DNA from: a virus
Lineage: Duplodnaviria; Caudoviricetes
IMG/VR virus record: IMGVR_UViG_3300049141_000098
Location: 1-64,000 of that record
Strand: one strand, 5' to 3'
DNA: 64,000 nt
Shown here: positions 1 to 64,000 of the stretch, one piece after another
How positions within the stretch are numbered: the stretch's first letter is position 1
Layout: every line of letters starts with the position of its first letter
Translations under genes and position numbers: made by a program
Notes under the pieces: generated by a model
What the model was told of the DNA's origin: nothing
Seen by the model: only the letters and a program-made list of their open reading frames with translations
The model's database searches: none

Positions 1-2
1 AC

Positions 3-284
3 GCTGCACGGCTTTCCCTCCAGCGCAGTAGCGAATATCCCGAGCGGCCAAGGATTCCGGGGGTGGTTGTGACGCCAGGGTCCCTGTTGCGCCGCTGGAG
101 TTCGCAACTGTTGGCACAGTGGCGCGGTGGCGGGTCTCTGCCCCGCCACCGGTCTCAGGGCGCGGACGAGCGCCTGGTCACCCTCTCTCCGGGGCGCGTT
201 GAGGCTCCTGGATCCGAAGGAAGGTTTCCTCCGGATCTTCTGGAACTAGTCAATCAAGCCAGTGTGACGAAAAGGAAACACTGA
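3..284 (+). CDS. 3' end of a hypothetical protein (open from the window edge)
   Basis: Frame is open from position 3 to TGA at 282-284; no recognisable motif. Confidence 0.3.
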   Translation, partial: AARLSLQRSSEYPERPRIPGVVVTPGSLLRRWSSQLLAQWRGGGSLPRHRSQGADERLVTLSPGRVEAPGSEGRFPPDLLELVNQASVTKRKH

Positions 285-398
285 AGGTCGCAGTGACGTT
301 TACGCAAGCCACCAAGGGGTGAAAAATCTTCCAGATTGCCTGCTTTCTCGGCTCCAGAAGAGTAGGTTCCGACGAATCTGAACCTGGAGGAAGCAGGC

Positions 399-584
399 AT
401 GGGAGACAAGGACTACCCCAATCCGGTCCTGGTGACCGAGTCCAACGGGGTGGTGAACATCTCCTATGACCACGTCACGGTCGACATCCCGGCCACGGGC
501 CCGGTTCCCGCTGACACTCCGGCTCTGGCTTGCCGCGTATTCGAGGCGGTGAAGGATCTCCGGAGCGATTCCCGTGCAGAATAG
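399..584 (+). CDS. Small hypothetical protein
   Basis: GGAGG RBS upstream of the ATG; 61 aa; sits directly ahead of the head-tail genes. Confidence 0.6.
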   Translation: MGDKDYPNPVLVTESNGVVNISYDHVTVDIPATGPVPADTPALACRVFEAVKDLRSDSRAE

Positions 585-589
585 GCTGC

Positions 590-1159
590 ATGGCCCCTCT
601 CAACAGGCGAACCGCTCTTGACCCGCGCTGGGCCTGGCATCAGCGCTCGGTCCCGATCGGCCACATGAATGCAGCGGTCGAAATCTTCCGCAGGCCCGGA
701 CAGGGCAGCGACTATGGATTCGACCCGGCGACCGGCGGCCTGACGATTCCTGACGGCCAAGGTGGGGAAACGTTCCCTCAGTTGACTCTGCTGTACCGGG
801 GATGCGCTCGCGTTGTAAACAACAAGGACTGGCGCGCGAGGGTCAGAACTCAGCGCGGCGACATGGGCACCGATCATGCCATTCGCGTGCAGGCACCCAT
901 TCGGCTGTGCCCCCCGGTTCACGCCAATGACCTGATCAGGGCGTTCGTGCCGGAGAAGAGTGATCCGGAACTCGGCCACCTCAGGCTGGGTGACCCAGAG
1001 CTGACGCATTATCTCTTCCATGTGCGTAACCCCCTGATGTCTTCGGACGCCTGGTTGCGCAACCTCCTGTGCGACGTGGATGCGGCGCACCCTCAGACTC
1101 TGCCGCCGCCGTACACGATGGAGCCGATCACCTTTCGCAACAATGTGACGGGTCCCTAA
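590..1159 (+). CDS. Putative head-to-tail stopper (actinophage DUF6093-like)
   Basis: Position before neck and terminator genes; beta-rich 'LLYRGCARV...IRVQAP' pattern; ATG at 590 follows the previous stop. Confidence 0.55.
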   Translation: MAPLNRRTALDPRWAWHQRSVPIGHMNAAVEIFRRPGQGSDYGFDPATGGLTIPDGQGGETFPQLTLLYRGCARVVNNKDWRARVRTQRGDMGTDHAIRVQAPIRLCPPVHANDLIRAFVPEKSDPELGHLRLGDPELTHYLFHVRNPLMSSDAWLRNLLCDVDAAHPQTLPPPYTMEPITFRNNVTGP

Positions 1160-1176
1160 GGAAGGGGTGGGGGGAA

Positions 1177-2079
1177 GTGGGCCTGAAGATTGCCCTCATA
1201 AGCCGAGACAATGGCGTCGGCCTGTCGCTGGATGTTGAGCTTCTGACCGAACTGTTCGGTTCTGCGGGCCATGAAGTGACATTTCACGATTGGCGAGATT
1301 CGTCAATGCCGCATGCGGACATCGCCTTTCATTTGGAACTCGTGAGTAGAACCCTCGCGCAACAGGCCGACCGGAACATCGGCATGCTCAACCTGGAGTG
1401 GTACCCCACGGAGTGGCTGAAGTTCCTTCCTGCTTTCGACCAGATCTGGGCCAAGAGTGAGTACGCTCACAAGTTTTGCCGACAGCGGGGTGCCCGGAAT
1501 GTTCACCTCACCGGCTTTTTGGGGCGCGACCGCTTCGATCCGACGATCAAGCGAGAAGCAAAATGTCTTCACCTGCGTGGCAAATCGCAGATGAAAGGTA
1601 CTGAGGAGGTCGTGGCAGCCTGGCGACTCAAGCCTGACTTGCCTCCACTAACGATCGTCTCGAAGGATCCAGTGCATGCACCGGACTACGTGACGGTCGT
1701 GAACTCCCCTACGGATGCCGAGCTGAGCCGACTGCTGAACTCGCACCAGATCCACTTGTGTCCCTCCATCGCTGAAGGTTGGGGACACTACATCACCGAG
1801 GGCATGTCGGTCGGTGCGACGGTCATCACTACCGACGCCTCGCCGATGAACGAGCACATCCGTCCGGAGTGGGGCTACTTGCTGGGAATCGCGAAGACTG
1901 GGACGCATCACCAGGCCGTACAAACCCATACGAGCCCTAGCATGATCATCGAGGCAGTGGAGCGTGCAGTGGCACTTGGCCCGAGGCGTCGTCAGGGCGT
2001 AGGCCAGAAGGCCCGAGCGCACTTCCTGCGGCGCAACAGCGCCTTCCGCAGTACGGCCCTGAGATTGGTGGAGCAGTGA
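1177..2079 (+). CDS. GT-B fold glycosyltransferase (GT4-like)
   Basis: C-terminal GT4 signature 'HLCPSIAEGWGHYITEGMSVGATVITTDASPMNE'; GTG start at 1177. Confidence 0.85.
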   Translation: MGLKIALISRDNGVGLSLDVELLTELFGSAGHEVTFHDWRDSSMPHADIAFHLELVSRTLAQQADRNIGMLNLEWYPTEWLKFLPAFDQIWAKSEYAHKFCRQRGARNVHLTGFLGRDRFDPTIKREAKCLHLRGKSQMKGTEEVVAAWRLKPDLPPLTIVSKDPVHAPDYVTVVNSPTDAELSRLLNSHQIHLCPSIAEGWGHYITEGMSVGATVITTDASPMNEHIRPEWGYLLGIAKTGTHHQAVQTHTSPSMIIEAVERAVALGPRRRQGVGQKARAHFLRRNSAFRSTALRLVEQ

Positions 2080-2924
2080 AGCACACGGTTCTGATTCCAG
2101 CGTGGCGCAGGCCCGACATGCTGCACGCCTGTCTGTCCCGGCTGGAGCTGGCGGCAACGGAGGACGTTTCGCTCGTCGTCAGTCTCGATCGAGGCAGCGA
2201 TCCAGGGTGCAGGACCGTTGCAGAAACCTTTTCCCGGCGCTTTCCGTCGATCTACCTGCGAGAGATGTACGAACACCCATTCCGAGGAAATTCTTGCAAC
2301 GTCATATCGGGCATTAAGGATTGCCTGAAGATGGGAGGTGACCTCCTCCATGTCGTTGAGGAGGACGTCCTCGTGGCGCGGGGCTACTTCGAGTTCCACG
2401 AGGCCATGCACAAAGTGGCGCCGACCGCCTTCGCCGTGAGCGCCTGCCGGAACCAGAACCAGATCCGGCCGGTGGACCAGGCCGCCTACCTGCACCCCTC
2501 GTATCAGTCCCTTGGCGTCTCCATGAGGGCGGAGGTCGCGGAGCGGGTCATCGTCCATGACACACCGCTGTACTACGGAAACATGGTGGGTTACTGCTCG
2601 AAGGTTTTCACCAGCAGCATCATTCCGTCAGGACACGCGGAGCAGGATGGCCTGATCAATCGCATCCGGGAACTGGCCTCTGGGCGCACCGTGTACACGA
2701 ACCGCCCTCGGGCTTTCCATGCTGGATTTCACGGCTACAACCGGCCCGGTACGCGGCTGACTGGCGGGACTGTAGCCGAGCGAGCTGCCCACATTCTGGC
2801 GATGACGTCACAAGAAATGAATGCGCTTGCCGGGGACCTGAAGGATCATGAGGTAATCGACCTGGAGGAATGCCTGTCTGTCGAGCCGGAGCGGGATGCT
2901 CTGAGCGCAGCACTTCGGGTATAG
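2076..2924 (+). CDS. GT-A fold glycosyltransferase
   Basis: N-terminal 'VLIPAWRRPD' strand and 'HVVEEDV' (DxD-like) motif; GTGA overlap with the upstream GT; paralog at 39530-40429. Confidence 0.75.
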   Translation: MKHTVLIPAWRRPDMLHACLSRLELAATEDVSLVVSLDRGSDPGCRTVAETFSRRFPSIYLREMYEHPFRGNSCNVISGIKDCLKMGGDLLHVVEEDVLVARGYFEFHEAMHKVAPTAFAVSACRNQNQIRPVDQAAYLHPSYQSLGVSMRAEVAERVIVHDTPLYYGNMVGYCSKVFTSSIIPSGHAEQDGLINRIRELASGRTVYTNRPRAFHAGFHGYNRPGTRLTGGTVAERAAHILAMTSQEMNALAGDLKDHEVIDLEECLSVEPERDALSAALRV

Positions 2925-2939
2925 CTGAAAGGGTACGCA

Positions 2940-3353
2940 ATGGCCCACATCGGGATAAAGTACAACTATAGGTTCGGCGGCGCCCAGAGGTACTACGGCG
3001 GCGGAACGCCTTCTGGCGCATTCGACATCGGACTGTCGGCATTCGTCGTCGACCACCTCAACAAGTCACGTCAGCGCCTTGTGCTCGACATGTCCAACTC
3101 CCGGCGCCGAGGTGAGGCGCTGGTACGGGCGAAGTCCCGCGTCGACACTGGCCGCATGCAGTCTTCGGTCCGGGGGACGGGTGACTTCGGTACCGACATC
3201 CTGAAGATCTCCTTCGGCTGGGAGCACAACGACCCCTTCTATGCCCCCTTCCAGGAGTTCGGTACCCGGACCGGTATCACGCCGATGATGGCCGTCCTCG
3301 ACGCCTTCAACTCTGTCACCGCCGAACTCTCGGCACGCCTCGGAGGCCGGTGA
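2940..3353 (+). CDS. HK97 gp10-like neck/tail-completion protein
   Basis: 'SRVDTGRMQSS' and 'YAPFQEFGT' motifs typical of the HK97-gp10 family. Confidence 0.8.
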   Translation: MAHIGIKYNYRFGGAQRYYGGGTPSGAFDIGLSAFVVDHLNKSRQRLVLDMSNSRRRGEALVRAKSRVDTGRMQSSVRGTGDFGTDILKISFGWEHNDPFYAPFQEFGTRTGITPMMAVLDAFNSVTAELSARLGGR

Positions 3354-3835
3354 TGGTCTCCGTCCTGGACTGGCAGCTCGACATCTACCGGCGCATCGAC
3401 ACCGGGTTGCCGAATACTCCTGTGCACCTGGAGGGCCTCGGGGAGAGCACCGACATCACGCCAGATCCGTCCGGGTTCTATAAGCCGTCGGTCATCCTGT
3501 GGTTCGGTCAGGCTTTCGACCTCTCCGGGTTCGGCGGCCGTCTCACCGTCACCGACCTCTGCGGTTTGGGCGGCAGCGGGGAGACGACGAAGCAAGCCGC
3601 GTTCATCACGCAGCTCGTCGCCCCCTCCGGCCTCTCTTTGCTTCAGCTCGGCCAGGCGGTACGAGATTTGGTCGAGGGGTACGCCCCGTTGGGCCAGGGG
3701 GAGCTGAGCGAAGCGGGGTCAGGAACAGTCCGGGATCCATACCCTGTAGGTATCGGCGACACTCTGCGGTTCTACCTGGCGATCGGCTACAAGGGCACCC
3801 TGAACACGAGCCCGTACAGCGAAGTGGGTTCCTGA
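3350..3835 (+). CDS. Tail terminator protein
   Basis: Follows the gp10-like gene with GTGA coupling; size and position fit a terminator. Confidence 0.6.
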   Translation: MMVSVLDWQLDIYRRIDTGLPNTPVHLEGLGESTDITPDPSGFYKPSVILWFGQAFDLSGFGGRLTVTDLCGLGGSGETTKQAAFITQLVAPSGLSLLQLGQAVRDLVEGYAPLGQGELSEAGSGTVRDPYPVGIGDTLRFYLAIGYKGTLNTSPYSEVGS

Positions 3836-3944
3836 TCGGTCGTCCGGGATGATGGGTTCAAGCCAGAGAGAGTGCCAGTGCGCCAGGTTTCCATGGGAGT
3901 GCAACTTCGGCCCCGGTGCGCGCCCTTGTGCCGCAAGTGGCAAG

Positions 3945-3950
3945 TAGAAT
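3945..3950 (+). promoter_or_regulatory. -10 box TAGAAT of a probable leaderless transcript for the MurG-like gene
   Basis: TAGAAT lies 7 nt before the GTG at 3958; no RBS visible. Confidence 0.55.
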
Positions 3951-3957
3951 ACCGAGA

Positions 3958-5133
3958 GTGATCACTACAGCCCCCCTCCCCCGCTCGCTTCGCCTGGCCG
4001 TCACTGGCGGAGGCACGGGCGGCCACACTTATCCGGCCCTGACCGTGATCCGTGTCCTGCGCGATCGACTCGCGGAGACGGGGGGGGCGCTAGATGTCCT
4101 GTGGGTAGGGTCGGAGGACGGGCTTGAGGCGAAGGTCGCCGCCTCGGAAGGAATCGCCTTCGCCCCGGTGGCCACAGGCAAAATCCGTCGGTCCAGCAAC
4201 CCCTTGAAACTGGCCAGCCCGGCGAACGTGCGCGACATGGCCCGGGTGCCTCTGGGGGTCGCGCAGGCGCGGAAAGCCATCTCGGATTTTCAGCCGGATG
4301 TCGTTCTCGCGACGGGCGGTTATGTGGCCGTACCTGCTGGCCTCGCAGCACGCATGTGTCGTCGCCCCTTGGTGTTGCATGAACAGACGGTGCGTCTGGG
4401 TCTGGCCAATCGCAAGCTCGCGAGTTCGGCAACCCTGATCGCTCTCTCCTCGGAGTCCTCCCTGGGCCTGCTCCCCCAGGCAATGCGCAGCCTTGGGGTA
4501 GTGACCGGCAATCCGATCCGGTCCGAGATCTTGTCCGGCCAGGCCGACAGGGCGGTTGCGTCTTTGGGTTTGCACGGCTTCGACCGGAGTCTCCCCACGG
4601 TGTACGTCACGGGAGGGGCGCAGGGGTCACGGCAGATCAATGCGGTGGTCAGCGATTCGTTGCCGTGGATTCTCCAGCGGGCTAACGTCATCCACCAGTG
4701 CGGCCCAGGCAACGTCGAGGCCATGCGTACTGGCGCCGGGCGCCTGTCTGGCGATCTGGTTGGCAGGTATCACCTGACGGACTTCATCGGCCCTGAACTG
4801 CCGGATGTTCTGGCGCTCTGCGACGTGATGATCTCGCGGAGCGGAGCGGGAACGCTGGCTGAGGTGACCGCTCTGGGTAAGGCCGCCCTGTTCATTCCTC
4901 TCGCCACGGCAGCGGGGAGCGAGCAGGCCCACAATGCCCGCCACCTGGTGGACGCAGGTGCAGCTGCGGCCTTGTTGGACGAGGTCACACCTGCGAGCCT
5001 GCGCAAGGCCCTGGAGCCGCTCCTGACGGACCCTGAAGCCCGGCAAGGTCTTGCGGCGCGGGCGCGCACGCATGGGCGCCCTGACGCGGCAGACAGGCTC
5101 GCTGACGTAGTCCTGTCTGCCGTGGCCAGTTGA
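3958..5133 (+). CDS. MurG-like GT28 glycosyltransferase (paralog outside a dcw cluster)
   Basis: 'GGGTGGHTYP', 'ATGGYVAVP', 'HEQT', 'TGNPIR', 'GGAQGS', 'SRSGAGT' and 'EQAHNA' G-loops and motifs of the MurG family. Confidence 0.9.
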   Translation: MITTAPLPRSLRLAVTGGGTGGHTYPALTVIRVLRDRLAETGGALDVLWVGSEDGLEAKVAASEGIAFAPVATGKIRRSSNPLKLASPANVRDMARVPLGVAQARKAISDFQPDVVLATGGYVAVPAGLAARMCRRPLVLHEQTVRLGLANRKLASSATLIALSSESSLGLLPQAMRSLGVVTGNPIRSEILSGQADRAVASLGLHGFDRSLPTVYVTGGAQGSRQINAVVSDSLPWILQRANVIHQCGPGNVEAMRTGAGRLSGDLVGRYHLTDFIGPELPDVLALCDVMISRSGAGTLAEVTALGKAALFIPLATAAGSEQAHNARHLVDAGAAAALLDEVTPASLRKALEPLLTDPEARQGLAARARTHGRPDAADRLADVVLSAVAS

Positions 5134-5139
5134 GGCAGT

Positions 5140-6288
5140 TCAGGGGCTTGTGCCCAAGGCAGCCCGTGTCGACTTGAGGGCACGTTCGAGAGACGTCACC
5201 ACGTGGTCGATGTCCGTCTTGGTTAGATGCTGATGGAACGGTAGAGTCAGGATTTCCGTGGCAACCTGCTCAGTGGCGGGCATACTTCGCCTCCAGGGTG
5301 CGAACGCTGCCTGAAGATGGTTGGGCGGGTAGTGAACACCTACGCCAACACCCTGAGACCGCAAATGCGCGAATACCGCATCCCGCCGACTCACCCGGAC
5401 CTGACAGAGATGCGGCACGGAGCGGTCTGCATCGACATCTATGAGCGTCACGCCGTCCAGCGGCTCAAGGGCAGACCGGTAAGCGCGCCACAGGTCGCGG
5501 CGTGCGCGCTCTGTGGTCTCGAAGTGGTCGAGCTGCGCAAGTCCGATGGCGGCGTTGATGCCGGAGAGCTGGTAGCGCAGCCCGAAGGTCTCCACGTGAT
5601 AGGTGGTGATATTCGCCCGTTCGGCCTGAGACTGGACAACTCCGAGAAGACGGAGTCGTCGCAGGGTGTCGGCCTCTTCACTGGACCGAGGGATCACCAT
5701 GCCGCCCTGACCGCATGTCAGGGTCTTGATCGGGCCAAAGGAGAAGCAGGTCAGGTCACCCGTCGCCCCAACTTTGCGGGCGCCGTTACGGGAGCCGAAG
5801 GCGTGCGCGGCATCCTCGATAACGGCGATGTTCCGGTCGGACAGCTCTCTGCGTACGCCGGAGAAGTCGATGGCCCGGCCGCCGAAGAGAACGGGCATCA
5901 CCGCGCGGGTGTGTTCGGTGACGGCCCCCATGATGAGCCGGTCTGTCACACACAGCGTGGCTGGGTCGACGTCCACGAAGACCGGGGTGGCGCCGACGGC
6001 CAGAATCGCCTGGATGGTCGCACAGAACGTCATGCTCGGAACGATCACCTCGTCACCAGATCCAATACCTGTAGCGACAAGGGCCAGATGGAGGGCGGCC
6101 GTGCCGGACGCGACGGCCACGGCGTCAGGGACGCCGAGGAATTCGGCGACACGGCGTTCGAATTCCTCGGTGACTTCGCTGTGCCCGTACTGTCCGGAAT
6201 CCAGCACCCGGGCTACGGCCGCCGCCTCCTCTCCGTAGAGGAACGGGCTGGCGTTGCGCCGGGCGTCCGGCCTCGATGACTCGGTCAC
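5140..6288 (-). CDS. DegT/DnrJ/EryC1/StrS PLP-dependent sugar aminotransferase
   Basis: 'ASGTAALHLAL', 'IEDAAHAFG' and 'CFSFGPIKTLTCGQGG' (PLP lysine). Confidence 0.92.
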   Translation of the reverse strand: MTESSRPDARRNASPFLYGEEAAAVARVLDSGQYGHSEVTEEFERRVAEFLGVPDAVAVASGTAALHLALVATGIGSGDEVIVPSMTFCATIQAILAVGATPVFVDVDPATLCVTDRLIMGAVTEHTRAVMPVLFGGRAIDFSGVRRELSDRNIAVIEDAAHAFGSRNGARKVGATGDLTCFSFGPIKTLTCGQGGMVIPRSSEEADTLRRLRLLGVVQSQAERANITTYHVETFGLRYQLSGINAAIGLAQLDHFETTERARRDLWRAYRSALEPLDGVTLIDVDADRSVPHLCQVRVSRRDAVFAHLRSQGVGVGVHYPPNHLQAAFAPWRRSMPATEQVATEILTLPFHQHLTKTDIDHVVTSLERALKSTRAALGTSP

Positions 6289-7526
6289 GACTCCCCCTCG
6301 CTGACGTCGTTGATGGGACGGACGATTGGCTGGATCAATGCACTTGCCGCCTCTATGGCCGACGACACGTCCGTCACCGTCGATCCACTGGCGAGGAGCA
6401 TGCCGATCTTGTGGCCGGATTGGTCATGTGGGCGTACGCGGTCACCTGGCTCGGCGTACAGCTCGACCTCGGTGATCCCGGGAATGCTGCGGGCCTCGGC
6501 GACGCCCTTCCATGCGACCAACTCGCCGTCCACGGCGAGCGGTGACCCGATCAGCTCGACCGCCGCATGCGCTTTGCGCGTTGGCACCAGGTAGTCCTCG
6601 AACGGCTCGCCCAGTGCGAGTGCAACCAGGGCGCCCACAACGTTCACGCCGTAGGCGGCTGCATGCAGTCGCGGAATGCTGTCACCGCTGAGGCGCGGAT
6701 TGGCCTCGATGATGCGCCCTTGACCATCCGGCCCAAGGACGAGGTCGAAGTTCGCAGGTCCGTTGGTGATGCCGAGCGTGCGGCACAGCCGCTCGGCGGT
6801 CGCCTCAAGGTGGCCGTGCTCCACCGGAGACAGTTGCGCTGTGCCGATCCGCTTGACGACAAACCCCCCGGCGACGAGTTCCTGATCTTTGATGCAGGTC
6901 ATCACCGACGCGCCGTTCAGTAGGAAAAGATCGATGGTCAACTGGCGGCCCCGTACGAACTCCTCGGCCATCACGGTCCGGGAGGGCGAGTAGGTGCGGG
7001 CGTGGGTGACGGCGGCGGGCAGGCCACCCACGCTGGTGACGCACGTGACGCCCTTGCTTCCCGACCCGTCTACGGGTTTGACCATGAGTGGGAAGCGCAG
7101 CCGAGCCGCTTTCGCGACGACCTTCTCCGGATCGCCTGATGCGACCCATCCGTAGCTGGCGACGCCGCACGATGCGGCAATCTCATGGAAGGCGGCCTTG
7201 TCGAGGGCGGCAACGAGCGCCTTCTCGGGGTACACGTAGGGAGTGCCGTACCGCAGACTCAGGGTGCGCCAACTGGCCAGTGCGGCATCACTCGCGCCGA
7301 CCACGATTCCGGCGGGGCGCACGTCGCCCAGCGCGTCGGCAATGGCATCGGCGTCCCGGGTGGAGATCTGGAGAACCGCGTCGGCGAACGGGAACGCGGG
7401 GGCATCCGCCCGCATGTCCACCGCGATGGCCGGGATGCCGCGACGATGCGCCTCCTGGTACAGCGGAATGTGCTCTTCCGATGCGCCGAGCACGAGCAGT
7501 CCGTTGTTCGGCAACTGGTCAGACAT
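6285..7526 (-). CDS. ATP-grasp fold ligase
   Basis: 'VKPVDGSGSKGV', 'EEFVRG' and 'IEANPRLSG'; start overlaps the rfbB stop and end overlaps the DegT start (ATGA). Confidence 0.85.
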   Translation of the reverse strand: MSDQLPNNGLLVLGASEEHIPLYQEAHRRGIPAIAVDMRADAPAFPFADAVLQISTRDADAIADALGDVRPAGIVVGASDAALASWRTLSLRYGTPYVYPEKALVAALDKAAFHEIAASCGVASYGWVASGDPEKVVAKAARLRFPLMVKPVDGSGSKGVTCVTSVGGLPAAVTHARTYSPSRTVMAEEFVRGRQLTIDLFLLNGASVMTCIKDQELVAGGFVVKRIGTAQLSPVEHGHLEATAERLCRTLGITNGPANFDLVLGPDGQGRIIEANPRLSGDSIPRLHAAAYGVNVVGALVALALGEPFEDYLVPTRKAHAAVELIGSPLAVDGELVAWKGVAEARSIPGITEVELYAEPGDRVRPHDQSGHKIGMLLASGSTVTDVSSAIEAASALIQPIVRPINDVSEGES

Positions 7527-8541
7527 GCTGCGGCTCCCGAGGAGTATTGGTGGTGACGCGTGGACGGGGGGTGGCAGCGCCGTGCTGCGGCAGCGCCCAC
7601 CGGCCGGGACTGCGGCGGTACCACTCGACGGTCTCAGCCAGGGCTTCACGGAAGTCGCGCTGGGGCTTGTAGCCGAGCTGGCCGGATATCTTGTCCCAGG
7701 TCATCGCGTACCTGTAATCGTTGGCCTGCCGGTCCGGAACGTACGTGACCAGATCCCAATCAGCGCTGCACAGGTGCAGCAGCTCTCCGGTCAGCTCCTT
7801 GCTCGTCAGGTCGGTGCCGCCACCGATGTTGTAGACCTCGCCGGGCGTGCCTTCGCGCAGGACCAGTTCAATACCGGCGCAGTTGTCGCTGACGTGGAGC
7901 CAATTGCGCACGTGCTGCCCCCGGTCGTGCAGGGTCACCAGTTCGCCGCGAAGGAGGCGGGTCGTGAACAGCGGAATGATCTTCTCTGGATACTGGTGGG
8001 ATCCATAGTTGTTGGAGGACCGGGTAACGCAGACCGGCACGCCGTGGGTGTGCCAGTAGCTGAGAGCCACCAGGTCGCTAGCCGCCTTCGACGCCGCATA
8101 CGGGACGCCTGGACGCAGAGGGAATTCCTCTGTCGCGGCACCGACAGAGAGGGATCCGTAGACCTCATCGGTGGAGACGTGCACAAAACGCTGGACGCCG
8201 TGACGCGTGGCGGCATCCAGGAGGGTCTGGGTGCCGAGGACGTTGGTGTGGACGAAGTCGGCGGCTCCGCTGATCGAGCGGTCGACGTGGGACTCGGCAG
8301 CGAAGTGCACGATCGCGTCGTGTCGGCTGGCAAGGTCGTCCACCAGGGCCTTGTCGTTGATGCTGCCCTCGACGAACGTCAGCTTCGGATCGAGGAGTAC
8401 GTCACCGAGGTTCGCCAGGCTCCCTGCATAGGTGAGGGCGTCGAGCACGGTAATCGTGGCGATGTCGCCGGACTTCACTATGCGCTTGACGAAGTGCGAT
8501 CCGATGAAACCAGCCCCACCCGTCACCAGTACGTTGTCCAT
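7519..8541 (-). CDS. rfbB: dTDP-glucose 4,6-dehydratase (RmlB/RfbB)
   Basis: 'VTGGAGFIGS', 'HFAAESHVDRSI', 'STDEVYG', 'YAASK' and 'NNYGSHQYPEKIIP'. Confidence 0.93.
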   Translation of the reverse strand: MDNVLVTGGAGFIGSHFVKRIVKSGDIATITVLDALTYAGSLANLGDVLLDPKLTFVEGSINDKALVDDLASRHDAIVHFAAESHVDRSISGAADFVHTNVLGTQTLLDAATRHGVQRFVHVSTDEVYGSLSVGAATEEFPLRPGVPYAASKAASDLVALSYWHTHGVPVCVTRSSNNYGSHQYPEKIIPLFTTRLLRGELVTLHDRGQHVRNWLHVSDNCAGIELVLREGTPGEVYNIGGGTDLTSKELTGELLHLCSADWDLVTYVPDRQANDYRYAMTWDKISGQLGYKPQRDFREALAETVEWYRRSPGRWALPQHGAATPRPRVTTNTPREPQHV

Positions 8542-8836
8542 AATGTCTCCGATGTGAATGCGAACAGTTCGAAAGTTCGCAAAGAAGGCCGCTCGACATA
8601 TCTGCGGGCAGTGCGCCCTGCGCTGCGACTGTGGATCCCTTTACCGGGGCCCTGTCGAAGGCGGCAGACAGCATCCTGACCGCCCGTCAGTCCGTCTGAG
8701 AAGGGCACCTCCACTGCCTCGCGCTGCCTCGATTTGCCTCCCTTTGCCTCTCGATGCGTCCTTCTTGACCCGTCAGTACCACCGTGTTGGACACTGGCGG
8801 TATCGGATCGGAGTAGAAAAGGGCGGGAGGCGCGGT

Positions 8837-10201
8837 ATGTCCACATCCATGGAAGAGGACTTGATTCAGCGCGTACTCGATCTGTTGGGCTGCCGAGATC
8901 ACGCCACGTTCTTAAGGCGCCTGGCGGAATGTCACAACGCCCTCGGTTACGGGCACATGGCGACCAGACCAGAGAAGATCAGCCGCTGGAAGCGGGGAGT
9001 GCGCCCCGACCGGTACGCCGAGATGGCCCTGGCCTCCATGCTCGGCGTACCGGTGGAGCAAGTCCGAACGTTGGGCTGGCCAGACTGGCTGCGCGTTGCC
9101 CTGGACGCCGATCAGATACTGCTGAATGCCCCTTGGACTCCGGCCGGTGCCCTCGAAGTGCTGGACCATCTAGGAAAGCCGGACGGTATGGATCGACGAT
9201 CAGCAATTCTCAGCGGCGGCGCTCTGACCGCAGCCATCCTCACGAACTGGACCTCGGCGTCTGCGGCCACTGCGGTACATGACCCGAGCCGACCACGCGT
9301 CACCGACCGCAGCGCCGCACTGATCGACGCCCGCCTTGCGGCGTTGCGCCAGCTCGACGACGAGATCGGATCCACTGAGACGTACGCACTGGCGCGCGCG
9401 GAGCGGGCGTCCATCGTCACGGTGCTGCGCACTCGGTCCTTCAGCGAGGCCGTTACGCGGCGGCTCTTCTCGGCTGCCGCAGAAGCGTCACGGATATGCG
9501 GATGGTGCGCCTTCGACTCCGGGAGTATGGCTGCGGCCGAGCATCACTACATGGGGGCTGCGAGGGCCGCCGCGACTGCGCAGGACTCCGTAGTCACGGC
9601 CAACCTGTTCAACTTCTGGGCCATGGTCAGGTACAGCGACGGGGACACCTCCGGGGCTCTGGATTACGCCGAAGAGGCCCTCAGGCAGGCACGGCGCACT
9701 GGCTCCCCCCGGCTGATCGCCCTGACCCACGCCCGAATTTCCCGCGCTCACGCCAAGGCGGGGGATCTCCTGTCCAGCCGACGGGCCGAGGAGGCCGCCT
9801 TCACGGCCTTCGAGGCGGCCGGTGACCCGGGCGACGAGCCGGGCTGTGTCTACTGGGTCAGCAGGGAGGAACTGCACAGTTGGGCGGCGAGCAATGCGTC
9901 CGACCTCAACGACCCGCGCCGGGCACTGTCTCACTACGGCGCCATCTCAGCTCTTCATCGCGCGGCGGCGAATCAGGGCACCTATCCGCGCTCGCGTGCT
10001 CTGCGCCTGGTACGTGAAGCGAAGACTCACCTGTCCCTGCGGGATGTCGATGCCGCGCTGCACGCGGCCGATCAGGCCGTTCAGACGATGGGGGGTGTGA
10101 CCTCTCCTCGGGGCGCGACCATACTGACAGGCCTGCGCAGCAAGCTTCAAGCGCATGGGCAACTTCCCGGAGTGCGCGGATTCCTTGAGCGAACTGCCTG
10201 A
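8837..10201 (+). CDS. Streptomyces-type transcriptional regulator (N-terminal XRE-like HTH, C-terminal TPR-like helices); contains an in-frame TTA
   Basis: 'KISRWKRGVRPD...ALASMLGV' HTH, 'MDRRSAILSGG' linker and alanine-rich helical repeats; RBS GGGAGG; divergent from rfbB. Confidence 0.75.
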   Translation: MSTSMEEDLIQRVLDLLGCRDHATFLRRLAECHNALGYGHMATRPEKISRWKRGVRPDRYAEMALASMLGVPVEQVRTLGWPDWLRVALDADQILLNAPWTPAGALEVLDHLGKPDGMDRRSAILSGGALTAAILTNWTSASAATAVHDPSRPRVTDRSAALIDARLAALRQLDDEIGSTETYALARAERASIVTVLRTRSFSEAVTRRLFSAAAEASRICGWCAFDSGSMAAAEHHYMGAARAAATAQDSVVTANLFNFWAMVRYSDGDTSGALDYAEEALRQARRTGSPRLIALTHARISRAHAKAGDLLSSRRAEEAAFTAFEAAGDPGDEPGCVYWVSREELHSWAASNASDLNDPRRALSHYGAISALHRAAANQGTYPRSRALRLVREAKTHLSLRDVDAALHAADQAVQTMGGVTSPRGATILTGLRSKLQAHGQLPGVRGFLERTA

Positions 10202-10390
10202 AAGCAAACTCGTTCCGACCCTGCGTGAGACGCCCTCCGGAGTCCCGATGGGGGCGAAGCGGATTGACTCCGAAAAGGGCAACGACAGGAATGGGTAAGG
10301 AAGTAGACTTTAAACTCGAATAAACTTGAAGTTGTGCAGGGGCTATGCCGCACTAAACGGCAGGTTCTGCACCGCTCTTGACGGAAGCAG

Positions 10391-10434
10391 AAAGCCCCCA
10401 TTCGGTGATGCACAGTCACCCGAATGGGGGCTTT
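10391..10434. terminator. Bidirectional terminator-like hairpin
   Basis: Perfect 14-bp inverted repeat AAAGCCCCCATTCG / CGAATGGGGGCTTT. Confidence 0.75.
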
Positions 10435-10489
10435 CCCCGTTATGATCCGGCTGAAAGATCATGCCTTCCGGCCGGAGGTACAAACCGAC

Positions 10490-11056
10490 ATGGCAGCAGT
10501 GAAGAGTTTGCCACCCTCCTTGACCATCTGGTGGGTGGATGAGTCGGATCAGACGGCCCTCGGTTACGAGGGAACGTACGGCGAGGGATTCGCTGATATC
10601 GACCACCCGACCGCCGCCGAGATCAACGCGGGCCTGAACATCTCGTGCGCCCTGACCACCGACATCACGCTCGGCTGGACGGACCGCGACACGGATGACA
10701 CCCGTGGTCTCTGCGACGACTCGAACGTGGCGACGCCAACAGCCAAGAATTACGAAGGCCAGTTGAACGTCTTCCTCGACCGCGACCCGAACAAGCTCGA
10801 CCCGAGCATCTACAACGACGTGATGCGGCTTTTCAAGAAGCCGCTGAGGTCGGGCTATCTCGTGCAGCGGATCTCAAAGCACCCGGTTCGGGATCCGCAG
10901 GCGTCGAACACCGACTGGGTCACCGTCTACAAGTTCCTCAGTGGCGACCCCAATGTCATCAACGACGCCACCGCCCCGCTCCAGCTCCAGCCGACGATGT
11001 ACCCCCAGGGGCAGTCGTCGGATGGCCTGGTGCAGGTCGGCAGCACTGGTAGCTGA
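10490..11056 (+). CDS. Major tail (tube) protein
   Basis: 'PTAAEINAGLNISCAL...DTRGLCD' actinophage tail-tube pattern; GGAGG RBS; precedes chaperone and tape measure. Confidence 0.85.
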   Translation: MAAVKSLPPSLTIWWVDESDQTALGYEGTYGEGFADIDHPTAAEINAGLNISCALTTDITLGWTDRDTDDTRGLCDDSNVATPTAKNYEGQLNVFLDRDPNKLDPSIYNDVMRLFKKPLRSGYLVQRISKHPVRDPQASNTDWVTVYKFLSGDPNVINDATAPLQLQPTMYPQGQSSDGLVQVGSTGS

Positions 11057-11082
11057 CAGAACAACCCAAGGGACGGAACAGC

Positions 11083-11892
11083 ATGACGCAGGACAACTCG
11101 GTGCCGGGCAACCCGGAGCCCGGCCCGGACAACTTCAACTTCGAGGACTACCTGGAAGGCGTTTCGACTTTCCCGGTATTCGACCACGTGGCCTACCTCG
11201 ACCAGCGCAGCGGAGCCGAACTGGCGCGCGTTCTGGACGAGCTGGAGGAGGTGGTCGGCGAGCAGGCGCAACTGGACAAGCGGATCGAGGCGCGTACTCA
11301 GCAGTCGACGAATTCCTTCGTCGATGCGGCTCTCGACTCAATGCTCGAAGAGCGCGAGGACTTGAACGGTCACATCGAGAAGCTGCTGGCGCGGCGGGAC
11401 AAGCTGACCGAGAAGATCAAGACGTCGTCTCTCAAGCTCCTCTTCCAGGTCAAGACCCCGGAGGAGCTTGGCACTGTCACCCGCGAGGCGACGCGGCAGT
11501 TCCACAAGGAGAACCAGCACTTCAAGAATGCCAGCGACGATGATCTCGATTACATCACCGCCCGCAGCCGCTATCTGCTCACCGCGCAGATAGCGCACTT
11601 CTGCACAGGCATGACGCTGCCTGACGGACGAAACGTTCCTCCGCCGACGCGGCAGGGCGCGGAGAAGCTGCTGGGGTCGCTGATCTCGTCGGAGATGATG
11701 CGCCTGATGGAGTCGGTCGGCACTGGCCTGTCTGCCTCGCAGGACTGGGCGGACAAGCTCGATGCCGGATTTCCTGGCCGAGGCTCTGACGTGGAAGAGG
11801 AACGCGTGGCTGAGGACCGCGCTGAAGGCGGCGAAGTCGTGGGGCCTGCCCCCTCTCACGATGATCACCGGGAACCCCTCAGACTGGGCTGA
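11083..11892 (+). CDS. Tail assembly chaperone (gpG equivalent)
   Basis: Position between tail tube and tape measure; helical and acidic. Confidence 0.75.
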   Translation: MTQDNSVPGNPEPGPDNFNFEDYLEGVSTFPVFDHVAYLDQRSGAELARVLDELEEVVGEQAQLDKRIEARTQQSTNSFVDAALDSMLEEREDLNGHIEKLLARRDKLTEKIKTSSLKLLFQVKTPEELGTVTREATRQFHKENQHFKNASDDDLDYITARSRYLLTAQIAHFCTGMTLPDGRNVPPPTRQGAEKLLGSLISSEMMRLMESVGTGLSASQDWADKLDAGFPGRGSDVEEERVAEDRAEGGEVVGPAPSHDDHREPLRLG

Positions 11893-12196
11893 CGAACGCA
11901 ACAGGAAGCTGGCCATGGCGACAACGATCTTGGAGGAGGAGTCGTGCAAGAGCTGCGGCACGCCCGCCTGGATCGGCATGTCGACCAACAACGAGATCGT
12001 CTTCGACATCAAGTCGACGACTTGCTACGCCTGCGCCGAGCTGGAGAAAGACCGGGAGAGCTACGAAAAGGGGCGGGGCGGAAAGCCGAGACAGAAGGGC
12101 GAGACGCGATACGCGAGGCCGCGCAACGTGTGGGGTGAGGGTCATTCCCTTCCTTCGAGGGCGCACTCCTATCAGCACGACATGCCGGAGGACTAG
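11771..12196 (+). CDS. Tail assembly chaperone extension (gpT equivalent), probably reached by a +1 frameshift
   Basis: Overlapping +1 frame with strong GC3 and 'WGLPP...CKSCGTPAW'; stop abuts the tape measure GTG. Confidence 0.7.
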   Translation, partial: FLAEALTWKRNAWLRTALKAAKSWGLPPLTMITGNPSDWADERNRKLAMATTILEEESCKSCGTPAWIGMSTNNEIVFDIKSTTCYACAELEKDRESYEKGRGGKPRQKGETRYARPRNVWGEGHSLPSRAHSYQHDMPED

Positions 12197-15100
12197 GTGG
12201 CGACGAGCTTCGATGCAACGGCTCGAATAAACCTTGACATCCGGTCATTCGCGCAGGGGGCGGCGGCCGTCACCAAGTCCGGCGGTCAGATGGAGCAGGT
12301 TTTCCAGAACCTGAACACCGTCATGGGCAAGGTGGCCCACGTCAATGCCGACCTCGCGAGCAAGATTCGCACCTCGGCGTCCGCATACAACGCCGCCCTT
12401 TCGGTGGTAAGGAACTTCGCCCAGGTCAGCGCGCAGCTTCAGAAGAGTGAGCAAAATCAGGCCAACGTCACCAAGACGCTGGTCAATGTGTTCGGTCAAC
12501 TACGCAGCGCTCTCGCTCAGGTTCAGGGCCTGAGCGAGAAGGAGTACCAGCGAATCAACAGGACAGTCGCGATCTACGAGCGCTTGGCCAAGGTTGTGCT
12601 GGCTCTGGCCAATGCGCAGAAGTCGATGTCCTCGGTTACACAGAACGCCATAGCCGCGCAGCAGAAAGAGGAGCAGGCCAAGCGGAAGGCGGCCGAAACC
12701 GCTCAGCGTCTCGCGCTCGAAGAGCAGAAGCTGGCCATCCAGCGCGAAAGGCTGGCCCAGTCGGCTCAGCGCATTGCCCAGCAGGAGCAGGCGCTGGCCA
12801 ACGCAAGAGCCAGGACTGCGCAGGCGACACAGAGTGCCCACCAGTCAACGGTCTCCTACTCGGGTTCAACCTTCGCCCTGCGCAACACCGTTGGAGAGCT
12901 GGAAAGCTCCTTCCAGTCGTTGTACAACGTCCTCTCGAAGGTGCCTACCGCGCTTGCCGGGGCGGCCATCTCCCAGGAGGCGGCGTTCGCTCAGGTCGCC
13001 CGTGTTGTTGGCGAAGCGGAAGCCGCATCCGTTGGCCTGCTGGAGCGCTTCCAGAAGATCGCCCAGCAGGCCCCGATCTCCTTCGAAGAGGTCGCCCGCA
13101 TCGGTCAGCTCGGTGCCGCGATCGGCATCTCGGAGCAGAATCTGGGTGACTTCACCGACACTATCGTGAAGTTCTCACTGACCACGGGCGTGGCATCCGA
13201 GGAAGCCACAATCATGCTGGGCCGAATAGCACAGATGCAGAACGTGCCGATCTCCGAGATCGATCAGCTCGGCTCCGCGATCCTCGCCCTGGGTACAGCC
13301 TCGGCCGCCACCGACCAGGAAATCCTGCGCGTCAACGCCTCGATTGCCACCGTCTCCAACCTGTTCGGCCTCACCGCACAGCAGACGGCAGGTCTGTCGG
13401 CCGCCCTCGCCACCCTCCAAGTCCGGCCCGAGTTGTCCCGTGGTGCCCTGACTCGCGTGTTCAACGAGTTGTCCACGGCGGTATCCGAGGGCGGCACTGA
13501 ACTGAGCAAGCTGGCCAAGGTCATGGGGATGACCGACGAGGAGGTCACGAAGCTCCACAGCAACCCGGCCACACGAGGCGACTTCCTGCTCGCCTTCATC
13601 CAGGGCCTGAGCCGGGCCGCCGGAGCCGGTGGCGACGTCCAAGGCGTGCTCCGCGAATTGGGTGTCAATGCGGTTCGCGATATTGACGTGTTCTCCCGAC
13701 TCGCAAACAACGTGGACGTCGTCCGTGAGTCCTTTGACAGGGCGAACCTGGAGTTCGCTCGTGGAACTGAGCTGAACAAGCAGTCGAAAGGCATCTACTC
13801 AACCACGGCCGCCGAGATTCAGAACCTCTCTGACGCCTTCAAGACGCTGCTGGCCACCCTTGGCGGACCGCTGGCTACGGCGATCGGCACGATCGCCAGC
13901 AGCGTGGCCGAAGGGGTTGGAATTCTTGCCCACCTCGGCCCCATCGTTCCCATCCTTGGCACCCTGGGCGCTGTAGCGGTGACGGCAGCGGCGGGCTGGG
14001 CCCTGTACCAAGTCGTTCTGGCCAAGTCGATTCAGTCCGTCATCGCCTTCCGGGAACTCCAGGAACGCTTGAAGGTCACCACACTGAGCGCCCGCCTCGC
14101 TATCGATCTCTATCGCAACGGTTTCGCTGGGACGGTCGAGGCGCAGGCTGTGGCGGCCAACTCGCAGCGTCAGCTCACGACCAGCACGCAGGCTCTGACG
14201 GCTTCCCTGACGGCCTCCTCGCGGGCCATTCAGGGTTACGCACTGACGGCCGGACAGTCCGCTTCCGGATTGAATGCCATGGGTGTCGCCAGCGCGAACG
14301 CCGCGCGGGGCCAGGACGCGCTGTTCGCCTCGACGATGCTGACGCAGAACGCGATGAGGCAGGTCAGCGCTCAGGCGACGGCTTCCGCTCTGGCCATGGC
14401 GAACGTCTCGAACGTCAACCGCAATCTGGCTCTCACGCAGACGCAGATGGCCGCCTCGTCTCGCATGTTCGCCGGTCAGACAGCCATTGCCGCGACAGCC
14501 GTCAACGGACTGAACACGGCCGCCTTGCGCACGGTGCCCATCATGAACCAGATGTCGGCATCCATCCGCACCGCCGCCCTGGCTGGCACACAGATGGGCG
14601 CGGGCATGAACGCCGCCGCCATCTCCAGTGCGACGGCGGCAGGGGCGTTCACCCGGGCCACCACGAGCATTACGGCATCCGGCGTGGCTGCTCGTGCAGC
14701 AGCCTTCGCGTTCGGTCCCTGGGGTATCGCCATCGCCACGGCGGGCATCTTGCTCGGCCCGCTCATCGGCAAGATGTTCGATTTCCGTAGTGAGTCCGAG
14801 AAGATTGCGGATGCCGCCTTCGAAGCGACCGGCGGCACGCAGGCTCTGGCGAACGCGATCAAGGCCGACACGGATGCAGCAATCCGCGCCGCCGGTGGTG
14901 TCGAGCAGTACAACGCCGCCGTAAGGAATGGATCGAAGAGCGCACTAGCCGCCATCGGCGTGTACCGCACAGTCACTACAACAAAGAGCGACCTTGCCAA
15001 CGCGGATGCCAAGTCGGCCGAAGCTGCACGAGCCGAGGCGCGCGAACGTCTGCGGGCGATCGAGGCGACGAAGGGGTCCAAGGAGGCTCTGGCGGAGCAG

Positions 15101-17446
15101 GCGAAAGGCCACGGCACGGGTGCGCAGGCGGCGGCGCGGTACGTACGTGAGATCTCCAAGCAGGAAGGGATCATCCGTCAGACGACTGAGGCGCTCGGCA
15201 AGAACACGGCCGCTCTCGGCGAGAACGCCAAGCAGTGGCTGCTGGACACTGCCCAGGCTGCCGTCGAGACGTCGAAGCTGGCTGATGGCAGCGACATCAG
15301 CCGCCGGTCCATGGAGCAGCTCGGCGCGACCGGAGTCAATGTCGGCAATCTGCTACAACTGTCGCTCACCGAACCCGACAAGGCTCTGAAGCAGCTCGAC
15401 GCGGCGATCAAGGAAGTCGGCAAGACGGCCGACAACTACGCCCCTGCGGGGAGCGGCAAGCTCGGCGAGCAGATGAACAACGAGGCGGCATCGGCCATCC
15501 GCCTGAAGGGTTTCCTGGAGGCCCTGCGCACCACGATCTCCGCTGAGGACAGTGCCTCGACCAAGCTATCCATCACCAAGGGACTGCTCGCCGACGCCTT
15601 GGATGAGACGGGCCAGTCGGCTGGTTCGGCCAGTGGGAACATCAAGCTCACCCGGGATGCTCTGGAGGATCTCGACAGCACAGGCGAAGAGGCCCAGCAG
15701 GCGATCGACCAGCTCGCAACCACGTTCGAGAAGTTCGGCTCCCCGCTGGATGCCTTCAAGTCTGCGGCCGAGTCGGCTTTCGGTTCGGCGTCCGACGCGA
15801 TGCAGAAGTTCTCACTCCAGTCCAAGGGTGGCCTGGATGCGTACATCAGGGAACTGGAGAAGATCGCCAAGGCGCAGCGGGATTGGTCGAAGAACCTGAT
15901 CCAGATCTCCACGACACTCGGCCCTGACATTGCGGAGCAGTTCCGCAAGCTGGGACCGGAAGCCGCCCCGGCGGTCGCCGAACTGGCGGACCTCTCAGTG
16001 AAGGAGCTGGAGAGGCTGGGCCCGCGCCTGAAGGAGATCGGTGCCAACGCGACCAGCGATCTGGCCGCCTCGATCGTTCAGAACTCCGGCAAGATCGAGA
16101 ACGCCACCCTCCAGACCCGGACGGTCATCGCCGACATCTTCGGCAACATGATCGACAAGGCGAAGACCGCCGAGGACTTCGCAGGAGTGTCCAACGAGTA
16201 CCAGAAGCTGGTGCAGACGCTCGGCAAGTCGAAGGTGAAGATCGACATCACGGCCGATCAGGCGAAGGCCTTCAAGTCTCTCAACGACATCAAGCTCTAC
16301 ATCGACCTGATCAACACCTACAAGATCAAGCCTGAGGTCGCGATCGACATCATCGCAGCCCAGGGCAACATCGCCAAGCTTCAGGAAGCCATCAGGGCCG
16401 CCGAGGCCTCCGGCTCCCTCAACCCCAAGGGCAAGGCTCAGCTCGAATCCCTGCTCTTCCAGGCTCAGCTCACCCAGCTCACGACCTTCGTGGACGGACT
16501 GGAGGCCGCTGGCGGCCTCGACCCCAAGGGCCGCAGCAAGCTGGAGGACCAGGAGTACCGGGGAAAGGTTCTGGCCCTCACGGAGTTCCTGGCATCCGCA
16601 GAAGGTCAGGGCCTGCTCAACCCCAAGGGCAAGGCGCAACTCAACGACGCGAACTACCGGGCTCAGATGCAGGCCCTGGCCAACCTCATCCTCGGCAAGG
16701 AAGCGGCTGGAGAGTTCGATGTCAACGGCGACGGCAAGCTGAACGACGACGAGTTCAACCGGCTGCTGGAGGCCCTGAAGGGCGCTGTGGCCGACGCCAA
16801 TCGGGGGAAGCTGGACGCCAAGGGCAAGGTCACTCTGGCCAACGTGCAGGGCTTCAAAACCCAACTGGGCGGCATCGTGCAGGCCGCCTATTCGGCGGGC
16901 TCTCGCATCCAGAGTGCCCTCACTCGTAGCGCCACCGTGTCGGTTGGCTACCTGTACTACCAGAAGAACAGCCCGCCGAAGGGTGGTGGCGGGGTTGCGA
17001 ACACTGCTGTCGCCGCCGCCACGGGCGGGTGGATCAACGGTCCGGGAGGGCCCAAGTCAGATTCGATTCCAGCGTGGCTCAGCAACGGGGAGTTTGTGGT
17101 CAATGCTGCCGCCGCCAAGAGGTTCGGTGTCCTGCTGGAGGTCATCAACCGGGCAGGGGGGCGAGGGTTCTCGGACATCACCAGGAACCTGCTGGGCGCC
17201 TCCGTGACCGGCGGCTCGAAGCCCATCGCCCTCACGCAGGGCAGCAACGGCAACACGATGCTGGGGCAGGGCCTGATGTCCCGCATACCTCCAGAGTCCG
17301 TTTCTGTCTTCGCGGCACGCATGGCGATGCCGGGTGGCGGTCCGACGAACGTCTTCAACATCAACAACCAGTACCCGCAGGCGGAGCCGACGTCTACGAC
17401 GATCAACCGGTCTCTGGCCTACGCGGCGACCATCAGTGGGGTGTGA
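12197..17446 (+). CDS. Tape measure protein (1749 aa)
   Basis: Length, Ala/Gln-rich helices, TP901-like N-terminal domain, central hydrophobic stretches, C-terminal 'ATGGWINGPGGPKSDSIPAWLSNGEFVVNA'. Confidence 0.95.
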   Translation: MATSFDATARINLDIRSFAQGAAAVTKSGGQMEQVFQNLNTVMGKVAHVNADLASKIRTSASAYNAALSVVRNFAQVSAQLQKSEQNQANVTKTLVNVFGQLRSALAQVQGLSEKEYQRINRTVAIYERLAKVVLALANAQKSMSSVTQNAIAAQQKEEQAKRKAAETAQRLALEEQKLAIQRERLAQSAQRIAQQEQALANARARTAQATQSAHQSTVSYSGSTFALRNTVGELESSFQSLYNVLSKVPTALAGAAISQEAAFAQVARVVGEAEAASVGLLERFQKIAQQAPISFEEVARIGQLGAAIGISEQNLGDFTDTIVKFSLTTGVASEEATIMLGRIAQMQNVPISEIDQLGSAILALGTASAATDQEILRVNASIATVSNLFGLTAQQTAGLSAALATLQVRPELSRGALTRVFNELSTAVSEGGTELSKLAKVMGMTDEEVTKLHSNPATRGDFLLAFIQGLSRAAGAGGDVQGVLRELGVNAVRDIDVFSRLANNVDVVRESFDRANLEFARGTELNKQSKGIYSTTAAEIQNLSDAFKTLLATLGGPLATAIGTIASSVAEGVGILAHLGPIVPILGTLGAVAVTAAAGWALYQVVLAKSIQSVIAFRELQERLKVTTLSARLAIDLYRNGFAGTVEAQAVAANSQRQLTTSTQALTASLTASSRAIQGYALTAGQSASGLNAMGVASANAARGQDALFASTMLTQNAMRQVSAQATASALAMANVSNVNRNLALTQTQMAASSRMFAGQTAIAATAVNGLNTAALRTVPIMNQMSASIRTAALAGTQMGAGMNAAAISSATAAGAFTRATTSITASGVAARAAAFAFGPWGIAIATAGILLGPLIGKMFDFRSESEKIADAAFEATGGTQALANAIKADTDAAIRAAGGVEQYNAAVRNGSKSALAAIGVYRTVTTTKSDLANADAKSAEAARAEARERLRAIEATKGSKEALAEQAKGHGTGAQAAARYVREISKQEGIIRQTTEALGKNTAALGENAKQWLLDTAQAAVETSKLADGSDISRRSMEQLGATGVNVGNLLQLSLTEPDKALKQLDAAIKEVGKTADNYAPAGSGKLGEQMNNEAASAIRLKGFLEALRTTISAEDSASTKLSITKGLLADALDETGQSAGSASGNIKLTRDALEDLDSTGEEAQQAIDQLATTFEKFGSPLDAFKSAAESAFGSASDAMQKFSLQSKGGLDAYIRELEKIAKAQRDWSKNLIQISTTLGPDIAEQFRKLGPEAAPAVAELADLSVKELERLGPRLKEIGANATSDLAASIVQNSGKIENATLQTRTVIADIFGNMIDKAKTAEDFAGVSNEYQKLVQTLGKSKVKIDITADQAKAFKSLNDIKLYIDLINTYKIKPEVAIDIIAAQGNIAKLQEAIRAAEASGSLNPKGKAQLESLLFQAQLTQLTTFVDGLEAAGGLDPKGRSKLEDQEYRGKVLALTEFLASAEGQGLLNPKGKAQLNDANYRAQMQALANLILGKEAAGEFDVNGDGKLNDDEFNRLLEALKGAVADANRGKLDAKGKVTLANVQGFKTQLGGIVQAAYSAGSRIQSALTRSATVSVGYLYYQKNSPPKGGGGVANTAVAAATGGWINGPGGPKSDSIPAWLSNGEFVVNAAAAKRFGVLLEVINRAGGRGFSDITRNLLGASVTGGSKPIALTQGSNGNTMLGQGLMSRIPPESVSVFAARMAMPGGGPTNVFNINNQYPQAEPTSTTINRSLAYAATISGV
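16418..16850 (+). repeat. About five 33-aa tandem repeats in the tape measure C-terminal region
   Basis: L(N/D)PKG(K/R)xxL units begin at 16418, 16517 and 16616, with degenerate units at 16715 and 16811 (99-nt period, last 96 nt). Confidence 0.75.
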
Positions 17447-17449
17447 CCG

Positions 17450-18292
17450 GTGGCCACTGCGTACAAGATCAACGGATACACGATCGGCGGCAAGGCGATC
17501 ACCACCGGCATGTACCTGCTGGAAGGCACCGAGTACGCCCCCGCCCTGGCACCTCGACGGGCCGTCATCGAAACACCGGGAACCCACTATGCGATCCCTC
17601 AGTGGAACGACCCACTGTCACAGATCACGGTTGCCCTGAAGATCCGCGTCGTCGACCTGACGCCGGAGGCACTGGCATCTCGCTGGAACGTCCTCATGGG
17701 GCTATTGGGGATGGGTACGAATCAGCCCATCACCCTCACGCGAGTGCGGGGTTCGATCGAGGAGACGGCTGACGCTCAGCTTGTCTCGATGAACACTCCG
17801 GACTTCTCCTGCCCGTCGAACCGGGCCGACGCCACCATCATCTTCAACGTTCCCGGCGGGGCCTGGCGCGGGACGCAGTCCGACGTCAACTTCTTCAACA
17901 ACTCCGCCAACGTGCTTCCCAATGCCCTGGCTTCCACGGTTCCGATAGCCGATGCTCTGCTTTTGCTCCGAGGTCCGGCGACCGCAGTCCAGATCAGCGA
18001 CAACAACTCGAACACCACCATCTTCTGGGGAGACGGATCCAGCTCCATCAGCATCAATCAATGGCTCCTGATCGACCCCAGGTACATGCGTGCACGCATC
18101 CAGACGTCCGAGACCTGGAGCTTCTCCACGGGGACAAACGTCACCGGCGCGCTCGAATTTCGAGGGAACGGACCACTCACTTTCACGTCGAGAGGGTCGG
18201 GCTCTTTCGGCAACCGCACTGGTACCTTTTCCGTGAACATATCCGGCGGGAACAACGGGGTGCAGGTGCGATCCAAGTATGCGGTGGTGTAG
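17450..18292 (+). CDS. Distal tail (Dit-like) protein
   Basis: Directly after the tape measure gene; beta-rich 280 aa. Confidence 0.7.
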   Translation: MATAYKINGYTIGGKAITTGMYLLEGTEYAPALAPRRAVIETPGTHYAIPQWNDPLSQITVALKIRVVDLTPEALASRWNVLMGLLGMGTNQPITLTRVRGSIEETADAQLVSMNTPDFSCPSNRADATIIFNVPGGAWRGTQSDVNFFNNSANVLPNALASTVPIADALLLLRGPATAVQISDNNSNTTIFWGDGSSSISINQWLLIDPRYMRARIQTSETWSFSTGTNVTGALEFRGNGPLTFTSRGSGSFGNRTGTFSVNISGGNNGVQVRSKYAVV

Positions 18293-18295
18293 CTC

Positions 18296-21200
18296 ATGGC
18301 CCTCGTAAATACGCTGGTCGTCCGCTTCCGGATCTACGCACCAAATGGCGCCTCTCGGGGCATTCTTCCGCACCCCCTCTCTTGGGAAGCGGGCATTCCG
18401 TACAACGACATGCCGTCTCTGACTCTGACCTACCCAGACGGCTCAGAGGCCGCGAACCTGCTGAAGAACCCCTGCGAAGTTGCGCTTGAGCTGCGCGATC
18501 CAGTGACGGGAACCTTCACCGAGCATCCGGGCTGCCGGTTCCTCAACATTCGCCGGGCCACCGACCTCTCCGACCGGCCGCGCATCCTCTCCTTCACCAT
18601 GCCGTCGTACGGCTGGATGCTGAAGAAGGTGCGCTTCCTGGACCCCGACAACCCTCGCCTCAATAAAGACGGCCAGGTCGTCTACCGGGCCGTTCACACC
18701 CCAGCGCAGCCTCTCGTTGACATCATCGACCTGGCCAAAGCGCGCGGCAACGTGCCGGGACTCACGATCCCCTTCACCCCCTACCTGGACACCAACGGGG
18801 ACGGGTGGCCGGACGCGGTGCGGGGTCTGTCCTTCGACTACGGTCAGGACGCATGGTCGATTCTGGACAGCATGTCCAAGCAGGGATATTTCGACTGGAG
18901 GATGAACAAGCGGGCCCTTGAGCTGTACTCGCCGAACAAAATCCTCAAGCGCATGCTGGACACCGACACTGGCGTGCACATCCATAGCATGCTGAGCATG
19001 ACCGAGGAGCCGGTCGAGCGCACCTGGGAAGAGATAGCCGGGACCCTTGTCGCCGTTGGAGACAAGGGTGTCACGTCGGGCATGGTGGTCCTCCCTGACG
19101 ATCCGGCGAACTTCCCTTGGGGCATGTGGGACGAGATGATCTCTGCCAGCGGCGTCTCCGACGTGCAGATGCTCGCGCAGATCACCGACCGGTTGCTTGA
19201 GTCGAAGTACAAGTCGCGTACGCAGTACACGAAGAAGTTCTCCTGGACCGAGGGCGCCCCCGTCCCCCTGGTCGACTACCGTCCGGGCGACTTCATCCGC
19301 GCCATGAGCGATGCCACCACAGGCGCGCAGAAAGCCTCCATGCGCGTCTACCAGATCACGCTCTCGGGGCAGGACCCCTACGGTGTTGGGATCTCTCTCA
19401 CCCTGAACGACCGGTTCACCGACCGCGCACTTCAGGTAGACCGCTGGGTCTCCCGGGTGACCGGCGGAGGAGGCCCGGTGGGCGGCGGAGGAACCGGAGC
19501 CGGAGGGACCAGGCCCCAACCTCCAATCGACAGCACTCCGCCCAAGACGCCCGTCCTCACGGCGGTGAGCAACGACCCCTACTTCAATGAACTCGGCGAG
19601 CCGGTGTCGATGGCCGACGTTGCCTTCAAGGTGGTCACCCAGGACATCAACGACAGGTCCATCGACGTCGTCCGGTACAACGTGGCCGCACGCCGGGCTG
19701 ACTTCAACTGGCAGCAGGCTCGCACAGTCATCGTGGCTCAGCCCGATTCCCCTTCCACGGGGCAAGTCATTCACGCGAAGGTGCCGCTGCTCGACTCCGG
19801 TCATTCTTACGAATTCCGGGTTCAGGCGATCCGGTTGTCCGGATACACCTCAGACTGGTCGAACGCCATCTCGCAGACGATGGCATACGCGACCGAAGCA
19901 CCTGAGGTGCCCTCGGAGCCGATCCTGTCGTCCAAGCTGAGCACGATCAAGGCCGAGTGGGACGGCAACGACTCGACGGGGGCTGCGTATCCGCCCGAGT
20001 TCCGCGAAGTGCAGGTCGAGGCCTCCAAGAATCAGACTGCCTGGTTCCACGTAGGAGACATCTTCTCCCCCGGCTCCTCGGTCATCATGAGCGGCAAAGG
20101 TGGAGCACTCACCTGGAACGTGGGCGAGACCGTCTACGTTCGCTTCCGCGCCCGCAACAGCGCATCGGTCATCTCGCAGCCCTCCGACGCGTCCTCCATC
20201 ACCGTGGTGGGCGTCACTGGCCCCGACATCGCCGCCAACACGGTCACCGCAAACAACGTGGTGACGGGCACTCTGACGGCAGAGCAGATCAAGGTGCACT
20301 CGCTCAGCGTGGACCGGATCGCCATCGGCGACACAGCGAACATGATCGCCGACCCGCTGTTCTACGACACGGCGTCACTGAACCCCTACCGGCTCCAGAA
20401 GGCGAACGACGCCACCACACCGGCAGCCAGCACGTGGTCCATCTCCAACGGCCGGGCCGTCCTCACGGCGGGCAGCACGGCCAACATCACCGGATGGTTC
20501 GGTCTCTACAACCACGTCAACCCGCTTCCAGCACTCAATTCAAGCGGCCCCATATCTTCCCCCGGCCTGGCCATCCCGTTCACTCGGCCGTTCAACACGA
20601 CGAGCGGAGCAGGAACCCTCAAAGGCCGCATGCGGTTCGTCATCGCCGGTACGGCACTGCCGGGGGGTGCCTCCGTATCGGTCGGTCTCGCCGCGCGGTT
20701 CTACGACCGCAACGGCACCATGCTGTCCAACGTTTTCGTCATCAGCTCGGCGGCCTACACGACTGCAACGGATGTTGTCATCCAGTCCACTACCGGCGTG
20801 ATCGCCCCGGTGGGGACTGTGGGCTTCATTCCCTACGTCTTCATCTCTACATCGGGCGGGGTCGCCACCGGCACGACCATCTCCGTGTCCGAGTTCGAGA
20901 TGTGGCAGGAAAGCTCCGTCCTCATCGGCGATGGCATGGTCAAAGCCCCACTGGTGGCGAGCAACGCCATCACTACGGACAAGCTCGACGCCGACGCCAT
21001 CACGGCCAAGCACTCGATCCGCTCGGCGTACTACGAGATGGTCAGCCAGTCCGGTCTGGCGGTCGTGAAGATCACCGAGAACGCGAACCACAGCGGCCAG
21101 TCCGGCATCCGGTGGGACGGCGTTTCGAACTACGGTCCCCGCATCTTCCAAACAGACGCCTCCGGGACAGGAGGGTGGGACCCTCGCGGCTTCGTCATTA

Positions 21201-21607
21201 CCGGCCCCGAGCAGACAGTCAACTCTTCCGGACGTATAGACCTCCAGTTTGCATACGGAGTCGGGGGGTCAAAGGTGGCTCGGGCGTACGGATCGGAAAC
21301 CATCAGCACCCAGGGCATCTTCTGGGACACGTCCGTCGCTAGGTTTCGCATCGGAGGGATGTTCAACACTTCCCACTTCAGCAACGACATGATGAGGATG
21401 GACCGGGTCGGTTTCCAGAACGGAACCTACAGTTACGGCATTACGACCTCTCGGCGGTACTACCCCATCATCACTCCAAACGCCGGAAATACCCCTGCGA
21501 CCACCTCCGTCGTCTCCTTCCCCAACGGAACGGAGGGTGGATTCCAGTACGTTTCCAGCTCAGGCACGACCGAGGTATTCTTCATCGCCGTCTGCGGAAC
21601 GCCGTGA
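18296..21607 (+). CDS. Large minor tail protein (baseplate hub/fibre with FN3-like domains)
   Basis: Tal-like position; FN3-like 'YEFRVQAIRLSGYTSDWS'; 'TANNVVTGTLTAEQI' tail-fibre linker. Confidence 0.85.
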   Translation: MALVNTLVVRFRIYAPNGASRGILPHPLSWEAGIPYNDMPSLTLTYPDGSEAANLLKNPCEVALELRDPVTGTFTEHPGCRFLNIRRATDLSDRPRILSFTMPSYGWMLKKVRFLDPDNPRLNKDGQVVYRAVHTPAQPLVDIIDLAKARGNVPGLTIPFTPYLDTNGDGWPDAVRGLSFDYGQDAWSILDSMSKQGYFDWRMNKRALELYSPNKILKRMLDTDTGVHIHSMLSMTEEPVERTWEEIAGTLVAVGDKGVTSGMVVLPDDPANFPWGMWDEMISASGVSDVQMLAQITDRLLESKYKSRTQYTKKFSWTEGAPVPLVDYRPGDFIRAMSDATTGAQKASMRVYQITLSGQDPYGVGISLTLNDRFTDRALQVDRWVSRVTGGGGPVGGGGTGAGGTRPQPPIDSTPPKTPVLTAVSNDPYFNELGEPVSMADVAFKVVTQDINDRSIDVVRYNVAARRADFNWQQARTVIVAQPDSPSTGQVIHAKVPLLDSGHSYEFRVQAIRLSGYTSDWSNAISQTMAYATEAPEVPSEPILSSKLSTIKAEWDGNDSTGAAYPPEFREVQVEASKNQTAWFHVGDIFSPGSSVIMSGKGGALTWNVGETVYVRFRARNSASVISQPSDASSITVVGVTGPDIAANTVTANNVVTGTLTAEQIKVHSLSVDRIAIGDTANMIADPLFYDTASLNPYRLQKANDATTPAASTWSISNGRAVLTAGSTANITGWFGLYNHVNPLPALNSSGPISSPGLAIPFTRPFNTTSGAGTLKGRMRFVIAGTALPGGASVSVGLAARFYDRNGTMLSNVFVISSAAYTTATDVVIQSTTGVIAPVGTVGFIPYVFISTSGGVATGTTISVSEFEMWQESSVLIGDGMVKAPLVASNAITTDKLDADAITAKHSIRSAYYEMVSQSGLAVVKITENANHSGQSGIRWDGVSNYGPRIFQTDASGTGGWDPRGFVITGPEQTVNSSGRIDLQFAYGVGGSKVARAYGSETISTQGIFWDTSVARFRIGGMFNTSHFSNDMMRMDRVGFQNGTYSYGITTSRRYYPIITPNAGNTPATTSVVSFPNGTEGGFQYVSSSGTTEVFFIAVCGTP

Positions 21608-21613
21608 GGAACC

Positions 21614-22375
21614 ATGCCAAAATTTCACGTCCTTCGACATGTCCTGCGTCCACACAAGCCATGGGGAAGCGAAGAGCACGACCCCGGCTCGGACATGCTC
21701 ATCGTCGTCCACAAGAACCCCAACGATCCGGACGATCCAACTGAGTTCGGGCACCACTTGCGACTTCAGGCCCTGGCCCATCGCAAGGAGATGTGGGGAC
21801 TGCCGGACTACGCCAGTGCGATCGACATGGAATTGAAGGATTTGGAACGGTATTACCATCGTCAGGATCGGGTGGACTACGGCCCTCATCCGCTGGCGGA
21901 TATGACGGCCCACTACTTCGAGGCGCCGCCCGAGAGGATGCAGTCCTTCGCCCCGGCATATGCGATGCAGCGGATCTCTCAGGGGGTAATGCCCTTCACT
22001 ACCGACGGAATCATGCGCATGTGCATCGATGCCACACTCTCCGGAGTGGACGACGTTAAGTCCTGTCTGGCGTCTCCAGAGAAGATGAAATTTCCCTGCA
22101 AAGGGATGACTGGATTGTCCTCAGACAGTGTGATGACCCGGTCAGATGTCATGCACCGCATGGGAGAGCAGACTCAGCAAATTGAGCTGGCCTCCTCCAA
22201 GCCGCTCGACGACATACGCCAGCTTCTCACGGATCGGGAGGGCGATCTCGAAGGCGTGCGCAACCGCTTCGTGGATCACGTCCTTATGGAGACTCAGGTT
22301 CCCGAGATCATGCGGCAGCGCACAATAGAGACGGCAGCCAGGGAAGGCCTGCTGCCGGAAAGGTGGAGGACGTGA
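21614..22375 (+). CDS. Hypothetical protein
   Basis: GAGGA RBS; continues the late operon. Confidence 0.65.
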   Translation: MPKFHVLRHVLRPHKPWGSEEHDPGSDMLIVVHKNPNDPDDPTEFGHHLRLQALAHRKEMWGLPDYASAIDMELKDLERYYHRQDRVDYGPHPLADMTAHYFEAPPERMQSFAPAYAMQRISQGVMPFTTDGIMRMCIDATLSGVDDVKSCLASPEKMKFPCKGMTGLSSDSVMTRSDVMHRMGEQTQQIELASSKPLDDIRQLLTDREGDLEGVRNRFVDHVLMETQVPEIMRQRTIETAAREGLLPERWRT

Positions 22376-22566
22376 CGGACCTTTCGACGGTTTCTTCGGA
22401 CGACGTGATCGAGTCGTATCGCAAGCAGCTTTCCGACGCCCATCATCTGCTCGCCATAACGGAAGCGCGCCTTGCGAAAGCGCTCAAGATGCTGAACGAA
22501 CGCCCTTCGGAGACACCACGGCCATCGCCGCTAGAGATAGACTTCCCCGTTGAACAGGGAGCCTGA
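22372..22566 (+). CDS. Small coiled-coil hypothetical protein
   Basis: GTGA coupling with the upstream stop; GGAGGA RBS. Confidence 0.55.
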   Translation: MTDLSTVSSDDVIESYRKQLSDAHHLLAITEARLAKALKMLNERPSETPRPSPLEIDFPVEQGA

Positions 22567-22567
22567 A

Positions 22568-23029
22568 GTGGACGCCAGGGAAATTCCGCCCGATGGAGTA
22601 TCAGCCGAATTCTCCGTAGACATACCCATCCCATCCGGGCTGGAGTACATCAACGGTATTCAGATTCGATTCGCGTTCGAGACGGACATCCCCGCCCAGT
22701 TCTTTCCTGTGGCGACACTGGACGGAGAAGACATTCCGCTCGATGAGTATGCCCGTGACGTTCTGAGTCTCACCCGGGTTGGACAACTTCCCGAGAGCTT
22801 CTCGGGCACCGTATCCCTCAGCGTGGCCATCAACAGAGAAGGCCACCTAGCCCCCGGCAACTCGGTAACCATCTACGCCTGGGGTGTGCAGATCCTCAAG
22901 AATGCAGATCTTCCTGGTCCAGCGACCGTCAGTAATCCGACCACCCTGGACGACGCCGTCGAAGTCGGAATTGTCGAAGTCATGACCTGGCCCGAGTGGT
23001 ACAGACTTACCGGACGGGACGGCTCGTAG
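22568..23029 (+). CDS. Hypothetical beta-rich protein, last gene of the late operon
   Basis: GTG just after the previous stop; converges on and overlaps the RuvC-like gene. Confidence 0.55.
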   Translation: MDAREIPPDGVSAEFSVDIPIPSGLEYINGIQIRFAFETDIPAQFFPVATLDGEDIPLDEYARDVLSLTRVGQLPESFSGTVSLSVAINREGHLAPGNSVTIYAWGVQILKNADLPGPATVSNPTTLDDAVEVGIVEVMTWPEWYRLTGRDGS

Positions 23030-23558
23030 CGGACAGGCGTCTTTCGCGCCGGGGGTAAGCGACCTGGCACACCGGAAGGTAGCCGCGATTTGCCAGGTGA
23101 ACCACGGCGTGCCGGTTCGCGTCGCGCACATGCCGCTGCGCGTCAGCATGATCCAGATGCAAGTCCAGCTTCTCCAGTTTCTCGTCGGTGCCCATGTACT
23201 TGCCCTTGGTGGGGATCTGATCGAAGACGGCTTCGTAGATGTTGCCTCGTTCGTACATCATCTGCTCCATCGCTCCGATCACCCTCAAAGAGGTGGTGTC
23301 GGTAGACGCCGCGTTATCGGTATTGCGCAGATTGAACTCTTCGTAGAGAAGGTGATGGGTGCCGGGGTACTCCAGCCGCCACTCCACGAGAGTCGCGACG
23401 GGGTTGAGGCCCTCCCGAGGTCTCCACTGCACCGTGGCGTATTCCAGCAGCCGGAAGCTGTCCGGCTTGACGTGGAACAGGCTCATGCCGGTGTCGCCGC
23501 CCGGGTCGACACTGGTCAGGAAGTAGCCTTCGGGGTCTTTTCGGGTATGCGCATCCAT
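23007..23558 (-). CDS. RuvC-like Holliday junction resolvase (RNase H fold)
   Basis: 'SVDPGGDTG', 'LYEEF' and 'HVRDANRH' catalytic pattern. Confidence 0.75.
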   Translation of the reverse strand: MDAHTRKDPEGYFLTSVDPGGDTGMSLFHVKPDSFRLLEYATVQWRPREGLNPVATLVEWRLEYPGTHHLLYEEFNLRNTDNAASTDTTSLRVIGAMEQMMYERGNIYEAVFDQIPTKGKYMGTDEKLEKLDLHLDHADAQRHVRDANRHAVVHLANRGYLPVCQVAYPRRERRLSATSRPVR

Positions 23559-23564
23559 GGAACG

Positions 23565-23570
23565 AGTCTA
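23565..23570 (-). promoter_or_regulatory. -10 box TAGACT, probable leaderless start of the RuvC-like gene
   Basis: TAGACT-cgttcc-ATG; no RBS. Confidence 0.6.
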
Positions 23571-23621
23571 CGGTTTTTGAGGAAATTGCTGGCTCTTTTC
23601 AGGGGTTAGGTATACCCCTTT

Positions 23622-24203
23622 TCAGTACGCCATGACGTCTGTGATCTTGGTTGTCAGTTGAGTTCCGTTGCTGGGAGTCTGCACCAAGATCTCGGAGGCG
23701 ACGTACTTCAGGTCATCCCCCTGCCGCGTCGCCTCGATCGTCTCGGTGACGGGCCCGTCACTCGCCCCCCTGACCTCGAAGGTGATGGAGACTGTCACGT
23801 CGGGATCGGGGAGGAAGACGTCGTTGTACACCAACTCCGGCTGGACGGTGACGTTACACCCGGCAGAGCCGAAGCATTTCTCGCGCTTCGTCTTCAGACT
23901 CAGGTCGAAATCTTCGGCCGCCGGGTCCTCGTTGTACGTCTCGGTTTCGACATCCTCTGACCCTGCCGCGCTCTCCTCGACAGGGTCAGAGAGGGGAGAG
24001 GGAGTCGAGGACGAACTGGCTTGAGCTGCGGGTTCACCGTCGTCTCCGACGACGACCGCCGTGATGGCGACAGAGGCTCCGACCAGGGCCAGCGCGCCCA
24101 CCGCCAGGCCGATCACGGTCGCCTTCCGCACCCGCCGGGGCGGCGTGGGCGGGAACGGCGGCGGGGGAGGTGTGGGTCCGCTGCTCGGCGCGTCCTCGTT
24201 CAC
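23622..24203 (-). CDS. Membrane-anchored extracytoplasmic protein (Pro-rich N-terminus, one TM helix)
   Basis: 'PPPPPFPP', hydrophobic 'VIGLAVGALALVGASVAITAVVV', C-terminal domain with a 'CFGSAGC' pair. Confidence 0.7.
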   Translation of the reverse strand: MNEDAPSSGPTPPPPPFPPTPPRRVRKATVIGLAVGALALVGASVAITAVVVGDDGEPAAQASSSSTPSPLSDPVEESAAGSEDVETETYNEDPAAEDFDLSLKTKREKCFGSAGCNVTVQPELVYNDVFLPDPDVTVSITFEVRGASDGPVTETIEATRQGDDLKYVASEILVQTPSNGTQLTTKITDVMAY

Positions 24204-24318
24204 TGCGTTCTCCTCATTTCCGAAGTTGCGGATAGATCCCCGTAGTTAAGCGCAAGTTGAGACCTGTGCGATGAAAGTTGCCGCACTTGTGACCCCTTGG
24301 TGAAGGTGGCGGCAGGTT

Positions 24319-26337
24319 CTAGTAGCAGCCCACCCAGGACTGCGATGCGGGTGAGACGCCGCAGGTGATCGGCACGCCCTCGAAGGTCGTGGTGAGGGCG
24401 TCCATGGCCTTGGTGCCGATCTCCTCAACACGGTCCTCCGGGACCTCCAGCACGATCTCGTCGTGGATGACGAGGCACAGCATGTCGAGCACTTCGTCGT
24501 CCATGCGCAGCAGCCCATCGCACAGCAAGTCCCGGGTGGTGGACTGGCCGACCTGGGCGGGGGCCTGGGTGTACTCCTGGGATGGGATGACCCGCAGTGG
24601 GCGGCTCCACTTGCTGGGGACCATGCCAGTGCGTTCAGCGTGCTTGCGGATCCGGCTGCGCCAGTTGCACAGGACCGGGAACGCCTTCTTCATCCCGTCG
24701 TCGAACTTCTTGGTGATCTCGATCGGCAAGCCGGTGGCTATGGAAGCACCCATGGGGCCCTGGCCGTAGTTCCAGGCGTGAGTGATGGCCTTGGTGTTGC
24801 CGCGCCTCTCCTTGCACTCCGGGCAGTCACGGCAGTCGTCGCAGGAGCCGGGCCCGTAGACGCGCAGGGCCACTTCGTAGTGCATGTCCATGCCGGGGCG
24901 GGCCAGCGCCATGTAGGCGGGGTCCTGGCAGTGTCCTGCGATGGCTCGCGCGTCGACCTGGTCGAGGTCGATCGCGATGAAGACGTGGCCACTCTTGGCC
25001 TTGAGCATGGCGCGCTGCCGGAGCTGGGCGTCGCCGCGTTTGCCGATGTTCGTGATGGACGGCTCGACGTGCGCCCATCGTCCGGAAGCCTGGATATCGC
25101 CGATGCGTGGATGTACGCGGCCGTCAGGGCAGATGTTCTTCTTGACTTCTTCAGCCTTGGCCGATGCGGAGGTGATGAGGATGGCCGCTTCACACAGCTC
25201 GCGCATGGCGGAGTTGCGTGGGTACTTCCGCATGAGGCCGGGTATGGACTCCTGCCCCCGCAGCCAGGACCCGTCCCCGAGGGCATGCTTGGACAGGGCC
25301 AGCGTGCCGCTCTCCGTGTAGGGAATGTCCTTGTCGGCCACTCCAGCGGCCCGTAGAGCCGCCTCGAAGGCGGCCCTGCCCTCGGTGGTCACCAGCGGGG
25401 AGACGCCGATGGTCTTGGTGCGCCACCTCACGCCCTGCCGGATGTCGGGGCACGCCCGGTGGAATATCGCCTCATAGCGGCGCCGGATCATCTTGCCGCG
25501 CGGAGTGGTGCGAGGAACCCTCACCGGCACCTTCTCTGCCCACCGGACCTCCGAGTGCGGCAGCGGGACGCCCGCCTTCTCGTGCAGCAGGATGTACGCC
25601 TCGGCGCGCTGCTTCTCCGCAAGATCGACCTGGGCGTCCACCTCCAGCTCGTCCACACCCATGCCTTTGAGGTGCATGCCGCTCTGGATCCCGGCGATGC
25701 CCATCTCGCGCTTGGCGACGTTGATCAGGCCTTTCGCCTGAGCCCGTCGGCCCATCTCGCGGTAGACCTCACGAGCGCAATAGAGATCGCCGAGCAGGTA
25801 GTTCCGGTACCGCCAGTCATCGAGGGGGATCTTGTCGTAGCCGCCATACTGCGCGGCGATCAAGGCCAGGTCGTTCGTCTTGCCGGGCAGGCCGTAACGT
25901 GCAGCCACGTCGTCGAGGCGGTAGCTGATGCGCAGATCAGCGAAGGTCATTCGCCGCTTGCGCAAGGCGATGGCCAGGCGATCCCGGCCCTTTTTGCCGC
26001 TGTGCAGTTTCGGGTAGGGCGGGTTGATGGTGCGTTCGCCCACGAGGGTGTCGATGCTCTTGCGGGCGAGGCTGCGATAGTCGGCGCCGTGATGCCAGGC
26101 GAGGGCCAGCAAGTCGAAGTCGAGGATGTTGTGCCCGTAGATGACGCGGGCCTCGTTGAGAACTTCGATCAGGTCGGCCGCATTGGTGGAGATCTGCGGT
26201 TCTCCGTCGTCGATGACCCAGCCGAAGAGTCGGCAGAACGGGCCTTCGTGTCCCCCCTTGAACAGAAGCTCGGCGTCGGCGGTCTCGATATCGAAGCCGA
26301 CTATCCCCCCAGCCCCCACCGTCACCCCCTCCTTCAT
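24319..26337 (-). CDS. polA: Family A DNA polymerase with 3'-5' exonuclease domain
   Basis: Exo I 'FDIET', Exo II 'GHNILDFD', Exo III 'YLLGD'; motif A 'DLDQVDAR', motif B 'RGNTKAITHAWNYG', motif C 'IHDEI'. Confidence 0.9.
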   Translation of the reverse strand: MKEGVTVGAGGIVGFDIETADAELLFKGGHEGPFCRLFGWVIDDGEPQISTNAADLIEVLNEARVIYGHNILDFDLLALAWHHGADYRSLARKSIDTLVGERTINPPYPKLHSGKKGRDRLAIALRKRRMTFADLRISYRLDDVAARYGLPGKTNDLALIAAQYGGYDKIPLDDWRYRNYLLGDLYCAREVYREMGRRAQAKGLINVAKREMGIAGIQSGMHLKGMGVDELEVDAQVDLAEKQRAEAYILLHEKAGVPLPHSEVRWAEKVPVRVPRTTPRGKMIRRRYEAIFHRACPDIRQGVRWRTKTIGVSPLVTTEGRAAFEAALRAAGVADKDIPYTESGTLALSKHALGDGSWLRGQESIPGLMRKYPRNSAMRELCEAAILITSASAKAEEVKKNICPDGRVHPRIGDIQASGRWAHVEPSITNIGKRGDAQLRQRAMLKAKSGHVFIAIDLDQVDARAIAGHCQDPAYMALARPGMDMHYEVALRVYGPGSCDDCRDCPECKERRGNTKAITHAWNYGQGPMGASIATGLPIEITKKFDDGMKKAFPVLCNWRSRIRKHAERTGMVPSKWSRPLRVIPSQEYTQAPAQVGQSTTRDLLCDGLLRMDDEVLDMLCLVIHDEIVLEVPEDRVEEIGTKAMDALTTTFEGVPITCGVSPASQSWVGCY

Positions 26338-27281
26338 GTCGTCCCCGCGATAGCCGGAAGTAGGTACTTCTCTTCCCAGGCGTAGAGCCGCTGGTAGTAG
26401 CGCACCCCTAGGTGCCTGGCGCGCTCCAGTGAGGGCAGTTCGGGAATGCAAATATGGTAGCATTCCTCCCCGTTTCTAGGGACCGGGGTAGCCGTAAAAA
26501 TGTTCTCCTTCAACATAGTTTCCGGGAAGATGTCGCGGACCCACTCCTGGTCGTAAACCTGTGGCATCAGCCTCTTCCGGCGCTCACTGAGGGTGCCGAG
26601 CCACATCAGGTGCTCCTCGCGCGGGCGCACCGACAGCATCGTCAGGTCCGGACCTACGGGCGTGAACTGCACTCCCCGGCTGGGTTCGAGCAGCCCCGGG
26701 ATCGGCACTCCGAACATCCGCGAGGCCGCCGCCTCGGGCACCCCTTTGGTGCGCACGATGTCCGCCACGAACACACGAAAGGGCTCATCTCCCCGAGTTG
26801 CCGCCTCTAGCGCCAGGTGTACCAGCCGCAGGTCGCATGTTCCGGTCACCCGACGGGGCAGCATCCCCTCGGGCCGGACCATCCACTTGGAGGCATTCTT
26901 GAAGGGGATGTCGGTCATCTCCTCGAAGAACGGTGAGGAGAACAGCATCAGCGGGCTGAGCAACGTGACTGCTGCCAGCTTCCTCCGTCGATCCCAGTGC
27001 CTGCGGTTGATGTAGGCCCACCAAACGAATGCCAGGATCTGCCCCCGTTCGACGGGGCTGTACACGTGCAGCAGATCCACGTCTTGCGGGTGCGCGTTGT
27101 AGGGGCTGCGGAAGACCGTCTGATTCGGCAGCTCCATCGCCCGGTCGACGGCCCGGAGGAGGTGCGGGAAGCGCCGCAGGGACGGGATGAGGGCTTTTGC
27201 TCTGTTTACCCGCTCCTGCGGCGTCCCGTAGCGGTCTCCTGGAGGCCGCCCCGGTGGTCGCCCAGTAGGCTTTCGGGGCAC
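26334..27281 (-). CDS. Hypothetical protein with an AT-hook-like N-terminus
   Basis: 'PRKPTGRPPGRPP'; ATGA coupling to polA. Confidence 0.65.
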   Translation of the reverse strand: MPRKPTGRPPGRPPGDRYGTPQERVNRAKALIPSLRRFPHLLRAVDRAMELPNQTVFRSPYNAHPQDVDLLHVYSPVERGQILAFVWWAYINRRHWDRRRKLAAVTLLSPLMLFSSPFFEEMTDIPFKNASKWMVRPEGMLPRRVTGTCDLRLVHLALEAATRGDEPFRVFVADIVRTKGVPEAAASRMFGVPIPGLLEPSRGVQFTPVGPDLTMLSVRPREEHLMWLGTLSERRKRLMPQVYDQEWVRDIFPETMLKENIFTATPVPRNGEECYHICIPELPSLERARHLGVRYYQRLYAWEEKYLLPAIAGTT

Positions 27282-27293
27282 GCCATCCTCCGG

Positions 27294-29585
27294 TCAGGCC
27301 CGTGCGACAGGGATGAAGCGAACCAGTCCCCGCTCCTGCCTCTTGTGAATCCACCCCGCCTTGGCCAAGACGTACAGGTTCATCTCCAGCTCCTTGACGG
27401 GCATCTTGTTGCCGAACCGGGAGTAGACCTCCCGCTCAGTGATTCCCTCTCTGCGCGACTGGATCGCTGTGAGGATCTCGTTCTGGTTGGACTCCCACTC
27501 GGTGTGCAGGATCTTGCCCGCCACCCGGGAGGTCGAGCGGTACCAGTCCTCCGTCAGATCCATGGCCTTGTACAGGTGCGGCAGCCGAACTCGCTTCTCC
27601 CTCTCCGACATCGCCACCAAAATGGCGGTCTTCATCATGGAGTCACCCATGCGAACCATGGTGGGCAGGAGGACCTCCGACAGCTCGTGCTTCTCGGCTG
27701 CCTTGTACAACTCGTACTTGGCCTTCTGGAGACGCTGCCACGTCTCGGGCTCGAAGTTGACCATGACAGTCTCGCCGGGCGGCGTGATGGCCATCCAGAA
27801 GGCGCGGGCGGCGGCGACATCGTTGAGCAGTCCACGACGCATCACGTCCTCATCGAGGGTTTGTCCCTCGAATTGCTCCATGTACATGTCCTCCTCGCTC
27901 AGCGGCGGCGGGTCGGCCTCCGCCACGAGGAAGCGCGCCATGTGGCCAGACTGGTAGCTCTCGATCGTCAGCGCGTTGGAAACCTGCTCCAGCGTGCCGC
28001 ACAGGAACCGGATGAAGTTGGTCTTTATCACCTTCGCCGGTTCACGTTCATCCTGATCCTTCATGGTGCCCGCGCGCAGGGTGGAGCGGACGCGACCGGA
28101 GAATAGTTCGGTCTCGTACTCCTGCGAGCCCACCAGGTAGCGCTTCTTCGACTGCTCCAGCAGCAGGCCATGCGCCTCGTCCCGGTAGTACACGGAGGTA
28201 CGGCCGTTCTTCTCGGGCAGCAGGACGTTGAGAGCCTCAGGCGTGGCGTCGGAGCCGATGATGTAGGCGAAGTCCTCGTCGGACAGGTCGTCAAGGAAGT
28301 CGACCCACATCATCATCGCGGTCGTCTTCCGGGCTCGGGTGGTGGGCCCGAGGATGAAAAACCACAACGTCAGATTGGTGTCGGTCTTGAGGGGGCACTT
28401 GCCGAACTCGCCGAACACTGCCGACAGGATGGTTGCCGCCCCGGCCCGGTGGTAGATGGCGGGGGCGTCGGTGCAAGTCGAAGCCCATTGTTCATATCGG
28501 TCTATGAAGGTGTCCGTCGGAACCTTGTCGCGCTCGTCGGGTCGCAGGATGTGCACGGACTGGGCGAAGCGTTCGAGCTTCTTCTCCGGGTTCTCCTCGC
28601 TCGCGTCGACCTCTTTGCGGAGGTTCGGGTCGATGAGGGAACTCTGCACCGGCTGGTTGTCGGGGTGGTCGTATGCCTTGCAAAGTTGCCTCCACAGGTC
28701 TTCCTCTGGGCGCCCATCCTCCTTGTACTTGTTGCACTTGGCGTCCCAGGCGATGTGCATGGCCGTAAGCCGGGATACGTTAAGGCGGGCCAGCTTGCTC
28801 AGGAGCTTCCACAGTGTCTTCGAGCGATCGCCGAGATCGATGCCACGCACGTCCCCCATGTACATGTCGTAGATGTCGGGGCTGGTGCGAAAGACCTCGG
28901 AAGACTCGCGAATCGACTGGGCGGTGTAGTACCACTCGGGCTTGGGCGGCATCGTGGACGCGGTTGAAGGCTTCTCCTGCGTGCTGTACGGAGGGTAGGC
29001 CGTGGCCAGCGCCTTCAGGGTGTAGGTCGGACCCATCTTCGGATGGCCCGAGATTTCCCAGCGGGGTTGGCCGAGGAGGGTGGGCTTGTTGTTTGAAGTG
29101 CCAGGCACACGCAGGAGCTGGCCCGCATCCCAGCCTCCGGGGTCGCAGCCATCGCCGCGATGCTCGTTGGCTATGGACCGGGATATGTCAACGAGCTGCT
29201 TCGGATCGTCGGTTTCGGTGACCCAGTAAAGATGGTGACGGCCATCGGACGTTTCGACCGTGAGCGTCGGCTCAGCCTTCACCTTGTCCAGCGGAAGCAT
29301 GTCAGCGTCGGCGTACGCGCACCACTGGTGAGCGATGTTGTGCCCCTTGCGACTGCCTCGCGCCTTGAACAGCGCCGGAACCGTGTAGACATCTTTGTCT
29401 GAATTGTGAAGGCAGAAGGCAACGAGGTCCTCGCGCTGCGACGGCCACGCGAAGTAGAGGGTCTGTGTGGGGCCTTCGCTCTCGCTAAAGGTTCCGCCCG
29501 GATACATGGAGATGGCGACGAAGCCCAGGTCTTTTCCATCCTCCGGGGTTCCCGGGAAGATGGCGTCGAAGAACAGGAAGCTCAT
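27294..29585 (-). CDS. Primase (RepB-like/AEP) fused to a DUF3987-like P-loop domain
   Basis: 'YADAD...ETSDGRHHLYW...DAGQLLRVPGTSNNK' primase motifs; 'GPTTRARKTT' and 'YYRDE' Walker-like motifs. Confidence 0.8.
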   Translation of the reverse strand: MSFLFFDAIFPGTPEDGKDLGFVAISMYPGGTFSESEGPTQTLYFAWPSQREDLVAFCLHNSDKDVYTVPALFKARGSRKGHNIAHQWCAYADADMLPLDKVKAEPTLTVETSDGRHHLYWVTETDDPKQLVDISRSIANEHRGDGCDPGGWDAGQLLRVPGTSNNKPTLLGQPRWEISGHPKMGPTYTLKALATAYPPYSTQEKPSTASTMPPKPEWYYTAQSIRESSEVFRTSPDIYDMYMGDVRGIDLGDRSKTLWKLLSKLARLNVSRLTAMHIAWDAKCNKYKEDGRPEEDLWRQLCKAYDHPDNQPVQSSLIDPNLRKEVDASEENPEKKLERFAQSVHILRPDERDKVPTDTFIDRYEQWASTCTDAPAIYHRAGAATILSAVFGEFGKCPLKTDTNLTLWFFILGPTTRARKTTAMMMWVDFLDDLSDEDFAYIIGSDATPEALNVLLPEKNGRTSVYYRDEAHGLLLEQSKKRYLVGSQEYETELFSGRVRSTLRAGTMKDQDEREPAKVIKTNFIRFLCGTLEQVSNALTIESYQSGHMARFLVAEADPPPLSEEDMYMEQFEGQTLDEDVMRRGLLNDVAAARAFWMAITPPGETVMVNFEPETWQRLQKAKYELYKAAEKHELSEVLLPTMVRMGDSMMKTAILVAMSEREKRVRLPHLYKAMDLTEDWYRSTSRVAGKILHTEWESNQNEILTAIQSRREGITEREVYSRFGNKMPVKELEMNLYVLAKAGWIHKRQERGLVRFIPVARA

Positions 29586-29625
29586 CGGCGCTTCTCCTTT
29601 TCTGTGCGACGTTTCTAATACGGAA

Positions 29626-29691
29626 ACGGGCGGGGCTCCTGGAGAGCCCCGCCCGTCAATGCCGGGCGGAAAATGATCGTATCCGCCCGGC
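29626..29691. terminator. Two adjacent hairpins between the 29705 gene and the primase gene
   Basis: 13-bp inverted repeat ACGGGCGGGGCTC / GAGCCCCGCCCGT (29626-29656) and 10-bp inverted repeat GCCGGGCGGA / TCCGCCCGGC (29661-29691). Confidence 0.6.
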
Positions 29692-29704
29692 CGGTTTTCC
29701 TCGA

Positions 29705-30991
29705 TCACATGGACGCGAGGGCCTCTTCCTGCGCCGCCTCCTTCGAGTCCTCCTTGGAACCGGAGAAGGTCTCCATGCCGCTGTCCTCGTCCGCCTTGGG
29801 CTTGGGCACCTCGACCCACTCGGTGCCGAACCACGTGGCCGTGATGGTCTTCCCGGCGTCCTGGCCGGTGCGGAGCAGGACGTCGACCTGGGCGCCAGAC
29901 ACGTTGCCCCGGGCCACGGCGCCGATGGTGTCGAGGGTGATCTCACCCTCGTCGTAGACCGCCTCGTCGCTGCCGCCGTTGACGCGCTCCACCTTTACCT
30001 TGCGCTCCGGCAGGGGCAGGAACGGCGGGTTGATGTAGTCGTTGAACGGGCGGTAGGCCTCGGTCAGCGGGCCCGAGAGTTCGCCGGTGTCGCGGATCGC
30101 GTAGCGGTTGCCCTCGACGTGCACGACCAGGGCCTCGTTGCCCTCCCAGATCTCACCGGTGGCCTCGTCGACGTAGCCGGAGCCGTCCTCGTGACGGAAG
30201 ACGGTGACCGGGTCGCCGGACGTCGGGTCCATCAGGACCATGATCTGCTTGCCCTCGGCGTCGAGGCGGTCGCGGAACCTCTCCTTCTTTCCCTGTACGA
30301 CGGAGACCTTGGCCAGGACGACCGCCTCGACCATCCGGCCCGCGACCTCGTGCATGTTGGCCTTGGAGACCTTGTCGCCGGTCGCGGTGGCACCGGTCGC
30401 GACGCGCAGGGAGCGGCCGTTGTCGTTCTGGTAGCCGGTGCGGTTGCGCTGCGCCTTGTGCAGGGCCGTCTTGATGGTGAAGACCGGAACCTCGATCTCC
30501 CAGTCCCAGCGACGCTCTCCGAAGCGGGGGGCGGCGTGGTTGGCGGTGCAGACGAAGTACGGCAGCGGAACCTCGCCGACGGTCTCCGTGCCACCGTTGC
30601 GCAGGGCTTCCTCAACCTGGTCGAACAGGACGAAAGTCCCGGGCTTCATCTTACCGGTCTTCTGGTCCATGATCTGACCCTTGGCGATGCAGGTCTTGGC
30701 CGACAGGCGCGGGACGTGCTTCTCCTGGACCGCGGCGGTCAGGATGCGCACCGGAACCCACATGCCGTCGATGAGGCCGACCTCGCGGGGGTCGTCGTAC
30801 TTCTTGGACGAGTCGTCGCGGACGCGGATGACCTCGCCAGACTCGGTCTCCTCCAGCTCCAGGCCGTCGAGGATGTCGCCGAACGGGTCGTCCTCACCTT
30901 CGCCGATGTTGTCCCAGGCGATGCCGTCGGCGTCAGCCGGAGCGGAGGTCTCGTCGGCCCACGGGTCGTTCTGCTGCATGTCGTCGCTCAC
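29705..30991 (-). CDS. Acidic hypothetical protein, possibly an ssDNA-binding protein
   Basis: Downstream of the RecT-like gene with GTGA coupling; acidic termini; strong GC3. Function inferred from position only. Confidence 0.6.
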   Translation of the reverse strand: MSDDMQQNDPWADETSAPADADGIAWDNIGEGEDDPFGDILDGLELEETESGEVIRVRDDSSKKYDDPREVGLIDGMWVPVRILTAAVQEKHVPRLSAKTCIAKGQIMDQKTGKMKPGTFVLFDQVEEALRNGGTETVGEVPLPYFVCTANHAAPRFGERRWDWEIEVPVFTIKTALHKAQRNRTGYQNDNGRSLRVATGATATGDKVSKANMHEVAGRMVEAVVLAKVSVVQGKKERFRDRLDAEGKQIMVLMDPTSGDPVTVFRHEDGSGYVDEATGEIWEGNEALVVHVEGNRYAIRDTGELSGPLTEAYRPFNDYINPPFLPLPERKVKVERVNGGSDEAVYDEGEITLDTIGAVARGNVSGAQVDVLLRTGQDAGKTITATWFGTEWVEVPKPKADEDSGMETFSGSKEDSKEAAQEEALASM

Positions 30992-32199
30992 TTCGCGTCC
31001 TCTTCCTCGTCCTTGTGACTTGTGTCAGCCGTGTTGTTGAGAGTGTCGATCTTGATTTGCAGGTAAGTGGCGAGCGAGCAGGTCTCATCGTCCTGCGCGA
31101 CCGTCTCGTCCCTGCGGCCCGTTTCGTTGACCGCCTTGAGGACGGCGTCGAGGCGGGAAATCTTCTCTTCGTCAGAGACTTCGGGGTTGTCCAGGCTCTG
31201 CTCGACGGCCTTCTTGATGCCTTCGGCATCCCTACCGCCGATGAGCTTCAGGGCCCCTCGGACCTTGCGGTCTTGGGTCTTGCTGACGCCGGGTGCCGTG
31301 ACGTTCACGACGCGACCCTTGAGGGGGCGGCCCTCCTCGTCGACTTCCACGCCCAGCTCTTCGGGGGTGTAGACGACGTTGGAGATGGCGATTTCGTCGT
31401 CCATGTCGCTGCTGTACTCCAGGCCGAGATCGTTCAGGATCCTCTTCACGCCGAGGATCACGTCGATCGCGCCGTCGCGGACCACGGAAGCCTTGGCGCG
31501 CGACTTGAGCATCTCGGGTCCGTAGCCCTGCCAGACAGACTTGCCGTCCAGACCGGCTTTCTTGGCTCGCGCCATGTTCCAGGCAGACTCGAAGCGGGTC
31601 AGTTCAGCCAGGTCGAACTTGCTCTGGGAGATCTGCTCCCGCAGCTTCTCGAAGTCGTATTTCTTGGAGAGCTGGAGGAGCTGCTGCCGCAGGGACTTGA
31701 TCTCCTCGTTCAGCTCATCCCCACCGCCGAGTTCGGCCAGGGCCTGGAGGTCTTCGATCCGTCCACGGATCTGGTCGCGCTCCATGTTGTAGAGACGCTG
31801 AGTGTCCTCCAGGAGAGCGAGCTTTCCGCGCCGCTCCTCTTCGCGCATCTGCCGGAAGCGGTCCAGCTTCTCGGGGGAGGTGTGGCGGATGAGAACTGCC
31901 TTGGCTTCCATGGCGTTGCCCTCGACCTTGACCTCGTGCCCGGCGGCCAGGGCCAGGGCGTGCATGAGGTGGGCGGACATCCCGGCCCGCAGACGGCCTT
32001 TGCCGTCAGGGAAGACGTAGATGTGCTGGAAGCCGCTGGTTGGGTCGATGCCGAGCGCTGCGGCGATGCGCATCACGTACTCGGCACTGGCTGCGTCGTT
32101 GGCGAGGTGCTCCGGTACCAGCTTGGACCGCGACATGCGGGCCGCCTGCTGGATGTCCACCTTCTCGGTCTCGCGTTGAGCAAGATCGGTCGACGTCAT
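30988..32199 (-). CDS. RecT-like single-strand annealing protein with a coiled-coil insert
   Basis: 'ALGIDP...IYV', 'ARAKKAGL..K..W..YGPEMLKSRA' and 'YTPEELG' motifs. Confidence 0.75.
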   Translation of the reverse strand: MTSTDLAQRETEKVDIQQAARMSRSKLVPEHLANDAASAEYVMRIAAALGIDPTSGFQHIYVFPDGKGRLRAGMSAHLMHALALAAGHEVKVEGNAMEAKAVLIRHTSPEKLDRFRQMREEERRGKLALLEDTQRLYNMERDQIRGRIEDLQALAELGGGDELNEEIKSLRQQLLQLSKKYDFEKLREQISQSKFDLAELTRFESAWNMARAKKAGLDGKSVWQGYGPEMLKSRAKASVVRDGAIDVILGVKRILNDLGLEYSSDMDDEIAISNVVYTPEELGVEVDEEGRPLKGRVVNVTAPGVSKTQDRKVRGALKLIGGRDAEGIKKAVEQSLDNPEVSDEEKISRLDAVLKAVNETGRRDETVAQDDETCSLATYLQIKIDTLNNTADTSHKDEEEDAK

Positions 32200-32212
32200 T
32201 CGACCCCCCAAA

Positions 32213-32264
32213 TCTTGTTCTCGTTCTCGTGTACTTCTTGTGTGCTCTCGTCTCTTGTTCTTGT
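32213..32264 (-). repeat. Seven ACRAGA hexamers in the recT leader
   Basis: TCTYGT on the + strand at 32213, 32219, 32225, 32236, 32246, 32253 and 32259. Confidence 0.85.
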
Positions 32265-32293
32265 GTCTCTACAGTACCAGAAATGAGAGGAGA

Positions 32294-32303
32294 GGCCTAG
32301 GCC
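32294..32303. promoter_or_regulatory. GGCCTAGGCC palindromic operator candidate (recT promoter region)
   Basis: Exact palindrome overlapping the Cas4-like stop codon; - strand TACTGT -10 box at 32271-32276. Confidence 0.6.
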
Positions 32304-34144
32304 GTTCTGCGACCGAACTTTGGGCGCTTCACACAGACCCAGCACTCAGGGTCGGGAGACAGTTCCGTCGCTCGCCCCGAGCGCACAACCTCAGCCAGGT
32401 GAGAGGCCCTGCGAATGACCGCCTCGGCGACGTCCGGACGGTAGGGGCAAGACGCCACCCACAGGTCGGTGATGTAGTTGGAGTCGCGAGGGATGAACAC
32501 CAGCACGGCGTAGTCCGCTTGACGACCCATCTTCCGCAGGCCGTACAGGTAGAGCATGGTCTGCCCCATGTACTCGGGCGGCACGCCGCCGGAGTTCGCC
32601 TCAGACCGGGACAGCAGCGACGTGAGCCGGGCGAGATCGACGTCGCCAGGCTTCAGCAGACCAGCCCGGTCCCTGATCTTGAGGTCATCGAGTTCGGTCC
32701 GCTCTTGTGCTGTCAGACCGAGGGTGTAGGCGTTGGGACCGGCTTGCTTCTTGTACTTCTCGATCTTCGCCTTGTCGCTGGTGTTGTGAGTCGGGATCAT
32801 CCCTTCGGTGCACAGGTATGTGCTGTCAGGTGAGTCCACCTTGATGCACTGCGTGGGCACCGTCAGAGTCGGTTCAACTGACTTGATGACACGCTGCCGG
32901 GCTCGCACCTCGAAACGCACGTCAACCAGGTCCGCCTTGACTGGGCTCAGGAACGGATTCAGTCCGTGCACCGGGGTGAAGGAAACCATGTAGGCCGTCA
33001 CCTCCTTCCCGAACCCCGTGCGTCGCACTTCGTTCACCACGGGGCGCTGACCAAGGCTTATGGCCAGCTCGTACACCCCGAGCGACATCCGCTTGTCAAC
33101 AGACTCGAACACCGCCTTCCGGCGCCCCTTGTTCCAGGTGCCGTCCGTGTCCATGAGGCCGCGCAGCAGGTCGAGTCGCTGCTGAATGGAGCCCCGGAAG
33201 TACCGGGGCGGAATGTGCTTGTTGTGCAGGAGGTCGCAGTCGGCCAAAAGCCCTCGCAGCCCATGGATGGTGCGGGCGCGACTGGTCTGATTGCCACTAC
33301 CCTGCGGCTTGCCGATCTGGAAGCCGCGCCCTCGGATCAACTCGAACAGGCCCTCGTCCGGCTTGCAGATCCTGGCCTCCGAGGCGTCGCCATCGCCGAG
33401 CCAGCACCCCAGGACATACGGGTCGATCGGAAGGTCGGCGTCCGGGAGTTCCAGGGCTCCGGCGTTCATCACTCGATGACGGCTTTGGCCGTTGCCCAGC
33501 TTGAGGGTTCGTCGAATCTCCTCAGTGCTGAGAACCCTCTCGGTAGCGCGGCTCCCCTCTCCGGAGGTGACGGCCCACAGGTGTTCGTCGTCGGCGACGG
33601 CCTGCTTGCCATCCTCGAACGTGATTCGGTAGCAGGTGCGGTGGTGGACTTCGGACTTGCCGAGCACCTTGCAGGGGCGCCCCTGAGAGTCGAACAGTTC
33701 GTCGCCGACCTGGATTTCACCCATGGTGGTCCAGCCGGTTGGCGTGGGCAGCTTGGTGTCGAGCGCCAAGCCCTTCCAGTCCACAACTGTGCGCTTGCGC
33801 GGAAGGAAGACGTCGGTATGCCCTTCCACCACGCCAAGGCCAGGGATGTCGCCGATGCGAACAGTGATCTCCACCTCGGCGTGCGGATAGATGCGGGGCA
33901 GCTCCCGCTCCAGCTTCTCGTGCACCGCCGTGCCGAGCCACGCTTTGAGGCTGAAGTCCTCGCTGACCTGTCCGCCCATGCCGAACGACGAGGCGATCTT
34001 CTTGGCCACGCAGACGTCGCACGTGTTCGCCAGGTCACTGGGGCCGCACGCCTTCTGCTGGTCGCGCCGAGAAGGATTTCTGATGACGGAAACCGCCAAT
34101 CCTTCGACGAAACTGCGGAGAATATTCTGTTCTTCTGCACTCAT
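32297..34144 (-). CDS. Cas4/RecB-like PD-(D/E)xK exonuclease containing an intein
   Basis: 'CDVC', 'GTAVHEKLE', 'GHTDVF...VVDWK|TS', 'QTMLYLYG' and C-terminal 'CWVC'. Confidence 0.85.
   Translation of the reverse strand: MSAEEQNILRSFVEGLAVSVIRNPSRRDQQKACGPSDLANTCDVCVAKKIASSFGMGGQVSEDFSLKAWLGTAVHEKLERELPRIYPHAEVEITVRIGDIPGLGVVEGHTDVFLPRKRTVVDWKGLALDTKLPTPTGWTTMGEIQVGDELFDSQGRPCKVLGKSEVHHRTCYRITFEDGKQAVADDEHLWAVTSGEGSRATERVLSTEEIRRTLKLGNGQSRHRVMNAGALELPDADLPIDPYVLGCWLGDGDASEARICKPDEGLFELIRGRGFQIGKPQGSGNQTSRARTIHGLRGLLADCDLLHNKHIPPRYFRGSIQQRLDLLRGLMDTDGTWNKGRRKAVFESVDKRMSLGVYELAISLGQRPVVNEVRRTGFGKEVTAYMVSFTPVHGLNPFLSPVKADLVDVRFEVRARQRVIKSVEPTLTVPTQCIKVDSPDSTYLCTEGMIPTHNTSDKAKIEKYKKQAGPNAYTLGLTAQERTELDDLKIRDRAGLLKPGDVDLARLTSLLSRSEANSGGVPPEYMGQTMLYLYGLRKMGRQADYAVLVFIPRDSNYITDLWVASCPYRPDVAEAVIRRASHLAEVVRSGRATELSPDPECWVCVKRPKFGRRTA
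32783..33772 (-). mobile_element. Class 3 intein (330 aa) with LAGLIDADG homing endonuclease
   Basis: N-terminal 'GLALDTKLPTPTGWTTMG', block B 'ADDEHLW', 'LGCWLGDG' and 'LRGLMDTDG', block F 'PTQCIKV', C-terminal 'IPTHN/T'. Confidence 0.9.
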
Positions 34145-34860
34145 ATCGCAACTCTACACCGCGAGATAGCAGCGTCGACAGACATTCGCGCCACCTTCAG
34201 AAGGTCATCCCAGGTCCCGTGGAGGCTCGCTTCCTGGTACTGGGCGAGCCGAGCCAGGGAGGCGGCCGACCCGGCATATCTGGTCAAACGGGTCGGCTTC
34301 TCATGCCACAGGTGGTACAGCGGGGCTTGCCCCCGCCACGGGGCTCCATGAAGACCGTTCAGGGCCATCGCCCACGCCTCATCCTCCTGCCCCCACCCCA
34401 CGAAAGCCGGATCCAAGGGGCAGTTGAGATATGCGTCTCGCCTGAGGACCGTAATGCCACCGCCCTCGAACCCTTTATAGGGGCTCTGGTCGAGCCAAAT
34501 CGTGCGGCCCGTGAGGGATCCTGGCGACGTTCCATCGTAGATCGCCTGGGTCGCATCCCGGCTCATCCGGTACACCTTCAGGTGGGGCATAGCCCAGTCC
34601 GAACCCTGCTCGACGGCCTGCACCGCCTGCTGGACCCCCGGAGTGATGCTGTCTGCATCCGCGATCACGACCACGGGTTCCGTGGTCTCCGCCAGGGCTT
34701 TGGTAACTGCACTGGCCTTGCACCAGCGCCCCTCGCAGAGTCCGAGCTGAATGTTGGCGCCTTCCAGGTTCTCGGCGTACCAGGATCGCGTGTACTCCAG
34801 CGCCTTCGCCCGCCATGGCGTCTCATTACCAAAAGGTATGAGTACAGCGATACGTTTCAT
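34141..34860 (-). CDS. GT-A glycosyltransferase (GT2/GT7-like)
   Basis: 'IAVLIPF', 'VIADADS' DxD motif, 'GGGITVLRR...FVGWGQEDEAW' galactosyltransferase-type C-terminus. Confidence 0.85.
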   Translation of the reverse strand: MKRIAVLIPFGNETPWRAKALEYTRSWYAENLEGANIQLGLCEGRWCKASAVTKALAETTEPVVVIADADSITPGVQQAVQAVEQGSDWAMPHLKVYRMSRDATQAIYDGTSPGSLTGRTIWLDQSPYKGFEGGGITVLRRDAYLNCPLDPAFVGWGQEDEAWAMALNGLHGAPWRGQAPLYHLWHEKPTRLTRYAGSAASLARLAQYQEASLHGTWDDLLKVARMSVDAAISRCRVAI

Positions 34861-34927
34861 GGGCCTATCCTGGCATGGAAACGGGCTCACGCTCAGGGGA
34901 TGGCGTGGGCCCGTTTCCATGCTCCGG

Positions 34928-35623
34928 TCAGGACGGGATGTCCTCCAGCTCGAAGACCTCGTCATCACTGGCAGGCGCCTTCTCGTCGAGCACCTTCAGC
35001 CGGTCCTCGTCGGTCGCCTCACGAACCTCCAGCTTGAGGCCGTGGCTCTTCATGCATGCCTTGAGCTTCTCGGGCTCGTTCTTGAAGACGAGGCGGGCCG
35101 TGGTTGCGTCGGGCTTCGAGACGGAGATCCGATGCAGGTCTGCGGTGCTCAGGTTCTGGATCGCCTTCCCCTCGTCGAACCGGTCGTTGGTGCTGTAGAC
35201 CAGGGCCAAAGAGCCGTGAAGTTCCAGGCCGGGAGACTTGCGACGCCCCTTGGCGACAGCCTTCGCCCGTTCGATGAGCGCCTTCGTCTCCGAGAGGATC
35301 TTCTGCTGCTCCGCGATCAGCTCGGCCAGCTCGGCCTCTGACAGCTTGTCGAGGTTGTCCAGCAGCTCCATGCGGTCGATCTCCGTCTTCATCGCGTGGG
35401 GGTGGTCACCCGGCAGAGACCGCACCGGGATGTACCCCGAGGTGTAGGGCCGACCATCGCTGGCCAGGTAGCTCTCGTGGAAAGAAGCGGCACGAACACG
35501 ACGAGGCGGACCATACCCGTCGTCGGTGACAGTGACGATCGTGAAGCTGGCGGGGCCTTCGTTGCGGGTCTCGATGAGGTTGCTGGTGCGGACGTTCACG
35601 TAACGGGTGCCAGGCACAGGCAC
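34928..35623 (-). CDS. Hypothetical protein with a central coiled coil
   Basis: AAGGAG RBS; strong GC3. Confidence 0.6.
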   Translation of the reverse strand: MPVPGTRYVNVRTSNLIETRNEGPASFTIVTVTDDGYGPPRRVRAASFHESYLASDGRPYTSGYIPVRSLPGDHPHAMKTEIDRMELLDNLDKLSEAELAELIAEQQKILSETKALIERAKAVAKGRRKSPGLELHGSLALVYSTNDRFDEGKAIQNLSTADLHRISVSKPDATTARLVFKNEPEKLKACMKSHGLKLEVREATDEDRLKVLDEKAPASDDEVFELEDIPS

Positions 35624-35804
35624 TCTCCTTTCCGAAAAGCCCCGTCACCGGGACTCATGAGAGCAACTCTACCATTGTGTCACGAGTTTCTGCGAAATTA
35701 TCGCAGATCACCGAGCCGACTCCCCCTGTCGTGACTGGTAGTCCACGCAGGCAGCCCGGCAAAGAGTCAGATCGCCTGCGTGGACCTGGCCTCGGCGAGC
35801 GCCG

Positions 35805-38800
35805 TCAGCCAACCGCTTCGATGCACCGGACGCCGAAAGCTCGCACGATCTCCGGCTCCACCCGATCTTTGTCTACTCGCGCGTCAAGCCGGTAGACCGT
35901 TGTCTTGCAGGGCCCGTTCACCCGAAGAAGGATGTCGGCCTCCCCCGGATGGTCGTTCAAGATCTGCTTCAGCGCCGAGACCGACTCGGGCGTGACCTTG
36001 GTCGAGGGGAACGTGATGCGAACGAGCGGGCCTCCCTCGACCTCGACGGAGGAGATGTCAAGAACCTGCACCTCCTGCCCGAACAGGCTGATGGCTCCGT
36101 CTCGCTCGTTGATCTGGCCTTGCACCGACACGACGGAGTCCTCGATCAGGACGCTGGAGGCCAGGGTGTACGCGCTGGCGAAGAAGAGGACGTCAATCTC
36201 TCCGTCTCGGTCCGCCAGGCTCACGATCGCGTAGGGCTTGCCCTTCTTTGTGACCTTGTGCTGGACGTTGGTGATCAAACCAGCCAGCCGGACGACTCCT
36301 TCCGTTCGGTCCGAAGTGAGCAGGTCGATCACCGTGCTGTCCCGGCGCTTCGAGAGGATGTGCTCCGTTCCGTCCAGGGGGTGGGCGGACACGTACAGAC
36401 CCAGCATTTCCCGCTCCAACGAGAGAAGGATCTTACGCGGCCATTCCTCCGACGAGATCTCAACTGGCAGGCCGAAGGAGACTCCACCGTCGACTCCGGT
36501 CGCTAGCTCGGAGAACAGATCGTCCTGACCGTACGATGCCGCCTTCTTTCCCGAGATTGCCGCATCGACAGCCATCTCGTACGCCGTCGACAGCCCCTTC
36601 CTGCTGTGCCCCAAGCTGTCGAAAGCACCCCCCTTGATCAGGGATTCGAGGCCCCTCTTGTTCAGTCCAGGCAGGTCCACCTTGTCGATGTAGTCCGCGA
36701 ACGACGTGAAGACGCCCTTGTCTTCCCGGGCCTTGACCACGGCCTCGATCAACCCGTCTCCGACATTGCGCACCGAGCGGAGGCCGAACCGGACGGCGTC
36801 ACCGACGGCAGTGAAGTCTCCGACAGACTCGTTGACGTCAGGAGGGAGCACCTTGATGCCCAGTCTGCGGGCATCCGCCAAGTACGTTCCAGCCTTGTCC
36901 TTGTCGTCTTCGACCGAGGTGAGCAACGCGGCCATGTACTCGGCCGGGTAGTTCGCCTTCAGATACGCGGTCCAGTACGAAATGAGGCCATATCCGGCAG
37001 TGTGGGATTTGTTGAACGCATAGCCGGAGAAGGGGAGCATGACGTCCCAGATGGCCTGTACGGCTTCGGGTGAGTATCCCTTGCCCTCCATGCCGGTGCG
37101 GAACTTGTCCCACTCGGCGGCCAACACTTCGGGTTTCTTCTTGCCCATGGCGCGGCGTAGCATGTCGGCGCCGCCGAGGGTGTATCCGGCCAGCTCTCGG
37201 GCCACCGCCATGATCTGCTCTTGGTAGACGAGCAAGTGGTGAGTGGATCCCAGGATCGGGTCGAGAACCTGCTTCAGTTCGGGGTGGATCGGCTCGGGCT
37301 TCTGCTTTCCGTTCTGGCGCAGTGCGTAGTTGGTGTGGGCGTTGGCGGCCATGGGGCCGGGTCGGTAGAGGGCAAGTGCTGCTGCAATGTCTTCGAAGCG
37401 GGTGGGCTCCATCAGCTTGAGCAGTGCGCGCATCCCGCCGCCGTCGAGCTGGAAGACGCCGAGGGTGTCACCCTTGGCGAGGAGGCCGAAGGTCTTCTTG
37501 TCGTCGAGCGGGATGACCTTCTTGTCCGGGTCCCCGTCCATGGGATCGACCGTGACGAGCTGGACATTACGGTTCTTCTTGATGATCTTCAGGGCGTGGT
37601 CGATGATGCCCAGGTTGCGCAGGCCCAGGAAGTCCATCTTCAGCAGGCCGAGCGCTTCGCATGACGGATAGTCGAAGCCCGCGATCCGCGCCCCGTCCTT
37701 GGCCCGCATGTGCAGCGGAATGCGTTCGACTAGCGGCGTCTTGGAGATGATCACAGCGGCGGCATGCACGCCAGTGTTGCGCGTCAGACCTTCGACGCCC
37801 TTGGCCGTGTCGATGATCTTCTTCACGTCCGGCTCGTTCTGGTACATCTCGCGGACGTCACCGCACTCCCCATATCGGGGGTGCTCGGGGTCGAGGATCC
37901 CGTCCAGTGGAACCGGGTTTCCATTGACGTCCGGCGGGAGCGCCTTGGTGATCCGCTCCCCCTGCTGATAGGGGAACTCCAGAATCCGCGCCGCGTCCTT
38001 GATCGCGTTCTTGGCCTTGATCTTGCCAAACGTGATCACCATCGAGGTGTATTCGGCGCCATACTTCTCAGCGACGTAGCGCACCATCTTCTCGCGCTGC
38101 CGGTCGTCGAAGTCCAGGTCAACATCCGGAGGATTGATGCGCTCCGGGTTGAGGAACCGCTCGAACAGCAGCCCCTGCTCCAGGGGGCACAGCTCGGTGA
38201 TTCGGGTGGCGTAGGCGACGATCGAGCCGGTGGCCGAGCCACGTCCGGGCCCTACCGGGATCTCGTTGTCACGGGCGTACCGGCAGATGTCCGCGACGAT
38301 GAGGAAGTACGAAGAGAAACCCATGGGGCCGATGACGGACATCTCGGTCTCGAAGCGTTGCATGACCTCCGCCGGAAGCGGCACGCCATAGCGCTTTTCC
38401 AGACCCTTCAAGCACTCCTGGCGAAGCCACTCCTCCTGAGTTACCCCGTCGGGAACGTCCGGGTAGTCCGGCATCTCGTCGACCATCGCGAAGACTTCGT
38501 CGTAGGACTCGACGCGCTCAGTGATCAGGAGAGTGTTGTCGCAGGCCTCGGGCAGCTCGGAGAAGAGGCTCCGCATCTCCTGTGCGGTCTTCAGGTAGTA
38601 GCCGGTGCCGGAGAACTTGAAGCGGTTCTCGTCCGACTTGTTCTTCCCGGTGCCAATGCACAGGAGGTTGTCGTGCGCGTCGGCCTGGCTGGCGTGAATG
38701 TAGTGGGCGTCGTTCGTCGCCAGCAGAGGGATGCCCAACTCCTTGGCCAGGCGCAGCAGGTCACCCCGAACCTGAGACTCGATGGACAAGCCGTGATCCA

Positions 38801-39398
38801 TCAGCTCCAGGAAGTAGTTCTCCTTGCCGAGGATCTCCTGGTAGGCAGCGGCCGTCTTGCGCGCTTCGTCGTACTGGCCCAGGCGCAGACGCGTCTGGAT
38901 GGCTCCGGAGGGGCAGCCGGTCGTGCCGATGATTCCCTCGGAGTGCTCGGCGATGAGTTCCATGTCCATCCGGGGCTTGCCAGCCGGGTACTGGCCTGTG
39001 TACGAGGCCTCCGTGGACAGGCGGAAGAGGTTGCGGAGCCCTCGGGCATTGCGGGCCCACATCGTCATGTGGGTGTAGCGGCCACCACCGGAGACGTCCT
39101 TGGTGGCCTCCATGTCGTCGGAGACCTGGCGCGCTCCTCCGGGGTTCCAGAACTCGCGCTTGCGGTTCAGCCGGGAGGAGGGGGCGACGTAGGCCTCGAT
39201 GCCGATGATCGGCTTGACGTCGGGGAACTTCTGGCTGGTGGAGTAGAAGTCGTAGGCGCCGAACATATTGCCGTGGTCGCTCATCGCGACGGCAGGCATC
39301 CCCTGACGGGCCACCTCTTCGAACATGGGCTTGAGCTTCTGGGCTCCGTCGAGCAGGGAGAATTCGGTGTGATTGTGCAGATGGGTAAAGCTGTCCAT
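35805..39398 (-). CDS. dnaE: DNA polymerase III alpha subunit (family C)
   Basis: PHP domain 'HLHNHTEFSLLDG', 'SDHGN', 'ATNDAHY'; 'GRGSATGS'; catalytic 'PPDVDLDFD'; 'MDFLGL'; C-terminal OB fold. Confidence 0.96.
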   Translation of the reverse strand: MDSFTHLHNHTEFSLLDGAQKLKPMFEEVARQGMPAVAMSDHGNMFGAYDFYSTSQKFPDVKPIIGIEAYVAPSSRLNRKREFWNPGGARQVSDDMEATKDVSGGGRYTHMTMWARNARGLRNLFRLSTEASYTGQYPAGKPRMDMELIAEHSEGIIGTTGCPSGAIQTRLRLGQYDEARKTAAAYQEILGKENYFLELMDHGLSIESQVRGDLLRLAKELGIPLLATNDAHYIHASQADAHDNLLCIGTGKNKSDENRFKFSGTGYYLKTAQEMRSLFSELPEACDNTLLITERVESYDEVFAMVDEMPDYPDVPDGVTQEEWLRQECLKGLEKRYGVPLPAEVMQRFETEMSVIGPMGFSSYFLIVADICRYARDNEIPVGPGRGSATGSIVAYATRITELCPLEQGLLFERFLNPERINPPDVDLDFDDRQREKMVRYVAEKYGAEYTSMVITFGKIKAKNAIKDAARILEFPYQQGERITKALPPDVNGNPVPLDGILDPEHPRYGECGDVREMYQNEPDVKKIIDTAKGVEGLTRNTGVHAAAVIISKTPLVERIPLHMRAKDGARIAGFDYPSCEALGLLKMDFLGLRNLGIIDHALKIIKKNRNVQLVTVDPMDGDPDKKVIPLDDKKTFGLLAKGDTLGVFQLDGGGMRALLKLMEPTRFEDIAAALALYRPGPMAANAHTNYALRQNGKQKPEPIHPELKQVLDPILGSTHHLLVYQEQIMAVARELAGYTLGGADMLRRAMGKKKPEVLAAEWDKFRTGMEGKGYSPEAVQAIWDVMLPFSGYAFNKSHTAGYGLISYWTAYLKANYPAEYMAALLTSVEDDKDKAGTYLADARRLGIKVLPPDVNESVGDFTAVGDAVRFGLRSVRNVGDGLIEAVVKAREDKGVFTSFADYIDKVDLPGLNKRGLESLIKGGAFDSLGHSRKGLSTAYEMAVDAAISGKKAASYGQDDLFSELATGVDGGVSFGLPVEISSEEWPRKILLSLEREMLGLYVSAHPLDGTEHILSKRRDSTVIDLLTSDRTEGVVRLAGLITNVQHKVTKKGKPYAIVSLADRDGEIDVLFFASAYTLASSVLIEDSVVSVQGQINERDGAISLFGQEVQVLDISSVEVEGGPLVRITFPSTKVTPESVSALKQILNDHPGEADILLRVNGPCKTTVYRLDARVDKDRVEPEIVRAFGVRCIEAVG

Positions 39399-39449
39399 CG
39401 AACGCCTCCGAGTCGTCACGAAGGGGTCAAGATACCGACCCACCTCACG

Positions 39450-39466
39450 TGGCCTAGGCCAGTCTA
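39450..39466. promoter_or_regulatory. TGGCCTAGGCCA operator candidate abutting the dnaE -10 box (TAGACT, - strand, 39461-39466)
   Basis: Perfect 12-bp palindrome in the divergent dnaE/GT intergenic region. Confidence 0.7.
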
Positions 39467-39529
39467 CAGGCTTTACCCCACTGATACACCCCCAGATCTA
39501 CCTCCCATTTGGTCCGTAGAGTGGGAAAC

Positions 39530-40429
39530 ATGGAGATCGTAAACGTCATCGCCTGGCGCAGACCCGACTTCCTCCTGGCCATGCTGATGCGGCTCGCCAA
39601 AGCCGACACGCCGGGGATCCACTATCGGGTCAACGTCGACCACGACCCGGACCCGCTGGTGCCGGAGGTGGCCGACCGGTTCTCCTGGAACGTCGGCCCC
39701 AAGCGGGTCGAAGTGGTGTACCGAGGCCCGTGCGAGGACCAGGGGCCTACACGGAACATGCTCCAGGCGCTGCATGAATCCATGAACTACGGCGCCGACT
39801 TGATCCACTTGATCGAAGACGACATCTTCGTCTCCACCGGGTACTTCACGTACCACCGCAGCGCCCACGAGCTGGCTCCGGACGCCTTCTGTGTGACCGC
39901 ATGCAAGCCGGACCTGGACGCCACCCCGACGAGTCCGCAGAGCTTCCGTCAGGCCACCCTGCGGCCCTTTGCCCCAACGGTCGGGACCAGCTTCCGGCCC
40001 GAGCGCCTACGGCAGATCCTGGACTACCTGCCCATGTCCTATCTGGAGGACCGGGTCGGGCATTTGCGCCGGACTTTCCCCCAGCACCCCTGCGCCCCGC
40101 ACCTGTGGAGCGGAATCGACGGGGCCATGGGGCGGGTGCGCCATCGCCTCGACAAGCTCACGGTCTTCCCCGAGATCGGACGCGCCTATCACGCAGGGTT
40201 CATCGGGGCGGGATGTGAGGGCGAGGCCTGCAACGGAGACACCGCGCGGGACGGGTACAACAACGGCCCGCACCGCCACGGCGCCGGACTGACCGGGACG
40301 GTGGCGGAGCGGGCCGCTCAACTGCTGAAGATGCGCGCCGAGGACTTTAACGCGCGAGCCGGGATCCGGGATCACGTCTGGTTCGACCCGGACGTGGACT
40401 ACGGACCAGTGACCGCGATCGCCCCCTAG
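39530..40429 (+). CDS. GT-A glycosyltransferase, paralog of 2076-2924
   Basis: 'VIAWRRPDFL', 'HLIEDDIFV', 'RAYHAGF' and 'LTGTVAERAA' match the paralog; TAGAGT -10 box 7 nt before the ATG. Confidence 0.8.
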   Translation: MEIVNVIAWRRPDFLLAMLMRLAKADTPGIHYRVNVDHDPDPLVPEVADRFSWNVGPKRVEVVYRGPCEDQGPTRNMLQALHESMNYGADLIHLIEDDIFVSTGYFTYHRSAHELAPDAFCVTACKPDLDATPTSPQSFRQATLRPFAPTVGTSFRPERLRQILDYLPMSYLEDRVGHLRRTFPQHPCAPHLWSGIDGAMGRVRHRLDKLTVFPEIGRAYHAGFIGAGCEGEACNGDTARDGYNNGPHRHGAGLTGTVAERAAQLLKMRAEDFNARAGIRDHVWFDPDVDYGPVTAIAP

Positions 40430-40435
40430 CGGGGG

Positions 40436-40672
40436 TCATTTGCCGACGACACGCCCATGGCGAAGCTTCCGGTTTACGGCCACTGGCCAGATGTGCAGCA
40501 CGAACAGGTACACCAGCGCCAGCATCGCATTGAACACTCGGTCGGCAGGTGAGTCGCTCACGCCGTTCTGGGTCATCTCTCGGCGCAGGCCAGCAGGCGG
40601 GTATGCGATGCCTCGTGTCAGGGCCAGCCAACCGACGCACAAATACAGGGCGTAAACCGACATTCCGAACAT
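40436..40672 (-). CDS. Small two-TM membrane protein
   Basis: Two hydrophobic segments; AAAGGAG RBS. Confidence 0.5.
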   Translation of the reverse strand: MFGMSVYALYLCVGWLALTRGIAYPPAGLRREMTQNGVSDSPADRVFNAMLALVYLFVLHIWPVAVNRKLRHGRVVGK

Positions 40673-40721
40673 GCGGCTCCTTTCGCTCACATGTCTCGCC
40701 GGGCCCGAGGAGAGCCCCGGG

Positions 40722-40940
40722 TTAGGTCCGATCGGTCTCGGCCGTGAAAGCCTCGTCGATCCGGGTCTTACGGAAGTCGGCGTTGGCATCTTCGAGGATC
40801 GCCACGAGCCGGTGGGTGGCCGCGAAGGCATCGTGATCGAGTGGACGGAAGTCGTCGAGCAGGTCGGCCACCTCGTTCTCGTCGATCTCAATGTGAATGC
40901 GTCGGCCATCGTGGCGCAGGTTTGTGTAGATGCGGTCCAT
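40722..40940 (-). CDS. Small hypothetical protein
   Basis: RBS and GC3 bias; follows the 40942 gene. Confidence 0.55.
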   Translation of the reverse strand: MDRIYTNLRHDGRRIHIEIDENEVADLLDDFRPLDHDAFAATHRLVAILEDANADFRKTRIDEAFTAETDRT

Positions 40941-40941
40941 C

Positions 40942-41847
40942 TCAGTAGCTCCCTTCTGAAGTCCACGTCTCGCCTTCGGCGTTCCGGTGTGTGGTGTGCT
41001 TGCCGTGGATCACGCAGTTGACGATGGGCTCGCCGTTGCGCAAGAACGGCGGGGCGGGGCAGCCGCAGTAGGCGGGCTGCGCCTCATGCTCGTGGGCGTC
41101 GTCGAGGTGACTCCAGTGCCCGGCCTTCGGCTCGCCGACCCATACGATCTGACCCTGGCAGGTGATGCACAGGCCGACCGAAGAGTCTTCCGCAAGGGGG
41201 CATGGACCGCCGTTGCAGGCCCCGGTGTCGCCGCACTGGGGGCAGCGATCCGGCGCCAGCTCGAAGTCCAGCTTCCACCCCAGGTACCGGCAGGCGGCCA
41301 TCACGGTGCTCACGGGGTGGCTCGCGATGTACTGGGCGAGAGCATGGGCGGCCGGATGGTCGGGCTCGCTCAGGGCGGCAGCAGGGGCCCTGTGCCGCTC
41401 CGGGAGGTCGCTGCGCCCCTTGTTGTGGCCAAGGGGCATGAGACATCCACCCCACGCCCCGCAGCGGGGGTAATCCTGGGACTCCAGATAGTCGTCGCAC
41501 TTGCAGTTCAGGCATCGCCGTCGGGTACTCATACCCAGACGGCCGTGGCCGTGGAAGTCATGTCCGCACTTACAGGGCGCGGCCGGGTGGGTGCCGTCGC
41601 TGCACCTCGGACACGTGGTGCTCCGCTTCGCGAAGGCGCCCTTGACCAGTTCGTCCAGGGTCACCGTAGGCGCGGGCGGCGGCAGCTCCGTGACTTCGAC
41701 CTCGGTGAGGTCGTCGCGATCGGACAGTCCGTCCTCGATCCACGTCTTCACATGTCGCAGCATGTCTGCCGGGTCGGCGTAATAGCTGCCGTCCTCACGG
41801 GTCTCCACGTCGACCCTGACCGAGGCGCGCATAGGCCGACTTGTCAT
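40942..41847 (-). CDS. Cys/His-rich multi zinc-finger-like hypothetical protein
   Basis: Many CxxC and CxC...H motifs (CPRC, CKCGH, CLNCKC, CPQC, CITC). Confidence 0.6.
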   Translation of the reverse strand: MTSRPMRASVRVDVETREDGSYYADPADMLRHVKTWIEDGLSDRDDLTEVEVTELPPPAPTVTLDELVKGAFAKRSTTCPRCSDGTHPAAPCKCGHDFHGHGRLGMSTRRRCLNCKCDDYLESQDYPRCGAWGGCLMPLGHNKGRSDLPERHRAPAAALSEPDHPAAHALAQYIASHPVSTVMAACRYLGWKLDFELAPDRCPQCGDTGACNGGPCPLAEDSSVGLCITCQGQIVWVGEPKAGHWSHLDDAHEHEAQPAYCGCPAPPFLRNGEPIVNCVIHGKHTTHRNAEGETWTSEGSY

Positions 41848-42341
41848 GACGCCCCCTCGTGGTTGCCCTCTTCACGGAAGGCCAGGTTGTTCCGGATGAT
41901 GTCGGCGATTTCGTCGTAGGCCCGCTGATTGAGTTCGAGATGGGGATCCAGGGCGACATGGAACGCGGCACAGACCGGGTTGGTTTCGACCCCACGCACG
42001 AGCCGGTGCTTGACAGGACTCAGACCCTCGGCGCCACAGTCAACGGCATATCGAGAAAGGTCGACGGCCCCCTCGACCAGCCCCACGACTGCACCGAAGG
42101 CCTCCTGGAACAGGTCATCCGAAAGCCCCTTCCAGTGGGGGCGATCGGCCATGGCGGCGGTCACCTCCAGGCCATCCCAGTCGGTTCCGACGTACCGCGC
42201 GGCCTCGGCCCGCAGGTCGCCCTCGGTGTAGGGAGGATTGGGCCGACAGGGCGTGAGGTTCGAGTGCGCATCCTTCCCGCAGCCACACCGGTAGCCGCTG
42301 GGGCCGTAGGCGAGGGGGTCGGGACTCGGACGGTTGGTCAC
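41844..42341 (-). CDS. Hypothetical protein
   Basis: ATGA coupling to the next gene; N-terminal 'CGCGKDAH' motif. Confidence 0.55.
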   Translation of the reverse strand: MTNRPSPDPLAYGPSGYRCGCGKDAHSNLTPCRPNPPYTEGDLRAEAARYVGTDWDGLEVTAAMADRPHWKGLSDDLFQEAFGAVVGLVEGAVDLSRYAVDCGAEGLSPVKHRLVRGVETNPVCAAFHVALDPHLELNQRAYDEIADIIRNNLAFREEGNHEGAS

Positions 42342-42379
42342 AGACTTCTTCCCTTCCGGTGATCTCTTCTGGATCTGAG

Positions 42380-42898
42380 CTACGTGTATTGCGCGGCGAG
42401 AAGCTCTTGGTGCACATCGGCCGCCCCTTGAAGGAGGTCACACATCCAGTCGTGCTCCTCCCCCGTGAGCGGATTCTTGGCCGAGGAGCCGGTGCGGGCG
42501 AGCTGAATCAGGTGCAGACGCCCATGTAGCTCTTCGGCCGTCACCCAGTCGACATCCCGGGCCGTCAGCTTGGGGCTGCGAGTGCACCCCCGGAACTCAA
42601 AGGCGGCGAACTGGGTGAGCTTGTTGGTGTAGTCGTCGCGGCGCTTGGACTGCATCCACAGCCAGCGGGCGAACGTCGGCTCCAGCAGGTCACCGGCCCG
42701 AGCCCTGGATCCGGGGCACCGGGTGATGATGTAGCCATCATCGTCGCAGTAGATCGGAGCGTCGGGGTCGTACGCCCTCTCGTGCTTGTACACGGTCCCG
42801 TCAGCTCGCACCTGAATCTCGTTCTCGCACTCCAGGCACAAAGTCAGCTTCGGCAGTGGTACGGCGATGCCTGCGAAGGTATCGATCGTCTTGGTCAC
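42380..42898 (-). CDS. Hypothetical protein (Cys motif plus YozE-like C-terminus)
   Basis: 'CLEC...HER...CPGS' and 'TFARWLW'. Confidence 0.55.
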   Translation of the reverse strand: MTKTIDTFAGIAVPLPKLTLCLECENEIQVRADGTVYKHERAYDPDAPIYCDDDGYIITRCPGSRARAGDLLEPTFARWLWMQSKRRDDYTNKLTQFAAFEFRGCTRSPKLTARDVDWVTAEELHGRLHLIQLARTGSSAKNPLTGEEHDWMCDLLQGAADVHQELLAAQYT

Positions 42899-43224
42899 GC
42901 TCCCTCGAACCTCCTCAGGTCGACGTCACGAGGGTTGTTGCTGCTCCAATGTTCGGCCTTCCTGTCCATGTGCCGCTGGTGGACGTCACGCTCGACACAG
43001 AAGAGCCACTCGCCCCCCGATGACCAGTAGGCATGCCCGCAGGGGTAGTCCACTTCAGTCCAATCCGGGCTCGCCGCCAGCCGCATGGGTCCGAGGACTG
43101 CGTCCACCACGCGTTGGGCCTGTTCAGGTTCGAGTCCCGTATGTTGGATGACGGCTGACTCAAGGTCTCCGTACAGCCCCATCGGGATACGCAGCACCTG
43201 CTCAGCAGGACGGTAGTCGGTCAC
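42895..43224 (-). CDS. Hypothetical protein
   Basis: GTGA coupling; AGGAAGGGAG RBS. Confidence 0.5.
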   Translation of the reverse strand: MTDYRPAEQVLRIPMGLYGDLESAVIQHTGLEPEQAQRVVDAVLGPMRLAASPDWTEVDYPCGHAYWSSGGEWLFCVERDVHQRHMDRKAEHWSSNNPRDVDLRRFEGA

Positions 43225-43364
43225 CTTTCTCTCCCTTCCTCATCCGCGCCACAAGCGCGGCCGGTGCTGGCACTTGCGCCAGAACCACCGAATCGTGTCG
43301 CAGCGGTGACAGTAGCCCTTGAAGCCTTGGCGGTAGATCCAGCGGCCGACGTGGGCTCGGAGCA

Positions 43365-43997
43365 TCACGACCCCAGCCGCTCAACACCGCTAGCGACCCG
43401 TACGGCCTGCGAGTGCTCCATCAGGAACTCGTGGACCTCGCGATCCCACTGAGCGTCCGCCATGGCGTGGTGGGCGGTGTTCGGATCCTTATCAGGAAGC
43501 GGAGTGCCGTCGGGGAGTCGGCCGTCCTCGACGCCTGCAAGATCTTCCAGAGTGGCCAGGTCGATGAACGGTCGCCGGGGGACGGAGGAGGGCATCTGAT
43601 CGAACCAGTCGTTGCCGAACAGGTTGTGGATCCGCTGCATGTCCTGGGTGCCATGGTCTGCGACGATGCCGACGTGCTTGCGGTAATTTCGACCCCCGGT
43701 CAGCGCGTGGAAGTACTCCCCCACCTCTTCGGCCATGTTGCGATACGAGTAGACATCGGGATGCCTGGTGTCGATGTCTCCCACCGGACGCAAGGGCAGC
43801 TTCGGCAGGATGTGTTCACGCTGGAAAGGTATGGCGCGCAGGTCGACGAGCCTGGAATTGACGTTCTCGTTCACCATGTACTTGGATCCGCGCTCCGAGT
43901 GCAGGGCGAGCGAGATGAGGCCGTACGGCGAAAGGTCGTCGGGGAGGAACTCCGCGTCGATGTACACGAAGGTGAAGTCCGGGAAGAATGTCTTCAT
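43365..43997 (-). CDS. DEDDh 3'-5' exo(ribo)nuclease, Rv2179c-like
   Basis: 'YIDAEF', 'LISLAL', 'QDMQRI' and 'HHAMADAQW'. Confidence 0.75.
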   Translation of the reverse strand: MKTFFPDFTFVYIDAEFLPDDLSPYGLISLALHSERGSKYMVNENVNSRLVDLRAIPFQREHILPKLPLRPVGDIDTRHPDVYSYRNMAEEVGEYFHALTGGRNYRKHVGIVADHGTQDMQRIHNLFGNDWFDQMPSSVPRRPFIDLATLEDLAGVEDGRLPDGTPLPDKDPNTAHHAMADAQWDREVHEFLMEHSQAVRVASGVERLGS

Positions 43998-44023
43998 TGG
44001 TTTCTTTCCTTTCCGTTGCAGTA

Positions 44024-44305
44024 TTACAGGAATTCGCTGGACTGCCCACAGAACAGACAGACATCCTCTTCCGCTTCGTCCCCGTAAACGCAGTTCGCGA
44101 CAGGGGACGTCTCACATGGGCGCTTTCCGATAATGATGCTGTCGGCCGATTCGCCGACCACCTCTGCCAAAAGGGCTACGTACTCCCGGTGTTCGCCCAC
44201 GAGCAAGTCCTTCAGCCCTCGTATGAGGAGGTCAACCTGCTCAATGCCGTTCCGCCTTCGTCGCAGTTGTGTCGCGGTCTTCTCGTCGCAATTGACGATA
44301 GTCAC
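44024..44305 (-). CDS. Small Cys4 protein, tandem paralog B
   Basis: C-terminal 'CETSPVANCVY...CLFCGQ'. Confidence 0.6.
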   Translation of the reverse strand: MTIVNCDEKTATQLRRRRNGIEQVDLLIRGLKDLLVGEHREYVALLAEVVGESADSIIIGKRPCETSPVANCVYGDEAEEDVCLFCGQSSEFL

Positions 44306-44313
44306 GGATCCCC

Positions 44314-44595
44314 CTACTTGCGCTCGCTGGGCTGTTCACAGAACAGGCACTCGTCATCCCGCTCGTCCGTTGAAAGATCGTAGACGCACGACTTGGTGGG
44401 CGATCCCTCGCATTCCCAGTGGCCGAGTTCGAGGTTCTGCGGATCCCGTTCCAAGATCCTCCCCAGCTCATCCAGATAGCTCTGGCGTGCCTCGCTTCTC
44501 ACTCTGCCCAGCTCACTGAGCGCGATGTCGAGGTTATGGACGCGCTGCCTTCTCTGTTCAAGCTGGTACAGAGATTTGCCTTCCCATTTCTTCAT
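44314..44595 (-). CDS. Small Cys4 protein, tandem paralog A
   Basis: C-terminal 'CEGSPTKSCVY...CLFCEQ'; also 93 aa. Confidence 0.6.
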   Translation of the reverse strand: MKKWEGKSLYQLEQRRQRVHNLDIALSELGRVRSEARQSYLDELGRILERDPQNLELGHWECEGSPTKSCVYDLSTDERDDECLFCEQPSERK

Positions 44596-44610
44596 GATTC
44601 TCCTTGCTAC

Positions 44611-45243
44611 TCACGCGCCAGATTCCTTCTTCTTGATTCGCTCGGCGATCGAGCGTGCCTTACCTAGACACGCCTTGCAGGTCGGCCACCGGTCGTCGTA
44701 CTCGCCCTCGACCGGGAAGTAGTCCAGATCCTTGGCCCGACTTGGGGTCCAACACAGGACGTATCCCGCCTCGCGGCGCAGGCGGCCGAACGTGAGGCTG
44801 TCCTTGAGGTAGATGTGGTCTGCGCCTTGGGTGTAGCCGTCCAGATGACGATGCGAGGTGTAGTTGTGACGCACTGTTGCCCGGGTGCCCACCTCCTCCA
44901 GCGCGGCCTTCAAGCGCAGCCACTCTTTGAAAAGTTGCCCGTTCCTCTCGGCTTCCGCCGCCCGGCGCTGCTTCTCCTCCTGCTCATATGCCAAGCGACG
45001 GGCTGTTTCGAGCGGAGGCGGGGGCGGATCGGACTCGGCCTGCTTGGCGATATAAAGCAGATACACCTCAGGCCACGTCAGACCCCTCGGATTACTGCGC
45101 TCTCCAATGATTTCGGCGGCCCATTCGGGGTTGTGCGAATAAGAACTCGACGTGATGGCCGGATTGGTGAAGGGTCCGGCCTCCCGACGTGCCCTTTCCC
45201 GTAGCTCAGCGATCTGCTCGTCGGTCAGATTGGTGGCCCTCAT
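44611..45243 (-). CDS. Hypothetical protein
   Basis: ATGA coupling with the upstream gene; C-terminal 'CKAC'. Confidence 0.6.
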   Translation of the reverse strand: MRATNLTDEQIAELRERARREAGPFTNPAITSSSYSHNPEWAAEIIGERSNPRGLTWPEVYLLYIAKQAESDPPPPPLETARRLAYEQEEKQRRAAEAERNGQLFKEWLRLKAALEEVGTRATVRHNYTSHRHLDGYTQGADHIYLKDSLTFGRLRREAGYVLCWTPSRAKDLDYFPVEGEYDDRWPTCKACLGKARSIAERIKKKESGA

Positions 45244-45659
45244 CGCTTCACCTTCTGTTCGTGCACCACAATGATGTGACGGCGCTTGACTCCGGTGGAC
45301 TTGATTTCAGTGGTATCTCCGACGAGCTTCCAGCCGTGAGTGATACCACCTTCTCCGTGGTATTTACCAAGGCACTGGCAGTCGCATTCACGGCCTTTCG
45401 CCTTCTTGCAGCGAGTGTCGCATTTGTCGACGCCCCGGAAATCGATGTAGACGTCGATGCGTCCAAGGCGTTTTGCCATCGCCTCGACCACGGTGGGGAA
45501 GTGATTGCGCGCGACCCACCAGCACCTGTTGGGTTTGTCCCACTCGGGTCGTATTCGGGCTCCCAGAGTTTCTTTGAGCCAGGTCCGATTGGTGCGGGCG
45601 TAAGGCATGCGAATGGCGACGCGGCCTTCGATTGGACGAGTCACCCAATATTGCGGCAT
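45240..45659 (-). CDS. Hypothetical Cys-rich protein
   Basis: ATG at 45659 with GGGAGGG RBS; 'CDTRC..AKGRECDCQCLG..HG'. Confidence 0.6.
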   Translation of the reverse strand: MPQYWVTRPIEGRVAIRMPYARTNRTWLKETLGARIRPEWDKPNRCWWVARNHFPTVVEAMAKRLGRIDVYIDFRGVDKCDTRCKKAKGRECDCQCLGKYHGEGGITHGWKLVGDTTEIKSTGVKRRHIIVVHEQKVKR

Positions 45660-45676
45660 TCCACCCTCCCCTTCTT

Positions 45677-46204
45677 TTACTGCTTGGGCGTCCCTGGCTC
45701 GATATAAGCGTCCAGCATCAACTCGCGACTTCCCTTTTCCTGGGCCGTGAGGTGAAAAGCCCGGGGGTTCTCGCTGCACCGGTATGAACGCTGCACGCCA
45801 GACTTGCCGTATCGATGAGCCAGGTCGCGGGCGTACCGTCGAGCCCGAGCCTCGGACCGATGGACCATCTGACGACAGGAGCAAATCGTCTTCTTGATCC
45901 TGAAGTGCCCCCGCTTCAGGCCTGGGGGGCCATCCGCCAGAAATCCTTCGAACGCGTCCTGGTCGCAGGTCAGCCACTCTTCTTCGTTCCACAGCAGGAC
46001 GTAGCGGCGAACGCGAACGCGGCCGTTGACGATGCGAGCCATCACCATTGACTCGTGCGTCGACTTGGACCGGGTGCCCTTCGTTGCGTGGACGAAGGCG
46101 AGCTTCGACCTCCTCCAATACCGCTCGGTGGTGTGCCAGCGGCGCTGGCCGAACTCCGTCAGGTAGTCGGCCAGCGCCGCTGCGAGGCGGTCCTGGTCAC
46201 CCAT
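45677..46204 (-). CDS. Hypothetical protein
   Basis: Overlaps the UvrD stop; C-terminal 'YRC...FHLT'. Confidence 0.55.
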   Translation of the reverse strand: MGDQDRLAAALADYLTEFGQRRWHTTERYWRRSKLAFVHATKGTRSKSTHESMVMARIVNGRVRVRRYVLLWNEEEWLTCDQDAFEGFLADGPPGLKRGHFRIKKTICSCRQMVHRSEARARRYARDLAHRYGKSGVQRSYRCSENPRAFHLTAQEKGSRELMLDAYIEPGTPKQ

Positions 46205-47762
46205 TGCCGACGGCGACCGGCTCCGCCTCCTGAGCCGGAGCCGGGTACTTGTCGATCCACTTCAGACCGGACCGGTCGAGATGCTCCTGGGCCCGAGTGA
46301 CGGCAACGTAGTGGACCATCGCTTCATGCCGATCGATCTCGCCGGGCTCCAGCGTCTTGGTCTGCTCGTTCTCGACGGGGGCGGGCTCACGGAAATCGTC
46401 GGCGATCTGAACTCGCCTCCACTCCAGGCCCTTGATCGAATGGCAGGTGCTGATGGCCAGGTCATGCTTCGGGTAGCGAGGACTGTAGTCCACGATCTTC
46501 TCGCAGGCATCGAGCAGCCTCCCCACTCCATAGGACTGGACGAGGCGGACGAGCGGCTTGTACTGCCCTCCTGCGGGCTCGTCGGTGAACTCGACGAACT
46601 CGGCCCAACTGGTGAAGTGACTCAACTCCACGTCGCTCGGGCGCTCGCCCTTCATGAGGGAGTTTGCCGCATAGGCGAGGCTCTGGATCTGCTCCTTGCC
46701 ACGCACCAGGGCCACTCGCTTGCCGACGGTGAGGTAGCTCATCGCCCACTCCATAGCCCCCGCGTTGGACCGGGTCAGCACCACGTCCGGGTCAGGCATC
46801 TGTCCTTCGGTGACGCTGTCCTTGATCGTAGGAAGACCCTTGATCGTGATGCCGGTCTTCGTGTGGGCAAGATGCTTGGTCGCCTCCTCTGCCACGGCCG
46901 GTCCGAAGCGGAACGACTGCGTGAGGTACAGGCGCGGGCCATCGAACTTCAGGATCTGATCCGAGGCTCCACGCCACTGGTACAGCGTCTGCGCGGGGTC
47001 GCCGATCAGTACGGCCTGGGCCTTCTGGTTGTCGATGAAGCGCATCGTCGTGTCGTTCGAGTCCTGCGCCTCGTCGCAGATCACCACGTCGTAACCGTAG
47101 TTGACGCCGCCGTCGGAGATGAGCTTGAAGGCCATGTTCATCGAGAAGCGCAGGTTGGAGTCCGGCTGGATGGAGCGGCTCCACAGCTTCCGGGCAAGGT
47201 TGGCAATGTACCTGCGGGCGGCCTCAAGAACGGCAGGCTCAACGCCGTGGACCACGAGAGGCACGTCGTAGGACGTGATCTTCGGGCGGTTGGAGTTGCA
47301 GAATCGCTCGATCGCTTCCTGGGCTAGCTTGGCCTGGGCGTACCCATCGAGGAAGAGGTTGTCGCCGAAATCTACGTCGTCGAGCCTCATGCGCCGGGCG
47401 ACCTCGCGGGCAGGGATGGCCTTCGCCTTGGGGTCCATGCGGAGTACGTACTTCTCCGCGATCTCCTTGCCTCGCCCGGGGTGGCTTGCCTCGTGACGCT
47501 TGTGGTCGGCATACGCCCGCCAGGCGAACGAACTGGTGGTGCGTACGTCCACCCACGTCATGCCAGCCTGCGCGAACTTGCGCTCCGCGTCCAGCTTGGC
47601 CGACTTGTTGTAGACGAGGTAGAGAACCTTCAGCCCCTTCCGTACGCCCCCCATGCCGAGGGCTGTGGCGCTCTTGCCGGAACCGGCGGGAGCTACGAGG
47701 GCGAAGGACTCTCCCTCGGCGGCGAGGTCTATGGCGGCCTGCTGCTCCTCCGTGAACTTCAC
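46197..47762 (-). CDS. SF1 UvrD/Rep-like helicase
   Basis: 'APAGSGKS', 'DEAQD', 'IGDPAQTLYQWRGA', 'SFRFG', 'TCHSIKGLEW' and 'YVAVTRA'. Confidence 0.9.
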   Translation of the reverse strand: MKFTEEQQAAIDLAAEGESFALVAPAGSGKSATALGMGGVRKGLKVLYLVYNKSAKLDAERKFAQAGMTWVDVRTTSSFAWRAYADHKRHEASHPGRGKEIAEKYVLRMDPKAKAIPAREVARRMRLDDVDFGDNLFLDGYAQAKLAQEAIERFCNSNRPKITSYDVPLVVHGVEPAVLEAARRYIANLARKLWSRSIQPDSNLRFSMNMAFKLISDGGVNYGYDVVICDEAQDSNDTTMRFIDNQKAQAVLIGDPAQTLYQWRGASDQILKFDGPRLYLTQSFRFGPAVAEEATKHLAHTKTGITIKGLPTIKDSVTEGQMPDPDVVLTRSNAGAMEWAMSYLTVGKRVALVRGKEQIQSLAYAANSLMKGERPSDVELSHFTSWAEFVEFTDEPAGGQYKPLVRLVQSYGVGRLLDACEKIVDYSPRYPKHDLAISTCHSIKGLEWRRVQIADDFREPAPVENEQTKTLEPGEIDRHEAMVHYVAVTRAQEHLDRSGLKWIDKYPAPAQEAEPVAVGNG

Positions 47763-47840
47763 GTCTTCTCCTACTCCATCTTCGCGTATCAGGCCCCGGA
47801 GAGTCATTCTCCAGGTTGTCGCCCTCCAGCGCCGGAGTTT

Positions 47841-48167
47841 CTAGCGGTCACCCTCCGCCTGCCGTGCGCTTTCAGACGCCTCGTCACCTGGGCCCCAGTC
47901 ATCATTGGGGCCCGGCACGAAGTCCATGGGGTACTTGTGAAAGTACGTGGCCAGCTTGTCGAGGTCTTCTGCACTCCAGGTGCCCGCATCGATCTTGCGT
48001 GGCATGTAGGGGCGGGAGACTCCCATAAAGTCGGCCAACTCGTTTTGCTTCTCCGTGTACAACCTGCGAGGGTTTCTGCTGGTCGCCAGCGCATCTCTGT
48101 CCTCGCTGACCGCATCGGCCAACAGGTTCTTCACGGTCTGACTGATGATGTCCCCAGTGGAACGCAC
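47841..48167 (-). CDS. XRE/Cro-like HTH protein
   Basis: 'KQNELADFMGVSRPYM...WSAEDLDKLATYF'; GAGGAGG RBS. Confidence 0.7.
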   Translation of the reverse strand: MRSTGDIISQTVKNLLADAVSEDRDALATSRNPRRLYTEKQNELADFMGVSRPYMPRKIDAGTWSAEDLDKLATYFHKYPMDFVPGPNDDWGPGDEASESARQAEGDR

Positions 48168-48242
48168 AGGTACCTCCTCGTGAGCGCGTTGCTCAAAGAT
48201 ACCTGGATTTAGCGTGTACCTGCGATTCTATCACCAGCGTCG

Positions 48243-48878
48243 TCAACCAGACCACAGAGATGTGAGGTGCTGAACCAGTTCCTGATCCTTCCCGTCAACC
48301 CGAAGCGTGAAGTGGAGAACGCCGGAAGATTCGGCTTCATCCCGAAGACGCTGCCTGTGCTCCTCGACCTTCGCCACCAGAGCGCGCTTGTAGATGCTCT
48401 CCGCCCGCTTCTCCTTGACCCTGTTGAGGTACGAGCGCGCGTTGGACTGCTCCTTGGTCGCAGATCCGCGCGCTTCGATCGGGATGATGTCCGCGACCGG
48501 ACTCCCCCCTTCCACTCCCTCGCATGCGCCAGTCGAGGCGACTGGATCGACGGGGGGCTGAGGCTCTGAGGGGGTGGCCGGAAGTTCCGGCTCCGGAAGG
48601 GGGACGTCCTGCACCGGTCGCTGCTCGCGCAGCTCTACGTCCTTCACGGCGGGTGTCTGCTGCTTGTCGCTCGTTCCGTAGATGCGGAGAGCTTCCTCGC
48701 GACCGCCTTGCACGTAACCGTAGAAGACGTCAGCGACGAAGAGGACGTCCTCGATGTTCGGGATCCCCCTGCGAATGCTTCCGTCCGGCATCTGCTGGTC
48801 GGCGACGCCGCTGATGGGTGCGCAGAACGAGGCGGCAGCCGAGATGGCGGTGGCCCTTGCTTCCTGATCAGGAGTCAC
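48243..48878 (-). CDS. Hypothetical protein
   Basis: GAAAGGAAAG RBS; Pro-rich linker. Confidence 0.6.
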   Translation of the reverse strand: MTPDQEARATAISAAASFCAPISGVADQQMPDGSIRRGIPNIEDVLFVADVFYGYVQGGREEALRIYGTSDKQQTPAVKDVELREQRPVQDVPLPEPELPATPSEPQPPVDPVASTGACEGVEGGSPVADIIPIEARGSATKEQSNARSYLNRVKEKRAESIYKRALVAKVEEHRQRLRDEAESSGVLHFTLRVDGKDQELVQHLTSLWSG

Positions 48879-48896
48879 GTCCCTTTCCTTTCCGGC

Positions 48897-49058
48897 TCAT
48901 TTCCAGCGGGGAAGCGTCTGATAGAACGCTAGGTACCCGATGATGTAGAGCGCCGACAGTGCGACAAGGATGACGGCACTCTCGACCAGCGCGACGCCGA
49001 GTCGGCGCAGGTAGTCCCCCACCCGGGCTCCTGTGTGCGCTGATGAATCATGTGGCAT
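48897..49058 (-). CDS. Small membrane protein
   Basis: One long hydrophobic helix. Confidence 0.4.
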   Translation of the reverse strand: MPHDSSAHTGARVGDYLRRLGVALVESAVILVALSALYIIGYLAFYQTLPRWK

Positions 49059-49253
49059 GTGCGACCACCTGTCATCGCCCCATCTTCCGGACCTCATTCA
49101 CGTCGTCGAGGCGATAGCCGATGCCCGTCAGTGTGCGGACGGGCTTCACGTTCCGGCCGAGGATGTTCCTTGCCCGCCGCATGTTCACGCCCATGCGAGC
49201 TGCGGCTTCCGGGAGGGTGACCACGGGGTCATTGGGGTTCATGTGCATGGCAG

Positions 49254-49796
49254 CTACTCTGCCACGTCCTTTTCCAATGCGGAACTGATCAGATCCAGTT
49301 GACGAAACGCCAAGGTGAGAACGACCTCCCCGAGAGAGCCCAAGCCCAAGACTCGCTGCGCCTTCTTCAGATCTGCACTTCTCTCATGCACGAGTTGCTC
49401 GAATTGAATCTGCTTCTTCGCTAGGGCCACGACGTCGTTCATGGATTCCAAGCCCGCGCTACTTGCCGCCTTGCGGACCTGAACCTGCTCCATCGCCAGC
49501 GGCACAAGTTCGTCCGTAGATTCAAAACCTGCACCACTCGCGGCTGCTTCAAGACTGCTCTGCTTCTTTGCCAGGACGATCAGTTCGTCCACGGACGCCG
49601 ATGCATCGGCTCTGGAGCTTACGATCTCTTGAACTTGACACTGCCTCAGGGACAGGGCCCTGATCACATCCACCTCGTACTTGAGGCCCAACTCCTTCTG
49701 CGCCTCTTTGATTTGATGCATCTCCGTCGGAGTCCATCGGATAGCGGTTCGTTCACTACGGACCTCTGCGTCCGACTCCCTGCTTCGTCCAGCCAT
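49254..49796 (-). CDS. Ribbon-helix-helix DNA-binding protein (CopG/MobC-like) with internal repeats
   Basis: 'RTAIRWTPTEMHQIKEAQKELGLKYEVDVIR'; GAAGGAGG RBS; repeated 'DELxxLAxxQ...AAxxAGxES' units. Confidence 0.6.
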   Translation of the reverse strand: MAGRSRESDAEVRSERTAIRWTPTEMHQIKEAQKELGLKYEVDVIRALSLRQCQVQEIVSSRADASASVDELIVLAKKQSSLEAAASGAGFESTDELVPLAMEQVQVRKAASSAGLESMNDVVALAKKQIQFEQLVHERSADLKKAQRVLGLGSLGEVVLTLAFRQLDLISSALEKDVAE

Positions 49797-49813
49797 GCCC
49801 CCTCCTTCCTGGT

Positions 49814-49866
49814 GGCCTAGGTCAATCATACGCACGAATGGCAGCCATTCGCAATGGCTGCCATTC
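49814..49866. promoter_or_regulatory. Promoter of the RHH gene with a GGCCTAGGTC operator variant and two tandem AATGGCWGCCATT palindromes
   Basis: - strand TTGCGA-18 nt-TATGAT; palindromes at 49836-49850 and 49853-49866. Confidence 0.65.
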
Positions 49867-49895
49867 AAGGGATGCGACCCAGCCCCCCGGGAGGT

Positions 49896-50312
49896 TCAGT
49901 TCTCGTACTGCCGCCCTGGGCTGGAGGTCAGGGCGAAGACCACCGCGAGAGCTGCGATGACTGCGTTGACCAGGGAGTATGTGAGGAAGGCGGCGACGCC
50001 GCTGACGCCTGCCACGATCCACATGCCCACATAGAGACGGTAGTCATGCACCTTGTGCTCGACGACTTCCTCGCGGATGTAGGGCGACTCCTGCTGGATG
50101 CGGGTTGTCAGCTCGTAGTCCATCTCGCGGGCGCGCACGGTCGCCTCGGGCCCGTGGGCGCTTGCTTCTGGTGGCAGGCGTGCAGAATCCGCGCCGGTTG
50201 CGTGCTCAACGGGGGTGTAACCCTGCGTTGGCACAGTGCGGGTCTCCAGGCGCGCAGAAGCCAGAGTGCGACGTGACCGTGCACCCCATACCTCATCCTT
50301 CTCGTAAGTCAC
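49896..50312 (-). CDS. Membrane protein with C-terminal TM helices
   Basis: Hydrophobic C-terminus; start uncertain. Confidence 0.5.
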   Translation of the reverse strand: MTYEKDEVWGARSRRTLASARLETRTVPTQGYTPVEHATGADSARLPPEASAHGPEATVRAREMDYELTTRIQQESPYIREEVVEHKVHDYRLYVGMWIVAGVSGVAAFLTYSLVNAVIAALAVVFALTSSPGRQYEN

Positions 50313-50412
50313 TGCTGTCGCATCACCTTTCCCTCCACTTCCGAACTCGATTGTGCGGCATATGGCCGCAGTCTGCAAAGCATCAAGTAGCCCGACCGGA
50401 GCCGGGTTTCTG

Positions 50413-51201
50413 TCACAACTGCAAGAACACCAGCAGCGCGTTCGCTGCCAGGGAGACGCCGATGGCGGGCCCCTTCTCCCGCGAAGAGCCGGAGGTCACC
50501 GCCCGGCCTAACAGCCGAATGCTCCACCAGCGTTTGCCCTGGATGGGGATGGGCCAGAAGGCGGGCACGCCGCCCTTCGTGCAAGCGTCGGCCACGATGT
50601 GACTCAGGTAGCCCCCCGCAGCAGCAAGTGCCATCAGCCATGGATTCAGCAGGAGTGCGCTTCCCGCAGCCGTCATTGCGGCGCCGATCACGACCAAACC
50701 GGCCGCCCCTCGATGTAGGGGTCGGAGCAGGAAGACGCCAAACGCAGCCGCGAGTGCAGCGGTGATGGGGCCAGCGAAGGTCAGAATGTAGGCCATCACG
50801 CCAACCATCAAGCTGGCAGCAATGGTGTGGGTGAGGGTGCGGTGGTAGGGATCCCTCCATCGTCTCGCCCGAGCCCACTCGATGGAGGCCAGATCGCGGT
50901 GTGTTCCGGTGCTGCGGTACACCCCCGAGCACACTTTGTGAACGACCTTGTGGGCAGCACCCCCAAGTGCCCGGTCGGCCGCCGCGTTGCGGCAGTCGAT
51001 GTCGGGAAGCAGAGAGTATCCGGCGGATACCGCCGCCATCGCGACACCCTGAAAGATCGTTACGTGTTGCGTAATGACAAGACCAATCGGTGTCGACGCC
51101 CCGATTGCCGCGTGCACAGACCCTTTCACCCCAACACCTGCCGCTTCAGCGTGGCCTCCTCCTGTGTTGCCCGAGATGGTGAGGTGCAGCATGGAGTCCA
51201 T
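50413..51201 (-). CDS. YdjM-like membrane metal-dependent hydrolase
   Basis: 'SLLPDID', 'HRTLTH' and 'GYLSHIVADACT..GVP'; start uncertain. Confidence 0.8.
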   Translation of the reverse strand: MDSMLHLTISGNTGGGHAEAAGVGVKGSVHAAIGASTPIGLVITQHVTIFQGVAMAAVSAGYSLLPDIDCRNAAADRALGGAAHKVVHKVCSGVYRSTGTHRDLASIEWARARRWRDPYHRTLTHTIAASLMVGVMAYILTFAGPITAALAAAFGVFLLRPLHRGAAGLVVIGAAMTAAGSALLLNPWLMALAAAGGYLSHIVADACTKGGVPAFWPIPIQGKRWWSIRLLGRAVTSGSSREKGPAIGVSLAANALLVFLQL

Positions 51202-51366
51202 CGCCCTTCCTTGGCGCGCCAGCCGCGACCGAGGCACCAGGGGCACGGCCGACCCCTCCGGCAGTTCGCGCAGAAGGATCGGGTGCTCTTTATGGCGGTG
51301 CAGCCGTCACAGTCCGATTCGGGTGGGCTGATGCTTGTGTATCGGACGGCGCTCTGTTCGCTCACG

Positions 51367-51684
51367 TCAGTTCCCCCAGCCGTTTCCGTCGAGCACTGTG
51401 TAAACCTCTTTCCGATATCCGAGGGCGACTATCGACTTGCCTGGAATGAAGATCACTCGCAGTTTGTCGTGGGCAACTTTCCATGGGAGTGCGCCGAAGC
51501 GACCACGCGTGGCCTGGCCGTTGGTCATTCGAACGCTCCCCCGGGGCGTCTCCCCTGTCAAGATTTGATCAACCAGTCTCTGAATCCGCTTGGCTGCCTG
51601 CGCGTCAGTCTTGTGAAGCTTCTTCAAAGCTCGTCTTGCAACCGGCTCAATCTCAACCCTTGCAGCCACACCCGTTCCTGACAC
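51367..51684 (-). CDS. RelE/ParE-like toxin
   Basis: 'VEIEPVARRALKKL...AKRIQRLVDQI...LRVIF...VALGYRKEVY'. Confidence 0.65.
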   Translation of the reverse strand: MSGTGVAARVEIEPVARRALKKLHKTDAQAAKRIQRLVDQILTGETPRGSVRMTNGQATRGRFGALPWKVAHDKLRVIFIPGKSIVALGYRKEVYTVLDGNGWGN

Positions 51685-51752
51685 AGCTTCTCTTCCTTTC
51701 CAAATACAGAAGGCGGCCGAAGCGATGCGCTCCGGCCGCCCATGGCGCTGCT

Positions 51753-52220
51753 TCAGGCCTTCTGGTTCTCCTCGTGCTCGGCCCACAGTTCGCTGAAGGT
51801 CTTGCCGTCGTCCTCAGAGAGCGAGATCTCCGTGCTCTCCGAGATGGACTTGCCCGCCTTGGCCTCCTGGACCCGGCGCAGGCGGCTCTTGGCCCGCTCC
51901 GTTGTGCACTTGGTCTTGATCGCCAGCGAAGTGACGGGGTCCTGGTCGCGCGCCACGGCTTCGTCGTGGATCCGGGTCCACTCAGGCAGATCCTTGCGAA
52001 GGGACGCCTCCGCCAGTTCGACCGCGTGCGGATGCCGGTCCTTGGTGTCCTTGAGAAGGAGCTTGAAGATCTCCCGCTCGATACCCTCGTTGCTGCCGTC
52101 CTCAGCGCGAAGCGTCGCCTCGAAGCTGCGGAGGACCAGGTAGATGGCGCCCTCTCGGGAGACGCCGAGCTTCTGCATCTCTGCCTCCAGGAGGGCCGTC
52201 GGACTGTCGGGCATCTTCAT
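51753..52220 (-). CDS. Putative antitoxin
   Basis: Directly upstream of the RelE-like gene; acidic C-terminus 'DGKTFSELWAE'. Confidence 0.45.
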   Translation of the reverse strand: MKMPDSPTALLEAEMQKLGVSREGAIYLVLRSFEATLRAEDGSNEGIEREIFKLLLKDTKDRHPHAVELAEASLRKDLPEWTRIHDEAVARDQDPVTSLAIKTKCTTERAKSRLRRVQEAKAGKSISESTEISLSEDDGKTFSELWAEHEENQKA

Positions 52221-52273
52221 GCTGTTCTCCCATGTGATTCGATATGGCGGGGTGTTGACTGAGCGGATCTCGT

Positions 52274-52879
52274 CTACAGGCCAACTCGCGTGGCCCCGTA
52301 GTAGTCAGGCATGTAGTGGACCTTGTCGACTCGGATGAGGGTGCCGGTCCGGGGGGCGTGCAGCATCTTCCCGTCGCCTACATAGATGCCCACATGGTGA
52401 ATCGACCGCCAGTTGCCCTTCTGTCCGAAGAACACCAGGTCGCCCGGTTGCAGCTCGTTCCAAGCGGGGTGGACGTCGGTCGTCTTGTACTGGTCATTGG
52501 CCACGCGAGGCAGCCTGACGCCAGCTTTCGCATACGCCGCCTGGGTCAGCCCTGAGCAGTCGAACCGGCCGCCCTGGGCCGACGAACCCGTGCCGCCCCA
52601 GAGGTAGGGCACGCCAATCTTCGTCTTGGCGTATGCGATGGCCACGGCTGCGGCATCCCCCGAGCGGGAGCGGGAGACGCTTGAGGCGTCCTCCTCCTGC
52701 TGATCGGCTTCCTGCCGCCGCCTCTCCGGGGAGTACCAGTTGACCTCCTCGATCGCCGGGTTGTCGTTGGCCTTAGCGTTCGAGATGGGTGCGGCTTTGA
52801 GGGCCGCGCAGGACGTCATGATGGGCGTGAGTAGGGCCGCCGAAGCGACTGCGGCGATCACGCGCGGGGCTCGATTCAC
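52274..52879 (-). CDS. NlpC/P60 peptidoglycan endopeptidase, predicted lipoprotein
   Basis: 'PYLWGG...FDCSGL', 'PGDLVFF', 'HHVGIYVG..MLHAP'; signal peptide ending 'MTSC'. Confidence 0.9.
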   Translation of the reverse strand: MNRAPRVIAAVASAALLTPIMTSCAALKAAPISNAKANDNPAIEEVNWYSPERRRQEADQQEEDASSVSRSRSGDAAAVAIAYAKTKIGVPYLWGGTGSSAQGGRFDCSGLTQAAYAKAGVRLPRVANDQYKTTDVHPAWNELQPGDLVFFGQKGNWRSIHHVGIYVGDGKMLHAPRTGTLIRVDKVHYMPDYYGATRVGL

Positions 52880-53511
52880 CGCTCGTACTTCCTCGTCTTC
52901 CGCTCGATCATCTTCACGTACGTGTAGGTCTCGCAGTTAGCGAAGGAGCAGGGCGGGACGCCGCCGTACTGCTTCACCCGGAAGCCGCCCGCGTTGTATC
53001 CGGCGAGCATGTTCTTCCAGGTCGGGCCCGGCACGTCCTTCAAGCCCTTGGCCAGCTTGCAGTCGAACGTGGCGGCAGACGGGATGGCATCTTCGGGGTC
53101 GTACTTGTTTCTCTTGCCGTCCCCGTTGGCGTCGATCCCCTCCGTAGCCCAGGTCGAGTCGATGAACTGAGCCATACCCTTGGCGGAGGCCGGGGAGTTC
53201 AAGCGCCCGTCGATGACCTCCGGCTTGAAGTTCATGCTTTCCTGCTCAAGCTGGGCCGCGAGCAGTGCAGGGGTTAGCGTCTTGCACTTGTTGCCCCACT
53301 TGTTCACCAGCTCTTCCCACCGCTTCTTCGGCAGGGATCCTTCGCGGATCTGGGCACTGGAGCCAGTGAACTTGTAGCCCTGTTTTGCCTCAGGCTTCGC
53401 GACTGGAACCGCGTTTGCGGCGGACGGCACTGCCGGGATGAAACCTGTGATTGCCTGCACCGCTCCCGTGGCCAAGAAGATGCCAACGAAGGCGCCTCCA
53501 GCCCTACGCAT
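52876..53511 (-). CDS. Secreted lytic transglycosylase (SLT/GH23)
   Basis: 'LAAQLEQES', 'AKGMAQFIDSTW' and 'LAGYNAG'; signal peptide; GTGA coupling to NlpC/P60. Confidence 0.85.
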   Translation of the reverse strand: MRRAGGAFVGIFLATGAVQAITGFIPAVPSAANAVPVAKPEAKQGYKFTGSSAQIREGSLPKKRWEELVNKWGNKCKTLTPALLAAQLEQESMNFKPEVIDGRLNSPASAKGMAQFIDSTWATEGIDANGDGKRNKYDPEDAIPSAATFDCKLAKGLKDVPGPTWKNMLAGYNAGGFRVKQYGGVPPCSFANCETYTYVKMIERKTRKYER

Positions 53512-53551
53512 TCCCTTCTCCTTTCCTTGTAGCTGACACCACCATAACAAC

Positions 53552-53561
53552 GGCCTAGGCC
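53552..53561. promoter_or_regulatory. GGCCTAGGCC operator candidate within the spacer of the SLT promoter
   Basis: - strand TTGTTA-aatGGCCTAGGCCgttgt-TATGGT (18-nt spacer). Confidence 0.7.
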
Positions 53562-53628
53562 ATTTAACAAGGTGGTTCAGCACGGGACTTGAGGCAAGGA
53601 GGGTTTCCAGGCCGGGCCGGGAAACGCC

Positions 53629-53665
53629 GAAGCGGCTCACCTCCGCGAGGGAGGCGAGCCGCTTC
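53629..53665 (-). terminator. Hairpin after the 53674 gene
   Basis: GAAGCGGCTC / GAGCCGCTTC inverted repeat. Confidence 0.55.
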
Positions 53666-53673
53666 GAAGCCGT

Positions 53674-54267
53674 TCAGCCGATGTGCAGCAGCTGAGGGAT
53701 CCAGTGGCCGACGTTGAAGGTGATCTCGGAGAACGTGCCGCCTCCGAGGGGAAACACCAGGCCGCAGACGGCCCCGTAGGCCAGATCCTTCATGTCGTCA
53801 TCCCGGTTCCGCAGCGACAGGAGGACCAGGATGAAGCACAGGCCCGCCGCTCCGATGTCCGCCAGGATAGGAAAGCCCGACAGGGAGAGGATCAAATCCT
53901 GAACCCACTGGGCGAGGCTCAGCACCGCGCCCGGCTGACTGCTCAGGATGGCGGTCATGCCGAAGAGGCCGAACATGAACGTCATGAGGGACTTCCAGTC
54001 GAGCCCCTCGCTGTCGTTCCGCTTGGACAGGTTGTCCATGAGCCTCTTCGTGGTATCCCCGATGAGACGGTCGCCGAGCGAGACGAAGAGAGGGCCCCAG
54101 GGGCCCATCGGAACCATCTCGCCGGAGCCCCGACGCTTGCGGCCCCGGATGAACCAGGCCGACATGACGAGCAGGATGATGCCGACGCCAGCCATGGACA
54201 TGTGGCCGACCCAGGATGTCTCCGGGACGTCGACCTGCTGCTGTTGGACTACCGCCAGGGTGTTCAC
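53674..54267 (-). CDS. Polytopic membrane protein (putative transfer/spread function)
   Basis: Four hydrophobic segments; AAGGAGAAGAAAG RBS. Confidence 0.65.
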   Translation of the reverse strand: MNTLAVVQQQQVDVPETSWVGHMSMAGVGIILLVMSAWFIRGRKRRGSGEMVPMGPWGPLFVSLGDRLIGDTTKRLMDNLSKRNDSEGLDWKSLMTFMFGLFGMTAILSSQPGAVLSLAQWVQDLILSLSGFPILADIGAAGLCFILVLLSLRNRDDDMKDLAYGAVCGLVFPLGGGTFSEITFNVGHWIPQLLHIG

Positions 54268-54476
54268 CTTTCTTCTCCTTTTCGGTGTGGAGCGCTGGGC
54301 TTGGCGCCCCCTGCTCTTACTTGCCGTGTGTGGGCGTCAGGATCGGCAGGTCGTTGTTGTTGTTGCGCATCTCGTTCTTTCTCCTTTCCGAGCGTTGGCC
54401 CGCAGGCCACGCTTAGCGCGCTCCGGCCGTTGTGAGGCGGCACCGCACCCATAAGGTGCGTCGGAGGCTTGATGCA

Positions 54477-55436
54477 TCACCAGGCTGCATCCGGTGCGTT
54501 GAGTAGAGCGCCTGAGATGATCGAGGCGAGTGGGATCATGAGGATCGCGTGGAAGAGACCGGGCCCCATCTTGCTGCTCCGCTCCAACTCCTCCTCCGAC
54601 ATGGCCTGCCGGGCGTGGTAGAGCTTTTCCATGCGATCAAAGACCCACATCGTGCAGTAGTAGGCCGCGCAGAACAGGCCAGCGACCCAGATTTGCCACC
54701 ACCCCAGCGTCCACGGCTGGCCGAACCAGGCCGTGATGTAGTCCGGGTAGGCCACGCCCACCAGGAAGGTGGCCGGGACCATCCAGGGCAGCCTGGTCAG
54801 CCACTTAACGGCGAGTTCGGCTGCCTTGCCGTAGTAGGGCGATCGCTTGATGTGCTCGACCGCCGCGCTTCTGAAGCTGAACAGGACCATGGGTGCGAGG
54901 CCAAGACAGATTGCCGCGATGAGGCCGACCGTCTGACCCGTCTCACTGGCCATCCGTAACGTGTCCCGGAACCATCGCCCAGGCCCCTGGAGGAGGCCCC
55001 AGTCGATGGTGCTGGTGCCGTAGCGGATCCGTTCATAGGCGGCGGCCAGAAGGAACTGCGGGCCAACAGCCCAGGACGCAGCCACCGAGATCATGAACGA
55101 GGTGACGTACGGCCTCGTCTTTCCGTTCTTCGGAGCGAGAGTCCTTCTGACGGCCTTGATGACCGGTTGTACCGTCTCGCGGGCGACCTCTCCCTCTCTA
55201 CTGACTTTCTGCTTGGCGGGAGCCAGGATTTCTCCCGCTTCCCGGCGGATGTTTTGCTTCTTTCCCTCAGCCGATTTCCTCGCGTCCACCCACTTGGAGT
55301 GAGACGACGAGATCTTCCCCTTCAGGTTCTTGAGGTCCCCCTTCAGGGTGCGCGGTGGCTTCCGCGTCCCAGAGGGCTTCAGGTGCACATCAGGGTCATA
55401 CGTCGGCTTCGGCGGAGTCTTGACCGGCGCGGTCAC
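54477..55436 (-). CDS. Polytopic membrane protein with a basic N-terminal domain
   Basis: Lys/Arg-rich N-terminus followed by several TM helices; GGGAGGGAG RBS. Confidence 0.65.
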   Translation of the reverse strand: MTAPVKTPPKPTYDPDVHLKPSGTRKPPRTLKGDLKNLKGKISSSHSKWVDARKSAEGKKQNIRREAGEILAPAKQKVSREGEVARETVQPVIKAVRRTLAPKNGKTRPYVTSFMISVAASWAVGPQFLLAAAYERIRYGTSTIDWGLLQGPGRWFRDTLRMASETGQTVGLIAAICLGLAPMVLFSFRSAAVEHIKRSPYYGKAAELAVKWLTRLPWMVPATFLVGVAYPDYITAWFGQPWTLGWWQIWVAGLFCAAYYCTMWVFDRMEKLYHARQAMSEEELERSSKMGPGLFHAILMIPLASIISGALLNAPDAAW

Positions 55437-55496
55437 ATCTCTCCCTCCCGATGAGGAGTTTGGCCAGAAGTCCTTCCGATACCCTGCTCACGGATT

Positions 55497-55506
55497 GGCC
55501 TAGGCT
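55497..55506. promoter_or_regulatory. GGCCTAGGCT operator variant upstream of the 55436 gene
   Basis: 9/10 match, flanked by the direct repeat CGATACCCTG (55477 and 55509). Confidence 0.55.
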
Positions 55507-55652
55507 GGCGATACCCTGGAGAGGGTCAGTCCGTGAGAGGAGGTCGAACTTCGTCTGGAGCCCCGGAAGGTTCCAGTTCCTCCTCGTTTGCCATGCTGTG
55601 CGACGTCTGCCCTTCTTCGGCTGGCGTCGCGGACTCCAGCATGACACAATTC

Positions 55653-55662
55653 GGCCTAGGCC
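55653..55662. promoter_or_regulatory. GGCCTAGGCC operator candidate upstream of gntR
   Basis: Exact palindrome 23 nt before the GntR start. Confidence 0.7.
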
Positions 55663-55685
55663 ACAAGTAGAAGTGAGGAGAGAGC

Positions 55686-56420
55686 GTGAGCGAGCAAATC
55701 CCCAAGTTCCGGTCTATCGCGCAGAAGTTGAGGTCTCAGGTGACCTCCGGAGCGCTGGCGCCCGGTACCCCCCTCGCGTCGCGTCGAAGGCTTGCGAAGG
55801 ATTTCCAGACGTCGCGCGTCACGATCGACAAGGTCGTTGAGCTGCTGACAGCGGAAGGAGTTTTCGAGCCTTCCGACGGCAATCGACCACCAGTTGTTGC
55901 GGATATCTCGCAACGAGTCGTCAGCGTGCAGGACCGGGTGGACAGTCATGCCACCAACGGTCGGGCGTTGCGAGCCAATGAGGTCTCGAAGATCTTGTCG
56001 GTCGAGAAGACGCCATGCCCAGCCGACATCGCCCCCTTGCTCGGCGTCGCTCCGGGCAAGGAGGTTCTTTGCCGAACCCGACTGAACCTGGTCGACGACC
56101 ATCCGGATGCCACGGGCTACTCCTACTACCCACCGGAGGTGGTGGAGTTGGTGCCGGAGCTGGCACAGCCCGAATCCCTCCCCGAGGGCTCCCGGGAGTT
56201 GGTGAGCGAACGCATGGGGTCCCGGCAGAAGTACCGAAGGGACATCGTCACGTCTCGTCTGGCCACCGATCGGGAGCGTGAACTTCTCCAGTTGGGTGGC
56301 ACCTTGAATGTCGTGACACAGGACATGCGCCATGTGACCCTGGCCAACGGCAAGGTCATCGAGGTGGCCGTAAAGATCACCGAAGGAAACCGTCCGATCT
56401 CGTTTCTCTCGGAGCTGTGA
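55686..56420 (+). CDS. GntR/HutC-family repressor with UTRA domain (KorA/TraR-like)
   Basis: 'FRSIAQKLRSQVTSGALAPGTPLASRRRLAKDFQTSRVTIDKVVELL' wHTH plus a UTRA-like C-terminus; divergent from the transfer-like genes. Confidence 0.9.
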   Translation: MSEQIPKFRSIAQKLRSQVTSGALAPGTPLASRRRLAKDFQTSRVTIDKVVELLTAEGVFEPSDGNRPPVVADISQRVVSVQDRVDSHATNGRALRANEVSKILSVEKTPCPADIAPLLGVAPGKEVLCRTRLNLVDDHPDATGYSYYPPEVVELVPELAQPESLPEGSRELVSERMGSRQKYRRDIVTSRLATDRERELLQLGGTLNVVTQDMRHVTLANGKVIEVAVKITEGNRPISFLSEL

Positions 56421-56459
56421 AGCCTGACGGCGGTCAGCAGGACGCCGCTTTACGACGAA

Positions 56460-56505
56460 GGGCCCGGTTGCAGGGAGGCCACAACCCTGCAACCGGGCCC
56501 GTTTT
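56460..56505 (+). terminator. Intrinsic terminator between convergent genes
   Basis: 16-bp perfect inverted repeat GGGCCCGGTTGCAGGG / CCCTGCAACCGGGCCC followed by GTTTT. Confidence 0.8.
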
Positions 56506-56512
56506 GTTGCGC

Positions 56513-57256
56513 TCAGGGGACGTGGTCGAGCTTGAAGGCGTCGTCGCCACGCGCCAGCTCCTCGCGCATCTCCTCGTACTGCCAAAGATGTCCCTGAGGG
56601 TGGAGCCAGACCAGCTCCTCCATGTAGGCGGGAAGCTTCTCGCCTTGCATCTCCAGGGGGATGTGCAGGCACTCTGACGGTCCGACCCCGTACAGCCAAG
56701 TGAGGGCGCCGAATCCGATGAAGTGCCGCTGACCACCAGACGTGACGTAGCCGGGGCAGACGGCATACTTCTTCCCCGCTACGTCCTCGGGCCGGAACTC
56801 TCGATCAGGCGGGTCGCCAGGTTCTGCAACTCGTCGGCGATCCTCTCGGCGTCCCTCGCTCCGTATCGATCCTCGATGCTCTCCTGCCACCCGCTGGCCA
56901 GGGCGGACTCCAGGATCAGTCCGGCGCGGAACTTCGCTTCCCGCTTCGCCTGCCTGCCATCCATCGGGGATGGGCCTCCACTTTCTATCAGTCTTCCTGC
57001 GTTCAGGGTCCCAAAGAGCTGGCCCTCCCGCCCGGATCCAGCTCCGTACGTCCGCCAGACTAGGGGCGACCAGCACCTGCCACCGGGTCCACCTGTCCAG
57101 TCCGACACTGAATCGGGTGTCGCGCACTGTCCAGTACTGCGGCTTCGACGACCCGCAGTACTCGGGTTCGACCACGAGGTGACTGTGCCCGGAGATCTCG
57201 TAGTGCAGGTCGTCAGTCCGATCGCTGCCCCGACGGTGCAGCAGAGGCTTCGTCAC
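56513..57256 (-). CDS. Hypothetical protein, possibly a fusion of two small genes
   Basis: GTGA-coupled start; GC3 strong in the C-terminal part but poor where it overlaps 56779-56964. Confidence 0.4.
   Translation of the reverse strand: MTKPLLHRRGSDRTDDLHYEISGHSHLVVEPEYCGSSKPQYWTVRDTRFSVGLDRWTRWQVLVAPSLADVRSWIRAGGPALWDPERRKTDRKWRPIPDGWQAGEAGSEVPRRTDPGVRPGQRVAGEHRGSIRSEGRREDRRRVAEPGDPPDREFRPEDVAGKKYAVCPGYVTSGGQRHFIGFGALTWLYGVGPSECLHIPLEMQGEKLPAYMEELVWLHPQGHLWQYEEMREELARGDDAFKLDHVP
56779..56964 (-). CDS. Small hypothetical protein nested in another frame
   Basis: GGAGG RBS, ATG, strong GC3. Confidence 0.5.
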   Translation of the reverse strand: MDGRQAKREAKFRAGLILESALASGWQESIEDRYGARDAERIADELQNLATRLIESSGPRT

Positions 57257-57594
57257 GGCCGTTCCAGGAAGTACCACTCATCTCCGTCAAAGCGAAGGTC
57301 GCCGAAGTCGGTTCCGATCGTGACATCGCCCGAGCTGTGTGCGGTCACTGCGGCATCCCCCTGCGTGGTCAGCAGGTTCAGACCAGAAGCAAGCACATTG
57401 CCCAGCTCTCTGCCTTGGGACATGGGGTCATCTCCAGCGACCAGCTCGGCCATCGCGGCTTCCACGTCTTTCGTCAGTGACCTGCTGGAGCCGAGCCTTG
57501 CGAGTTCCTTCTCCGCCTTGTCGACGATGAGCCACAGCTCCGCAACACGCGCATTGCGCTCCGCCCTGTTCACGCTTTCCCCTCTCCGTGTCAA
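57253..57594 (-). CDS. Hypothetical protein
   Basis: Coupled to both neighbours by 4-nt overlaps. Confidence 0.5.
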   Translation of the reverse strand: MTRRGESVNRAERNARVAELWLIVDKAEKELARLGSSRSLTKDVEAAMAELVAGDDPMSQGRELGNVLASGLNLLTTQGDAAVTAHSSGDVTIGTDFGDLRFDGDEWYFLERP

Positions 57595-58292
57595 CCCTCG
57601 TCGCTCACAGCCACCAGATCTCCCGAGAGGTCCAGTAGAGCTACCTGGTGTGGAGCTGTCTTCGTGGAGAACTCGACCGTACCTTCGACGACTTCGCCGG
57701 GTTCGATGGCCCGCAACCCGGGGGCCAACGTACCCTCGCCGACAATCGCTGGGCGACCGTCACCCTTCACCATCGTGGCAAGCACGGTCACCTGTTCGTC
57801 AGTGCTGTTGCGGATGGTCACCTTCATGACAACGCCGACTTGCCCTTTGCCCGCAGGGGTGGCCGAGAGCGTGACAACCTTCGCCGTCGGCTGCCCAGGT
57901 GGAGGGGTTGCCCTCGATGGACTCTGCGCCGGACCTTCTCCTGCGGCTGGGAGGTCTTCACCAGAAACACCTCCGCCAGCAGGGGGAAGGTCTGCACTCT
58001 GACTGGTGGATGTGGTGGCGGGGGACTTCCCCTCCTGCTCGCTTCCGTCAGTCGCGGCGTTGAGGAACAGTGAGCCCACGATGACCGCGCCCGCCACGCC
58101 GCCGACTACCTTCACGACCCTGCCCCGAGAATTGCCAGAGGTGGGGGCGTCCGGCTTGTCGCTGTCCGGCTCTTCCCGCGTGGGGTTGACCGGAGGCTGC
58201 GAAGGTTGAGGGAGCGCCGCTATGGGCGGTGCGATCGACTCCTTGATGCCTTCGCCCGTGGCGGGCTGCGTACTCCACCAGTCGGTAGTCAT
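57591..58292 (-). CDS. Membrane-anchored protein with a Pro-rich linker and Ig-like C-terminus
   Basis: One TM helix 'VVGGVAGAVIVGSLFL'; beta-rich C-terminus. Confidence 0.6.
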   Translation of the reverse strand: MTTDWWSTQPATGEGIKESIAPPIAALPQPSQPPVNPTREEPDSDKPDAPTSGNSRGRVVKVVGGVAGAVIVGSLFLNAATDGSEQEGKSPATTSTSQSADLPPAGGGVSGEDLPAAGEGPAQSPSRATPPPGQPTAKVVTLSATPAGKGQVGVVMKVTIRNSTDEQVTVLATMVKGDGRPAIVGEGTLAPGLRAIEPGEVVEGTVEFSTKTAPHQVALLDLSGDLVAVSDEG

Positions 58293-58498
58293 CCCTTCCT
58301 CCCTCCCTTCAGCTTTTTGCGGATGTTGAGCGCCGCTCCGGTTACGGCTCCGGCCACAAACGCTTCTTTCGACGGAACACCGATGGCCACGAAGGTGGCA
58401 CTGTCCAGTGCGGCGCCCATCAGGGCGGCCGTGGTTACGCCGGGGTCGACCTCTTCCATGCCTTGCTGTATGGCCCAGGTGACGGCTTTCTCCATCAC
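58289..58498 (-). CDS. Small hydrophobic protein
   Basis: Gly/Ala-rich helices; ATGA coupling. Confidence 0.4.
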   Translation of the reverse strand: MMEKAVTWAIQQGMEEVDPGVTTAALMGAALDSATFVAIGVPSKEAFVAGAVTGAALNIRKKLKGGRKG

Positions 58499-58926
58499 GG
58501 CAGAAGCACCGTCCTCTTGTTTTTCACCCTCACGATCCTTTTCCTTTCCGAAGTACAGATCTACGCTTGGATCCGCGTCAGATCATGAGCACCCCAAAGT
58601 GCCAGATAATCGAACGTCCAGATCGAAGACTCCCCATCCTCACCCCCGCGCTCTTCGACAACCGGGGGTCGGAGGATGGTGAACTCCAGACCGTCGCGAT
58701 GCCGGTACACAATGCCAGGGGGCCAGATCGGCATGGTCGGATGTTCGTGACCGCCCGTAGGGGTGATTCGAATGCGAACATGTTTGATCTTTCCCGTGGG
58801 ATCCTCGTCGGACTCAATCGGCTGGATGACGATCAGATTGGCGCCTGTTGCGCCAGAAGCCTCAAGGCGCCAGGTCATGGCCCCTCCTTTCACGTATCAA
58901 TACATCGAGAATACAAGCAAGTTGAT

Positions 58927-58963
58927 ACAAATGAAGCCCCCTCTTTGAGGGGGCTTCATTTGT
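58927..58963. terminator. Bidirectional terminator-like hairpin
   Basis: 17-bp perfect inverted repeat ACAAATGAAGCCCCCTC / GAGGGGGCTTCATTTGT with a 3-nt loop. Confidence 0.8.
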
Positions 58964-58973
58964 TGAGACACGC

Positions 58974-60089
58974 TCAGTCGGACGAATTTACCAGCCAGTC
59001 CGCGAGATTGTTCTCGATGAACCACTCACGCGGGAAGCTGGTCGTGGCCTCCGACAGTCGAGAAGGGTGCTTGATCTCGTTGGCGGAGCAGAAGTCGATT
59101 CGCTTAACGCCACCCAGGGCGTAGTCCGCTGCGTAGTAACGGCGAGCCAGTTCCGCCTTCCGTGCCTGAGGTTCAGACAGGCCCAGCGCCATCAGCTCAA
59201 TGAGTGAGGCGTCAACCCCATCGGATCCCGTCAGGGCCGGACGGGAAGCGGGGTTGACGACCTGACCGGAGATCATGCGTGGGCGACGAAGACTCATTTC
59301 CCAATCATGGTCGTCACGCATCCGGTCAACATTCGCGCGGGAGGACAGCTCAGCAATTCGGAGTTCCTCCTTCAGGCTGATGTCCAGCGCCTTGAGTCGA
59401 TTCTCCTGTCGCAGCTCCAGCTCCTTCAGCTCGAAGTCGCTCTGCTTCTTCAGGAGCTTGCGCTCGCCCTCGGCCCGCTCGTCCTCCAGGATGCGGTCGT
59501 TCTCACGGCGTCGGGCTTCCATCTCGGCCTTGTGCTTCTCCTCTGTAGCCTTGATCTTCTCGAACTCGACGTTGGCCGCGCGCCTCGTCTCATTGATTTC
59601 GCGCATCTCTTCGTCGGTCGGCGCGACGGGGTCACGCAGATCATCGAGCGCCAGCGACCACGTGAACTTCGTGGCGAGCGGCAGGATCGCAGTGAAGGCC
59701 GCCGTCCAGCCGCCAAGCTCATGGCCGTGGTAGCCGAGCATTGCGGCGACTGCGACTGCTTCGACCCAGCCGATGAACGGGAGAATGTTCCTCGACGTCC
59801 CCTTCGCGCCCCAGCCCGTCCACATGATCTTTTTGCCCTGGTACTCGGCCACCATCGTGGCGCTCCAGAAAACATCCATCGCCGCTGCGGCCGACAGGCC
59901 GACGAGGCTCAGGCCGCCGAGCCTCTCGATGGGAACTGCGGTGACCTGGTTCAGGTCCAGGAACGACCACGTCGAGTAGGCGAGCGATCCGAGGGACATG
60001 AAGCAGGCGAGGCCTACCAGGAAGCTGAACCTGCGCTTCATGTCCTTCTTCTCGGTTTGAGGATTCGTCTCGTTCACCGTCTCAGCCAT
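58974..60089 (-). CDS. SpdB-like membrane protein (TM helices plus a long coiled coil)
   Basis: N-terminal TM helices then an E/R/K-rich coiled coil, the architecture of Streptomyces plasmid spread proteins. Confidence 0.6.
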   Translation of the reverse strand: MAETVNETNPQTEKKDMKRRFSFLVGLACFMSLGSLAYSTWSFLDLNQVTAVPIERLGGLSLVGLSAAAAMDVFWSATMVAEYQGKKIMWTGWGAKGTSRNILPFIGWVEAVAVAAMLGYHGHELGGWTAAFTAILPLATKFTWSLALDDLRDPVAPTDEEMREINETRRAANVEFEKIKATEEKHKAEMEARRRENDRILEDERAEGERKLLKKQSDFELKELELRQENRLKALDISLKEELRIAELSSRANVDRMRDDHDWEMSLRRPRMISGQVVNPASRPALTGSDGVDASLIELMALGLSEPQARKAELARRYYAADYALGGVKRIDFCSANEIKHPSRLSEATTSFPREWFIENNLADWLVNSSD

Positions 60090-60139
60090 CTTGCCGTTTC
60101 TCCCTCTTTCCGAAAGTGCCCGTGGGGGCGACATGCACG

Positions 60140-60184
60140 ACTTTTCCAGATGGCCTAGGCCGTGTCAAGCGAACCTGGAAAAGT
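60140..60184. promoter_or_regulatory. Promoter of the SpdB-like gene with GGCCTAGGCC (60152-60161) next to TTGACA
   Basis: - strand TTGACA-cGGCCTAGGCCatctgg-AAAAGT; flanked by a 10-bp inverted repeat ACTTTTCCAG / CTGGAAAAGT. Confidence 0.7.
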
Positions 60185-60334
60185 TCGTTCCAGAAGACGT
60201 TCTGTCCGTTTCGCTAGCTTCGAAGGGGTTAGCGGCGTCTTGCGGTGCCTCAATGCACCCCTTCGTCCGTTTCACCCACTGAACCACCTATCTTCTTTCG
60301 GCAGGTTCCAGTGAGATGGAAGCCCTTCCGTCTC

Positions 60335-60766
60335 TCAGGAAGACGGGCTGCGACGAAACAGACGTGAGAGGAAGCCCTTTCGCGCCCCACCATCCTCGGT
60401 GGAAGTCGCAGAACCCGATGAAGTCGCTGGTGTGGTGGACGAAGGGAGGTCTCCTGTCCGGTTCTGACCCGATTCGCCGCCTGGAACATCCGAAGAACCG
60501 CCGCCCAGGAGGCGAAGATCGAGGGCGTATATGTTCGCCCCCCGCAGTCCGTTGACCGAGAAGCCGGGCTCGGTGCGCAGCAGGCCCCGCTGGGTCAGTT
60601 CAGTGCGAGCGCGCACCAGGGCACCCTGCGTGAGGCCAGAGGCTTTCAGAAGAGCTGTCGTGGGCACTTGCGCCCGGCCCGCGCCATCGACGCGGTCCAG
60701 GAGAGTCTCAAGCAGCTTTCCTGCCTCGTAACCGAGGATGCTGCGGTCGAATGTCACGTCAGTCAT
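60335..60766 (-). CDS. Winged-helix DNA-binding protein
   Basis: 'TTALLKASGLTQGALVRARTELTQRGLL' HTH plus a wing. Confidence 0.6.
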   Translation of the reverse strand: MTDVTFDRSILGYEAGKLLETLLDRVDGAGRAQVPTTALLKASGLTQGALVRARTELTQRGLLRTEPGFSVNGLRGANIYALDLRLLGGGSSDVPGGESGQNRTGDLPSSTTPATSSGSATSTEDGGARKGFLSRLFRRSPSS

Positions 60767-60865
60767 GGGGGTGCCTTTCCGGGTAGGACCTGTCGGTGAT
60801 CAGGGTACGCAGAAGGGACGCTGGAACCATGTCCAGCGCCCCTTCTGGTGAGCTGCGCTCGCGAC

Positions 60866-62347
60866 CTACTCGTCTTCCGCATCCGCCCAGGGGTCGCGCC
60901 CCAGCCAGTTCGCGATAGTCGTCTTGCTGACCCCCAGCATCAAGCCAGCACTTCGCTGGCTCTGCCGGTTGGCAGGAACCTCCCTCCTGACCCACTCGAT
61001 CGCGTTCCTGCGCGCCGCTTCCTTCTCCTCCTCCGACACGTTCGGCATGCCCTGAAGAGCCCGGTAAACGAGTACCGCCGGGTCGATCCCGGAGGAGCCC
61101 TTCTCCTCGCCAGGGGGCTCGGGAACCTGGTGAGATTCCGGCCTAGAGGTGGCATCAGGTTCCGGCTCCGGAGCCGCCTCAGGTTCCTCCTCCGGCTCAA
61201 CGTCGGGTTTCGTGAGGAACCAGTCGCCTGCCATGGGGGCTTCGGTTACCTCGTAGGGCCCCTGCTCAGCCTGGAGTTCGGACGTTTCCGGTGGGGTGAC
61301 CACATCCTTGTCGAGGCTGACCTGCGGAAATAGCTCCTCCTGGATGGGGTTGGTTGCCACCGTGGTGACCGCTTCTCCGTGCGGGGCCAGCTCGGCGCCG
61401 TTGTCACCTTCCGTGACCGTGAGAGAAGACCACTCTGGACGGCTCGGGGTGGTGTTGATTGCCACCTGGTCACCTGCTCTGACCTGGGGATTTCCCCTTT
61501 CGTCGAAGGAGGGGATGACCGGGTTGCCACCCGATTTCGCAGCGGCCAGAGGGACGGTCGGATTGTCCAGCTCCAGTGCGTCCGGAATCTGGGGGTTTGC
61601 CCCCTCTGATCCAAGGTCTCTGGCCGGACGTGTTGCCACCTGGACAAGGGTCTTCATATCCCCGTGGTCACCCCGTCCGACCTGCACAAAAGGGCTTTCG
61701 GAGGCCTCCTTGTGAGCAGTCTCGGCGAGAGGGGTGACCACCTGGGTGGCCAGATCAGAAGAGATCTGTGACGTTTGATCGCTTACGTCCGGAATGTCAC
61801 CCGGGGTGACCACCTCGGTTTCTGAAGACGTCTCGCTGACCTGCTGGTTTTCCAGCACCTCGGTGGGTGCTTCCGGAGCGGGGTCCACCTTGGTCTCCCG
61901 CTCGGAATCGTCACTACGCGTACCCAAGTCCGGGAGATCGGCCCATGGTTCCTCACGGCCGAGACGACGCTCCCGAGCGGACAGGAAGGCCAGGCCTCCC
62001 AGCGCCACCAGTACCGCAGTGAGAAGGGCCTGCCAGACACTGATCTGCCGACCACCCCGCTCGGGGCCGCCAGTGACTGCGCTGAGCACGATCCAGAGCG
62101 GCGCCAGAACGACGGCAGCTCTCATCAACTTGACCCAAGGACCCCTGGGGATGCCGTCCTCGTCAGGCTCCAGGACCCAGTTCTTGGCGCCGTGCAGCCC
62201 ACGCCGAAGCATGAGGCCGACGCCTCTACGGCCATGTTGCACCTCAACGGAGCGACTGATGCCAGCCATCCGAGGTGGGGCGGTCCTTGCCATCTTTCCT
62301 TCTCCTTTCCGGCGACCCGAGGTGTCCGGGCTCATCGTTTGTTCCAT
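60866..62347 (-). CDS. Two-TM membrane protein with a long acidic linker and C-terminal HTH
   Basis: Two TM helices, P/E/T-rich region, 'SQRSAGLMLGVSKTTIANWL'. Confidence 0.65.
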   Translation of the reverse strand: MEQTMSPDTSGRRKGEGKMARTAPPRMAGISRSVEVQHGRRGVGLMLRRGLHGAKNWVLEPDEDGIPRGPWVKLMRAAVVLAPLWIVLSAVTGGPERGGRQISVWQALLTAVLVALGGLAFLSARERRLGREEPWADLPDLGTRSDDSERETKVDPAPEAPTEVLENQQVSETSSETEVVTPGDIPDVSDQTSQISSDLATQVVTPLAETAHKEASESPFVQVGRGDHGDMKTLVQVATRPARDLGSEGANPQIPDALELDNPTVPLAAAKSGGNPVIPSFDERGNPQVRAGDQVAINTTPSRPEWSSLTVTEGDNGAELAPHGEAVTTVATNPIQEELFPQVSLDKDVVTPPETSELQAEQGPYEVTEAPMAGDWFLTKPDVEPEEEPEAAPEPEPDATSRPESHQVPEPPGEEKGSSGIDPAVLVYRALQGMPNVSEEEKEAARRNAIEWVRREVPANRQSQRSAGLMLGVSKTTIANWLGRDPWADAEDE

Positions 62348-62536
62348 CTCCCCCGCCCGGCTCGACCCACCAAGTCGATGCCTTTACGCTGGCGGCACCT
62401 GGCGGGTCACCGCACTGGTCGCAAAGGCCACGAGCCCGGTTCCACCTGTTTCCTCGTTGGCCCGAGAGGTGGTTCGGGGCTCGTGGCATCCTCATGTCGG
62501 CAAGCTGCCACCACAAGGGTGGTCCGCTTCCGACTC

Positions 62537-62749
62537 TCACCCAGCCGTTGCGCCCATGAGGAGCTTGAAATCGGGCGAACCGGGCTGAACCTCCTTGAAC
62601 CGGCGGCAGGAACACTTGATCCGGCGCCCGCTGGATTCATTGCCGAGGTTCTTGGTGCAGGCCGTCTTGGGCCCCTCATCGTGGGTGCCGTTGTGACAGC
62701 CCCTCAGGTGGGTGCACCGTTGGCACCGCATTGCGTCACGTGCGCTCAT
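62537..62749 (-). CDS. Small Cys/His-rich protein
   Basis: 'CQRCTH...CHNGTH...C...CSCRRF'; GTGA coupling. Confidence 0.5.
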   Translation of the reverse strand: MSARDAMRCQRCTHLRGCHNGTHDEGPKTACTKNLGNESSGRRIKCSCRRFKEVQPGSPDFKLLMGATAG

Positions 62750-62997
62750 CGCCCCTCCTTGTGTGCCCTGTTGCTGCGTTCCAGGCTGCTCACGACGTGA
62801 TCAAGGCACCCTTGACCGAAGCCAGGGATGTCCAACAGATCACCGTAGGTCGCCGCCTTCAGGCGAGACGGCGTGCCGATTCCGTACCTGATGAGGCAGT
62901 TCACGATGCGCGTCGCAAGCGCGCCATACCCCAGGATTTCGTGCAGACCGGCGCGGTCGATCGAGGGACGACCTCCCGCGCCAGCGCCCCTCATCAC
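62746..62997 (-). CDS. Stand-alone RNA polymerase alpha-CTD-like (HhH) protein
   Basis: 'LATRIVNCLIRYGIGTPSRLKAATYGDLLDIPGFGQGCLDHV' aligns by eye with the alpha-CTD pattern 'LSVRxxNCLKRxGIxTxxxL...LLxxxNFGxKSLxEI'. Confidence 0.7.
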   Translation of the reverse strand: MMRGAGAGGRPSIDRAGLHEILGYGALATRIVNCLIRYGIGTPSRLKAATYGDLLDIPGFGQGCLDHVVSSLERSNRAHKEGR

Positions 62998-63338
62998 TGC
63001 ACAGCCTCCTCGTCGCCCCAGGTACGCCCCTGATAGTCCTTGTGATCCGTCTCGGGGTAATGACCGCGCTCCTCCTCGCAAACCCCGTTGTGTTCGGCGT
63101 TCTCGGACATGCAGTCCAGCAGTACGCCGTGCTCCTTGAAGGCAGCCACGACGGCGGGCTCATCCTCGTAGAGACCGAGGGAGGCGTCAGCGTTGTCCCA
63201 GTGCAGCTCCAGCAGGCCTTTCACCAGCTTTGACGCGATCCGCTGTAGGGCGGCGTCGCTGATCTGCCCCTTCAGGGGGAGTAGTTCGTCTATCACGGGC
63301 TCGAAGACCAGATCACCGGCCTCGTACTTGGCACCCAC
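62994..63338 (-). CDS. Hypothetical protein
   Basis: GTG immediately after the upstream stop; GC3 bias. Confidence 0.55.
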   Translation of the reverse strand: MGAKYEAGDLVFEPVIDELLPLKGQISDAALQRIASKLVKGLLELHWDNADASLGLYEDEPAVVAAFKEHGVLLDCMSENAEHNGVCEEERGHYPETDHKDYQGRTWGDEEAVQ

Positions 63339-63339
63339 G

Positions 63340-63588
63340 TCAGCCCTCCATCGGCTCGTCGAAGCAGACGATCGTCTGTTTGGCCAGGCGACTTTCCCGA
63401 CCCGTCCGCATGTTCCGGTAGACCCGCAGGAGCTGGCGCGCACTCTGCTCGAAGTCCCCGGAGAGCCCTGGTGTGTTGTCGTTCTCCGTGCGCCACGATT
63501 CGTTCTCATCCGCGCGGGACTGGATGGCCCATCGCACAGACTGGATAGCAACCTCGGCGTTGGCAGGGATCTCGCCCTTACTGACCAC
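63340..63588 (-). CDS. Hypothetical protein
   Basis: GAAAGG RBS. Confidence 0.5.
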   Translation of the reverse strand: MVSKGEIPANAEVAIQSVRWAIQSRADENESWRTENDNTPGLSGDFEQSARQLLRVYRNMRTGRESRLAKQTIVCFDEPMEG

Positions 63589-63641
63589 AGTTCACCTTTC
63601 CGAAGGTTCTTCTAGTTGTTCGCCCTGGAATGCAAGGTGAA

Positions 63642-64000
63642 CTAACGCTTCACCTCGGCGTAATAGGCCTTGGGTGGTCCGGCGGTGTACTCCGAGATCG
63701 GGGCGAGCACAACCCGCTTGCCTCGGTAACTGCCGGAGTTGGCGTTCCACATCCAGCCCTTGCCATCCTTCCAGCCCGCATAGATGCCGACGTGGTAGAT
63801 CGAGCGGGAGGAGGTGCCGATGAAGACCAAGTCGCCCACCTTGCGGCTGGAGGCGTTGACCTTGGCGAGCTTGTCGTACTGCCCCTGCGCGGTGCGCGGC
63901 AGCGTCCTGCCGTGGCGCTTATAGGAGTAGTAGATGAGGCCTGAGCAGTCGAAGGCGTCGGGGCCCGCCGCCTTGGGGCGATAGGGGTCGTTCTTCTGGG
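63642..64000 (-). CDS. Second NlpC/P60 protein (5' end outside the window)
   Basis: 'GPDAFDCSGLIYYSY', 'LPRTAQGQY', 'GDLVF' and 'YHVGIYAG'. Confidence 0.85.
   Translation of the reverse strand, partial: QKNDPYRPKAAGPDAFDCSGLIYYSYKRHGRTLPRTAQGQYDKLAKVNASSRKVGDLVFIGTSSRSIYHVGIYAGWKDGKGWMWNANSGSYRGKRVVLAPISEYTAGPPKAYYAEVKR

Follow-up and report, generated by a model that had tools for sequence, protein, structure and literature searches.

Two coupled glycosyltransferase genes among the head-tail genes of a large Streptomyces phage: a candidate virion glycosylation system

What would a phage do with two glycosyltransferase (GT) genes inserted among the genes that join its head to its tail? This question is raised by the 64,000 nucleotides analysed here (the window; positions 1 to 64,000 of IMG/VR record IMGVR_UViG_3300049141_000098), in which a GT-B and a GT-A gene follow each other between connector and tail genes (Table 1). 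The initial annotation ascribed the window to an actinomycete element, an assignment we had to abandon: the source record is a complete virus of 259,646 bp (~260 kb), lytic and not integrated, whose kin are the lytic Streptomyces phages of cluster BM. Seven isolates of this cluster (Satis, JustBecause, Kradal, Quantum, EhyElimayoE, Kela and Frankenweenie; 184-200 kb) are available, and two complete relatives of 251 kb and 187 kb were used in comparisons. The records of relatives already annotate the pair as glycosyltransferases, so that this annotation is not new, and the genome announcements of Satis/JustBecause and of Frankenweenie do not mention virion glycosylation. We propose that the pair probably glycosylates the virus particle at C-terminal Ser residues, jointly with the GT encoded at 34141 and an O-methyltransferase, since capsid, tail tube and neighbouring proteins keep Ser ends as in some mycobacteriophages.

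The glycosyltransferase pair and its genetic setting

The GT-B gene starts with a GTG codon located 8 bases after a Shine-Dalgarno-like run (GGAAGGGGTGGGGGG); the stop codon of the preceding gene lies at 1157-1159. Its ORF (1069-2079) matches Glycos_transf_1 (29.4 bits, cut-off 26.4) and Glyco_trans_1_4 (27.9 bits, cut-off 27), both marginally over the gathering score, and the two domains are precomputed together for all 120 listed homologues. The C-terminal Rossmann domain displays an EX7E motif (E200-G-W-G-H-Y-I-T-E208), in which E200, G201, W202, H204 and E208 are invariant in an alignment of 78 sequences. The AlphaFold2 model (pLDDT 94.7, pTM 0.90) has a compact two-Rossmann-domain GT-B fold, with an N-terminal domain shorter than usual in this protein of 300 residues. 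Foldseek aligns it at probability 1.00 with PimA, BshA, MshA and GlgM (TM 0.7-0.78 by query), and its top matches include PimA, BshA, MshA, a methylmannose-polysaccharide mannosyltransferase, a chlorovirus GT and GtfA. Homologues (n=311) lie mostly on phage-sized contigs. The Pfam scores, marginal as they are, the invariant motif and the fold all uphold the GT4-like assignment made at the outset.

Coupling of the two genes can be read directly at 2076-2079, where the bases GTGA contain both the GTG start of GT-A and the TGA stop of GT-B. The GT-A protein did not reach the gathering score of any GT2-family Pfam model (Glyco_tranf_2_3, 19 bits, under the cut-off of 27; Glycos_transf_2, 11.3 bits) and forms a divergent family of its own, borne mostly by phage-sized contigs; many of the 114 homologues are on contigs of 50-250 kb. 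Its AlphaFold2 model (pLDDT 97.3) is a confident GT-A fold, and D38, N75, E95-x-D97 (VEEDV, a DxD-type acidic motif) and H215 are invariant among 69 sequences. The top Foldseek matches are GnT-I, POMGnT1, GnT-II, ColGalT1, SpsA and TarP, with probability 1.00 for GnT-I, POMGnT1, SpsA and TarP at TM ~0.5-0.57. With the overlap seen in the letters and both folds confident, the description of a coupled GT4-like and GT-A pair stands. These folds do not identify the acceptor, because for both proteins the structural neighbours range from enzymes of lipids and small molecules to enzymes of teichoic acids and glycoprotein glycans.

The pair was said to lie between stopper and neck genes on the strand of the virion genes, and this holds, the two gene labels being reasonable though resting on weak matches. 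The DUF6093 protein shares 77-83% identity with Quantum gp51 and with metagenomic orthologues; a language model places it near families of head-tail joining and head closure, a lead only. The tail-completion protein is 82-90% identical to its orthologues in relatives. As to the putative terminator, its orthologues directly precede the tail tube gene in relatives and several tail-terminator families are among its language-model neighbours; PDB sequence searches with it and with the DUF6093 protein returned nothing useful. The pair and its flanking genes lie on the + strand, as do the genes for tail tube, chaperone and tape measure. No + strand terminator-like site was detected within 1-12500. 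A promoter scan of the same interval gave no sigma-70-like site, a result of no weight for the late operon of a phage.

Table 1. Features of the locus and associated genes (window positions unless marked genome)
Position	Strand	Feature	Basis
590..1159	+	DUF6093 connector-type protein, head-closure/'stopper'-like by context; directly 5' of the pair	PF19586, 59.8 bits
1177..2079	+	GT-B, GT4-type, 300 aa; proposed first (initiating) transferase	Pfam, motif, predicted fold
2076..2924	+	GT-A fold GT, 282 aa; translationally coupled to GT-B	GTGA overlap, predicted fold
2940..3353	+	Tail-completion / Neck1-like	phrog_5, E 1.3e-4; HK97-gp10_like below cut-off
3350..3835	+	Putative tail terminator, C-terminal ...GS; candidate glycan acceptor	Position, language-model features
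3958..5133	+	MurG-like GT28; accessory cassette member	Glyco_transf_28 N- and C-terminal domains; TIGR01133
5140..8541	-	Sugar-nucleotide operon	Dehydratase, ATP-grasp ligase, aminotransferase
5140-6288	-	DegT-family aminotransferase	DegT_DnrJ_EryC1, 334.6 bits
6285-7526	-	ATP-grasp ligase	ATP-grasp and LAL_C2 domains
7519-8541	-	dTDP-glucose 4,6-dehydratase	TIGR01181, 369.5 bits, over cut-off
8558..10201	+	NsdA-family TPR-like regulator; maximal ORF, start probably near 8840	NF053720, 254 bits (cut-off 75)
10490..11056	+	Major tail (tube) protein, end ...VQVGSTGS; candidate acceptor	Phage_TTP_16, 93.7 bits; phrog_2491
22550..23029	+	Last tail-module gene, 159 aa, terminal GS; candidate acceptor	GS kept in orthologues
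34141..34968	-	GT-A, homologous to Che8 gp109 and Corndog gp37; maximal ORF, Met36 (34863) being the likely start	
39509..40429	+	GT-A paralogue beside DnaE polymerase gene	33% identity to 2076-2924, E 7e-42
genome 243381-243938		TylF-like Methyltransf_24 O-methyltransferase	PF13578, 46.8 bits

The initial annotation had also proposed to look for the pair at this position in related phages, and the outcome is positive. The order DUF6093, GT-B, GT-A, tail completion, terminator, tail tube, and with it the exact site of the pair, is kept in 7/7 BM isolates and in ~15 metagenomic relatives, with GT identities of 60-87%. Relatives whose GT-B is 46-50% identical display the order GT-B, Methyltransf_24 methyltransferase, GT-A (L019, L020 and L021); the intervening methyltransferase is homologous to the O-methyltransferase of our phage (E 1e-23 to 4e-33), and a third GT joins this cluster in two of three distant relatives. 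In the most distant ones the cluster is near the terminase gene, outside the tail operon, which counts against a role in the virion. One of these phages, L019 (94 kb), gave no match to the Phage_TTP_16 and Phage_capsid profiles.

C-terminal serines of virion proteins

Candidate acceptors were sought among the C-termini. When 115 genes with orthologous C-termini in the two complete relatives were screened, three genomes being compared, a terminal Ser was kept by only four proteins, each with a GS end and each encoded among the 16 genes of the virion module (hypergeometric P = 2.6e-4). Beside these, the capsid protein is a fifth virion protein with a kept terminal Ser: it ends in ...NPKSS in this phage and in a short ...SGPSGS in the BM isolates, and capsids of the closest sub-lineage (460-478 aa) carry Ser/Thr/Gly-rich tails of 25-45 residues. 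The terminal Ser of the tail tube is found in 17/17 orthologues read. The terminator keeps its GS in 13 of 14 orthologues despite variable preceding residues (the L057 protein ends in GL), and the product of the last tail-module gene keeps it at only 36-38% orthologue identity. The GL end of L057 counts against glycosylation at these residues, as do two capsid tails among relatives that finish with Lys and the GS ends of 10 of the 353 crude gene calls of this genome.

In glycosylated mycobacteriophages such as Che8 and Corndog, capsid and tail-tube subunits are reported to bear glycans at their C-termini (PMC12619734, citing Freeman et al. 2023). The Che8 capsid ends in ...KTGS and its tube in ...SDGS; the corresponding Corndog ends are ...LVGS and ...KGDS. 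Ser-ending tails reportedly carry the sugars in some of these phages, the exact acceptor residue of Che8 being taken from secondary citations. Among the capsid, tube and terminator proteins of L5, Bxb1 and TM4, used as GT-less controls, none ends in Ser, and four homologous tail tubes from Arthrobacter and Curtobacterium phages lacking these GTs have neither the tail nor the Ser; both control sets are small. In Myrna, a third phage reported to be glycosylated and one that is poorly annotated, only gp98, whose gene adjoins the presumed capsid gene, has such an end (...AGGS), and it is not counted as evidence here.

From these data we infer the Ser tails as acceptors, a starter and an extender enzyme, the sugars used and a benefit. 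The pair would be cytoplasmic, made late in infection together with connector and tail proteins, with the conserved third GT (34141) and the TylF-like O-methyltransferase as partners. The retaining GT4 enzyme might start the chain, which is a guess, and the GnT-I-like GT-A would extend it. The products would be short O-linked glycans, possibly methylated, on exposed C-terminal Ser residues (Gly-Ser ends and Ser/Thr-rich tails). Five proteins are candidate acceptors: the major capsid protein, a small pre-capsid protein whose gene directly precedes that of the capsid, the tube and terminator proteins of the tail, and the product of the last tail-module gene. The phage could benefit, for example, from shielding or from a changed surface chemistry in soil. 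The decoration of the virion put forward in the initial annotation thus gains in silico support from the position of the genes, the restricted GS ends, the like ends in Che8 and Corndog, the controls, the clustering of GT-B, methyltransferase and GT-A in distant relatives and the gp109-like GT. The pair is not homologous to the mycobacteriophage enzymes.

Accessory genes and alternative substrates

Three further GT genes (3958, 34141 and 39530) had been listed, and all three exist, as a GT28/MurG-like gene, a gp109-like GT-A and a GT-A paralogue. The second is linked to Che8 and Corndog by profile comparison with gp109/gp37 (hhalign probability 94.3%, E 9.5e-8, 207 columns, full length), since tblastn with this protein against all phages did not reach mycobacteriophages; pairwise BLASTP gives E 1.4e-7. 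Every BM isolate keeps its gene, and so do the two complete relatives. The GT-A paralogue retains every invariant residue of the family; the 251-kb relative carries it and the 187-kb relative lacks it. The core set common to relatives consists of GT-B, GT-A, the gp109-like GT and the Methyltransf_24 O-methyltransferase. The notion of five GTs building one glycan is tenable only in part: it may apply to the pair and 34141, which belong to this set, whereas 3958 is accessory and 39530 is missing from the 187-kb relative. No further GT2, GT25 or GT4 gene was found elsewhere in the genome. A sixth GT was suspected at 52876-53640, on account of the label 'glycosyltransferase' given to the BM orthologues, and rejected: this gene encodes an SLT lytic transglycosylase.

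Between terminator and tail tube lies a sugar cassette. Its GT28 scores 215.7 bits with TIGR01133 (murG), under the cut-off of 250 (250.25), and is 73-77% identical to a stand-alone chromosomal MurG paralogue of Streptomyces found outside any cell-wall gene cluster. It is a MurG-like paralogue derived from the host, for which equivalence to the lipid II synthase is putative. This gene and its cassette occur in some relatives only, outside the conserved glycosylation set. The operon 5140-8541 is missing from the seven BM isolates and from ten IMG/VR relatives and present in L057, so that we rejected the idea of a cassette unique to this genome. We also dropped a strict correlation between cassette and long capsid tail, since long tails also occur in L065 and L066, which lack the cassette. 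The set of this phage and of L057 is of the dTDP-4-amino-4,6-dideoxyhexose/ATP-grasp/MurG-like type; that of L064 differs, being an NDP-sugar dehydrogenase/aminotransferase set. A gene of the NsdA family adjoins the tail tube gene in both L057 and L064.

A broader reading combines these cassettes with the C-termini, and we offer it only tentatively, considering it rather doubtful. The terminator/tail-tube junction could be an exchange site for sugar-nucleotide cassettes that diversify the virion glycan, and the C-terminal Gly-Ser or Ser/Thr-rich tail a portable 'glycosylate me' tag used by unrelated GT sets. Such a tag may be read by GT2/GT25 enzymes in mycobacteriophages and by GT4 and GnT-I-like GT-A enzymes here, where at least five particle proteins would be marked. 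An exchange of this kind would resemble the O-antigen loci that diversify bacterial surfaces.

The cassette also bears on another substrate. Beside its host-taken MurG paralogue it encodes sugar-nucleotide enzymes typical of cell-surface glycan loci; PimA, the methylmannose-polysaccharide mannosyltransferase and WaaG are the best structural neighbours of GT-B, and GT-A also resembles TarP/TarS and SpsA. The pair might then modify an envelope glycopolymer of the host late in infection (teichoic or teichulosonic acid, cell-wall polysaccharide or a lipid-linked precursor), which could keep progeny from sticking to debris or exclude competing phages. We nevertheless regard this as unlikely: late co-transcription within the connector/tail operon of a lytic phage fits exclusion poorly, the AlphaFold2 secondary-structure output for both proteins is that of ordinary globular GT domains, and the restriction of GS conservation to virion-module proteins would be left unexplained.

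Streptomyces hosts make many metabolites that can be glycosylated, and GT4 and GT-A enzymes of small molecules (BshA, MshA, SenB, AvpGT and LmbT) are among the structural neighbours. Action on a small molecule, for instance inactivation of an anti-phage metabolite of the host, or on a non-virion protein, the Ser ends then serving another role such as assembly or solubility, seems to us less probable again, for it leaves unexplained why the pair stays strictly linked to connector genes in ~22 genomes, and why GT-B, methyltransferase and GT-A form a cluster of the kind usual for glycan assembly.

Finally, phage GTs often act on DNA (PMC12619734), and 34141 and 39509 do lie in the replication module, beside Cas4-like nuclease and DnaE genes; yet glycosylation of a hypermodified base for restriction evasion, as in T-even and other phages, is very improbable for a pair of GT4-type and GnT-I-like enzymes that sits in the virion operon apart from replication genes, in a genome where no ThyA-type dCMP/dUMP hydroxymethylase gene was found, and with no DNA glucosyltransferase among the best 50 Foldseek PDB matches of either protein.

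Glycosylation of the particle, which we favour, is directly testable, because Satis, Quantum and Frankenweenie are cultured on Streptomyces lividans and S. scabiei. If it is true, actinobacteriophages would have come by convergence, with unrelated enzymes, to the sugar-coating of their particles, a trait that would probably be widespread among them, and the terminal Gly-Ser would be a simple sequence marker to predict modified particle proteins. Glycosylation of mycobacteriophage virions blunts antibody recognition; the variable sugar cassettes would provide a natural series to ask for the purpose of the glycan in soil, where antibodies are irrelevant.

Comparison with known glycosylation systems

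To our knowledge, the only phages with demonstrated virion glycosylation are a few mycobacteriophages, and none of them infects Streptomyces. Che8 gp108-110 and Corndog gp35-38 are described as virion O-glycosylation systems in the accounts of PMC12363180, PMC12619734 and PMC11600133, via Freeman et al. 2023. They share with the present phage a complement of three phage-encoded GTs and a TylF/Methyltransf_24 O-methyltransferase, Che8 gp108 and Corndog gp35 being of the same family as ours. The Corndog GT genes are also inside the structural operon, 34141, outside the pair, is homologous to gp109/gp37, and the capsid and tail-tube ends are Gly/Asp-Ser; the conserved terminal Ser is restricted here to the virion module. 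The GT25-type Che8 gp110 and Corndog gp38 are reportedly essential.

No homology of the pair to Che8 gp108-110 or Corndog gp36-38 was detected by BLASTP or hhalign, the GT-A family reaching a probability of 0.3% in hhalign against gp110/gp38, and no match to GT25 (PF01755) was found in the genome; both results weigh against the proposal. We thus rejected the pair as orthologues of the known mycobacteriophage enzymes; the analogy is functional and not family-based. The two enzymes here are a GT4-type GT-B and a GnT-I-like GT-A. The present phage differs further by its Streptomyces host, by being a 260-kb siphovirus relative with a giant prolate head, and by extra candidate acceptors: the terminator, the pre-capsid protein and the last tail-module protein.

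True orthologues are those of the BM phages (Quantum gp52/gp53), 60-70% identical, found at the same position and likewise overlapping by 4 bases. The gp72 GT and the gp14 O-methyltransferase also have counterparts in the present phage. What distinguishes the BM phages is the short capsid end and a terminator/tail-tube junction devoid of sugar cassette.

Outside phages, a parallel in function is GtfA/GtfB, the O-GlcNAc transferase of serine-rich repeat adhesins (PDB 5e9t, 4pqg), in which a cytoplasmic GT4-type GT-B starts the O-glycosylation of Ser-rich segments of streptococcal adhesins. They rank 9 and 50 among the Foldseek neighbours of GT-B and are not its best match; unlike GT-B, GtfA has ~500 aa and an extra domain, needs its partner GtfB, and is 13-17% identical. 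For the sugar cassette, the Mimivirus fibril clusters (viosamine/rhamnose) offer a comparison, in which a 4,6-dehydratase, a DegT-type aminotransferase and GTs lead to unusual amino-dideoxy sugars on the particle surface. Mimivirus is a eukaryotic virus with unrelated particle proteins, whereas the cassette described here is accessory and exchangeable between relatives.

Position and conservation of the glycosyltransferase pair

Several independent arguments drawn from the sequence make it plausible, and we rather favour it, that the pair of glycosyltransferases (GTs) encoded among the head-tail genes glycosylates the virion. The initial annotation had described two GT genes joined by a GTGA overlap at this place, and their structures, motifs and folds agree with that description. 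Gene 1 passes the Pfam Glycos_transf_1 threshold only barely, with an invariant EX7E motif; its model (pLDDT 94.7) is nearest to PimA, BshA, MshA, a methylmannose-polysaccharide mannosyltransferase, a chlorovirus GT and GtfA. Gene 2 stays under Pfam thresholds, carries an invariant E-x-D motif and is modelled as a GT-A fold (pLDDT 97.3), with GnT-I, POMGnT1, GnT-II, collagen galactosyltransferase, SpsA and TarP as nearest structures. The pair is flanked by genes for a DUF6093 protein, a weakly Neck1/HK97-gp10-like protein and a terminator-like protein, followed on the same strand by those for tail tube, chaperone and tape measure. The same GTGA coupling is present at the tail-completion/terminator junction, so that, in their translation, the GTs form part of the series of connector genes. 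No terminator-like site was found on the + strand within the operon.

The window, which opens with this tail operon, covers the initial 64 kb of a complete virus record (259,646 bp). Shortly before its start come the genes for terminase, portal, protease and capsid, and about 5 kb of small minus-strand genes separate the capsid region from the tail operon. The 'direct terminal repeat' given for the record measures just 127 bp and resembles the assembler overlap of a circular assembly, hence the record start is arbitrary; isolated relatives have true terminal repeats of ~1 kb (PMC6687918). Among isolated phages, the closest are seven of Streptomyces cluster BM: Satis, JustBecause, Kradal, Quantum, EhyElimayoE, Kela and Frankenweenie. 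They are lytic siphoviruses, 184-200 kb in size, whose heads are giant and prolate (PMC6687918, PMC10652959). Two findings also point to a Streptomyces host: a GT gene copy, 87% identical, on a 253-kb contig of a Streptomyces assembly, and cargo genes 73-77% identical to Streptomyces chromosomal genes.

All 7 BM isolates, 10 IMG/VR contigs and 4 more metagenomic or assembly contigs share one gene order: DUF6093, GT-B, GT-A, tail completion, terminator, tail tube. The position of the pair, whose conservation in related phages had been left to be checked, is therefore conserved across them. Both genes carry the annotation 'glycosyltransferase' in the BM records. With 60-87% identity, against 90-95% for the tail tube, the GTs diverge faster than their structural neighbours. 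The GT-B and GT-A families comprise 311 and 114 clusters respectively, with many matches on phage-sized contigs. In three relatives with a GT-B of only 46-50% identity, a Methyltransf_24 methyltransferase gene stands between GT-B and GT-A; a third GT comes next in two of the three, and in one case the cluster precedes the terminase gene. Their methyltransferase is homologous (E 1e-23 to 4e-33) to the O-methyltransferase that our phage encodes upstream of its own terminase gene. From this clustering and homology, GT-B, GT-A and methyltransferase look like one ancestral glycan-building module. The complete 251-kb relative has extra DNA in the same operon (locus L009 in the table).

Coordinates of the features discussed (window positions unless a genome or locus is named)
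Feature	Position	Strand	Remarks
Gene 1, GT4-type GT-B	1177-2079	+	300 aa, compact; GTG start behind strong ribosome-binding run
Gene 2, GT-A	2076-2924	+	GTG start overlaps gene 1 stop
GTGA overlaps	2076-2079; 3350-3353		gene 1/gene 2; tail-completion/terminator
Extra DNA	L009:10897-11249		~350 bp, between GT-B and GT-A
Extra DNA	L009:12517-13465		~950 bp, between tail-completion and terminator genes
Extra DNA	L009:13944-15210		~1.3 kb, ahead of tail tube gene
Sugar cassette, 6.3 kb	junction 3836-10434		between terminator and tail tube genes
MurG-like gene	3958-5133		within cassette
Cassette, other genes		-	dTDP-glucose 4,6-dehydratase, ATP-grasp ligase, DegT aminotransferase
Cassette, further gene			NsdA-family regulator
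Cassette in a relative	L057:10001-16226
Cargo, same junction	L064:13358-18995		NDP-sugar dehydrogenase, unknown gene, class-III aminotransferase, same regulator family
Cargo, same junction	L066:12861-13697		one unknown 278-aa gene
615-aa ORF	32297-34144	-
Third GT	34141-34968	-	replication module
GT-A paralogue	39509-40429
Lytic transglycosylase gene	52876-53640	-
Terminase to capsid genes	genome 245,940-254,148
Capsid gene, this phage	genome 252766-254148 (L055:10766-12148)
Capsid genes, closest sub-lineage	L057:1-673; L064:1125-2561; L065:1667-3097; L066:1198-2598
127-bp repeat	genome 1-127 = 259520-259646
Myrna gp98	L058:376-921		181 aa

Other putative GT genes and the cargo junction

Three further GTs, at 3958, 34141 and 39530, had been proposed as possibly extending the glycan, and the proposal fares unevenly. 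The enzyme at 34141, resembling gp109 of mycobacteriophage Che8, is conserved in all relatives and belongs to the core set. That at 39530, on the other hand, is a GT-A paralogue with all invariant residues kept, present in the 251-kb relative but absent from the 187-kb one, and that at 3958 belongs to a sugar cassette missing from the BM isolates and most relatives. The latter gene is MurG-like, under the equivalog cut-off, and 73-77% identical to a MurG paralogue standing alone in Streptomyces chromosomes.

The terminator/tail-tube junction is a cargo hot spot: the cassette recurs there in one relative, two others carry different genes, and the junction is empty in a fourth (L065) and in the BM isolates. 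No RmlA-type nucleotidyltransferase is encoded in the genome, so host dTDP-glucose would be the starting point of the pathway.

A GT candidate at 52876 was rejected, its product scoring 37.9 bits for an SLT lytic transglycosylase domain; the label 'glycosyltransferase' on its BM orthologues (e.g. Quantum gp96) is likely a mis-annotation in public records. In place of the 280-aa Cas4 exonuclease of Quantum, our phage has a 615-aa ORF. It matches LAGLIDADG and homing-endonuclease families weakly, is similar over short stretches to parts of the terminase, and may contain an intein. The terminase itself, at 789 aa, is long.

Serine ends of particle proteins and the target of the pair

According to papers citing Freeman et al. 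2023 (PMC12619734, PMC12363180, PMC11600133), some mycobacteriophages carry glycans, made by phage GTs, at the C-termini of capsid and tail-tube subunits. Read directly, these ends are ...KTGS (capsid) and ...SDGS (tail tube) in Che8, and ...LVGS and ...KGDS in Corndog. In our phage the tail tube ends in ...VGSTGS, the terminator in ...SEVGS, a 161-aa protein encoded between protease and capsid gene in ...AATGS and the last tail-module protein in ...GRDGS, while the capsid protein has a Ser/Thr/Pro-rich tail, ...TKGSNPKSS.

To avoid cherry-picking, the C-termini of all crude gene calls genome-wide were compared with their orthologues in the two complete relatives (187 and 251 kb). A Ser at the C-terminus is shared by the three genomes in only 4 of 115 comparable genes; each of these ends in GS and each is one of the 16 genes of the virion module (hypergeometric P = 2.6e-4). 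Inspection adds the capsid protein as a fifth case. One of the four keeps GS at 36-38% identity between genomes, which argues for selection acting on the C-terminal end itself. Terminal Ser is lacking in capsid, tube and terminator proteins of the controls L5, Bxb1 and TM4, and in four Arthrobacter and Curtobacterium phage tail tubes that belong to the same Pfam family as ours; these phages lack the GTs in question. In the nearest sub-lineage, where GT-B identity is 81% or more, capsids of 460-478 aa bear mucin-like Ser/Thr/Gly-rich C-terminal tails of 25-45 residues; the BM capsids (437 aa) have a short end, ...SGPSGS. A long tail and a sugar cassette are not strictly found together.

Modification of the host envelope by the pair, which we consider unlikely, would agree with the structural neighbours and with the host-derived MurG paralogue, but fits neither the late-operon position nor the restriction of Ser ends to the virion. 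Action on small molecules or other proteins, compatible with the folds alone, appears less probable still. Glycosylation of DNA is very improbable, given a genome without ThyA-type hydroxymethylase and the position of the pair.

Virion glycosylation, the favoured reading, would not be surprising in kind, the genes being already annotated in GenBank; the 2023 paper of Freeman et al. is also said to note putative GTs in some Streptomyces phages. The novelty lies in the evidence that terminal Gly-Ser marks out a definite group of particle proteins in a phage lineage that is unrelated and has other enzymes, and in the exchangeable sugar cassettes adjoining the pair.

Relation to known glycosylation systems

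Gp98 of the Mycobacterium phage Myrna, a phage reported as glycosylated, is encoded just ahead of the likely capsid gene and ends in ...GGLAGGS, which resembles the ...AATGS at the end of the pre-capsid protein of our lineage. BLASTP and profile comparison reveal no homology of the pair to Che8 gp108-110 or Corndog gp36-38, and no GT25 enzyme is found in the genome. The third GT shows full-length homology to Che8 gp109 and Corndog gp37 (probability 94%, E 9.5e-8), and the TylF/Methyltransf_24 family is common to Che8 gp108, Corndog gp35 and our methyltransferase. The core, three GTs and one O-methyltransferase, parallels the complement of Corndog, whose own glycosylation genes also lie inside the structural operon. 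Because two of the three enzymes are here replaced by unrelated folds, a difference from Corndog, we would regard this set as a variant of the Che8/Corndog kind rather than a member of that system.

Follow-up and report, generated by a model that had tools for sequence, protein, structure and literature searches.

Five-gene sugar-modifying cassette at the tail terminator–tail tube junction of a soil Streptomyces phage

The 64,000-nucleotide window analyzed here (IMGVR_UViG_3300049141_000098:1-64000) belongs to a soil Streptomyces phage with a 260-kb genome, in which a five-gene sugar-modifying cassette separates the gene for the tail terminator from that for the tail tube. On the left, the phage backbone ends with a 161-residue tail terminator-like protein (3350..3835, + strand). 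Profile searches returned no Pfam or named PHROG match for this protein; its AlphaFold model (pLDDT 71) has a gpU-like fold, resembling the terminators of lambda (gpU), Mu, T1, and T5 (p142) with Foldseek E values of 1e-4 to 1e-2, and its gene is found directly 5′ of the tail tube gene in all relatives examined. On the right lies the gene for the major tail (tube) protein (10490..11056, +; 188 residues; PF25595, PHROG 2491), which at the nucleotide level shares 81 to 85% identity with the major tail genes of three Streptomyces phages (Kela, Satis, and Frankenweenie). The tube gene start, earlier placed at 10424, is corrected here to the ATG at 10490, which is preceded by GGAGG and gives a protein of the same length as in the relatives. 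Judged by the ends of tblastn matches, the gap between the terminator and tube genes spans 35 to 360 bp in Kela, Frankenweenie, and 14 IMG/VR relatives (the annotated gap is ∼92 bp in Kela and Frankenweenie). Because the two genes adjoin in ∼16 related phages, the 6.6-kb stretch that separates them here has been inserted at a junction that is otherwise tight, as the initial annotation had proposed. At its left edge, the homology shared with Kela and Frankenweenie, which lack the cassette, and with a sister phage, L034, ends at ∼3795 to 3835. The left junction and the region upstream of the first cassette gene (3836..3957) gave no match in a consensus promoter scan, and TAGAAT immediately precedes the GTG start at 3958.

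All five genes are present and intact in the arrangement first described. An MglA-type glycosyltransferase of family GT28, a MurG paralog (GT28; 3958..5133, +; 391 residues), converges on three genes of the opposite strand, which encode a DegT/DnrJ/EryC1-family sugar aminotransferase (DegT; 5140..6288, −; 382 residues), an ATP-grasp ligase of the L-amino-acid-ligase type (6285..7526, −; 413 residues), and a dTDP-glucose 4,6-dehydratase of the RmlB/DesIV type (RmlB; 7519..8541, −; 340 residues). The overlap of these genes is borne out, at 8 nt (7519-7526) and 4 nt (6285-6288), given an ATP-grasp start at 7526; this start yields 413 residues, in agreement with the called protein P0001 and with homologs of 407 to 413 residues. 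A divergent control region (8542..8836) follows, and then an NsdA-family HTH/TPR-like regulator (8837..10201, +; 450 to 454 residues), whose start had been equated with the ORF start at 8558 and is moved here to 8837 or 8849. The stem-loop at 10393..10438 (+; −37.1 kcal/mol, z −6.2) had been taken to close the right end of the cassette. The hairpin is indeed strong, but it is part of the backbone: conserved versions with compensatory changes precede the tail tube gene in L034, in a further phage contig, L054, and in the cassette-less phage L038.

Host-like DNA in an uncultured metagenome record, with a GC content (0.65 to 0.69) slightly above that of its flanks (about 0.60 to 0.64), could in principle be a misassembly or a recently acquired piece of functionless host DNA. 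We regard this as extremely improbable. The whole region lies on a single 12.3-kb contig from a run that may be the source sample, and each junction is bridged by variant contigs of 90 to 99% identity from two other studies. The assembly is therefore not chimeric. The independent phage contigs L054 and L055/L037 carry the identical layout at the same site. All ORFs are intact rather than pseudogenized, and dN/dS between phage copies is 0.05 to 0.32 for all five genes, comparable to structural genes; by this measure the RmlB cassette is kept under purifying selection in three phage lineages. The GC3 of the cassette also resembles that of other phage genes, and the phage GT28s form a single clade in the tree (99).

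The enzymes of the three-gene operon look active from their sequences. RmlB scores 369.5 bits against TIGR01181, barely above the equivalog cut-off of 365.1, and matches DesIV (1r66) with an E value of 1.7e-106; its GGAGFIGS (NAD site), STDEVYG, and YAASK motifs align with DesIV, and the catalytic motifs are intact. DegT covers positions 6 to 359 of the 360-position PF01041 model (E 1e-99, 334.6 bits), with its PLP lysine (FSFGPIK) aligned with K188 of ArnB. Its closest solved structures are ArnB, DesV, WbpE, and perosamine synthase, and it falls below the cut-off of every named equivalog tried (PseC, ArnB, WecE, and DesI; the best, PseC, at 264.7 versus 423.5). The ATP-grasp protein combines ATP-grasp and LAL_C2 domains (PF18603, 65.6 versus a cut-off of 29.4), shares 81% identity with a protein of Streptomyces canus, and is absent from every named phage in the searched collection. 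Its model (pLDDT 94) finds its nearest folds in 4dim, the L-amino-acid ligases BL00235, RizA, and BacD/YwfE (TM 0.73 to 0.80), and PurT. Sequence identity to the L-amino-acid ligases and PurT is only 15 to 20%, but the fold is the same and the chemistry is probably alike, namely ATP-dependent amide formation via an acyl-phosphate. The amine that PurT acylates belongs to a ribose derivative. The operon context suggests that the nucleophile of the phage enzyme may be a nucleotide-sugar amine and not a free L-amino acid.

The chemistry initially proposed fits these families, the intact motifs, and the LAL/PurT-like fold. Specifically, RmlB would convert host dTDP-glucose to dTDP-4-keto-6-deoxyglucose, DegT would transaminate this, at C3 or C4, to an amino-dideoxyhexose, and the ATP-grasp ligase would link the amine, via an acyl-phosphate, to a small carboxylate such as an amino acid, forming an amide. 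RmlA had been reported missing from the window, and our search extends this to the whole 260-kb genome. A host variant cassette has a different ATP-grasp swapped in at the same position, as would be expected if the ATP-grasp sets the acyl group. The known dTDP-amino-deoxysugar pathways (DesIV/DesV of S. venezuelae, viosamine, perosamine) likewise pair an RmlB-type 4,6-dehydratase with a subsequent DegT-family PLP aminotransferase. In contrast to them, the phage cassette lacks RmlA, an isomerase, and an N-methyl- or N-acetyltransferase, includes an ATP-grasp ligase, and has a MurG-like rather than a GT1-type transferase.

This transferase contains two Pfam GT28 domains (E values of 1e-27 and 1e-31). 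Identity is 33% with the canonical MurG of a host genome and 62 to 77% with a 391-residue family found in 141 of the 401 Streptomycetaceae genomes sampled (35%). Canonical MurG was rejected as an identification (TIGR01133 score of 215.7 versus a cut-off of 250.25), and no dcw genes lie nearby. MglA of Kitasatospora viridifaciens is an alternative lipid II synthase that can replace MurG experimentally; it has ∼31% identity to MurG, lies outside dcw, and is found in about 38% of Streptomyces/Kitasatospora (PMC8092295). Lipid II synthesis by its family has been shown in both genera. The phage GT28 likewise has both GT28 domains, ∼31 to 33% identity to MurG, and a non-dcw location, and the prevalence of its family here, 35%, compares with the published 38%. 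The comparison with K. viridifaciens MglA (BOQ63_RS12640) covered the N- and C-terminal peptides encoded by the published mglA primers, MRLIVT and DRLVDVL, both of which are typical of the GT28 family and absent from canonical MurG. By its domains, prevalence, and location, we assign GT28 to the MglA type of MurG paralogs, as a putative ortholog of the K. viridifaciens protein. It differs from that protein in being phage-borne and in adjoining an amino-sugar operon.

To judge from their relatives, the cassette enzymes derive from Streptomyces chromosomes and are not a phage invention. RmlB, ATP-grasp, DegT, and GT28 are encoded in the same order, with 61 to 81% amino acid identity, by 24 complete loci of Streptomyces, Kitasatospora, and Streptacidiphilus and by plasmid pSGZL of Streptomyces sp. 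769. The host cluster (for example, S. canus JBEXVN010000022 or pSGZL) also shares the gene overlaps and a divergent HTH/TPR regulator; the phage copy differs in that its regulator and operator come from another cluster type. The cluster occurs in about 2.5% of Streptomycetaceae species, and our literature search found no paper on it. The initial annotation knew of no described phage system of this composition. The composition is not unique to this phage: the enzyme set recurs as an accessory cluster of Streptomycetaceae, and at least two further lineages of uncultured phages carry the cassette at this site.

The GT28 tree bears on whether the transferase and the operon form one pathway. GT28s that adjoin the operon are interspersed among those that do not, requiring at least 10 changes, five of them forced by well-supported branches; linked and unlinked copies can be as close as 0.09 substitutions per site, and a near-identical pair shares no flanks. 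Therefore, the GT28–operon pairing recurs or persists. The suggestion that GT28 transfers the sugar stays plausible, but not the notion of a dedicated subfamily, as a near-identical MglA-type paralog is found with or without the adjoining operon. This similarity is also what would be expected if the cassette served two independent functions, with GT28 acting as an extra lipid II synthase that uses UDP-GlcNAc and lipid I to sustain wall precursors, and the operon product serving elsewhere, whether as substrate of a host transferase, free metabolite, or signal. The experimental substitution of MglA for MurG (PMC8092295) is in line with such a division, as is the phage GT28 reading in the late-gene direction, apart from the operon. 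However, the three-gene operon is never without an adjoining GT28 in the 24 distinct complete loci, and GT28 lies one gene from ATP-grasp in 9 of the 10 sampled species (among 401) that have an ATP-grasp ortholog. This constancy despite repeated GT28 reshuffling argues for a functional link, and we consider two separate functions unlikely.

The regulator has a different history. It matches the NsdA-family model NF053720 (254.2 versus a cut-off of 75) and PHROG 10886 (E 4e-64); identity with NsdA itself was rejected (NF050130, 65.4 versus an equivalog cut-off of 830). It is only 24 to 32% identical to the native regulators of host RmlB cassettes, whereas identity reaches 86% with its counterpart in sister phage L034 and 74% with a Streptomyces chromosomal regulator beside a UDP-sugar dehydrogenase (UGDH) operon. 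The native operon of this regulator type encodes a UDP-sugar dehydrogenase, an unknown protein, and a class-III aminotransferase, and L034 has this very UGDH-type operon at the same site, under the same regulator and with no glycosyltransferase of its own. Homology of the present phage to L034 and to the host locus L035 begins at 8698 to 8713, which places a mosaic junction at ∼8698 within the control region. Just beyond it stand four TGCCT repeats with exact 10-bp spacing (8715, 8725, 8735, and 8745), followed by TTGACC. The array is kept in L037, L054, L034, and L035 and is absent from the intergenic regions of native host RmlB cassettes; it is a putative operator of the regulator. Thus, what had been described as a self-contained unit has a regulator stemming from a host cluster other than that of the enzymes, and the cassette is, on this comparison, a patchwork of three host modules.

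Because the L034 cassette has no glycosyltransferase, payloads at this site need no dedicated transferase, which leaves room for the phage's own. Two conserved phage glycosyltransferase genes, GT4-like (1069-2079) and GT2-like (2076-2924), are kept in nearly all close relatives, and the cassette follows two genes later, in the structural module. The operon's unusual nucleotide sugar might thus be placed on capsid or tail proteins by these two enzymes, and payload swaps (RmlB or UGDH type) would diversify the virion coat. The L034 payload is likewise nucleotide-sugar chemistry, and mycobacteriophage virions are reported to be extensively glycosylated (cited in PMC12582341). Set against such a virion glycan, host operons occur without phage glycosyltransferases and always with GT28, GT28 is retained in all three phage lineages though 35% of potential hosts have their own copy, the operon, which has a host-type regulator of its own, points away from the late genes, and most relatives possess the glycosyltransferases but no cassette. 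We judge a virion glycan improbable. Like the sugar-modification genes of other phages (Gtr-type O-antigen conversion, mycobacteriophage virion glycosylation), the cassette is accessory cargo that may alter host surface or virion. It differs from Gtr-type modules in lacking GtrA/GtrB-type flippase logic, and from both systems in combining an entire operon for nucleotide-sugar tailoring with a host-type regulator and a paralog of lipid II synthase, and in having a payload exchangeable at one site.

Our preferred explanation, to which as a whole we give about an even chance, is that a host-derived accessory module acts, via GT28, on an envelope precursor of the infected hypha. A lineage of 250- to 260-kb Streptomyces siphophages keeps the 6.6-kb insert at a terminator/tube hot spot, assembled from three units: the MglA-type GT28, the RmlB/ATP-grasp/DegT operon, and the NsdA-family regulator with its TGCCT array. 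What the genes are, their derivation from hosts, the mosaic make-up, the site of insertion, and maintenance by selection are established by the sequence comparisons, whereas the substrates, product, acceptor, and benefit are proposed. The regulator, from a different host sugar cluster, would drive the operon divergently, so that the phage could switch the pathway on during infection or carriage. GT28 would then put the product on a polyprenyl-diphosphate-linked envelope precursor (lipid I/II-like); a polyprenyl-linked precursor is our best guess for the target, the virion glycan being its main rival. Several observations count against the envelope explanation. MurG-type enzymes are known with UDP donors, and RmlB looks dTDP-specific; the published MglA family member uses UDP-GlcNAc (PMC8092295). 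GT28 hardly differs between loci with and without the operon and may not transfer the operon product. The location within the virion module would suit a virion-glycan role equally well.

The exchange of payloads also allows a joint reading, which we think quite unlikely, in which the NsdA-like regulator and TGCCT array stay as a docking site while host envelope-sugar operons swap with Streptomyces chromosomes; payload and phage MglA together would yield lipid II or wall glycan bearing an aminoacylated amino-dideoxy sugar, changing phage susceptibility or wall behavior. Under the preferred envelope explanation, the infected hypha would acquire an altered wall or wall polymer, which may, for example, mask receptors or exclude other phages.

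The window spans the initial 64 kb of a source record of 259,646 bp with direct terminal repeats, and its tail genes are 81 to 85% identical at the nucleotide level to those of large phages of Streptomyces (Kela, Satis, and Frankenweenie, for example). Soil runs X1 and X2 contain this phage, or a relative, at high depth. Gene order was established from an ORF listing and family scans. Two coupled glycosyltransferase genes, GT4-like (1069–2079) and GT2-like (2076–2924), are followed by the gene for a 137-aa neck-like protein and that for a 161-aa protein (3350–3835). The latter protein adopts a fold like that of gpU-type tail terminators, in line with its earlier designation as the tail terminator. 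Next come a GT28/MurG-like gene on the plus strand (3958–5133); a minus-strand operon encoding DegT (5140–6288), an ATP-grasp enzyme with an L-amino-acid-ligase C-terminal domain (6285–7526), and RmlB (7519–8541); and, on the plus strand, an NsdA-family HTH/TPR regulator (8837–10201). The tail tube gene (10490–11056) and the chaperone and tape measure genes lie beyond. The 8-nt and 4-nt overlaps within the operon stood up on re-examination, and sequence comparison showed that the RmlB catalytic motifs and the DegT PLP lysine are intact. Thus, the genes are as described in the initial annotation, except for three gene starts. A consensus scan, which is uninformative for Streptomyces-type promoters, found no sigma-70-like promoters, and a consensus terminator scan gave one weak terminator-like site, within DegT, which is fewer than in shuffled sequences. 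The GT4-like/GT2-like pair (1069–2924), which immediately precedes the neck and terminator genes, is kept in nearly all close relatives, and its products are candidates for virion glycosylation.

The proposal that the cassette is inserted between the tail terminator and tube genes is borne out by relatives in which these genes are 35 to 360 bp apart (measured between tblastn match ends in Kela, Frankenweenie, and 14 IMG/VR relatives); between the annotated genes of Kela and Frankenweenie, the gap is ∼92 bp. DNA homology to cassette-less relatives ends at ∼3795–3835 and restarts at ∼10427. A single 12.3-kb contig from one soil run, possibly the source sample, covers 3000–11500 without a difference, and variant contigs of 90 to 99% identity from two other studies bridge the left, gene–gene, control-region, and right junctions, excluding a chimeric assembly at the cassette edges. 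On the conserved rfbB core (7544–8395), sequencing runs X3 and X4 show numerous short contigs from other organisms, which raise the depth to 60 to 140 versus ∼10 elsewhere; their source is soil bacteria with a similar rfbB, not phage. Variation also occurs at another spot, between the neck-like and terminator genes (L038:7377–7961, L055:5913–6497, and L034:4545–5174 in three related phages): a 194-aa ORF or ∼630 bp of additional sequence is present there in some relatives, and a variant contig from run X3 carries a 658-letter insert at 3325–3353 of the window.

The strong hairpin noted at the right end of the cassette is real (10393–10438, −37.1 kcal/mol, z −6.2) and sits immediately ahead of the tail tube gene. 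However, relatives retain it, with compensatory changes, whether or not they carry the cassette (L038 does not), and we therefore rejected it as a marker of the cassette end and assign it to the phage backbone. Its role may be in termination, in transcript processing, or in stabilizing the transcript of the tube gene, which is highly expressed.

The enzymes have many relatives in host genomes. ATP-grasp homologs with up to 81 to 82% identity are numerous in Streptomyces, Kitasatospora, and Streptacidiphilus; no relatives were detected by tblastn in annotated phages or by peptide patterns in IMG/VR, the latter a search of limited sensitivity, since protein look-ups later yielded phage copies. 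The RmlB/ATP-grasp/DegT/GT28 order of the phage recurs in 24 distinct complete host loci, with GT28 convergent or codirectional and with differing genomic flanks, while three further host loci are truncated or decayed. The cluster is also plasmid-borne (locus L016 and pSGZL), and an ATP-grasp orthologue is present in 10 of the 401 Streptomycetaceae genomes sampled (∼2.5% of species). The native regulators of host RmlB cassettes are only 24 to 32% identical to the phage regulator. Two host loci are variants. In L063 (1284–6254), a different ATP-grasp enzyme, of the PylC/Ter type, is encoded between RmlB and DegT, and the regulator is 41% identical to that of the phage; in L077 (6199–6672), only a DegT fragment remains beside GT28. 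Literature searches on the host cluster, on ATP-grasp acylation of amino-deoxysugars, and on follow-up studies of MglA returned nothing relevant.

The phage regulator shares 86% identity with that of a sister phage, L034, a 253-kb contig (JBHYKT010000008.1) in a Streptomyces isolate assembly (GCA_042741515.1) with ∼80% nucleotide identity over the flanking genes. At the same terminator/tube site (L034:5658–9860), this phage carries a three-gene operon, divergent from the same regulator, for a nucleotide-sugar dehydrogenase, a protein of 414 aa lacking relatives in Pfam, NCBIfam, and PDB, and a class-III aminotransferase. Streptomyces sp. NBC_01429 has the same operon on its chromosome (L035), with a regulator of 74% identity, and an RmlB cassette elsewhere in its genome. 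These identities led us to reject acquisition of the regulator together with the enzymes; contrary to the initial annotation, the cassette is not self-contained, the regulator being of other origin. Homology between the window and L034 is interrupted exactly over 3836–8697. Upstream of the regulator, four TGCCT repeats with exact 10-bp spacing (8715–8749), followed by TTGACC, are retained with it, conserved in the phages and the host locus, and missing from native RmlB-cassette control regions. The repeats likely constitute an operator array. Thus, the homology break and the conserved array indicate that the site keeps a regulator-plus-operator unit while its payload differs. At the equivalent place, the host variant L063 has another repeat, GATGACAG, in three copies. 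A third relative, L038 (a 251-kb IMG/VR record), has a single gene at the site (L038:8867–9940), encoding a 357-aa protein with a C-terminal HTH_17 domain. The regulator gene contains a real, in-frame TTA at codon 26 (8912–8914), one of just two TTA codons among the 10,681 codons of 20 window genes. This codon is common to the phage contig L037; because the TTA of L034 is at codon 85 and the regulator genes of phage contig L054 and host locus L035 have none, we did not rely on TTA gating of the regulator.

The same RmlB cassette and regulator occupy the same site in two other phages, L054 (a 61.5-kb Logan contig; 61 to 80% amino acid identity) and L055/L037 (from another metagenome; 92 to 99%). 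Phage GT28 sequences group in a single clade (support 99) whose sister is a Streptomyces copy, and the best RmlB tree likewise unites the phage copies (support 88); monophyly of phage DegT was not rejected (p 0.31). In the ATP-grasp tree, the window copy lies with S. canus-like copies and that of L054 elsewhere, and phage monophyly, a grouping chosen after tree inspection, was weakly rejected (p-AU 0.031), which suggests that the ATP-grasp gene was later replaced by recombination with a host copy. Between phage copies, dN/dS is 0.05 to 0.32 for all five genes, and neighboring structural genes are alike in this respect. The same-site retention, the phage clades, and the dN/dS values together argue that the phages use the cassette, and its genes are neither unlinked nor pseudogenized in these relatives.

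The GT28 protein falls short of the MurG equivalog cut-off (215.7 versus 250.25) and is 33% identical to canonical MurG. The matches that it gave in the phage collection (27 to 35% identity) proved to be contaminating bacterial murG sequences. Its family, of 391 aa, occurs in 141 of the 401 Streptomycetaceae species sampled. The MurG paralogue encoded by mglA, which is able to replace MurG as lipid II synthase, has a published prevalence of 38% (PMC8092295). The published mglA primers encode MRLIVT, from the beginning of the protein, and DRLVDVL, from close to its end; these two peptides are characteristic of the GT28 family and missing from canonical MurG. S. coelicolor and S. lividans have no mglA. 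Prevalence and primer-encoded peptides thus point, indirectly, to an MglA-type enzyme. GT28 lies one gene (1.2 to 1.6 kb) from the ATP-grasp orthologue in 9 of the 10 sampled genomes that have the latter, and many GT28 genes are solitary among unrelated genes. In a tree of 52 sequences, linked and unlinked GT28 copies are intermixed, requiring at least 10 changes, of which well-supported branches force 5, and one linked and unlinked pair that is 90% identical at the nucleotide level shares no flanking DNA. Therefore, the operon depends on GT28 and not the reverse, and GT28 is no specialized subfamily. Of the earlier idea that GT28 transfers the sugar made by the operon, the functional link is supported by this dependence, but the notion of a dedicated transferase is weakened.

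The nearest relatives of the remaining enzymes are DesIV for RmlB; ArnB, DesV, WbpE, and perosamine synthases for DegT; and, for the ATP-grasp model (pLDDT 94), L-amino-acid ligases and PurT. RmlA, reported as missing from the window, is absent from the whole phage genome, and host dTDP-glucose is therefore the expected starting point. It would be converted to a 4-keto-6-deoxy sugar and then an amino sugar, which would become an N-acyl, probably aminoacyl, amino sugar; the MglA-type GT28 would deliver the product to a polyprenyl-linked envelope precursor. The family and fold matches thus fit the amino-sugar and acylation pathway originally proposed, although not as a self-contained unit. Of these possible fates, we regard delivery to an envelope precursor through GT28 as the likeliest. 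In the main rival explanation, the operon supplies a virion glycan to the phage's own glycosyltransferases; a further one splits the roles, leaving GT28 as a plain lipid II synthase. The ∼260-kb genome encodes a tyrosine recombinase (Phage_integrase family, 57.6 bits; G000:C1:239710–240198), and ParB was not found in it. The recombinase and the full-length sister-phage contig in an isolate assembly hint at carriage or temperate behavior, and regulated host conversion would make sense if the lifestyle includes carriage.

Phages are already known to carry host-derived sugar genes. The present locus is an accessory cassette of host origin and mosaic make-up, retained under selection at a hot spot of the phage genome. 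We found no description in the literature of a phage gene belonging to the MglA (alternative lipid II synthase) family, of a nucleotide-sugar operon in which an ATP-grasp ligase replaces the usual acyltransferase, or of whole-sugar-operon exchange at one structural-gene hot spot with regulator and operator held constant. The strict adjacency of operon and mglA provides a concrete hypothesis for roles of MglA-type enzymes beyond MurG backup. If peptidoglycan or a wall polymer receives the product, the cassette is relevant to phage receptors and to resistance among antibiotic-producing actinomycetes; if virions receive it, virion glycosylation would extend to Streptomyces phages, with the sugar supply under phage control.

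Follow-up and report, generated by a model that had tools for sequence, protein, structure and literature searches.

A phage-wide palindrome at predicted promoters and its candidate reader, a phage-encoded HutC-subfamily GntR protein

Which protein reads a short palindrome that recurs at gene boundaries in a phage genome, and which genes would it control? The stretch of DNA analysed here (the window, 64 kb) comes from a soil phage of the Streptomyces type, with a genome of about 260 kb. A sequence-only reading of the window had listed seven such sites, five exact and two variant, all at gene boundaries or intergenic, and our counts bear it out. The palindrome GGCCTAGGCC is found exactly at 32294, 39451, 53552, 55653 and 60152, against a mean of 0.04 copies in 100 dinucleotide-preserving shuffles of the window, none of which reached five, and 9/10 variants lie at 49814 (GGCCTAGGTC) and 55497 (GGCCTAGGCT). 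By gene calls all seven are intergenic, save the site at 32294, which runs into the stop codon of a - strand gene (32297-34144). Other matches with one mismatch (at 1996, 42201 and 47013) lack the CTAG core, lie within coding DNA and were left out of the family.

An exact scan of the whole replicon (259,646 bp), which the sequence-only reading had recommended, returned 20 copies of GGCCTAGGCC. The motif is far from equally frequent in coding DNA: 18 of the 20 copies are intergenic, while the non-coding share of the genome is only 15% (binomial P 2e-13). When the family is widened to the 12-mer YGRCCTAGGCCA with its near variants, 31 of 33 copies are intergenic (P 1e-23). The sequence flanking the 12-mer carries no information, so the family is not a dispersed repeat, and the orientation of the sites relative to transcription (10:6) shows no significant bias.

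Could such a word accumulate with no regulator involved, as a restriction-modification or methylation target, or as a residue of CTAG and stop-codon bias? CTAG is indeed strongly avoided in this genome (140 occurrences versus about 868 expected from base composition), and the word reads TAG on either strand and includes subsites of the AvrII and HaeIII type. However, an in-frame TAG bars the word from just one of the three frames of each strand, too few to leave 31 of 33 sites intergenic, and an origin of this kind, which we consider barely credible, accounts neither for how closely the sites keep to -10 hexamers nor for their conservation at orthologous promoters, nor for the 12-bp length with its fixed flank.

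The coupling to promoters is visible across the genome. A -10-like TANNNT on the transcribed strand adjoins 22 of the 31 intergenic sites, so that they fall either within the -35/-10 spacer or where transcription would start. For 11 sites the hexamer precedes the site by 0-3 nt (0.56 expected), and for another 11 it follows at a distance of 2-9 nt (1.6 expected); these distance windows were picked after inspection of the data, and neither count was equalled in 2000 random draws. Several sites are also adjoined by TTGACA-like -35 boxes, forming predicted promoters. The overlaps already described for the window were all recovered, with the palindrome in the spacer at 53552 and 60152 and next to a -10 hexamer at 39451 (TAGACT) and 49814 (TATGAT).

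The first candidate operator (32294-32303, 12-mer AGGCCTAGGCCG) lies 94 nt upstream of a putative target at 30988-32199 (- strand), whose product weakly matches RecT-like annealing proteins (PHROG 561/4171, E 3e-5 and 2e-4). It occupies the -35 position relative to a -10-like TACTGT (32271-32276, - strand), and the site, this -10 and the leader are kept in relative G003. At 39450-39461, between dnaE (- strand) and a divergent glycosyltransferase-like gene (+ strand), the candidate operator TGGCCTAGGCCA is a perfect palindrome of 12 bp, with TAGACT (39461-39466, - strand) adjoining on the dnaE side. The putative target dnaE (35805-39398, - strand) encodes a DnaE-type DNA polymerase III alpha subunit with Pfam DNA_pol3_alpha, PHP, finger and HHH_6 domains. 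A variant candidate operator, TGGCCTAGGTCA (49813-49824), is located 17 nt upstream of the gene at 49254-49796 (- strand) and 1 nt downstream of TATGAT (49825-49830, - strand), the -10 of a predicted promoter TTGCGA-18-TATGAT. Upstream of a putative target operon (52274-53511, - strand), which encodes an SLT lytic transglycosylase (52876-53511) and an NlpC/P60 peptidase (52274-52879), the candidate operator CGGCCTAGGCCA (53551-53562) sits in the spacer between TTGTTA (-35, 53565-53570, - strand) and TATGGT (-10, 53541-53546, - strand); site and hexamers are conserved in G003, Satis and L033.

Two candidate operators lie between gntR and its divergent neighbour. The variant TGGCCTAGGCTG (55496-55507), in the divergent intergenic region between gntR and the gene at 54477-55436, has TACCCT hexamers (+ strand) at its flanks; it is present in the 80%-identical relative L071 and absent from G003. 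The other, a second copy of CGGCCTAGGCCA (55652-55663), lies 23 nt upstream of the gntR start and 2 nt downstream of a conserved CACAAT (55645-55650, + strand), and therefore covers the likely gntR transcription start, which makes it a putative autoregulatory site. The last candidate operator, TGGCCTAGGCCG (60151-60162), is found upstream of a putative target encoding a 371-aa protein (58974-60089, - strand), in a 17-nt spacer between TTGACA (-35, 60163-60168, - strand) and a -10-like AAAAGT (60140-60145, - strand); here TTGACA, operator and xAxAGT are all conserved in G003, Satis, L031 and L033.

Genome-wide, the putative targets amount to about 31 promoters, serving replication genes (dnaE and dnaB among them), wall hydrolases and many uncharacterised non-structural genes, and none of these promoters falls within the tail-gene block of the window. 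The sequence-only reading had gone further, counting Spd-like genes and an RHH gene among the targets and linking lytic replication to transfer. Neither these labels nor the link are supported: the 371-aa protein has no Pfam match, and its sole PHROG match is to an unnamed family (E 2e-4); no other gene of the window matches Spd families either, a weak SpdB_N match being found only in a distant relative; and the supposed RHH gene (49254-49796) has no Pfam or PHROG match. The sole FtsK_SpoIIIE match of the genome (84435-84584) is below threshold (18.1 bits, cut-off 24), with no site upstream.

Are these sites maintained in related phages? In G003, 11 of 16 sites lie upstream of orthologues of site-bearing genes of the present phage (proteins 30-77% identical), and in alignments of these promoters the motif and the hexamers stand out as conserved islands. 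All five exact sites of Satis are intergenic under the depositors' annotation. The site preceding gntR is kept in all homologous loci examined, down to 44% protein identity: its position is identical in Satis, six IMG/VR relatives, L031 and L033, and the 44%-identical homologue in L029 is preceded by the same 12-mer at another distance from the start. All known relatives carry both gene and motif, hence there is no natural absence control. In 41 Streptomyces genomes (5.5-12 Mb), GGCCTAGGCC has 0-7 copies each, and the reversed word, used as a composition control, has 8-197 (about 100). This scarcity argues that GGCCTAGGCC is a phage word and not the word of a host regulon.

The gntR gene itself (55686-56420) is the only + strand gene within a long - strand block. 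Its 244-aa product is assigned to the HutC subfamily of GntR regulators from Pfam matches and an AlphaFold model (pLDDT 84.9): a GntR wHTH (PF00392, residues 10-61; 32.9 bits, cut-off 27) precedes a UTRA domain (PF07702, a chorismate-lyase-like effector domain, residues 101-235; 52.9 bits, cut-off 23.8), the only UTRA match in the genome. The top PDB matches of the model are DasR structures (9i0v/4zs8, E 1e-16, TM 0.70-0.74), then NagR, YydK and PhnF. Residues R34, R44 and G65 align with NagR Arg38, Arg48 and Gly69, which read G-5, G-4 and G-7 in GTGGTCTAGACCAC, with half-sites 6 nt apart (PMC4333415), and only HutC members with both arginines are expected to read two guanines (PMC4918961). 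Among 24 homologues, R34 never varies, conservation of R44 reaches at least 90%, and most of the phage clade has G65; conservation is likewise strong in the UTRA core. A Streptomyces plasmid and the phage-plasmid ZL12 carry more distant homologues.

The phage sites display the dre geometry as defined for NagR (PMC4333415): TGG-CCTAGG-CCA, with two guanines per half-site separated by six nucleotides. Both guanines are invariant in the stronger half-site; in the weaker one, 29 of 31 sites have G at -5 and 22 of 31 have it at -4. This GG-N6-CC geometry, the Arg/Arg/Gly residues, the DasR-like fold, the conserved site before gntR and the position of the sites in core promoters make the 55686 protein by far the best candidate reader of a palindrome that, on sequence evidence, is supported as the mark of a regulon. 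To this extent the sequence-only reading stands, whereas its extensions to transfer and to GlcNAc/DasR cross-talk are not supported. The core-promoter operators might instead be read by another DNA-binding protein of the phage, such as a small wHTH or HTH protein, with gntR merely one member of the regulon. Besides gntR, the genome does have five or more open reading frames for GntR-like or other wHTH proteins, and several HTH proteins are annotated in the syntenic block of Satis. Yet this alternative seems unlikely to us, as a HutC-type reader is indicated by the geometry and by the match to dre at 10 of 12 positions, the 55686 product is the only UTRA protein available and the pairing of site and gntR persists to 44% identity. 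The other strong GntR-wHTH protein (230504-231481) was excluded as reader: five relatives have the motif but no orthologue of this protein.

How would such a regulon operate? We consider it probable that the phage's own HutC-subfamily GntR protein has the 12-bp YGRCCTAGGCCA as its operator, and that it would block promoters and be released by a ligand; binding, repression and effector response are all inferred. A dimer would read the two GG/CC dinucleotides, six bp apart, with its two conserved arginines, as NagR and DasR do at dre. The operators are predicted to lie within host-type core promoters (TTGACA / TAnnnT) and to cover the spacer, the -35 or the start of transcription, where a bound dimer would block RNA polymerase. 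One operator over the regulator's own promoter would provide negative autoregulation, the conserved UTRA domain would presumably free the protein from DNA on binding a small molecule, and about 31 promoters of non-structural genes (replication, wall hydrolases and others) would be co-controlled. The same protein could alternatively act as an activator or a dual regulator, for instance activating spacer-type promoters and repressing start-site promoters in a temporal switch. Two or three distinct site positions relative to the -10 would suit this scheme, and overproduction of SCO3932, a HutC homologue borne by an AICE, raised the activity of its target promoter (PMC8584621). We hold it to be very unlikely, however, because spacer, -35 and start-site positions are all classical for steric repression, several promoters already have TTGACA and TAnnnT boxes, and the HutC regulators DasR, NagR and KorSA are repressors (PMC4333415, PMC8584621).

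In mechanistic terms, the system is most likely an ordinary repressor-operator regulon. A bolder and rather improbable view would make it a metabolite-gated master switch on about 31 host-type promoters, keeping most non-structural genes silent until some metabolite of the host is present and allowing a non-integrated paused or carrier state, perhaps with binding to host dre sites and disturbance of the DasR regulon. A search for integrases in Satis and the four IMG/VR relatives that keep the system (170-190 kb) returned none; the present phage alone has a tyrosine recombinase, and ParB_N was sought in it and not found. Near-complete relatives occur as single contigs of 185-253 kb in assemblies of Streptomyces isolates, which a paused or carrier state without integration would fit. 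The predicted map, in which a single regulator would act through a 12-bp operator on about 31 promoters, about 11 of them forming a conserved core, offers a regulatory outline for poorly understood, very large Streptomyces phages, the Satis-like phages and a 260-kb relative. As the cultured relative Satis has the same gene (gp101) and the same sites, the prediction is directly testable in S. lividans, and a ligand-responsive HutC repressor with a host-orthogonal operator could serve as an expression switch in Streptomyces.

The closest known parallels are DasR of Streptomyces and NagR/YvoA of Bacillus subtilis, which share the GntR wHTH and UTRA architecture. The phage protein keeps both guanine-reading arginines and the wing glycine, but is only 20-23% identical to them in sequence. 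Dre and the phage operator are both imperfect palindromes with GG/CC six bp apart around CTAG, identical at 10 of 12 positions of the dre core; one half-site usually deviates in natural dre sites (PMC4333415), as it does in the phage. The phage sites differ in having C/G, not T/A, at -3/+3 in 33 of 33 cases, so that the canonical HutC GT...AC is lost: against the HutC-type consensus NyGTMTAKACNy, with GT and AC 4 nt apart (PMC4494728), the phage core GCCTAGGC fits 6 of 8 positions, with GC...GC in place of GT...AC, and falls outside the consensus. Unlike the dre read by NagR, the phage motif also lacks the conserved G at -7, the position read by the NagR wing.

Is the resemblance to dre close enough for host DasR, or another host HutC protein, to be the main reader and to tie phage expression to the GlcNAc or nutrient status of the host? 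The perfect 12-mer departs from the dre core TGGTCTAGACCA only at -3/+3, which NagR contacts through the backbone alone, and the arginine-read guanines are retained. However, no match to TGGTCTAGACCA with at most one mismatch exists in the whole phage genome, and the 33 sites are no exception: the two perfect palindromes of the phage are two mismatches away, and variant sites (GACC, GGTC) are further away still. The word is so rare in the 41 Streptomyces genomes that no host regulon appears to use it, and the phage has a matching regulator of its own, with a site on its promoter. NagR Thr90, Arg133 and Ser165 are matched in the phage protein and Arg135, Glu145, Tyr167 and Phe89 are not, in an uncertain alignment at about 21% identity, so that by alignment several GlcNAc-6-P contact residues of NagR are unconserved. 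Control by a host reader is highly improbable, and the proposed cross-talk with host GlcNAc signalling is not supported. The reader that we favour, the 55686 protein, is phage-encoded and would be aimed at some 31 phage promoters rather than at sugar catabolism.

HutC repressors are also found on Streptomyces mobile elements: KorSA (pSAM2), KorA (pIJ101), TraR (pSN22) and SCO3932 bind their own promoter and a few key promoters of the element (PMC4494728, PMC8584621). The phage protein resembles them as a HutC-subfamily regulator encoded by a mobile element of Streptomyces. No kil/tra partner was recognised in the phage by the FtsK and Spd searches above, and its motif differs from those of these systems, that of SCO3932 being AC[TC]T[AG]TT[GC][TG][GT]ACG; plasmid-clade homologues are likewise preceded by other palindromes, such as GCGCTAGTACTAGCGC. 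The regulon proposed for the phage is also far larger.

Phage repressor sites distributed over a whole genome are known from the stoperators of Cluster A mycobacteriophages (L5 gp71) and from the conserved inverted repeats bound by the phiC31 repressor. In these cases as in ours, dozens of copies of one short site occupy intergenic positions, many at promoters, in an actinobacteriophage genome. Stoperators are asymmetric and oriented with transcription, whereas the phage site is palindromic and lacks a significant orientation bias. The absence of integrases from the five 170-190-kb relatives searched further separates the system from temperate immunity, and its proposed reader, rather than an immunity repressor, is a HutC protein with a ligand-binding domain.

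Five exact copies of the palindromic 10-mer GGCCTAGGCC, the proposed operator, lie in the window (32294, 39451, 53552, 55653 and 60152), where dinucleotide-preserving shuffles give a mean of 0.04. The two 9/10 variants reported with them by an earlier, sequence-only reading, at 49814 and 55497, are also real; the other one-mismatch matches in this stretch fall within genes, have no central CTAG and are unrelated to the operator family. The whole-replicon scan called for by that reading yielded 20 exact copies in the phage genome, a 259,646-bp IMG/VR virus record (63.6% G+C) whose first 64 kb make up the window; no other 10-bp palindrome comes close, the runner-up having 4 copies. Counted with their recurrent GACC/GGTC and AGCC/GGCT variants, the exact copies form a family of 33 members with the 12-mer consensus TGGCCTAGGCCA. 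As for its frequency in coding DNA, 31 of the 33 members are intergenic, against a non-coding share of just 15% by our own gene calls for the genome (binomial P about 1e-23). Stop-codon bias does not account for this placement, since an in-frame TAG bars only one of three reading frames. A different repeated word, CCCTAGGGCGCCTCC, is found at genome positions 187951, 188275, 190850 and 206258 (in the form GCGTCTCC at the last), all intergenic; they explain several CCTAGG sites that do not belong to the operator family.

Almost all sites combine one perfect half with one half deviating at one position (C at -6 or A at -4), and only two are perfect palindromes. The flanks outside the 12 bp hold no information, which rules out a dispersed repeat. 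When exact sites are oriented, C...A is seen at the flanks in 15 of 20. A directional promoter element can nevertheless be dismissed: orientation does not track transcription (10:6 in leftward contexts, 1:1 in rightward ones), and relative to the -10 box the sites show two or three distinct placements. We did not find the operator word in the literature in a phage or Streptomyces context.

The sites are closely associated with promoter-like hexamers. Orienting every site by its neighbouring gene and scoring TANNNT distances relative to the motif, we found such a hexamer 0-3 nt upstream at 11 sites (0.56 expected) and 2-9 nt downstream at 11 sites (1.6 expected). None of 2000 random draws from upstream intergenic DNA gave as many in either class; the distance windows were picked after inspection, but the excess is nonetheless large. 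Three further sites lie 15-17 nt upstream of a TANNNT-type hexamer, that is, over the -35 position. In the window, the operator fills the spacer between TTGTTA and TATGGT at 53552 and between TTGACA and AAAAGT at 60152; it adjoins TATGAT at 49814 and, on the dnaE side, TAGACT at 39451; it follows CACAAT by 2 nt in front of the regulator gene gntR at 55653; it sits where the -35 box of a TACTGT promoter would be at 32294; and TACCCT follows the variant at 55497 by 5 nt (+ strand). At each of these seven placements, a bound protein would obstruct RNA polymerase. A generic scan with the E. coli consensus matched only two sites, the 49814 promoter being one of them, which is no more than chance; the TTGACA and TAnnnT boxes suggest that the promoters are of the host sigma-70 type. 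The direct repeat GATACCCTG stands on both sides of the 55497 variant (55478-55486 and 55510-55518), each copy including a + strand TACCCT hexamer, and these copies may represent a second, upstream gntR promoter.

The nearest named relatives of this phage are Streptomyces phages of about 186 kb (Satis, Kradal and their kin), with which the regulator gene region is syntenic. Conservation of the sites was judged by orthology in G003, a complete 187-kb relative, and by the depositors' annotation in Satis. G003 has 16 family members, 11 of which lie upstream of orthologues of site-bearing genes of our phage, the proteins being 30-77% identical; in alignments, the motif and its flanking -35/-10 hexamers form conserved islands in otherwise diverged spacers. 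The five exact copies of Satis all lie between genes, each upstream of a leftward one. The copy before gntR keeps an identical distance, within a conserved block of about 45 nt, in Satis, six IMG/VR contigs and two Logan contigs, and a 44%-identical regulator homologue is preceded by the same 12-mer. From this conservation at orthologous genes, in Satis and before gntR, we infer that the operator system has a conserved core and has expanded in the larger genome studied here.

The regulator accompanies the primase in every cultured relative that has one. Beyond these cultured phages, the next relatives are Arthrobacter phages (30% identity), and species-representative bacterial genomes yielded no relative of the phage GntR. 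Close relatives in Streptomyces isolate assemblies are single contigs of 185-253 kb, among them L071 (252,977 bp, GCA_042741515.1); L071 and another relative, L033, carry a second GntR/UTRA paralogue directly beside the first. Runs containing DNA of our phage are soil and rhizosphere metagenomes, with no RNA runs among them. Its ends share only an exact 127-bp repeat (window 1-127, genome 259520-259646), probably left by the assembler where a circular or permuted genome of 259,519 bp overlaps itself, and not a true phage DTR. An integrase is absent from the five relatives examined (Satis and four from IMG/VR) and ParB_N was not found in our phage; the regulator system is therefore not tied to integration. 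The single-contig relatives in isolate assemblies leave room for a carrier-state role, which is speculative. Outside the window, our phage alone, and neither Satis nor the four IMG/VR relatives, has a tyrosine recombinase (239185-240291, +; Phage_integrase, 57.6 bits).

Which protein reads the operator? The best candidate is the 244-aa product of gntR (55686-56420, +), a GntR winged helix-turn-helix (wHTH) joined to a UTRA domain, the sole UTRA protein of the genome. By the HutC membership tests it belongs to that subfamily, and its AlphaFold model (pLDDT 84.9) has DasR as best structural match (TM 0.70-0.74), followed by NagR, YydK and PhnF. In the crystal structure of NagR on the palindrome GTGGTCTAGACCAC, Arg38 reads G-5, Arg48 reads G-4 and the wing residue Gly69 reads G-7, contacts at -3 to -1 are to the backbone only, and six nucleotides separate the half-sites (PMC4333415). 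Two adjacent guanines are expected to be read only by HutC members with both arginines (PMC4918961). The phage protein aligns R34, R44 and G65 with these three residues; among 24 homologues R34 is invariant, R44 nearly so, and G65 is kept in most members of the phage clade. The UTRA core is strongly conserved across phage homologues (for example, the GSRELAAERMG block), which suggests a working ligand or dimer domain. Dimerisation is textbook knowledge for HutC proteins.

A second strong GntR-wHTH protein (325 aa, 230504-231481, +, outside the window), whose C-terminal part is unassigned, is ruled out as the conserved reader, as five relatives with the motif have no orthologue of it. Its gene includes the palindrome copy at 230726, one of only two in coding DNA. 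It is conceivable that another small wHTH protein of the phage reads the operator. The GntR-operator system is well supported computationally, with binding as a prediction.

Recognisable putative targets comprise a RecT-like protein (a weak match), DnaE, SLT and NlpC/P60 hydrolases, the regulator itself, DnaB helicase, a YAcAr/SLOG protein and a glycosyltransferase-like gene (a sub-threshold Pfam match). Most other putative targets have no family match, and this includes 49254-49796 and 58974-60089, for which the labels 'RHH' and 'Spd-like' of the sequence-only reading could not be upheld. No operator site falls in the tail-gene block (10-23 kb). Most economically, the regulator would be a brake on non-structural promoters that controls its own gene and may respond to a metabolite. 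Amid sugar-modification genes, directly before the gene for the major tail protein, a 454-aa protein (8837-10201, +) matches a PHROG annotated as transcriptional regulator (E 2e-64). The exonuclease-like gene at 32297-34144 (-) probably contains an intein, judging from weak LAGLIDADG and Hom_end matches and from PHROG matches typical of intein-bearing proteins.

The phage system resembles the Kor repressors of Streptomyces plasmids and AICEs, which are HutC-type, autoregulated and carried by mobile elements (PMC4494728, PMC8584621). More distant regulator homologues occur in the phage-plasmid ZL12 (L034) and in a Streptomyces plasmid (S. kronopolitis, L047), with the perfect palindromes GCGCTAGTACTAGCGC and AGCGCTACTGGTAGCGCT, respectively, upstream, unlike the phage operator; in ZL12 the pZL12.80 match follows at a distance of about 104 nt. 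These palindromes are a hint that HutC regulators of mobile elements form a wider family whose members each have a CTAG-containing operator of their own. A 40%-identical homologue without the Arg44 equivalent has no such site, but covariation of regulator and operator among distant homologues is suggestive only. A proposed link to conjugative transfer found no support: the only FtsK match is sub-threshold and lies elsewhere in the genome, without a site upstream.

The proposed phage system would work like DasR or NagR with dre. The motif TGG-CCTAGG-CCA shares the GG-N6-CC geometry of dre and deviates from its core only at -3/+3, where contacts are to the backbone; like ours, natural dre sites are imperfect palindromes. 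It is not a dre, however, and departs from the canonical HutC GT...AC core. The suggested cross-talk with GlcNAc and host DasR is not borne out: no canonical dre within one mismatch was found in the phage genome, and 41 Streptomyces genomes have 0-7 copies of the 10-mer each, where a composition control has 8-197; the density of the 10-mer in the phage is roughly 250 times higher. This marks the word as belonging to the phage and favours a reader encoded there. On the ligand side, NagR Thr90, Arg133 and Ser165 are matched in the phage protein and Arg135, Glu145, Tyr167 and Phe89 are not, in an uncertain alignment at about 21% identity that does not point to GlcNAc-6-P or GlcN-6-P as ligand.
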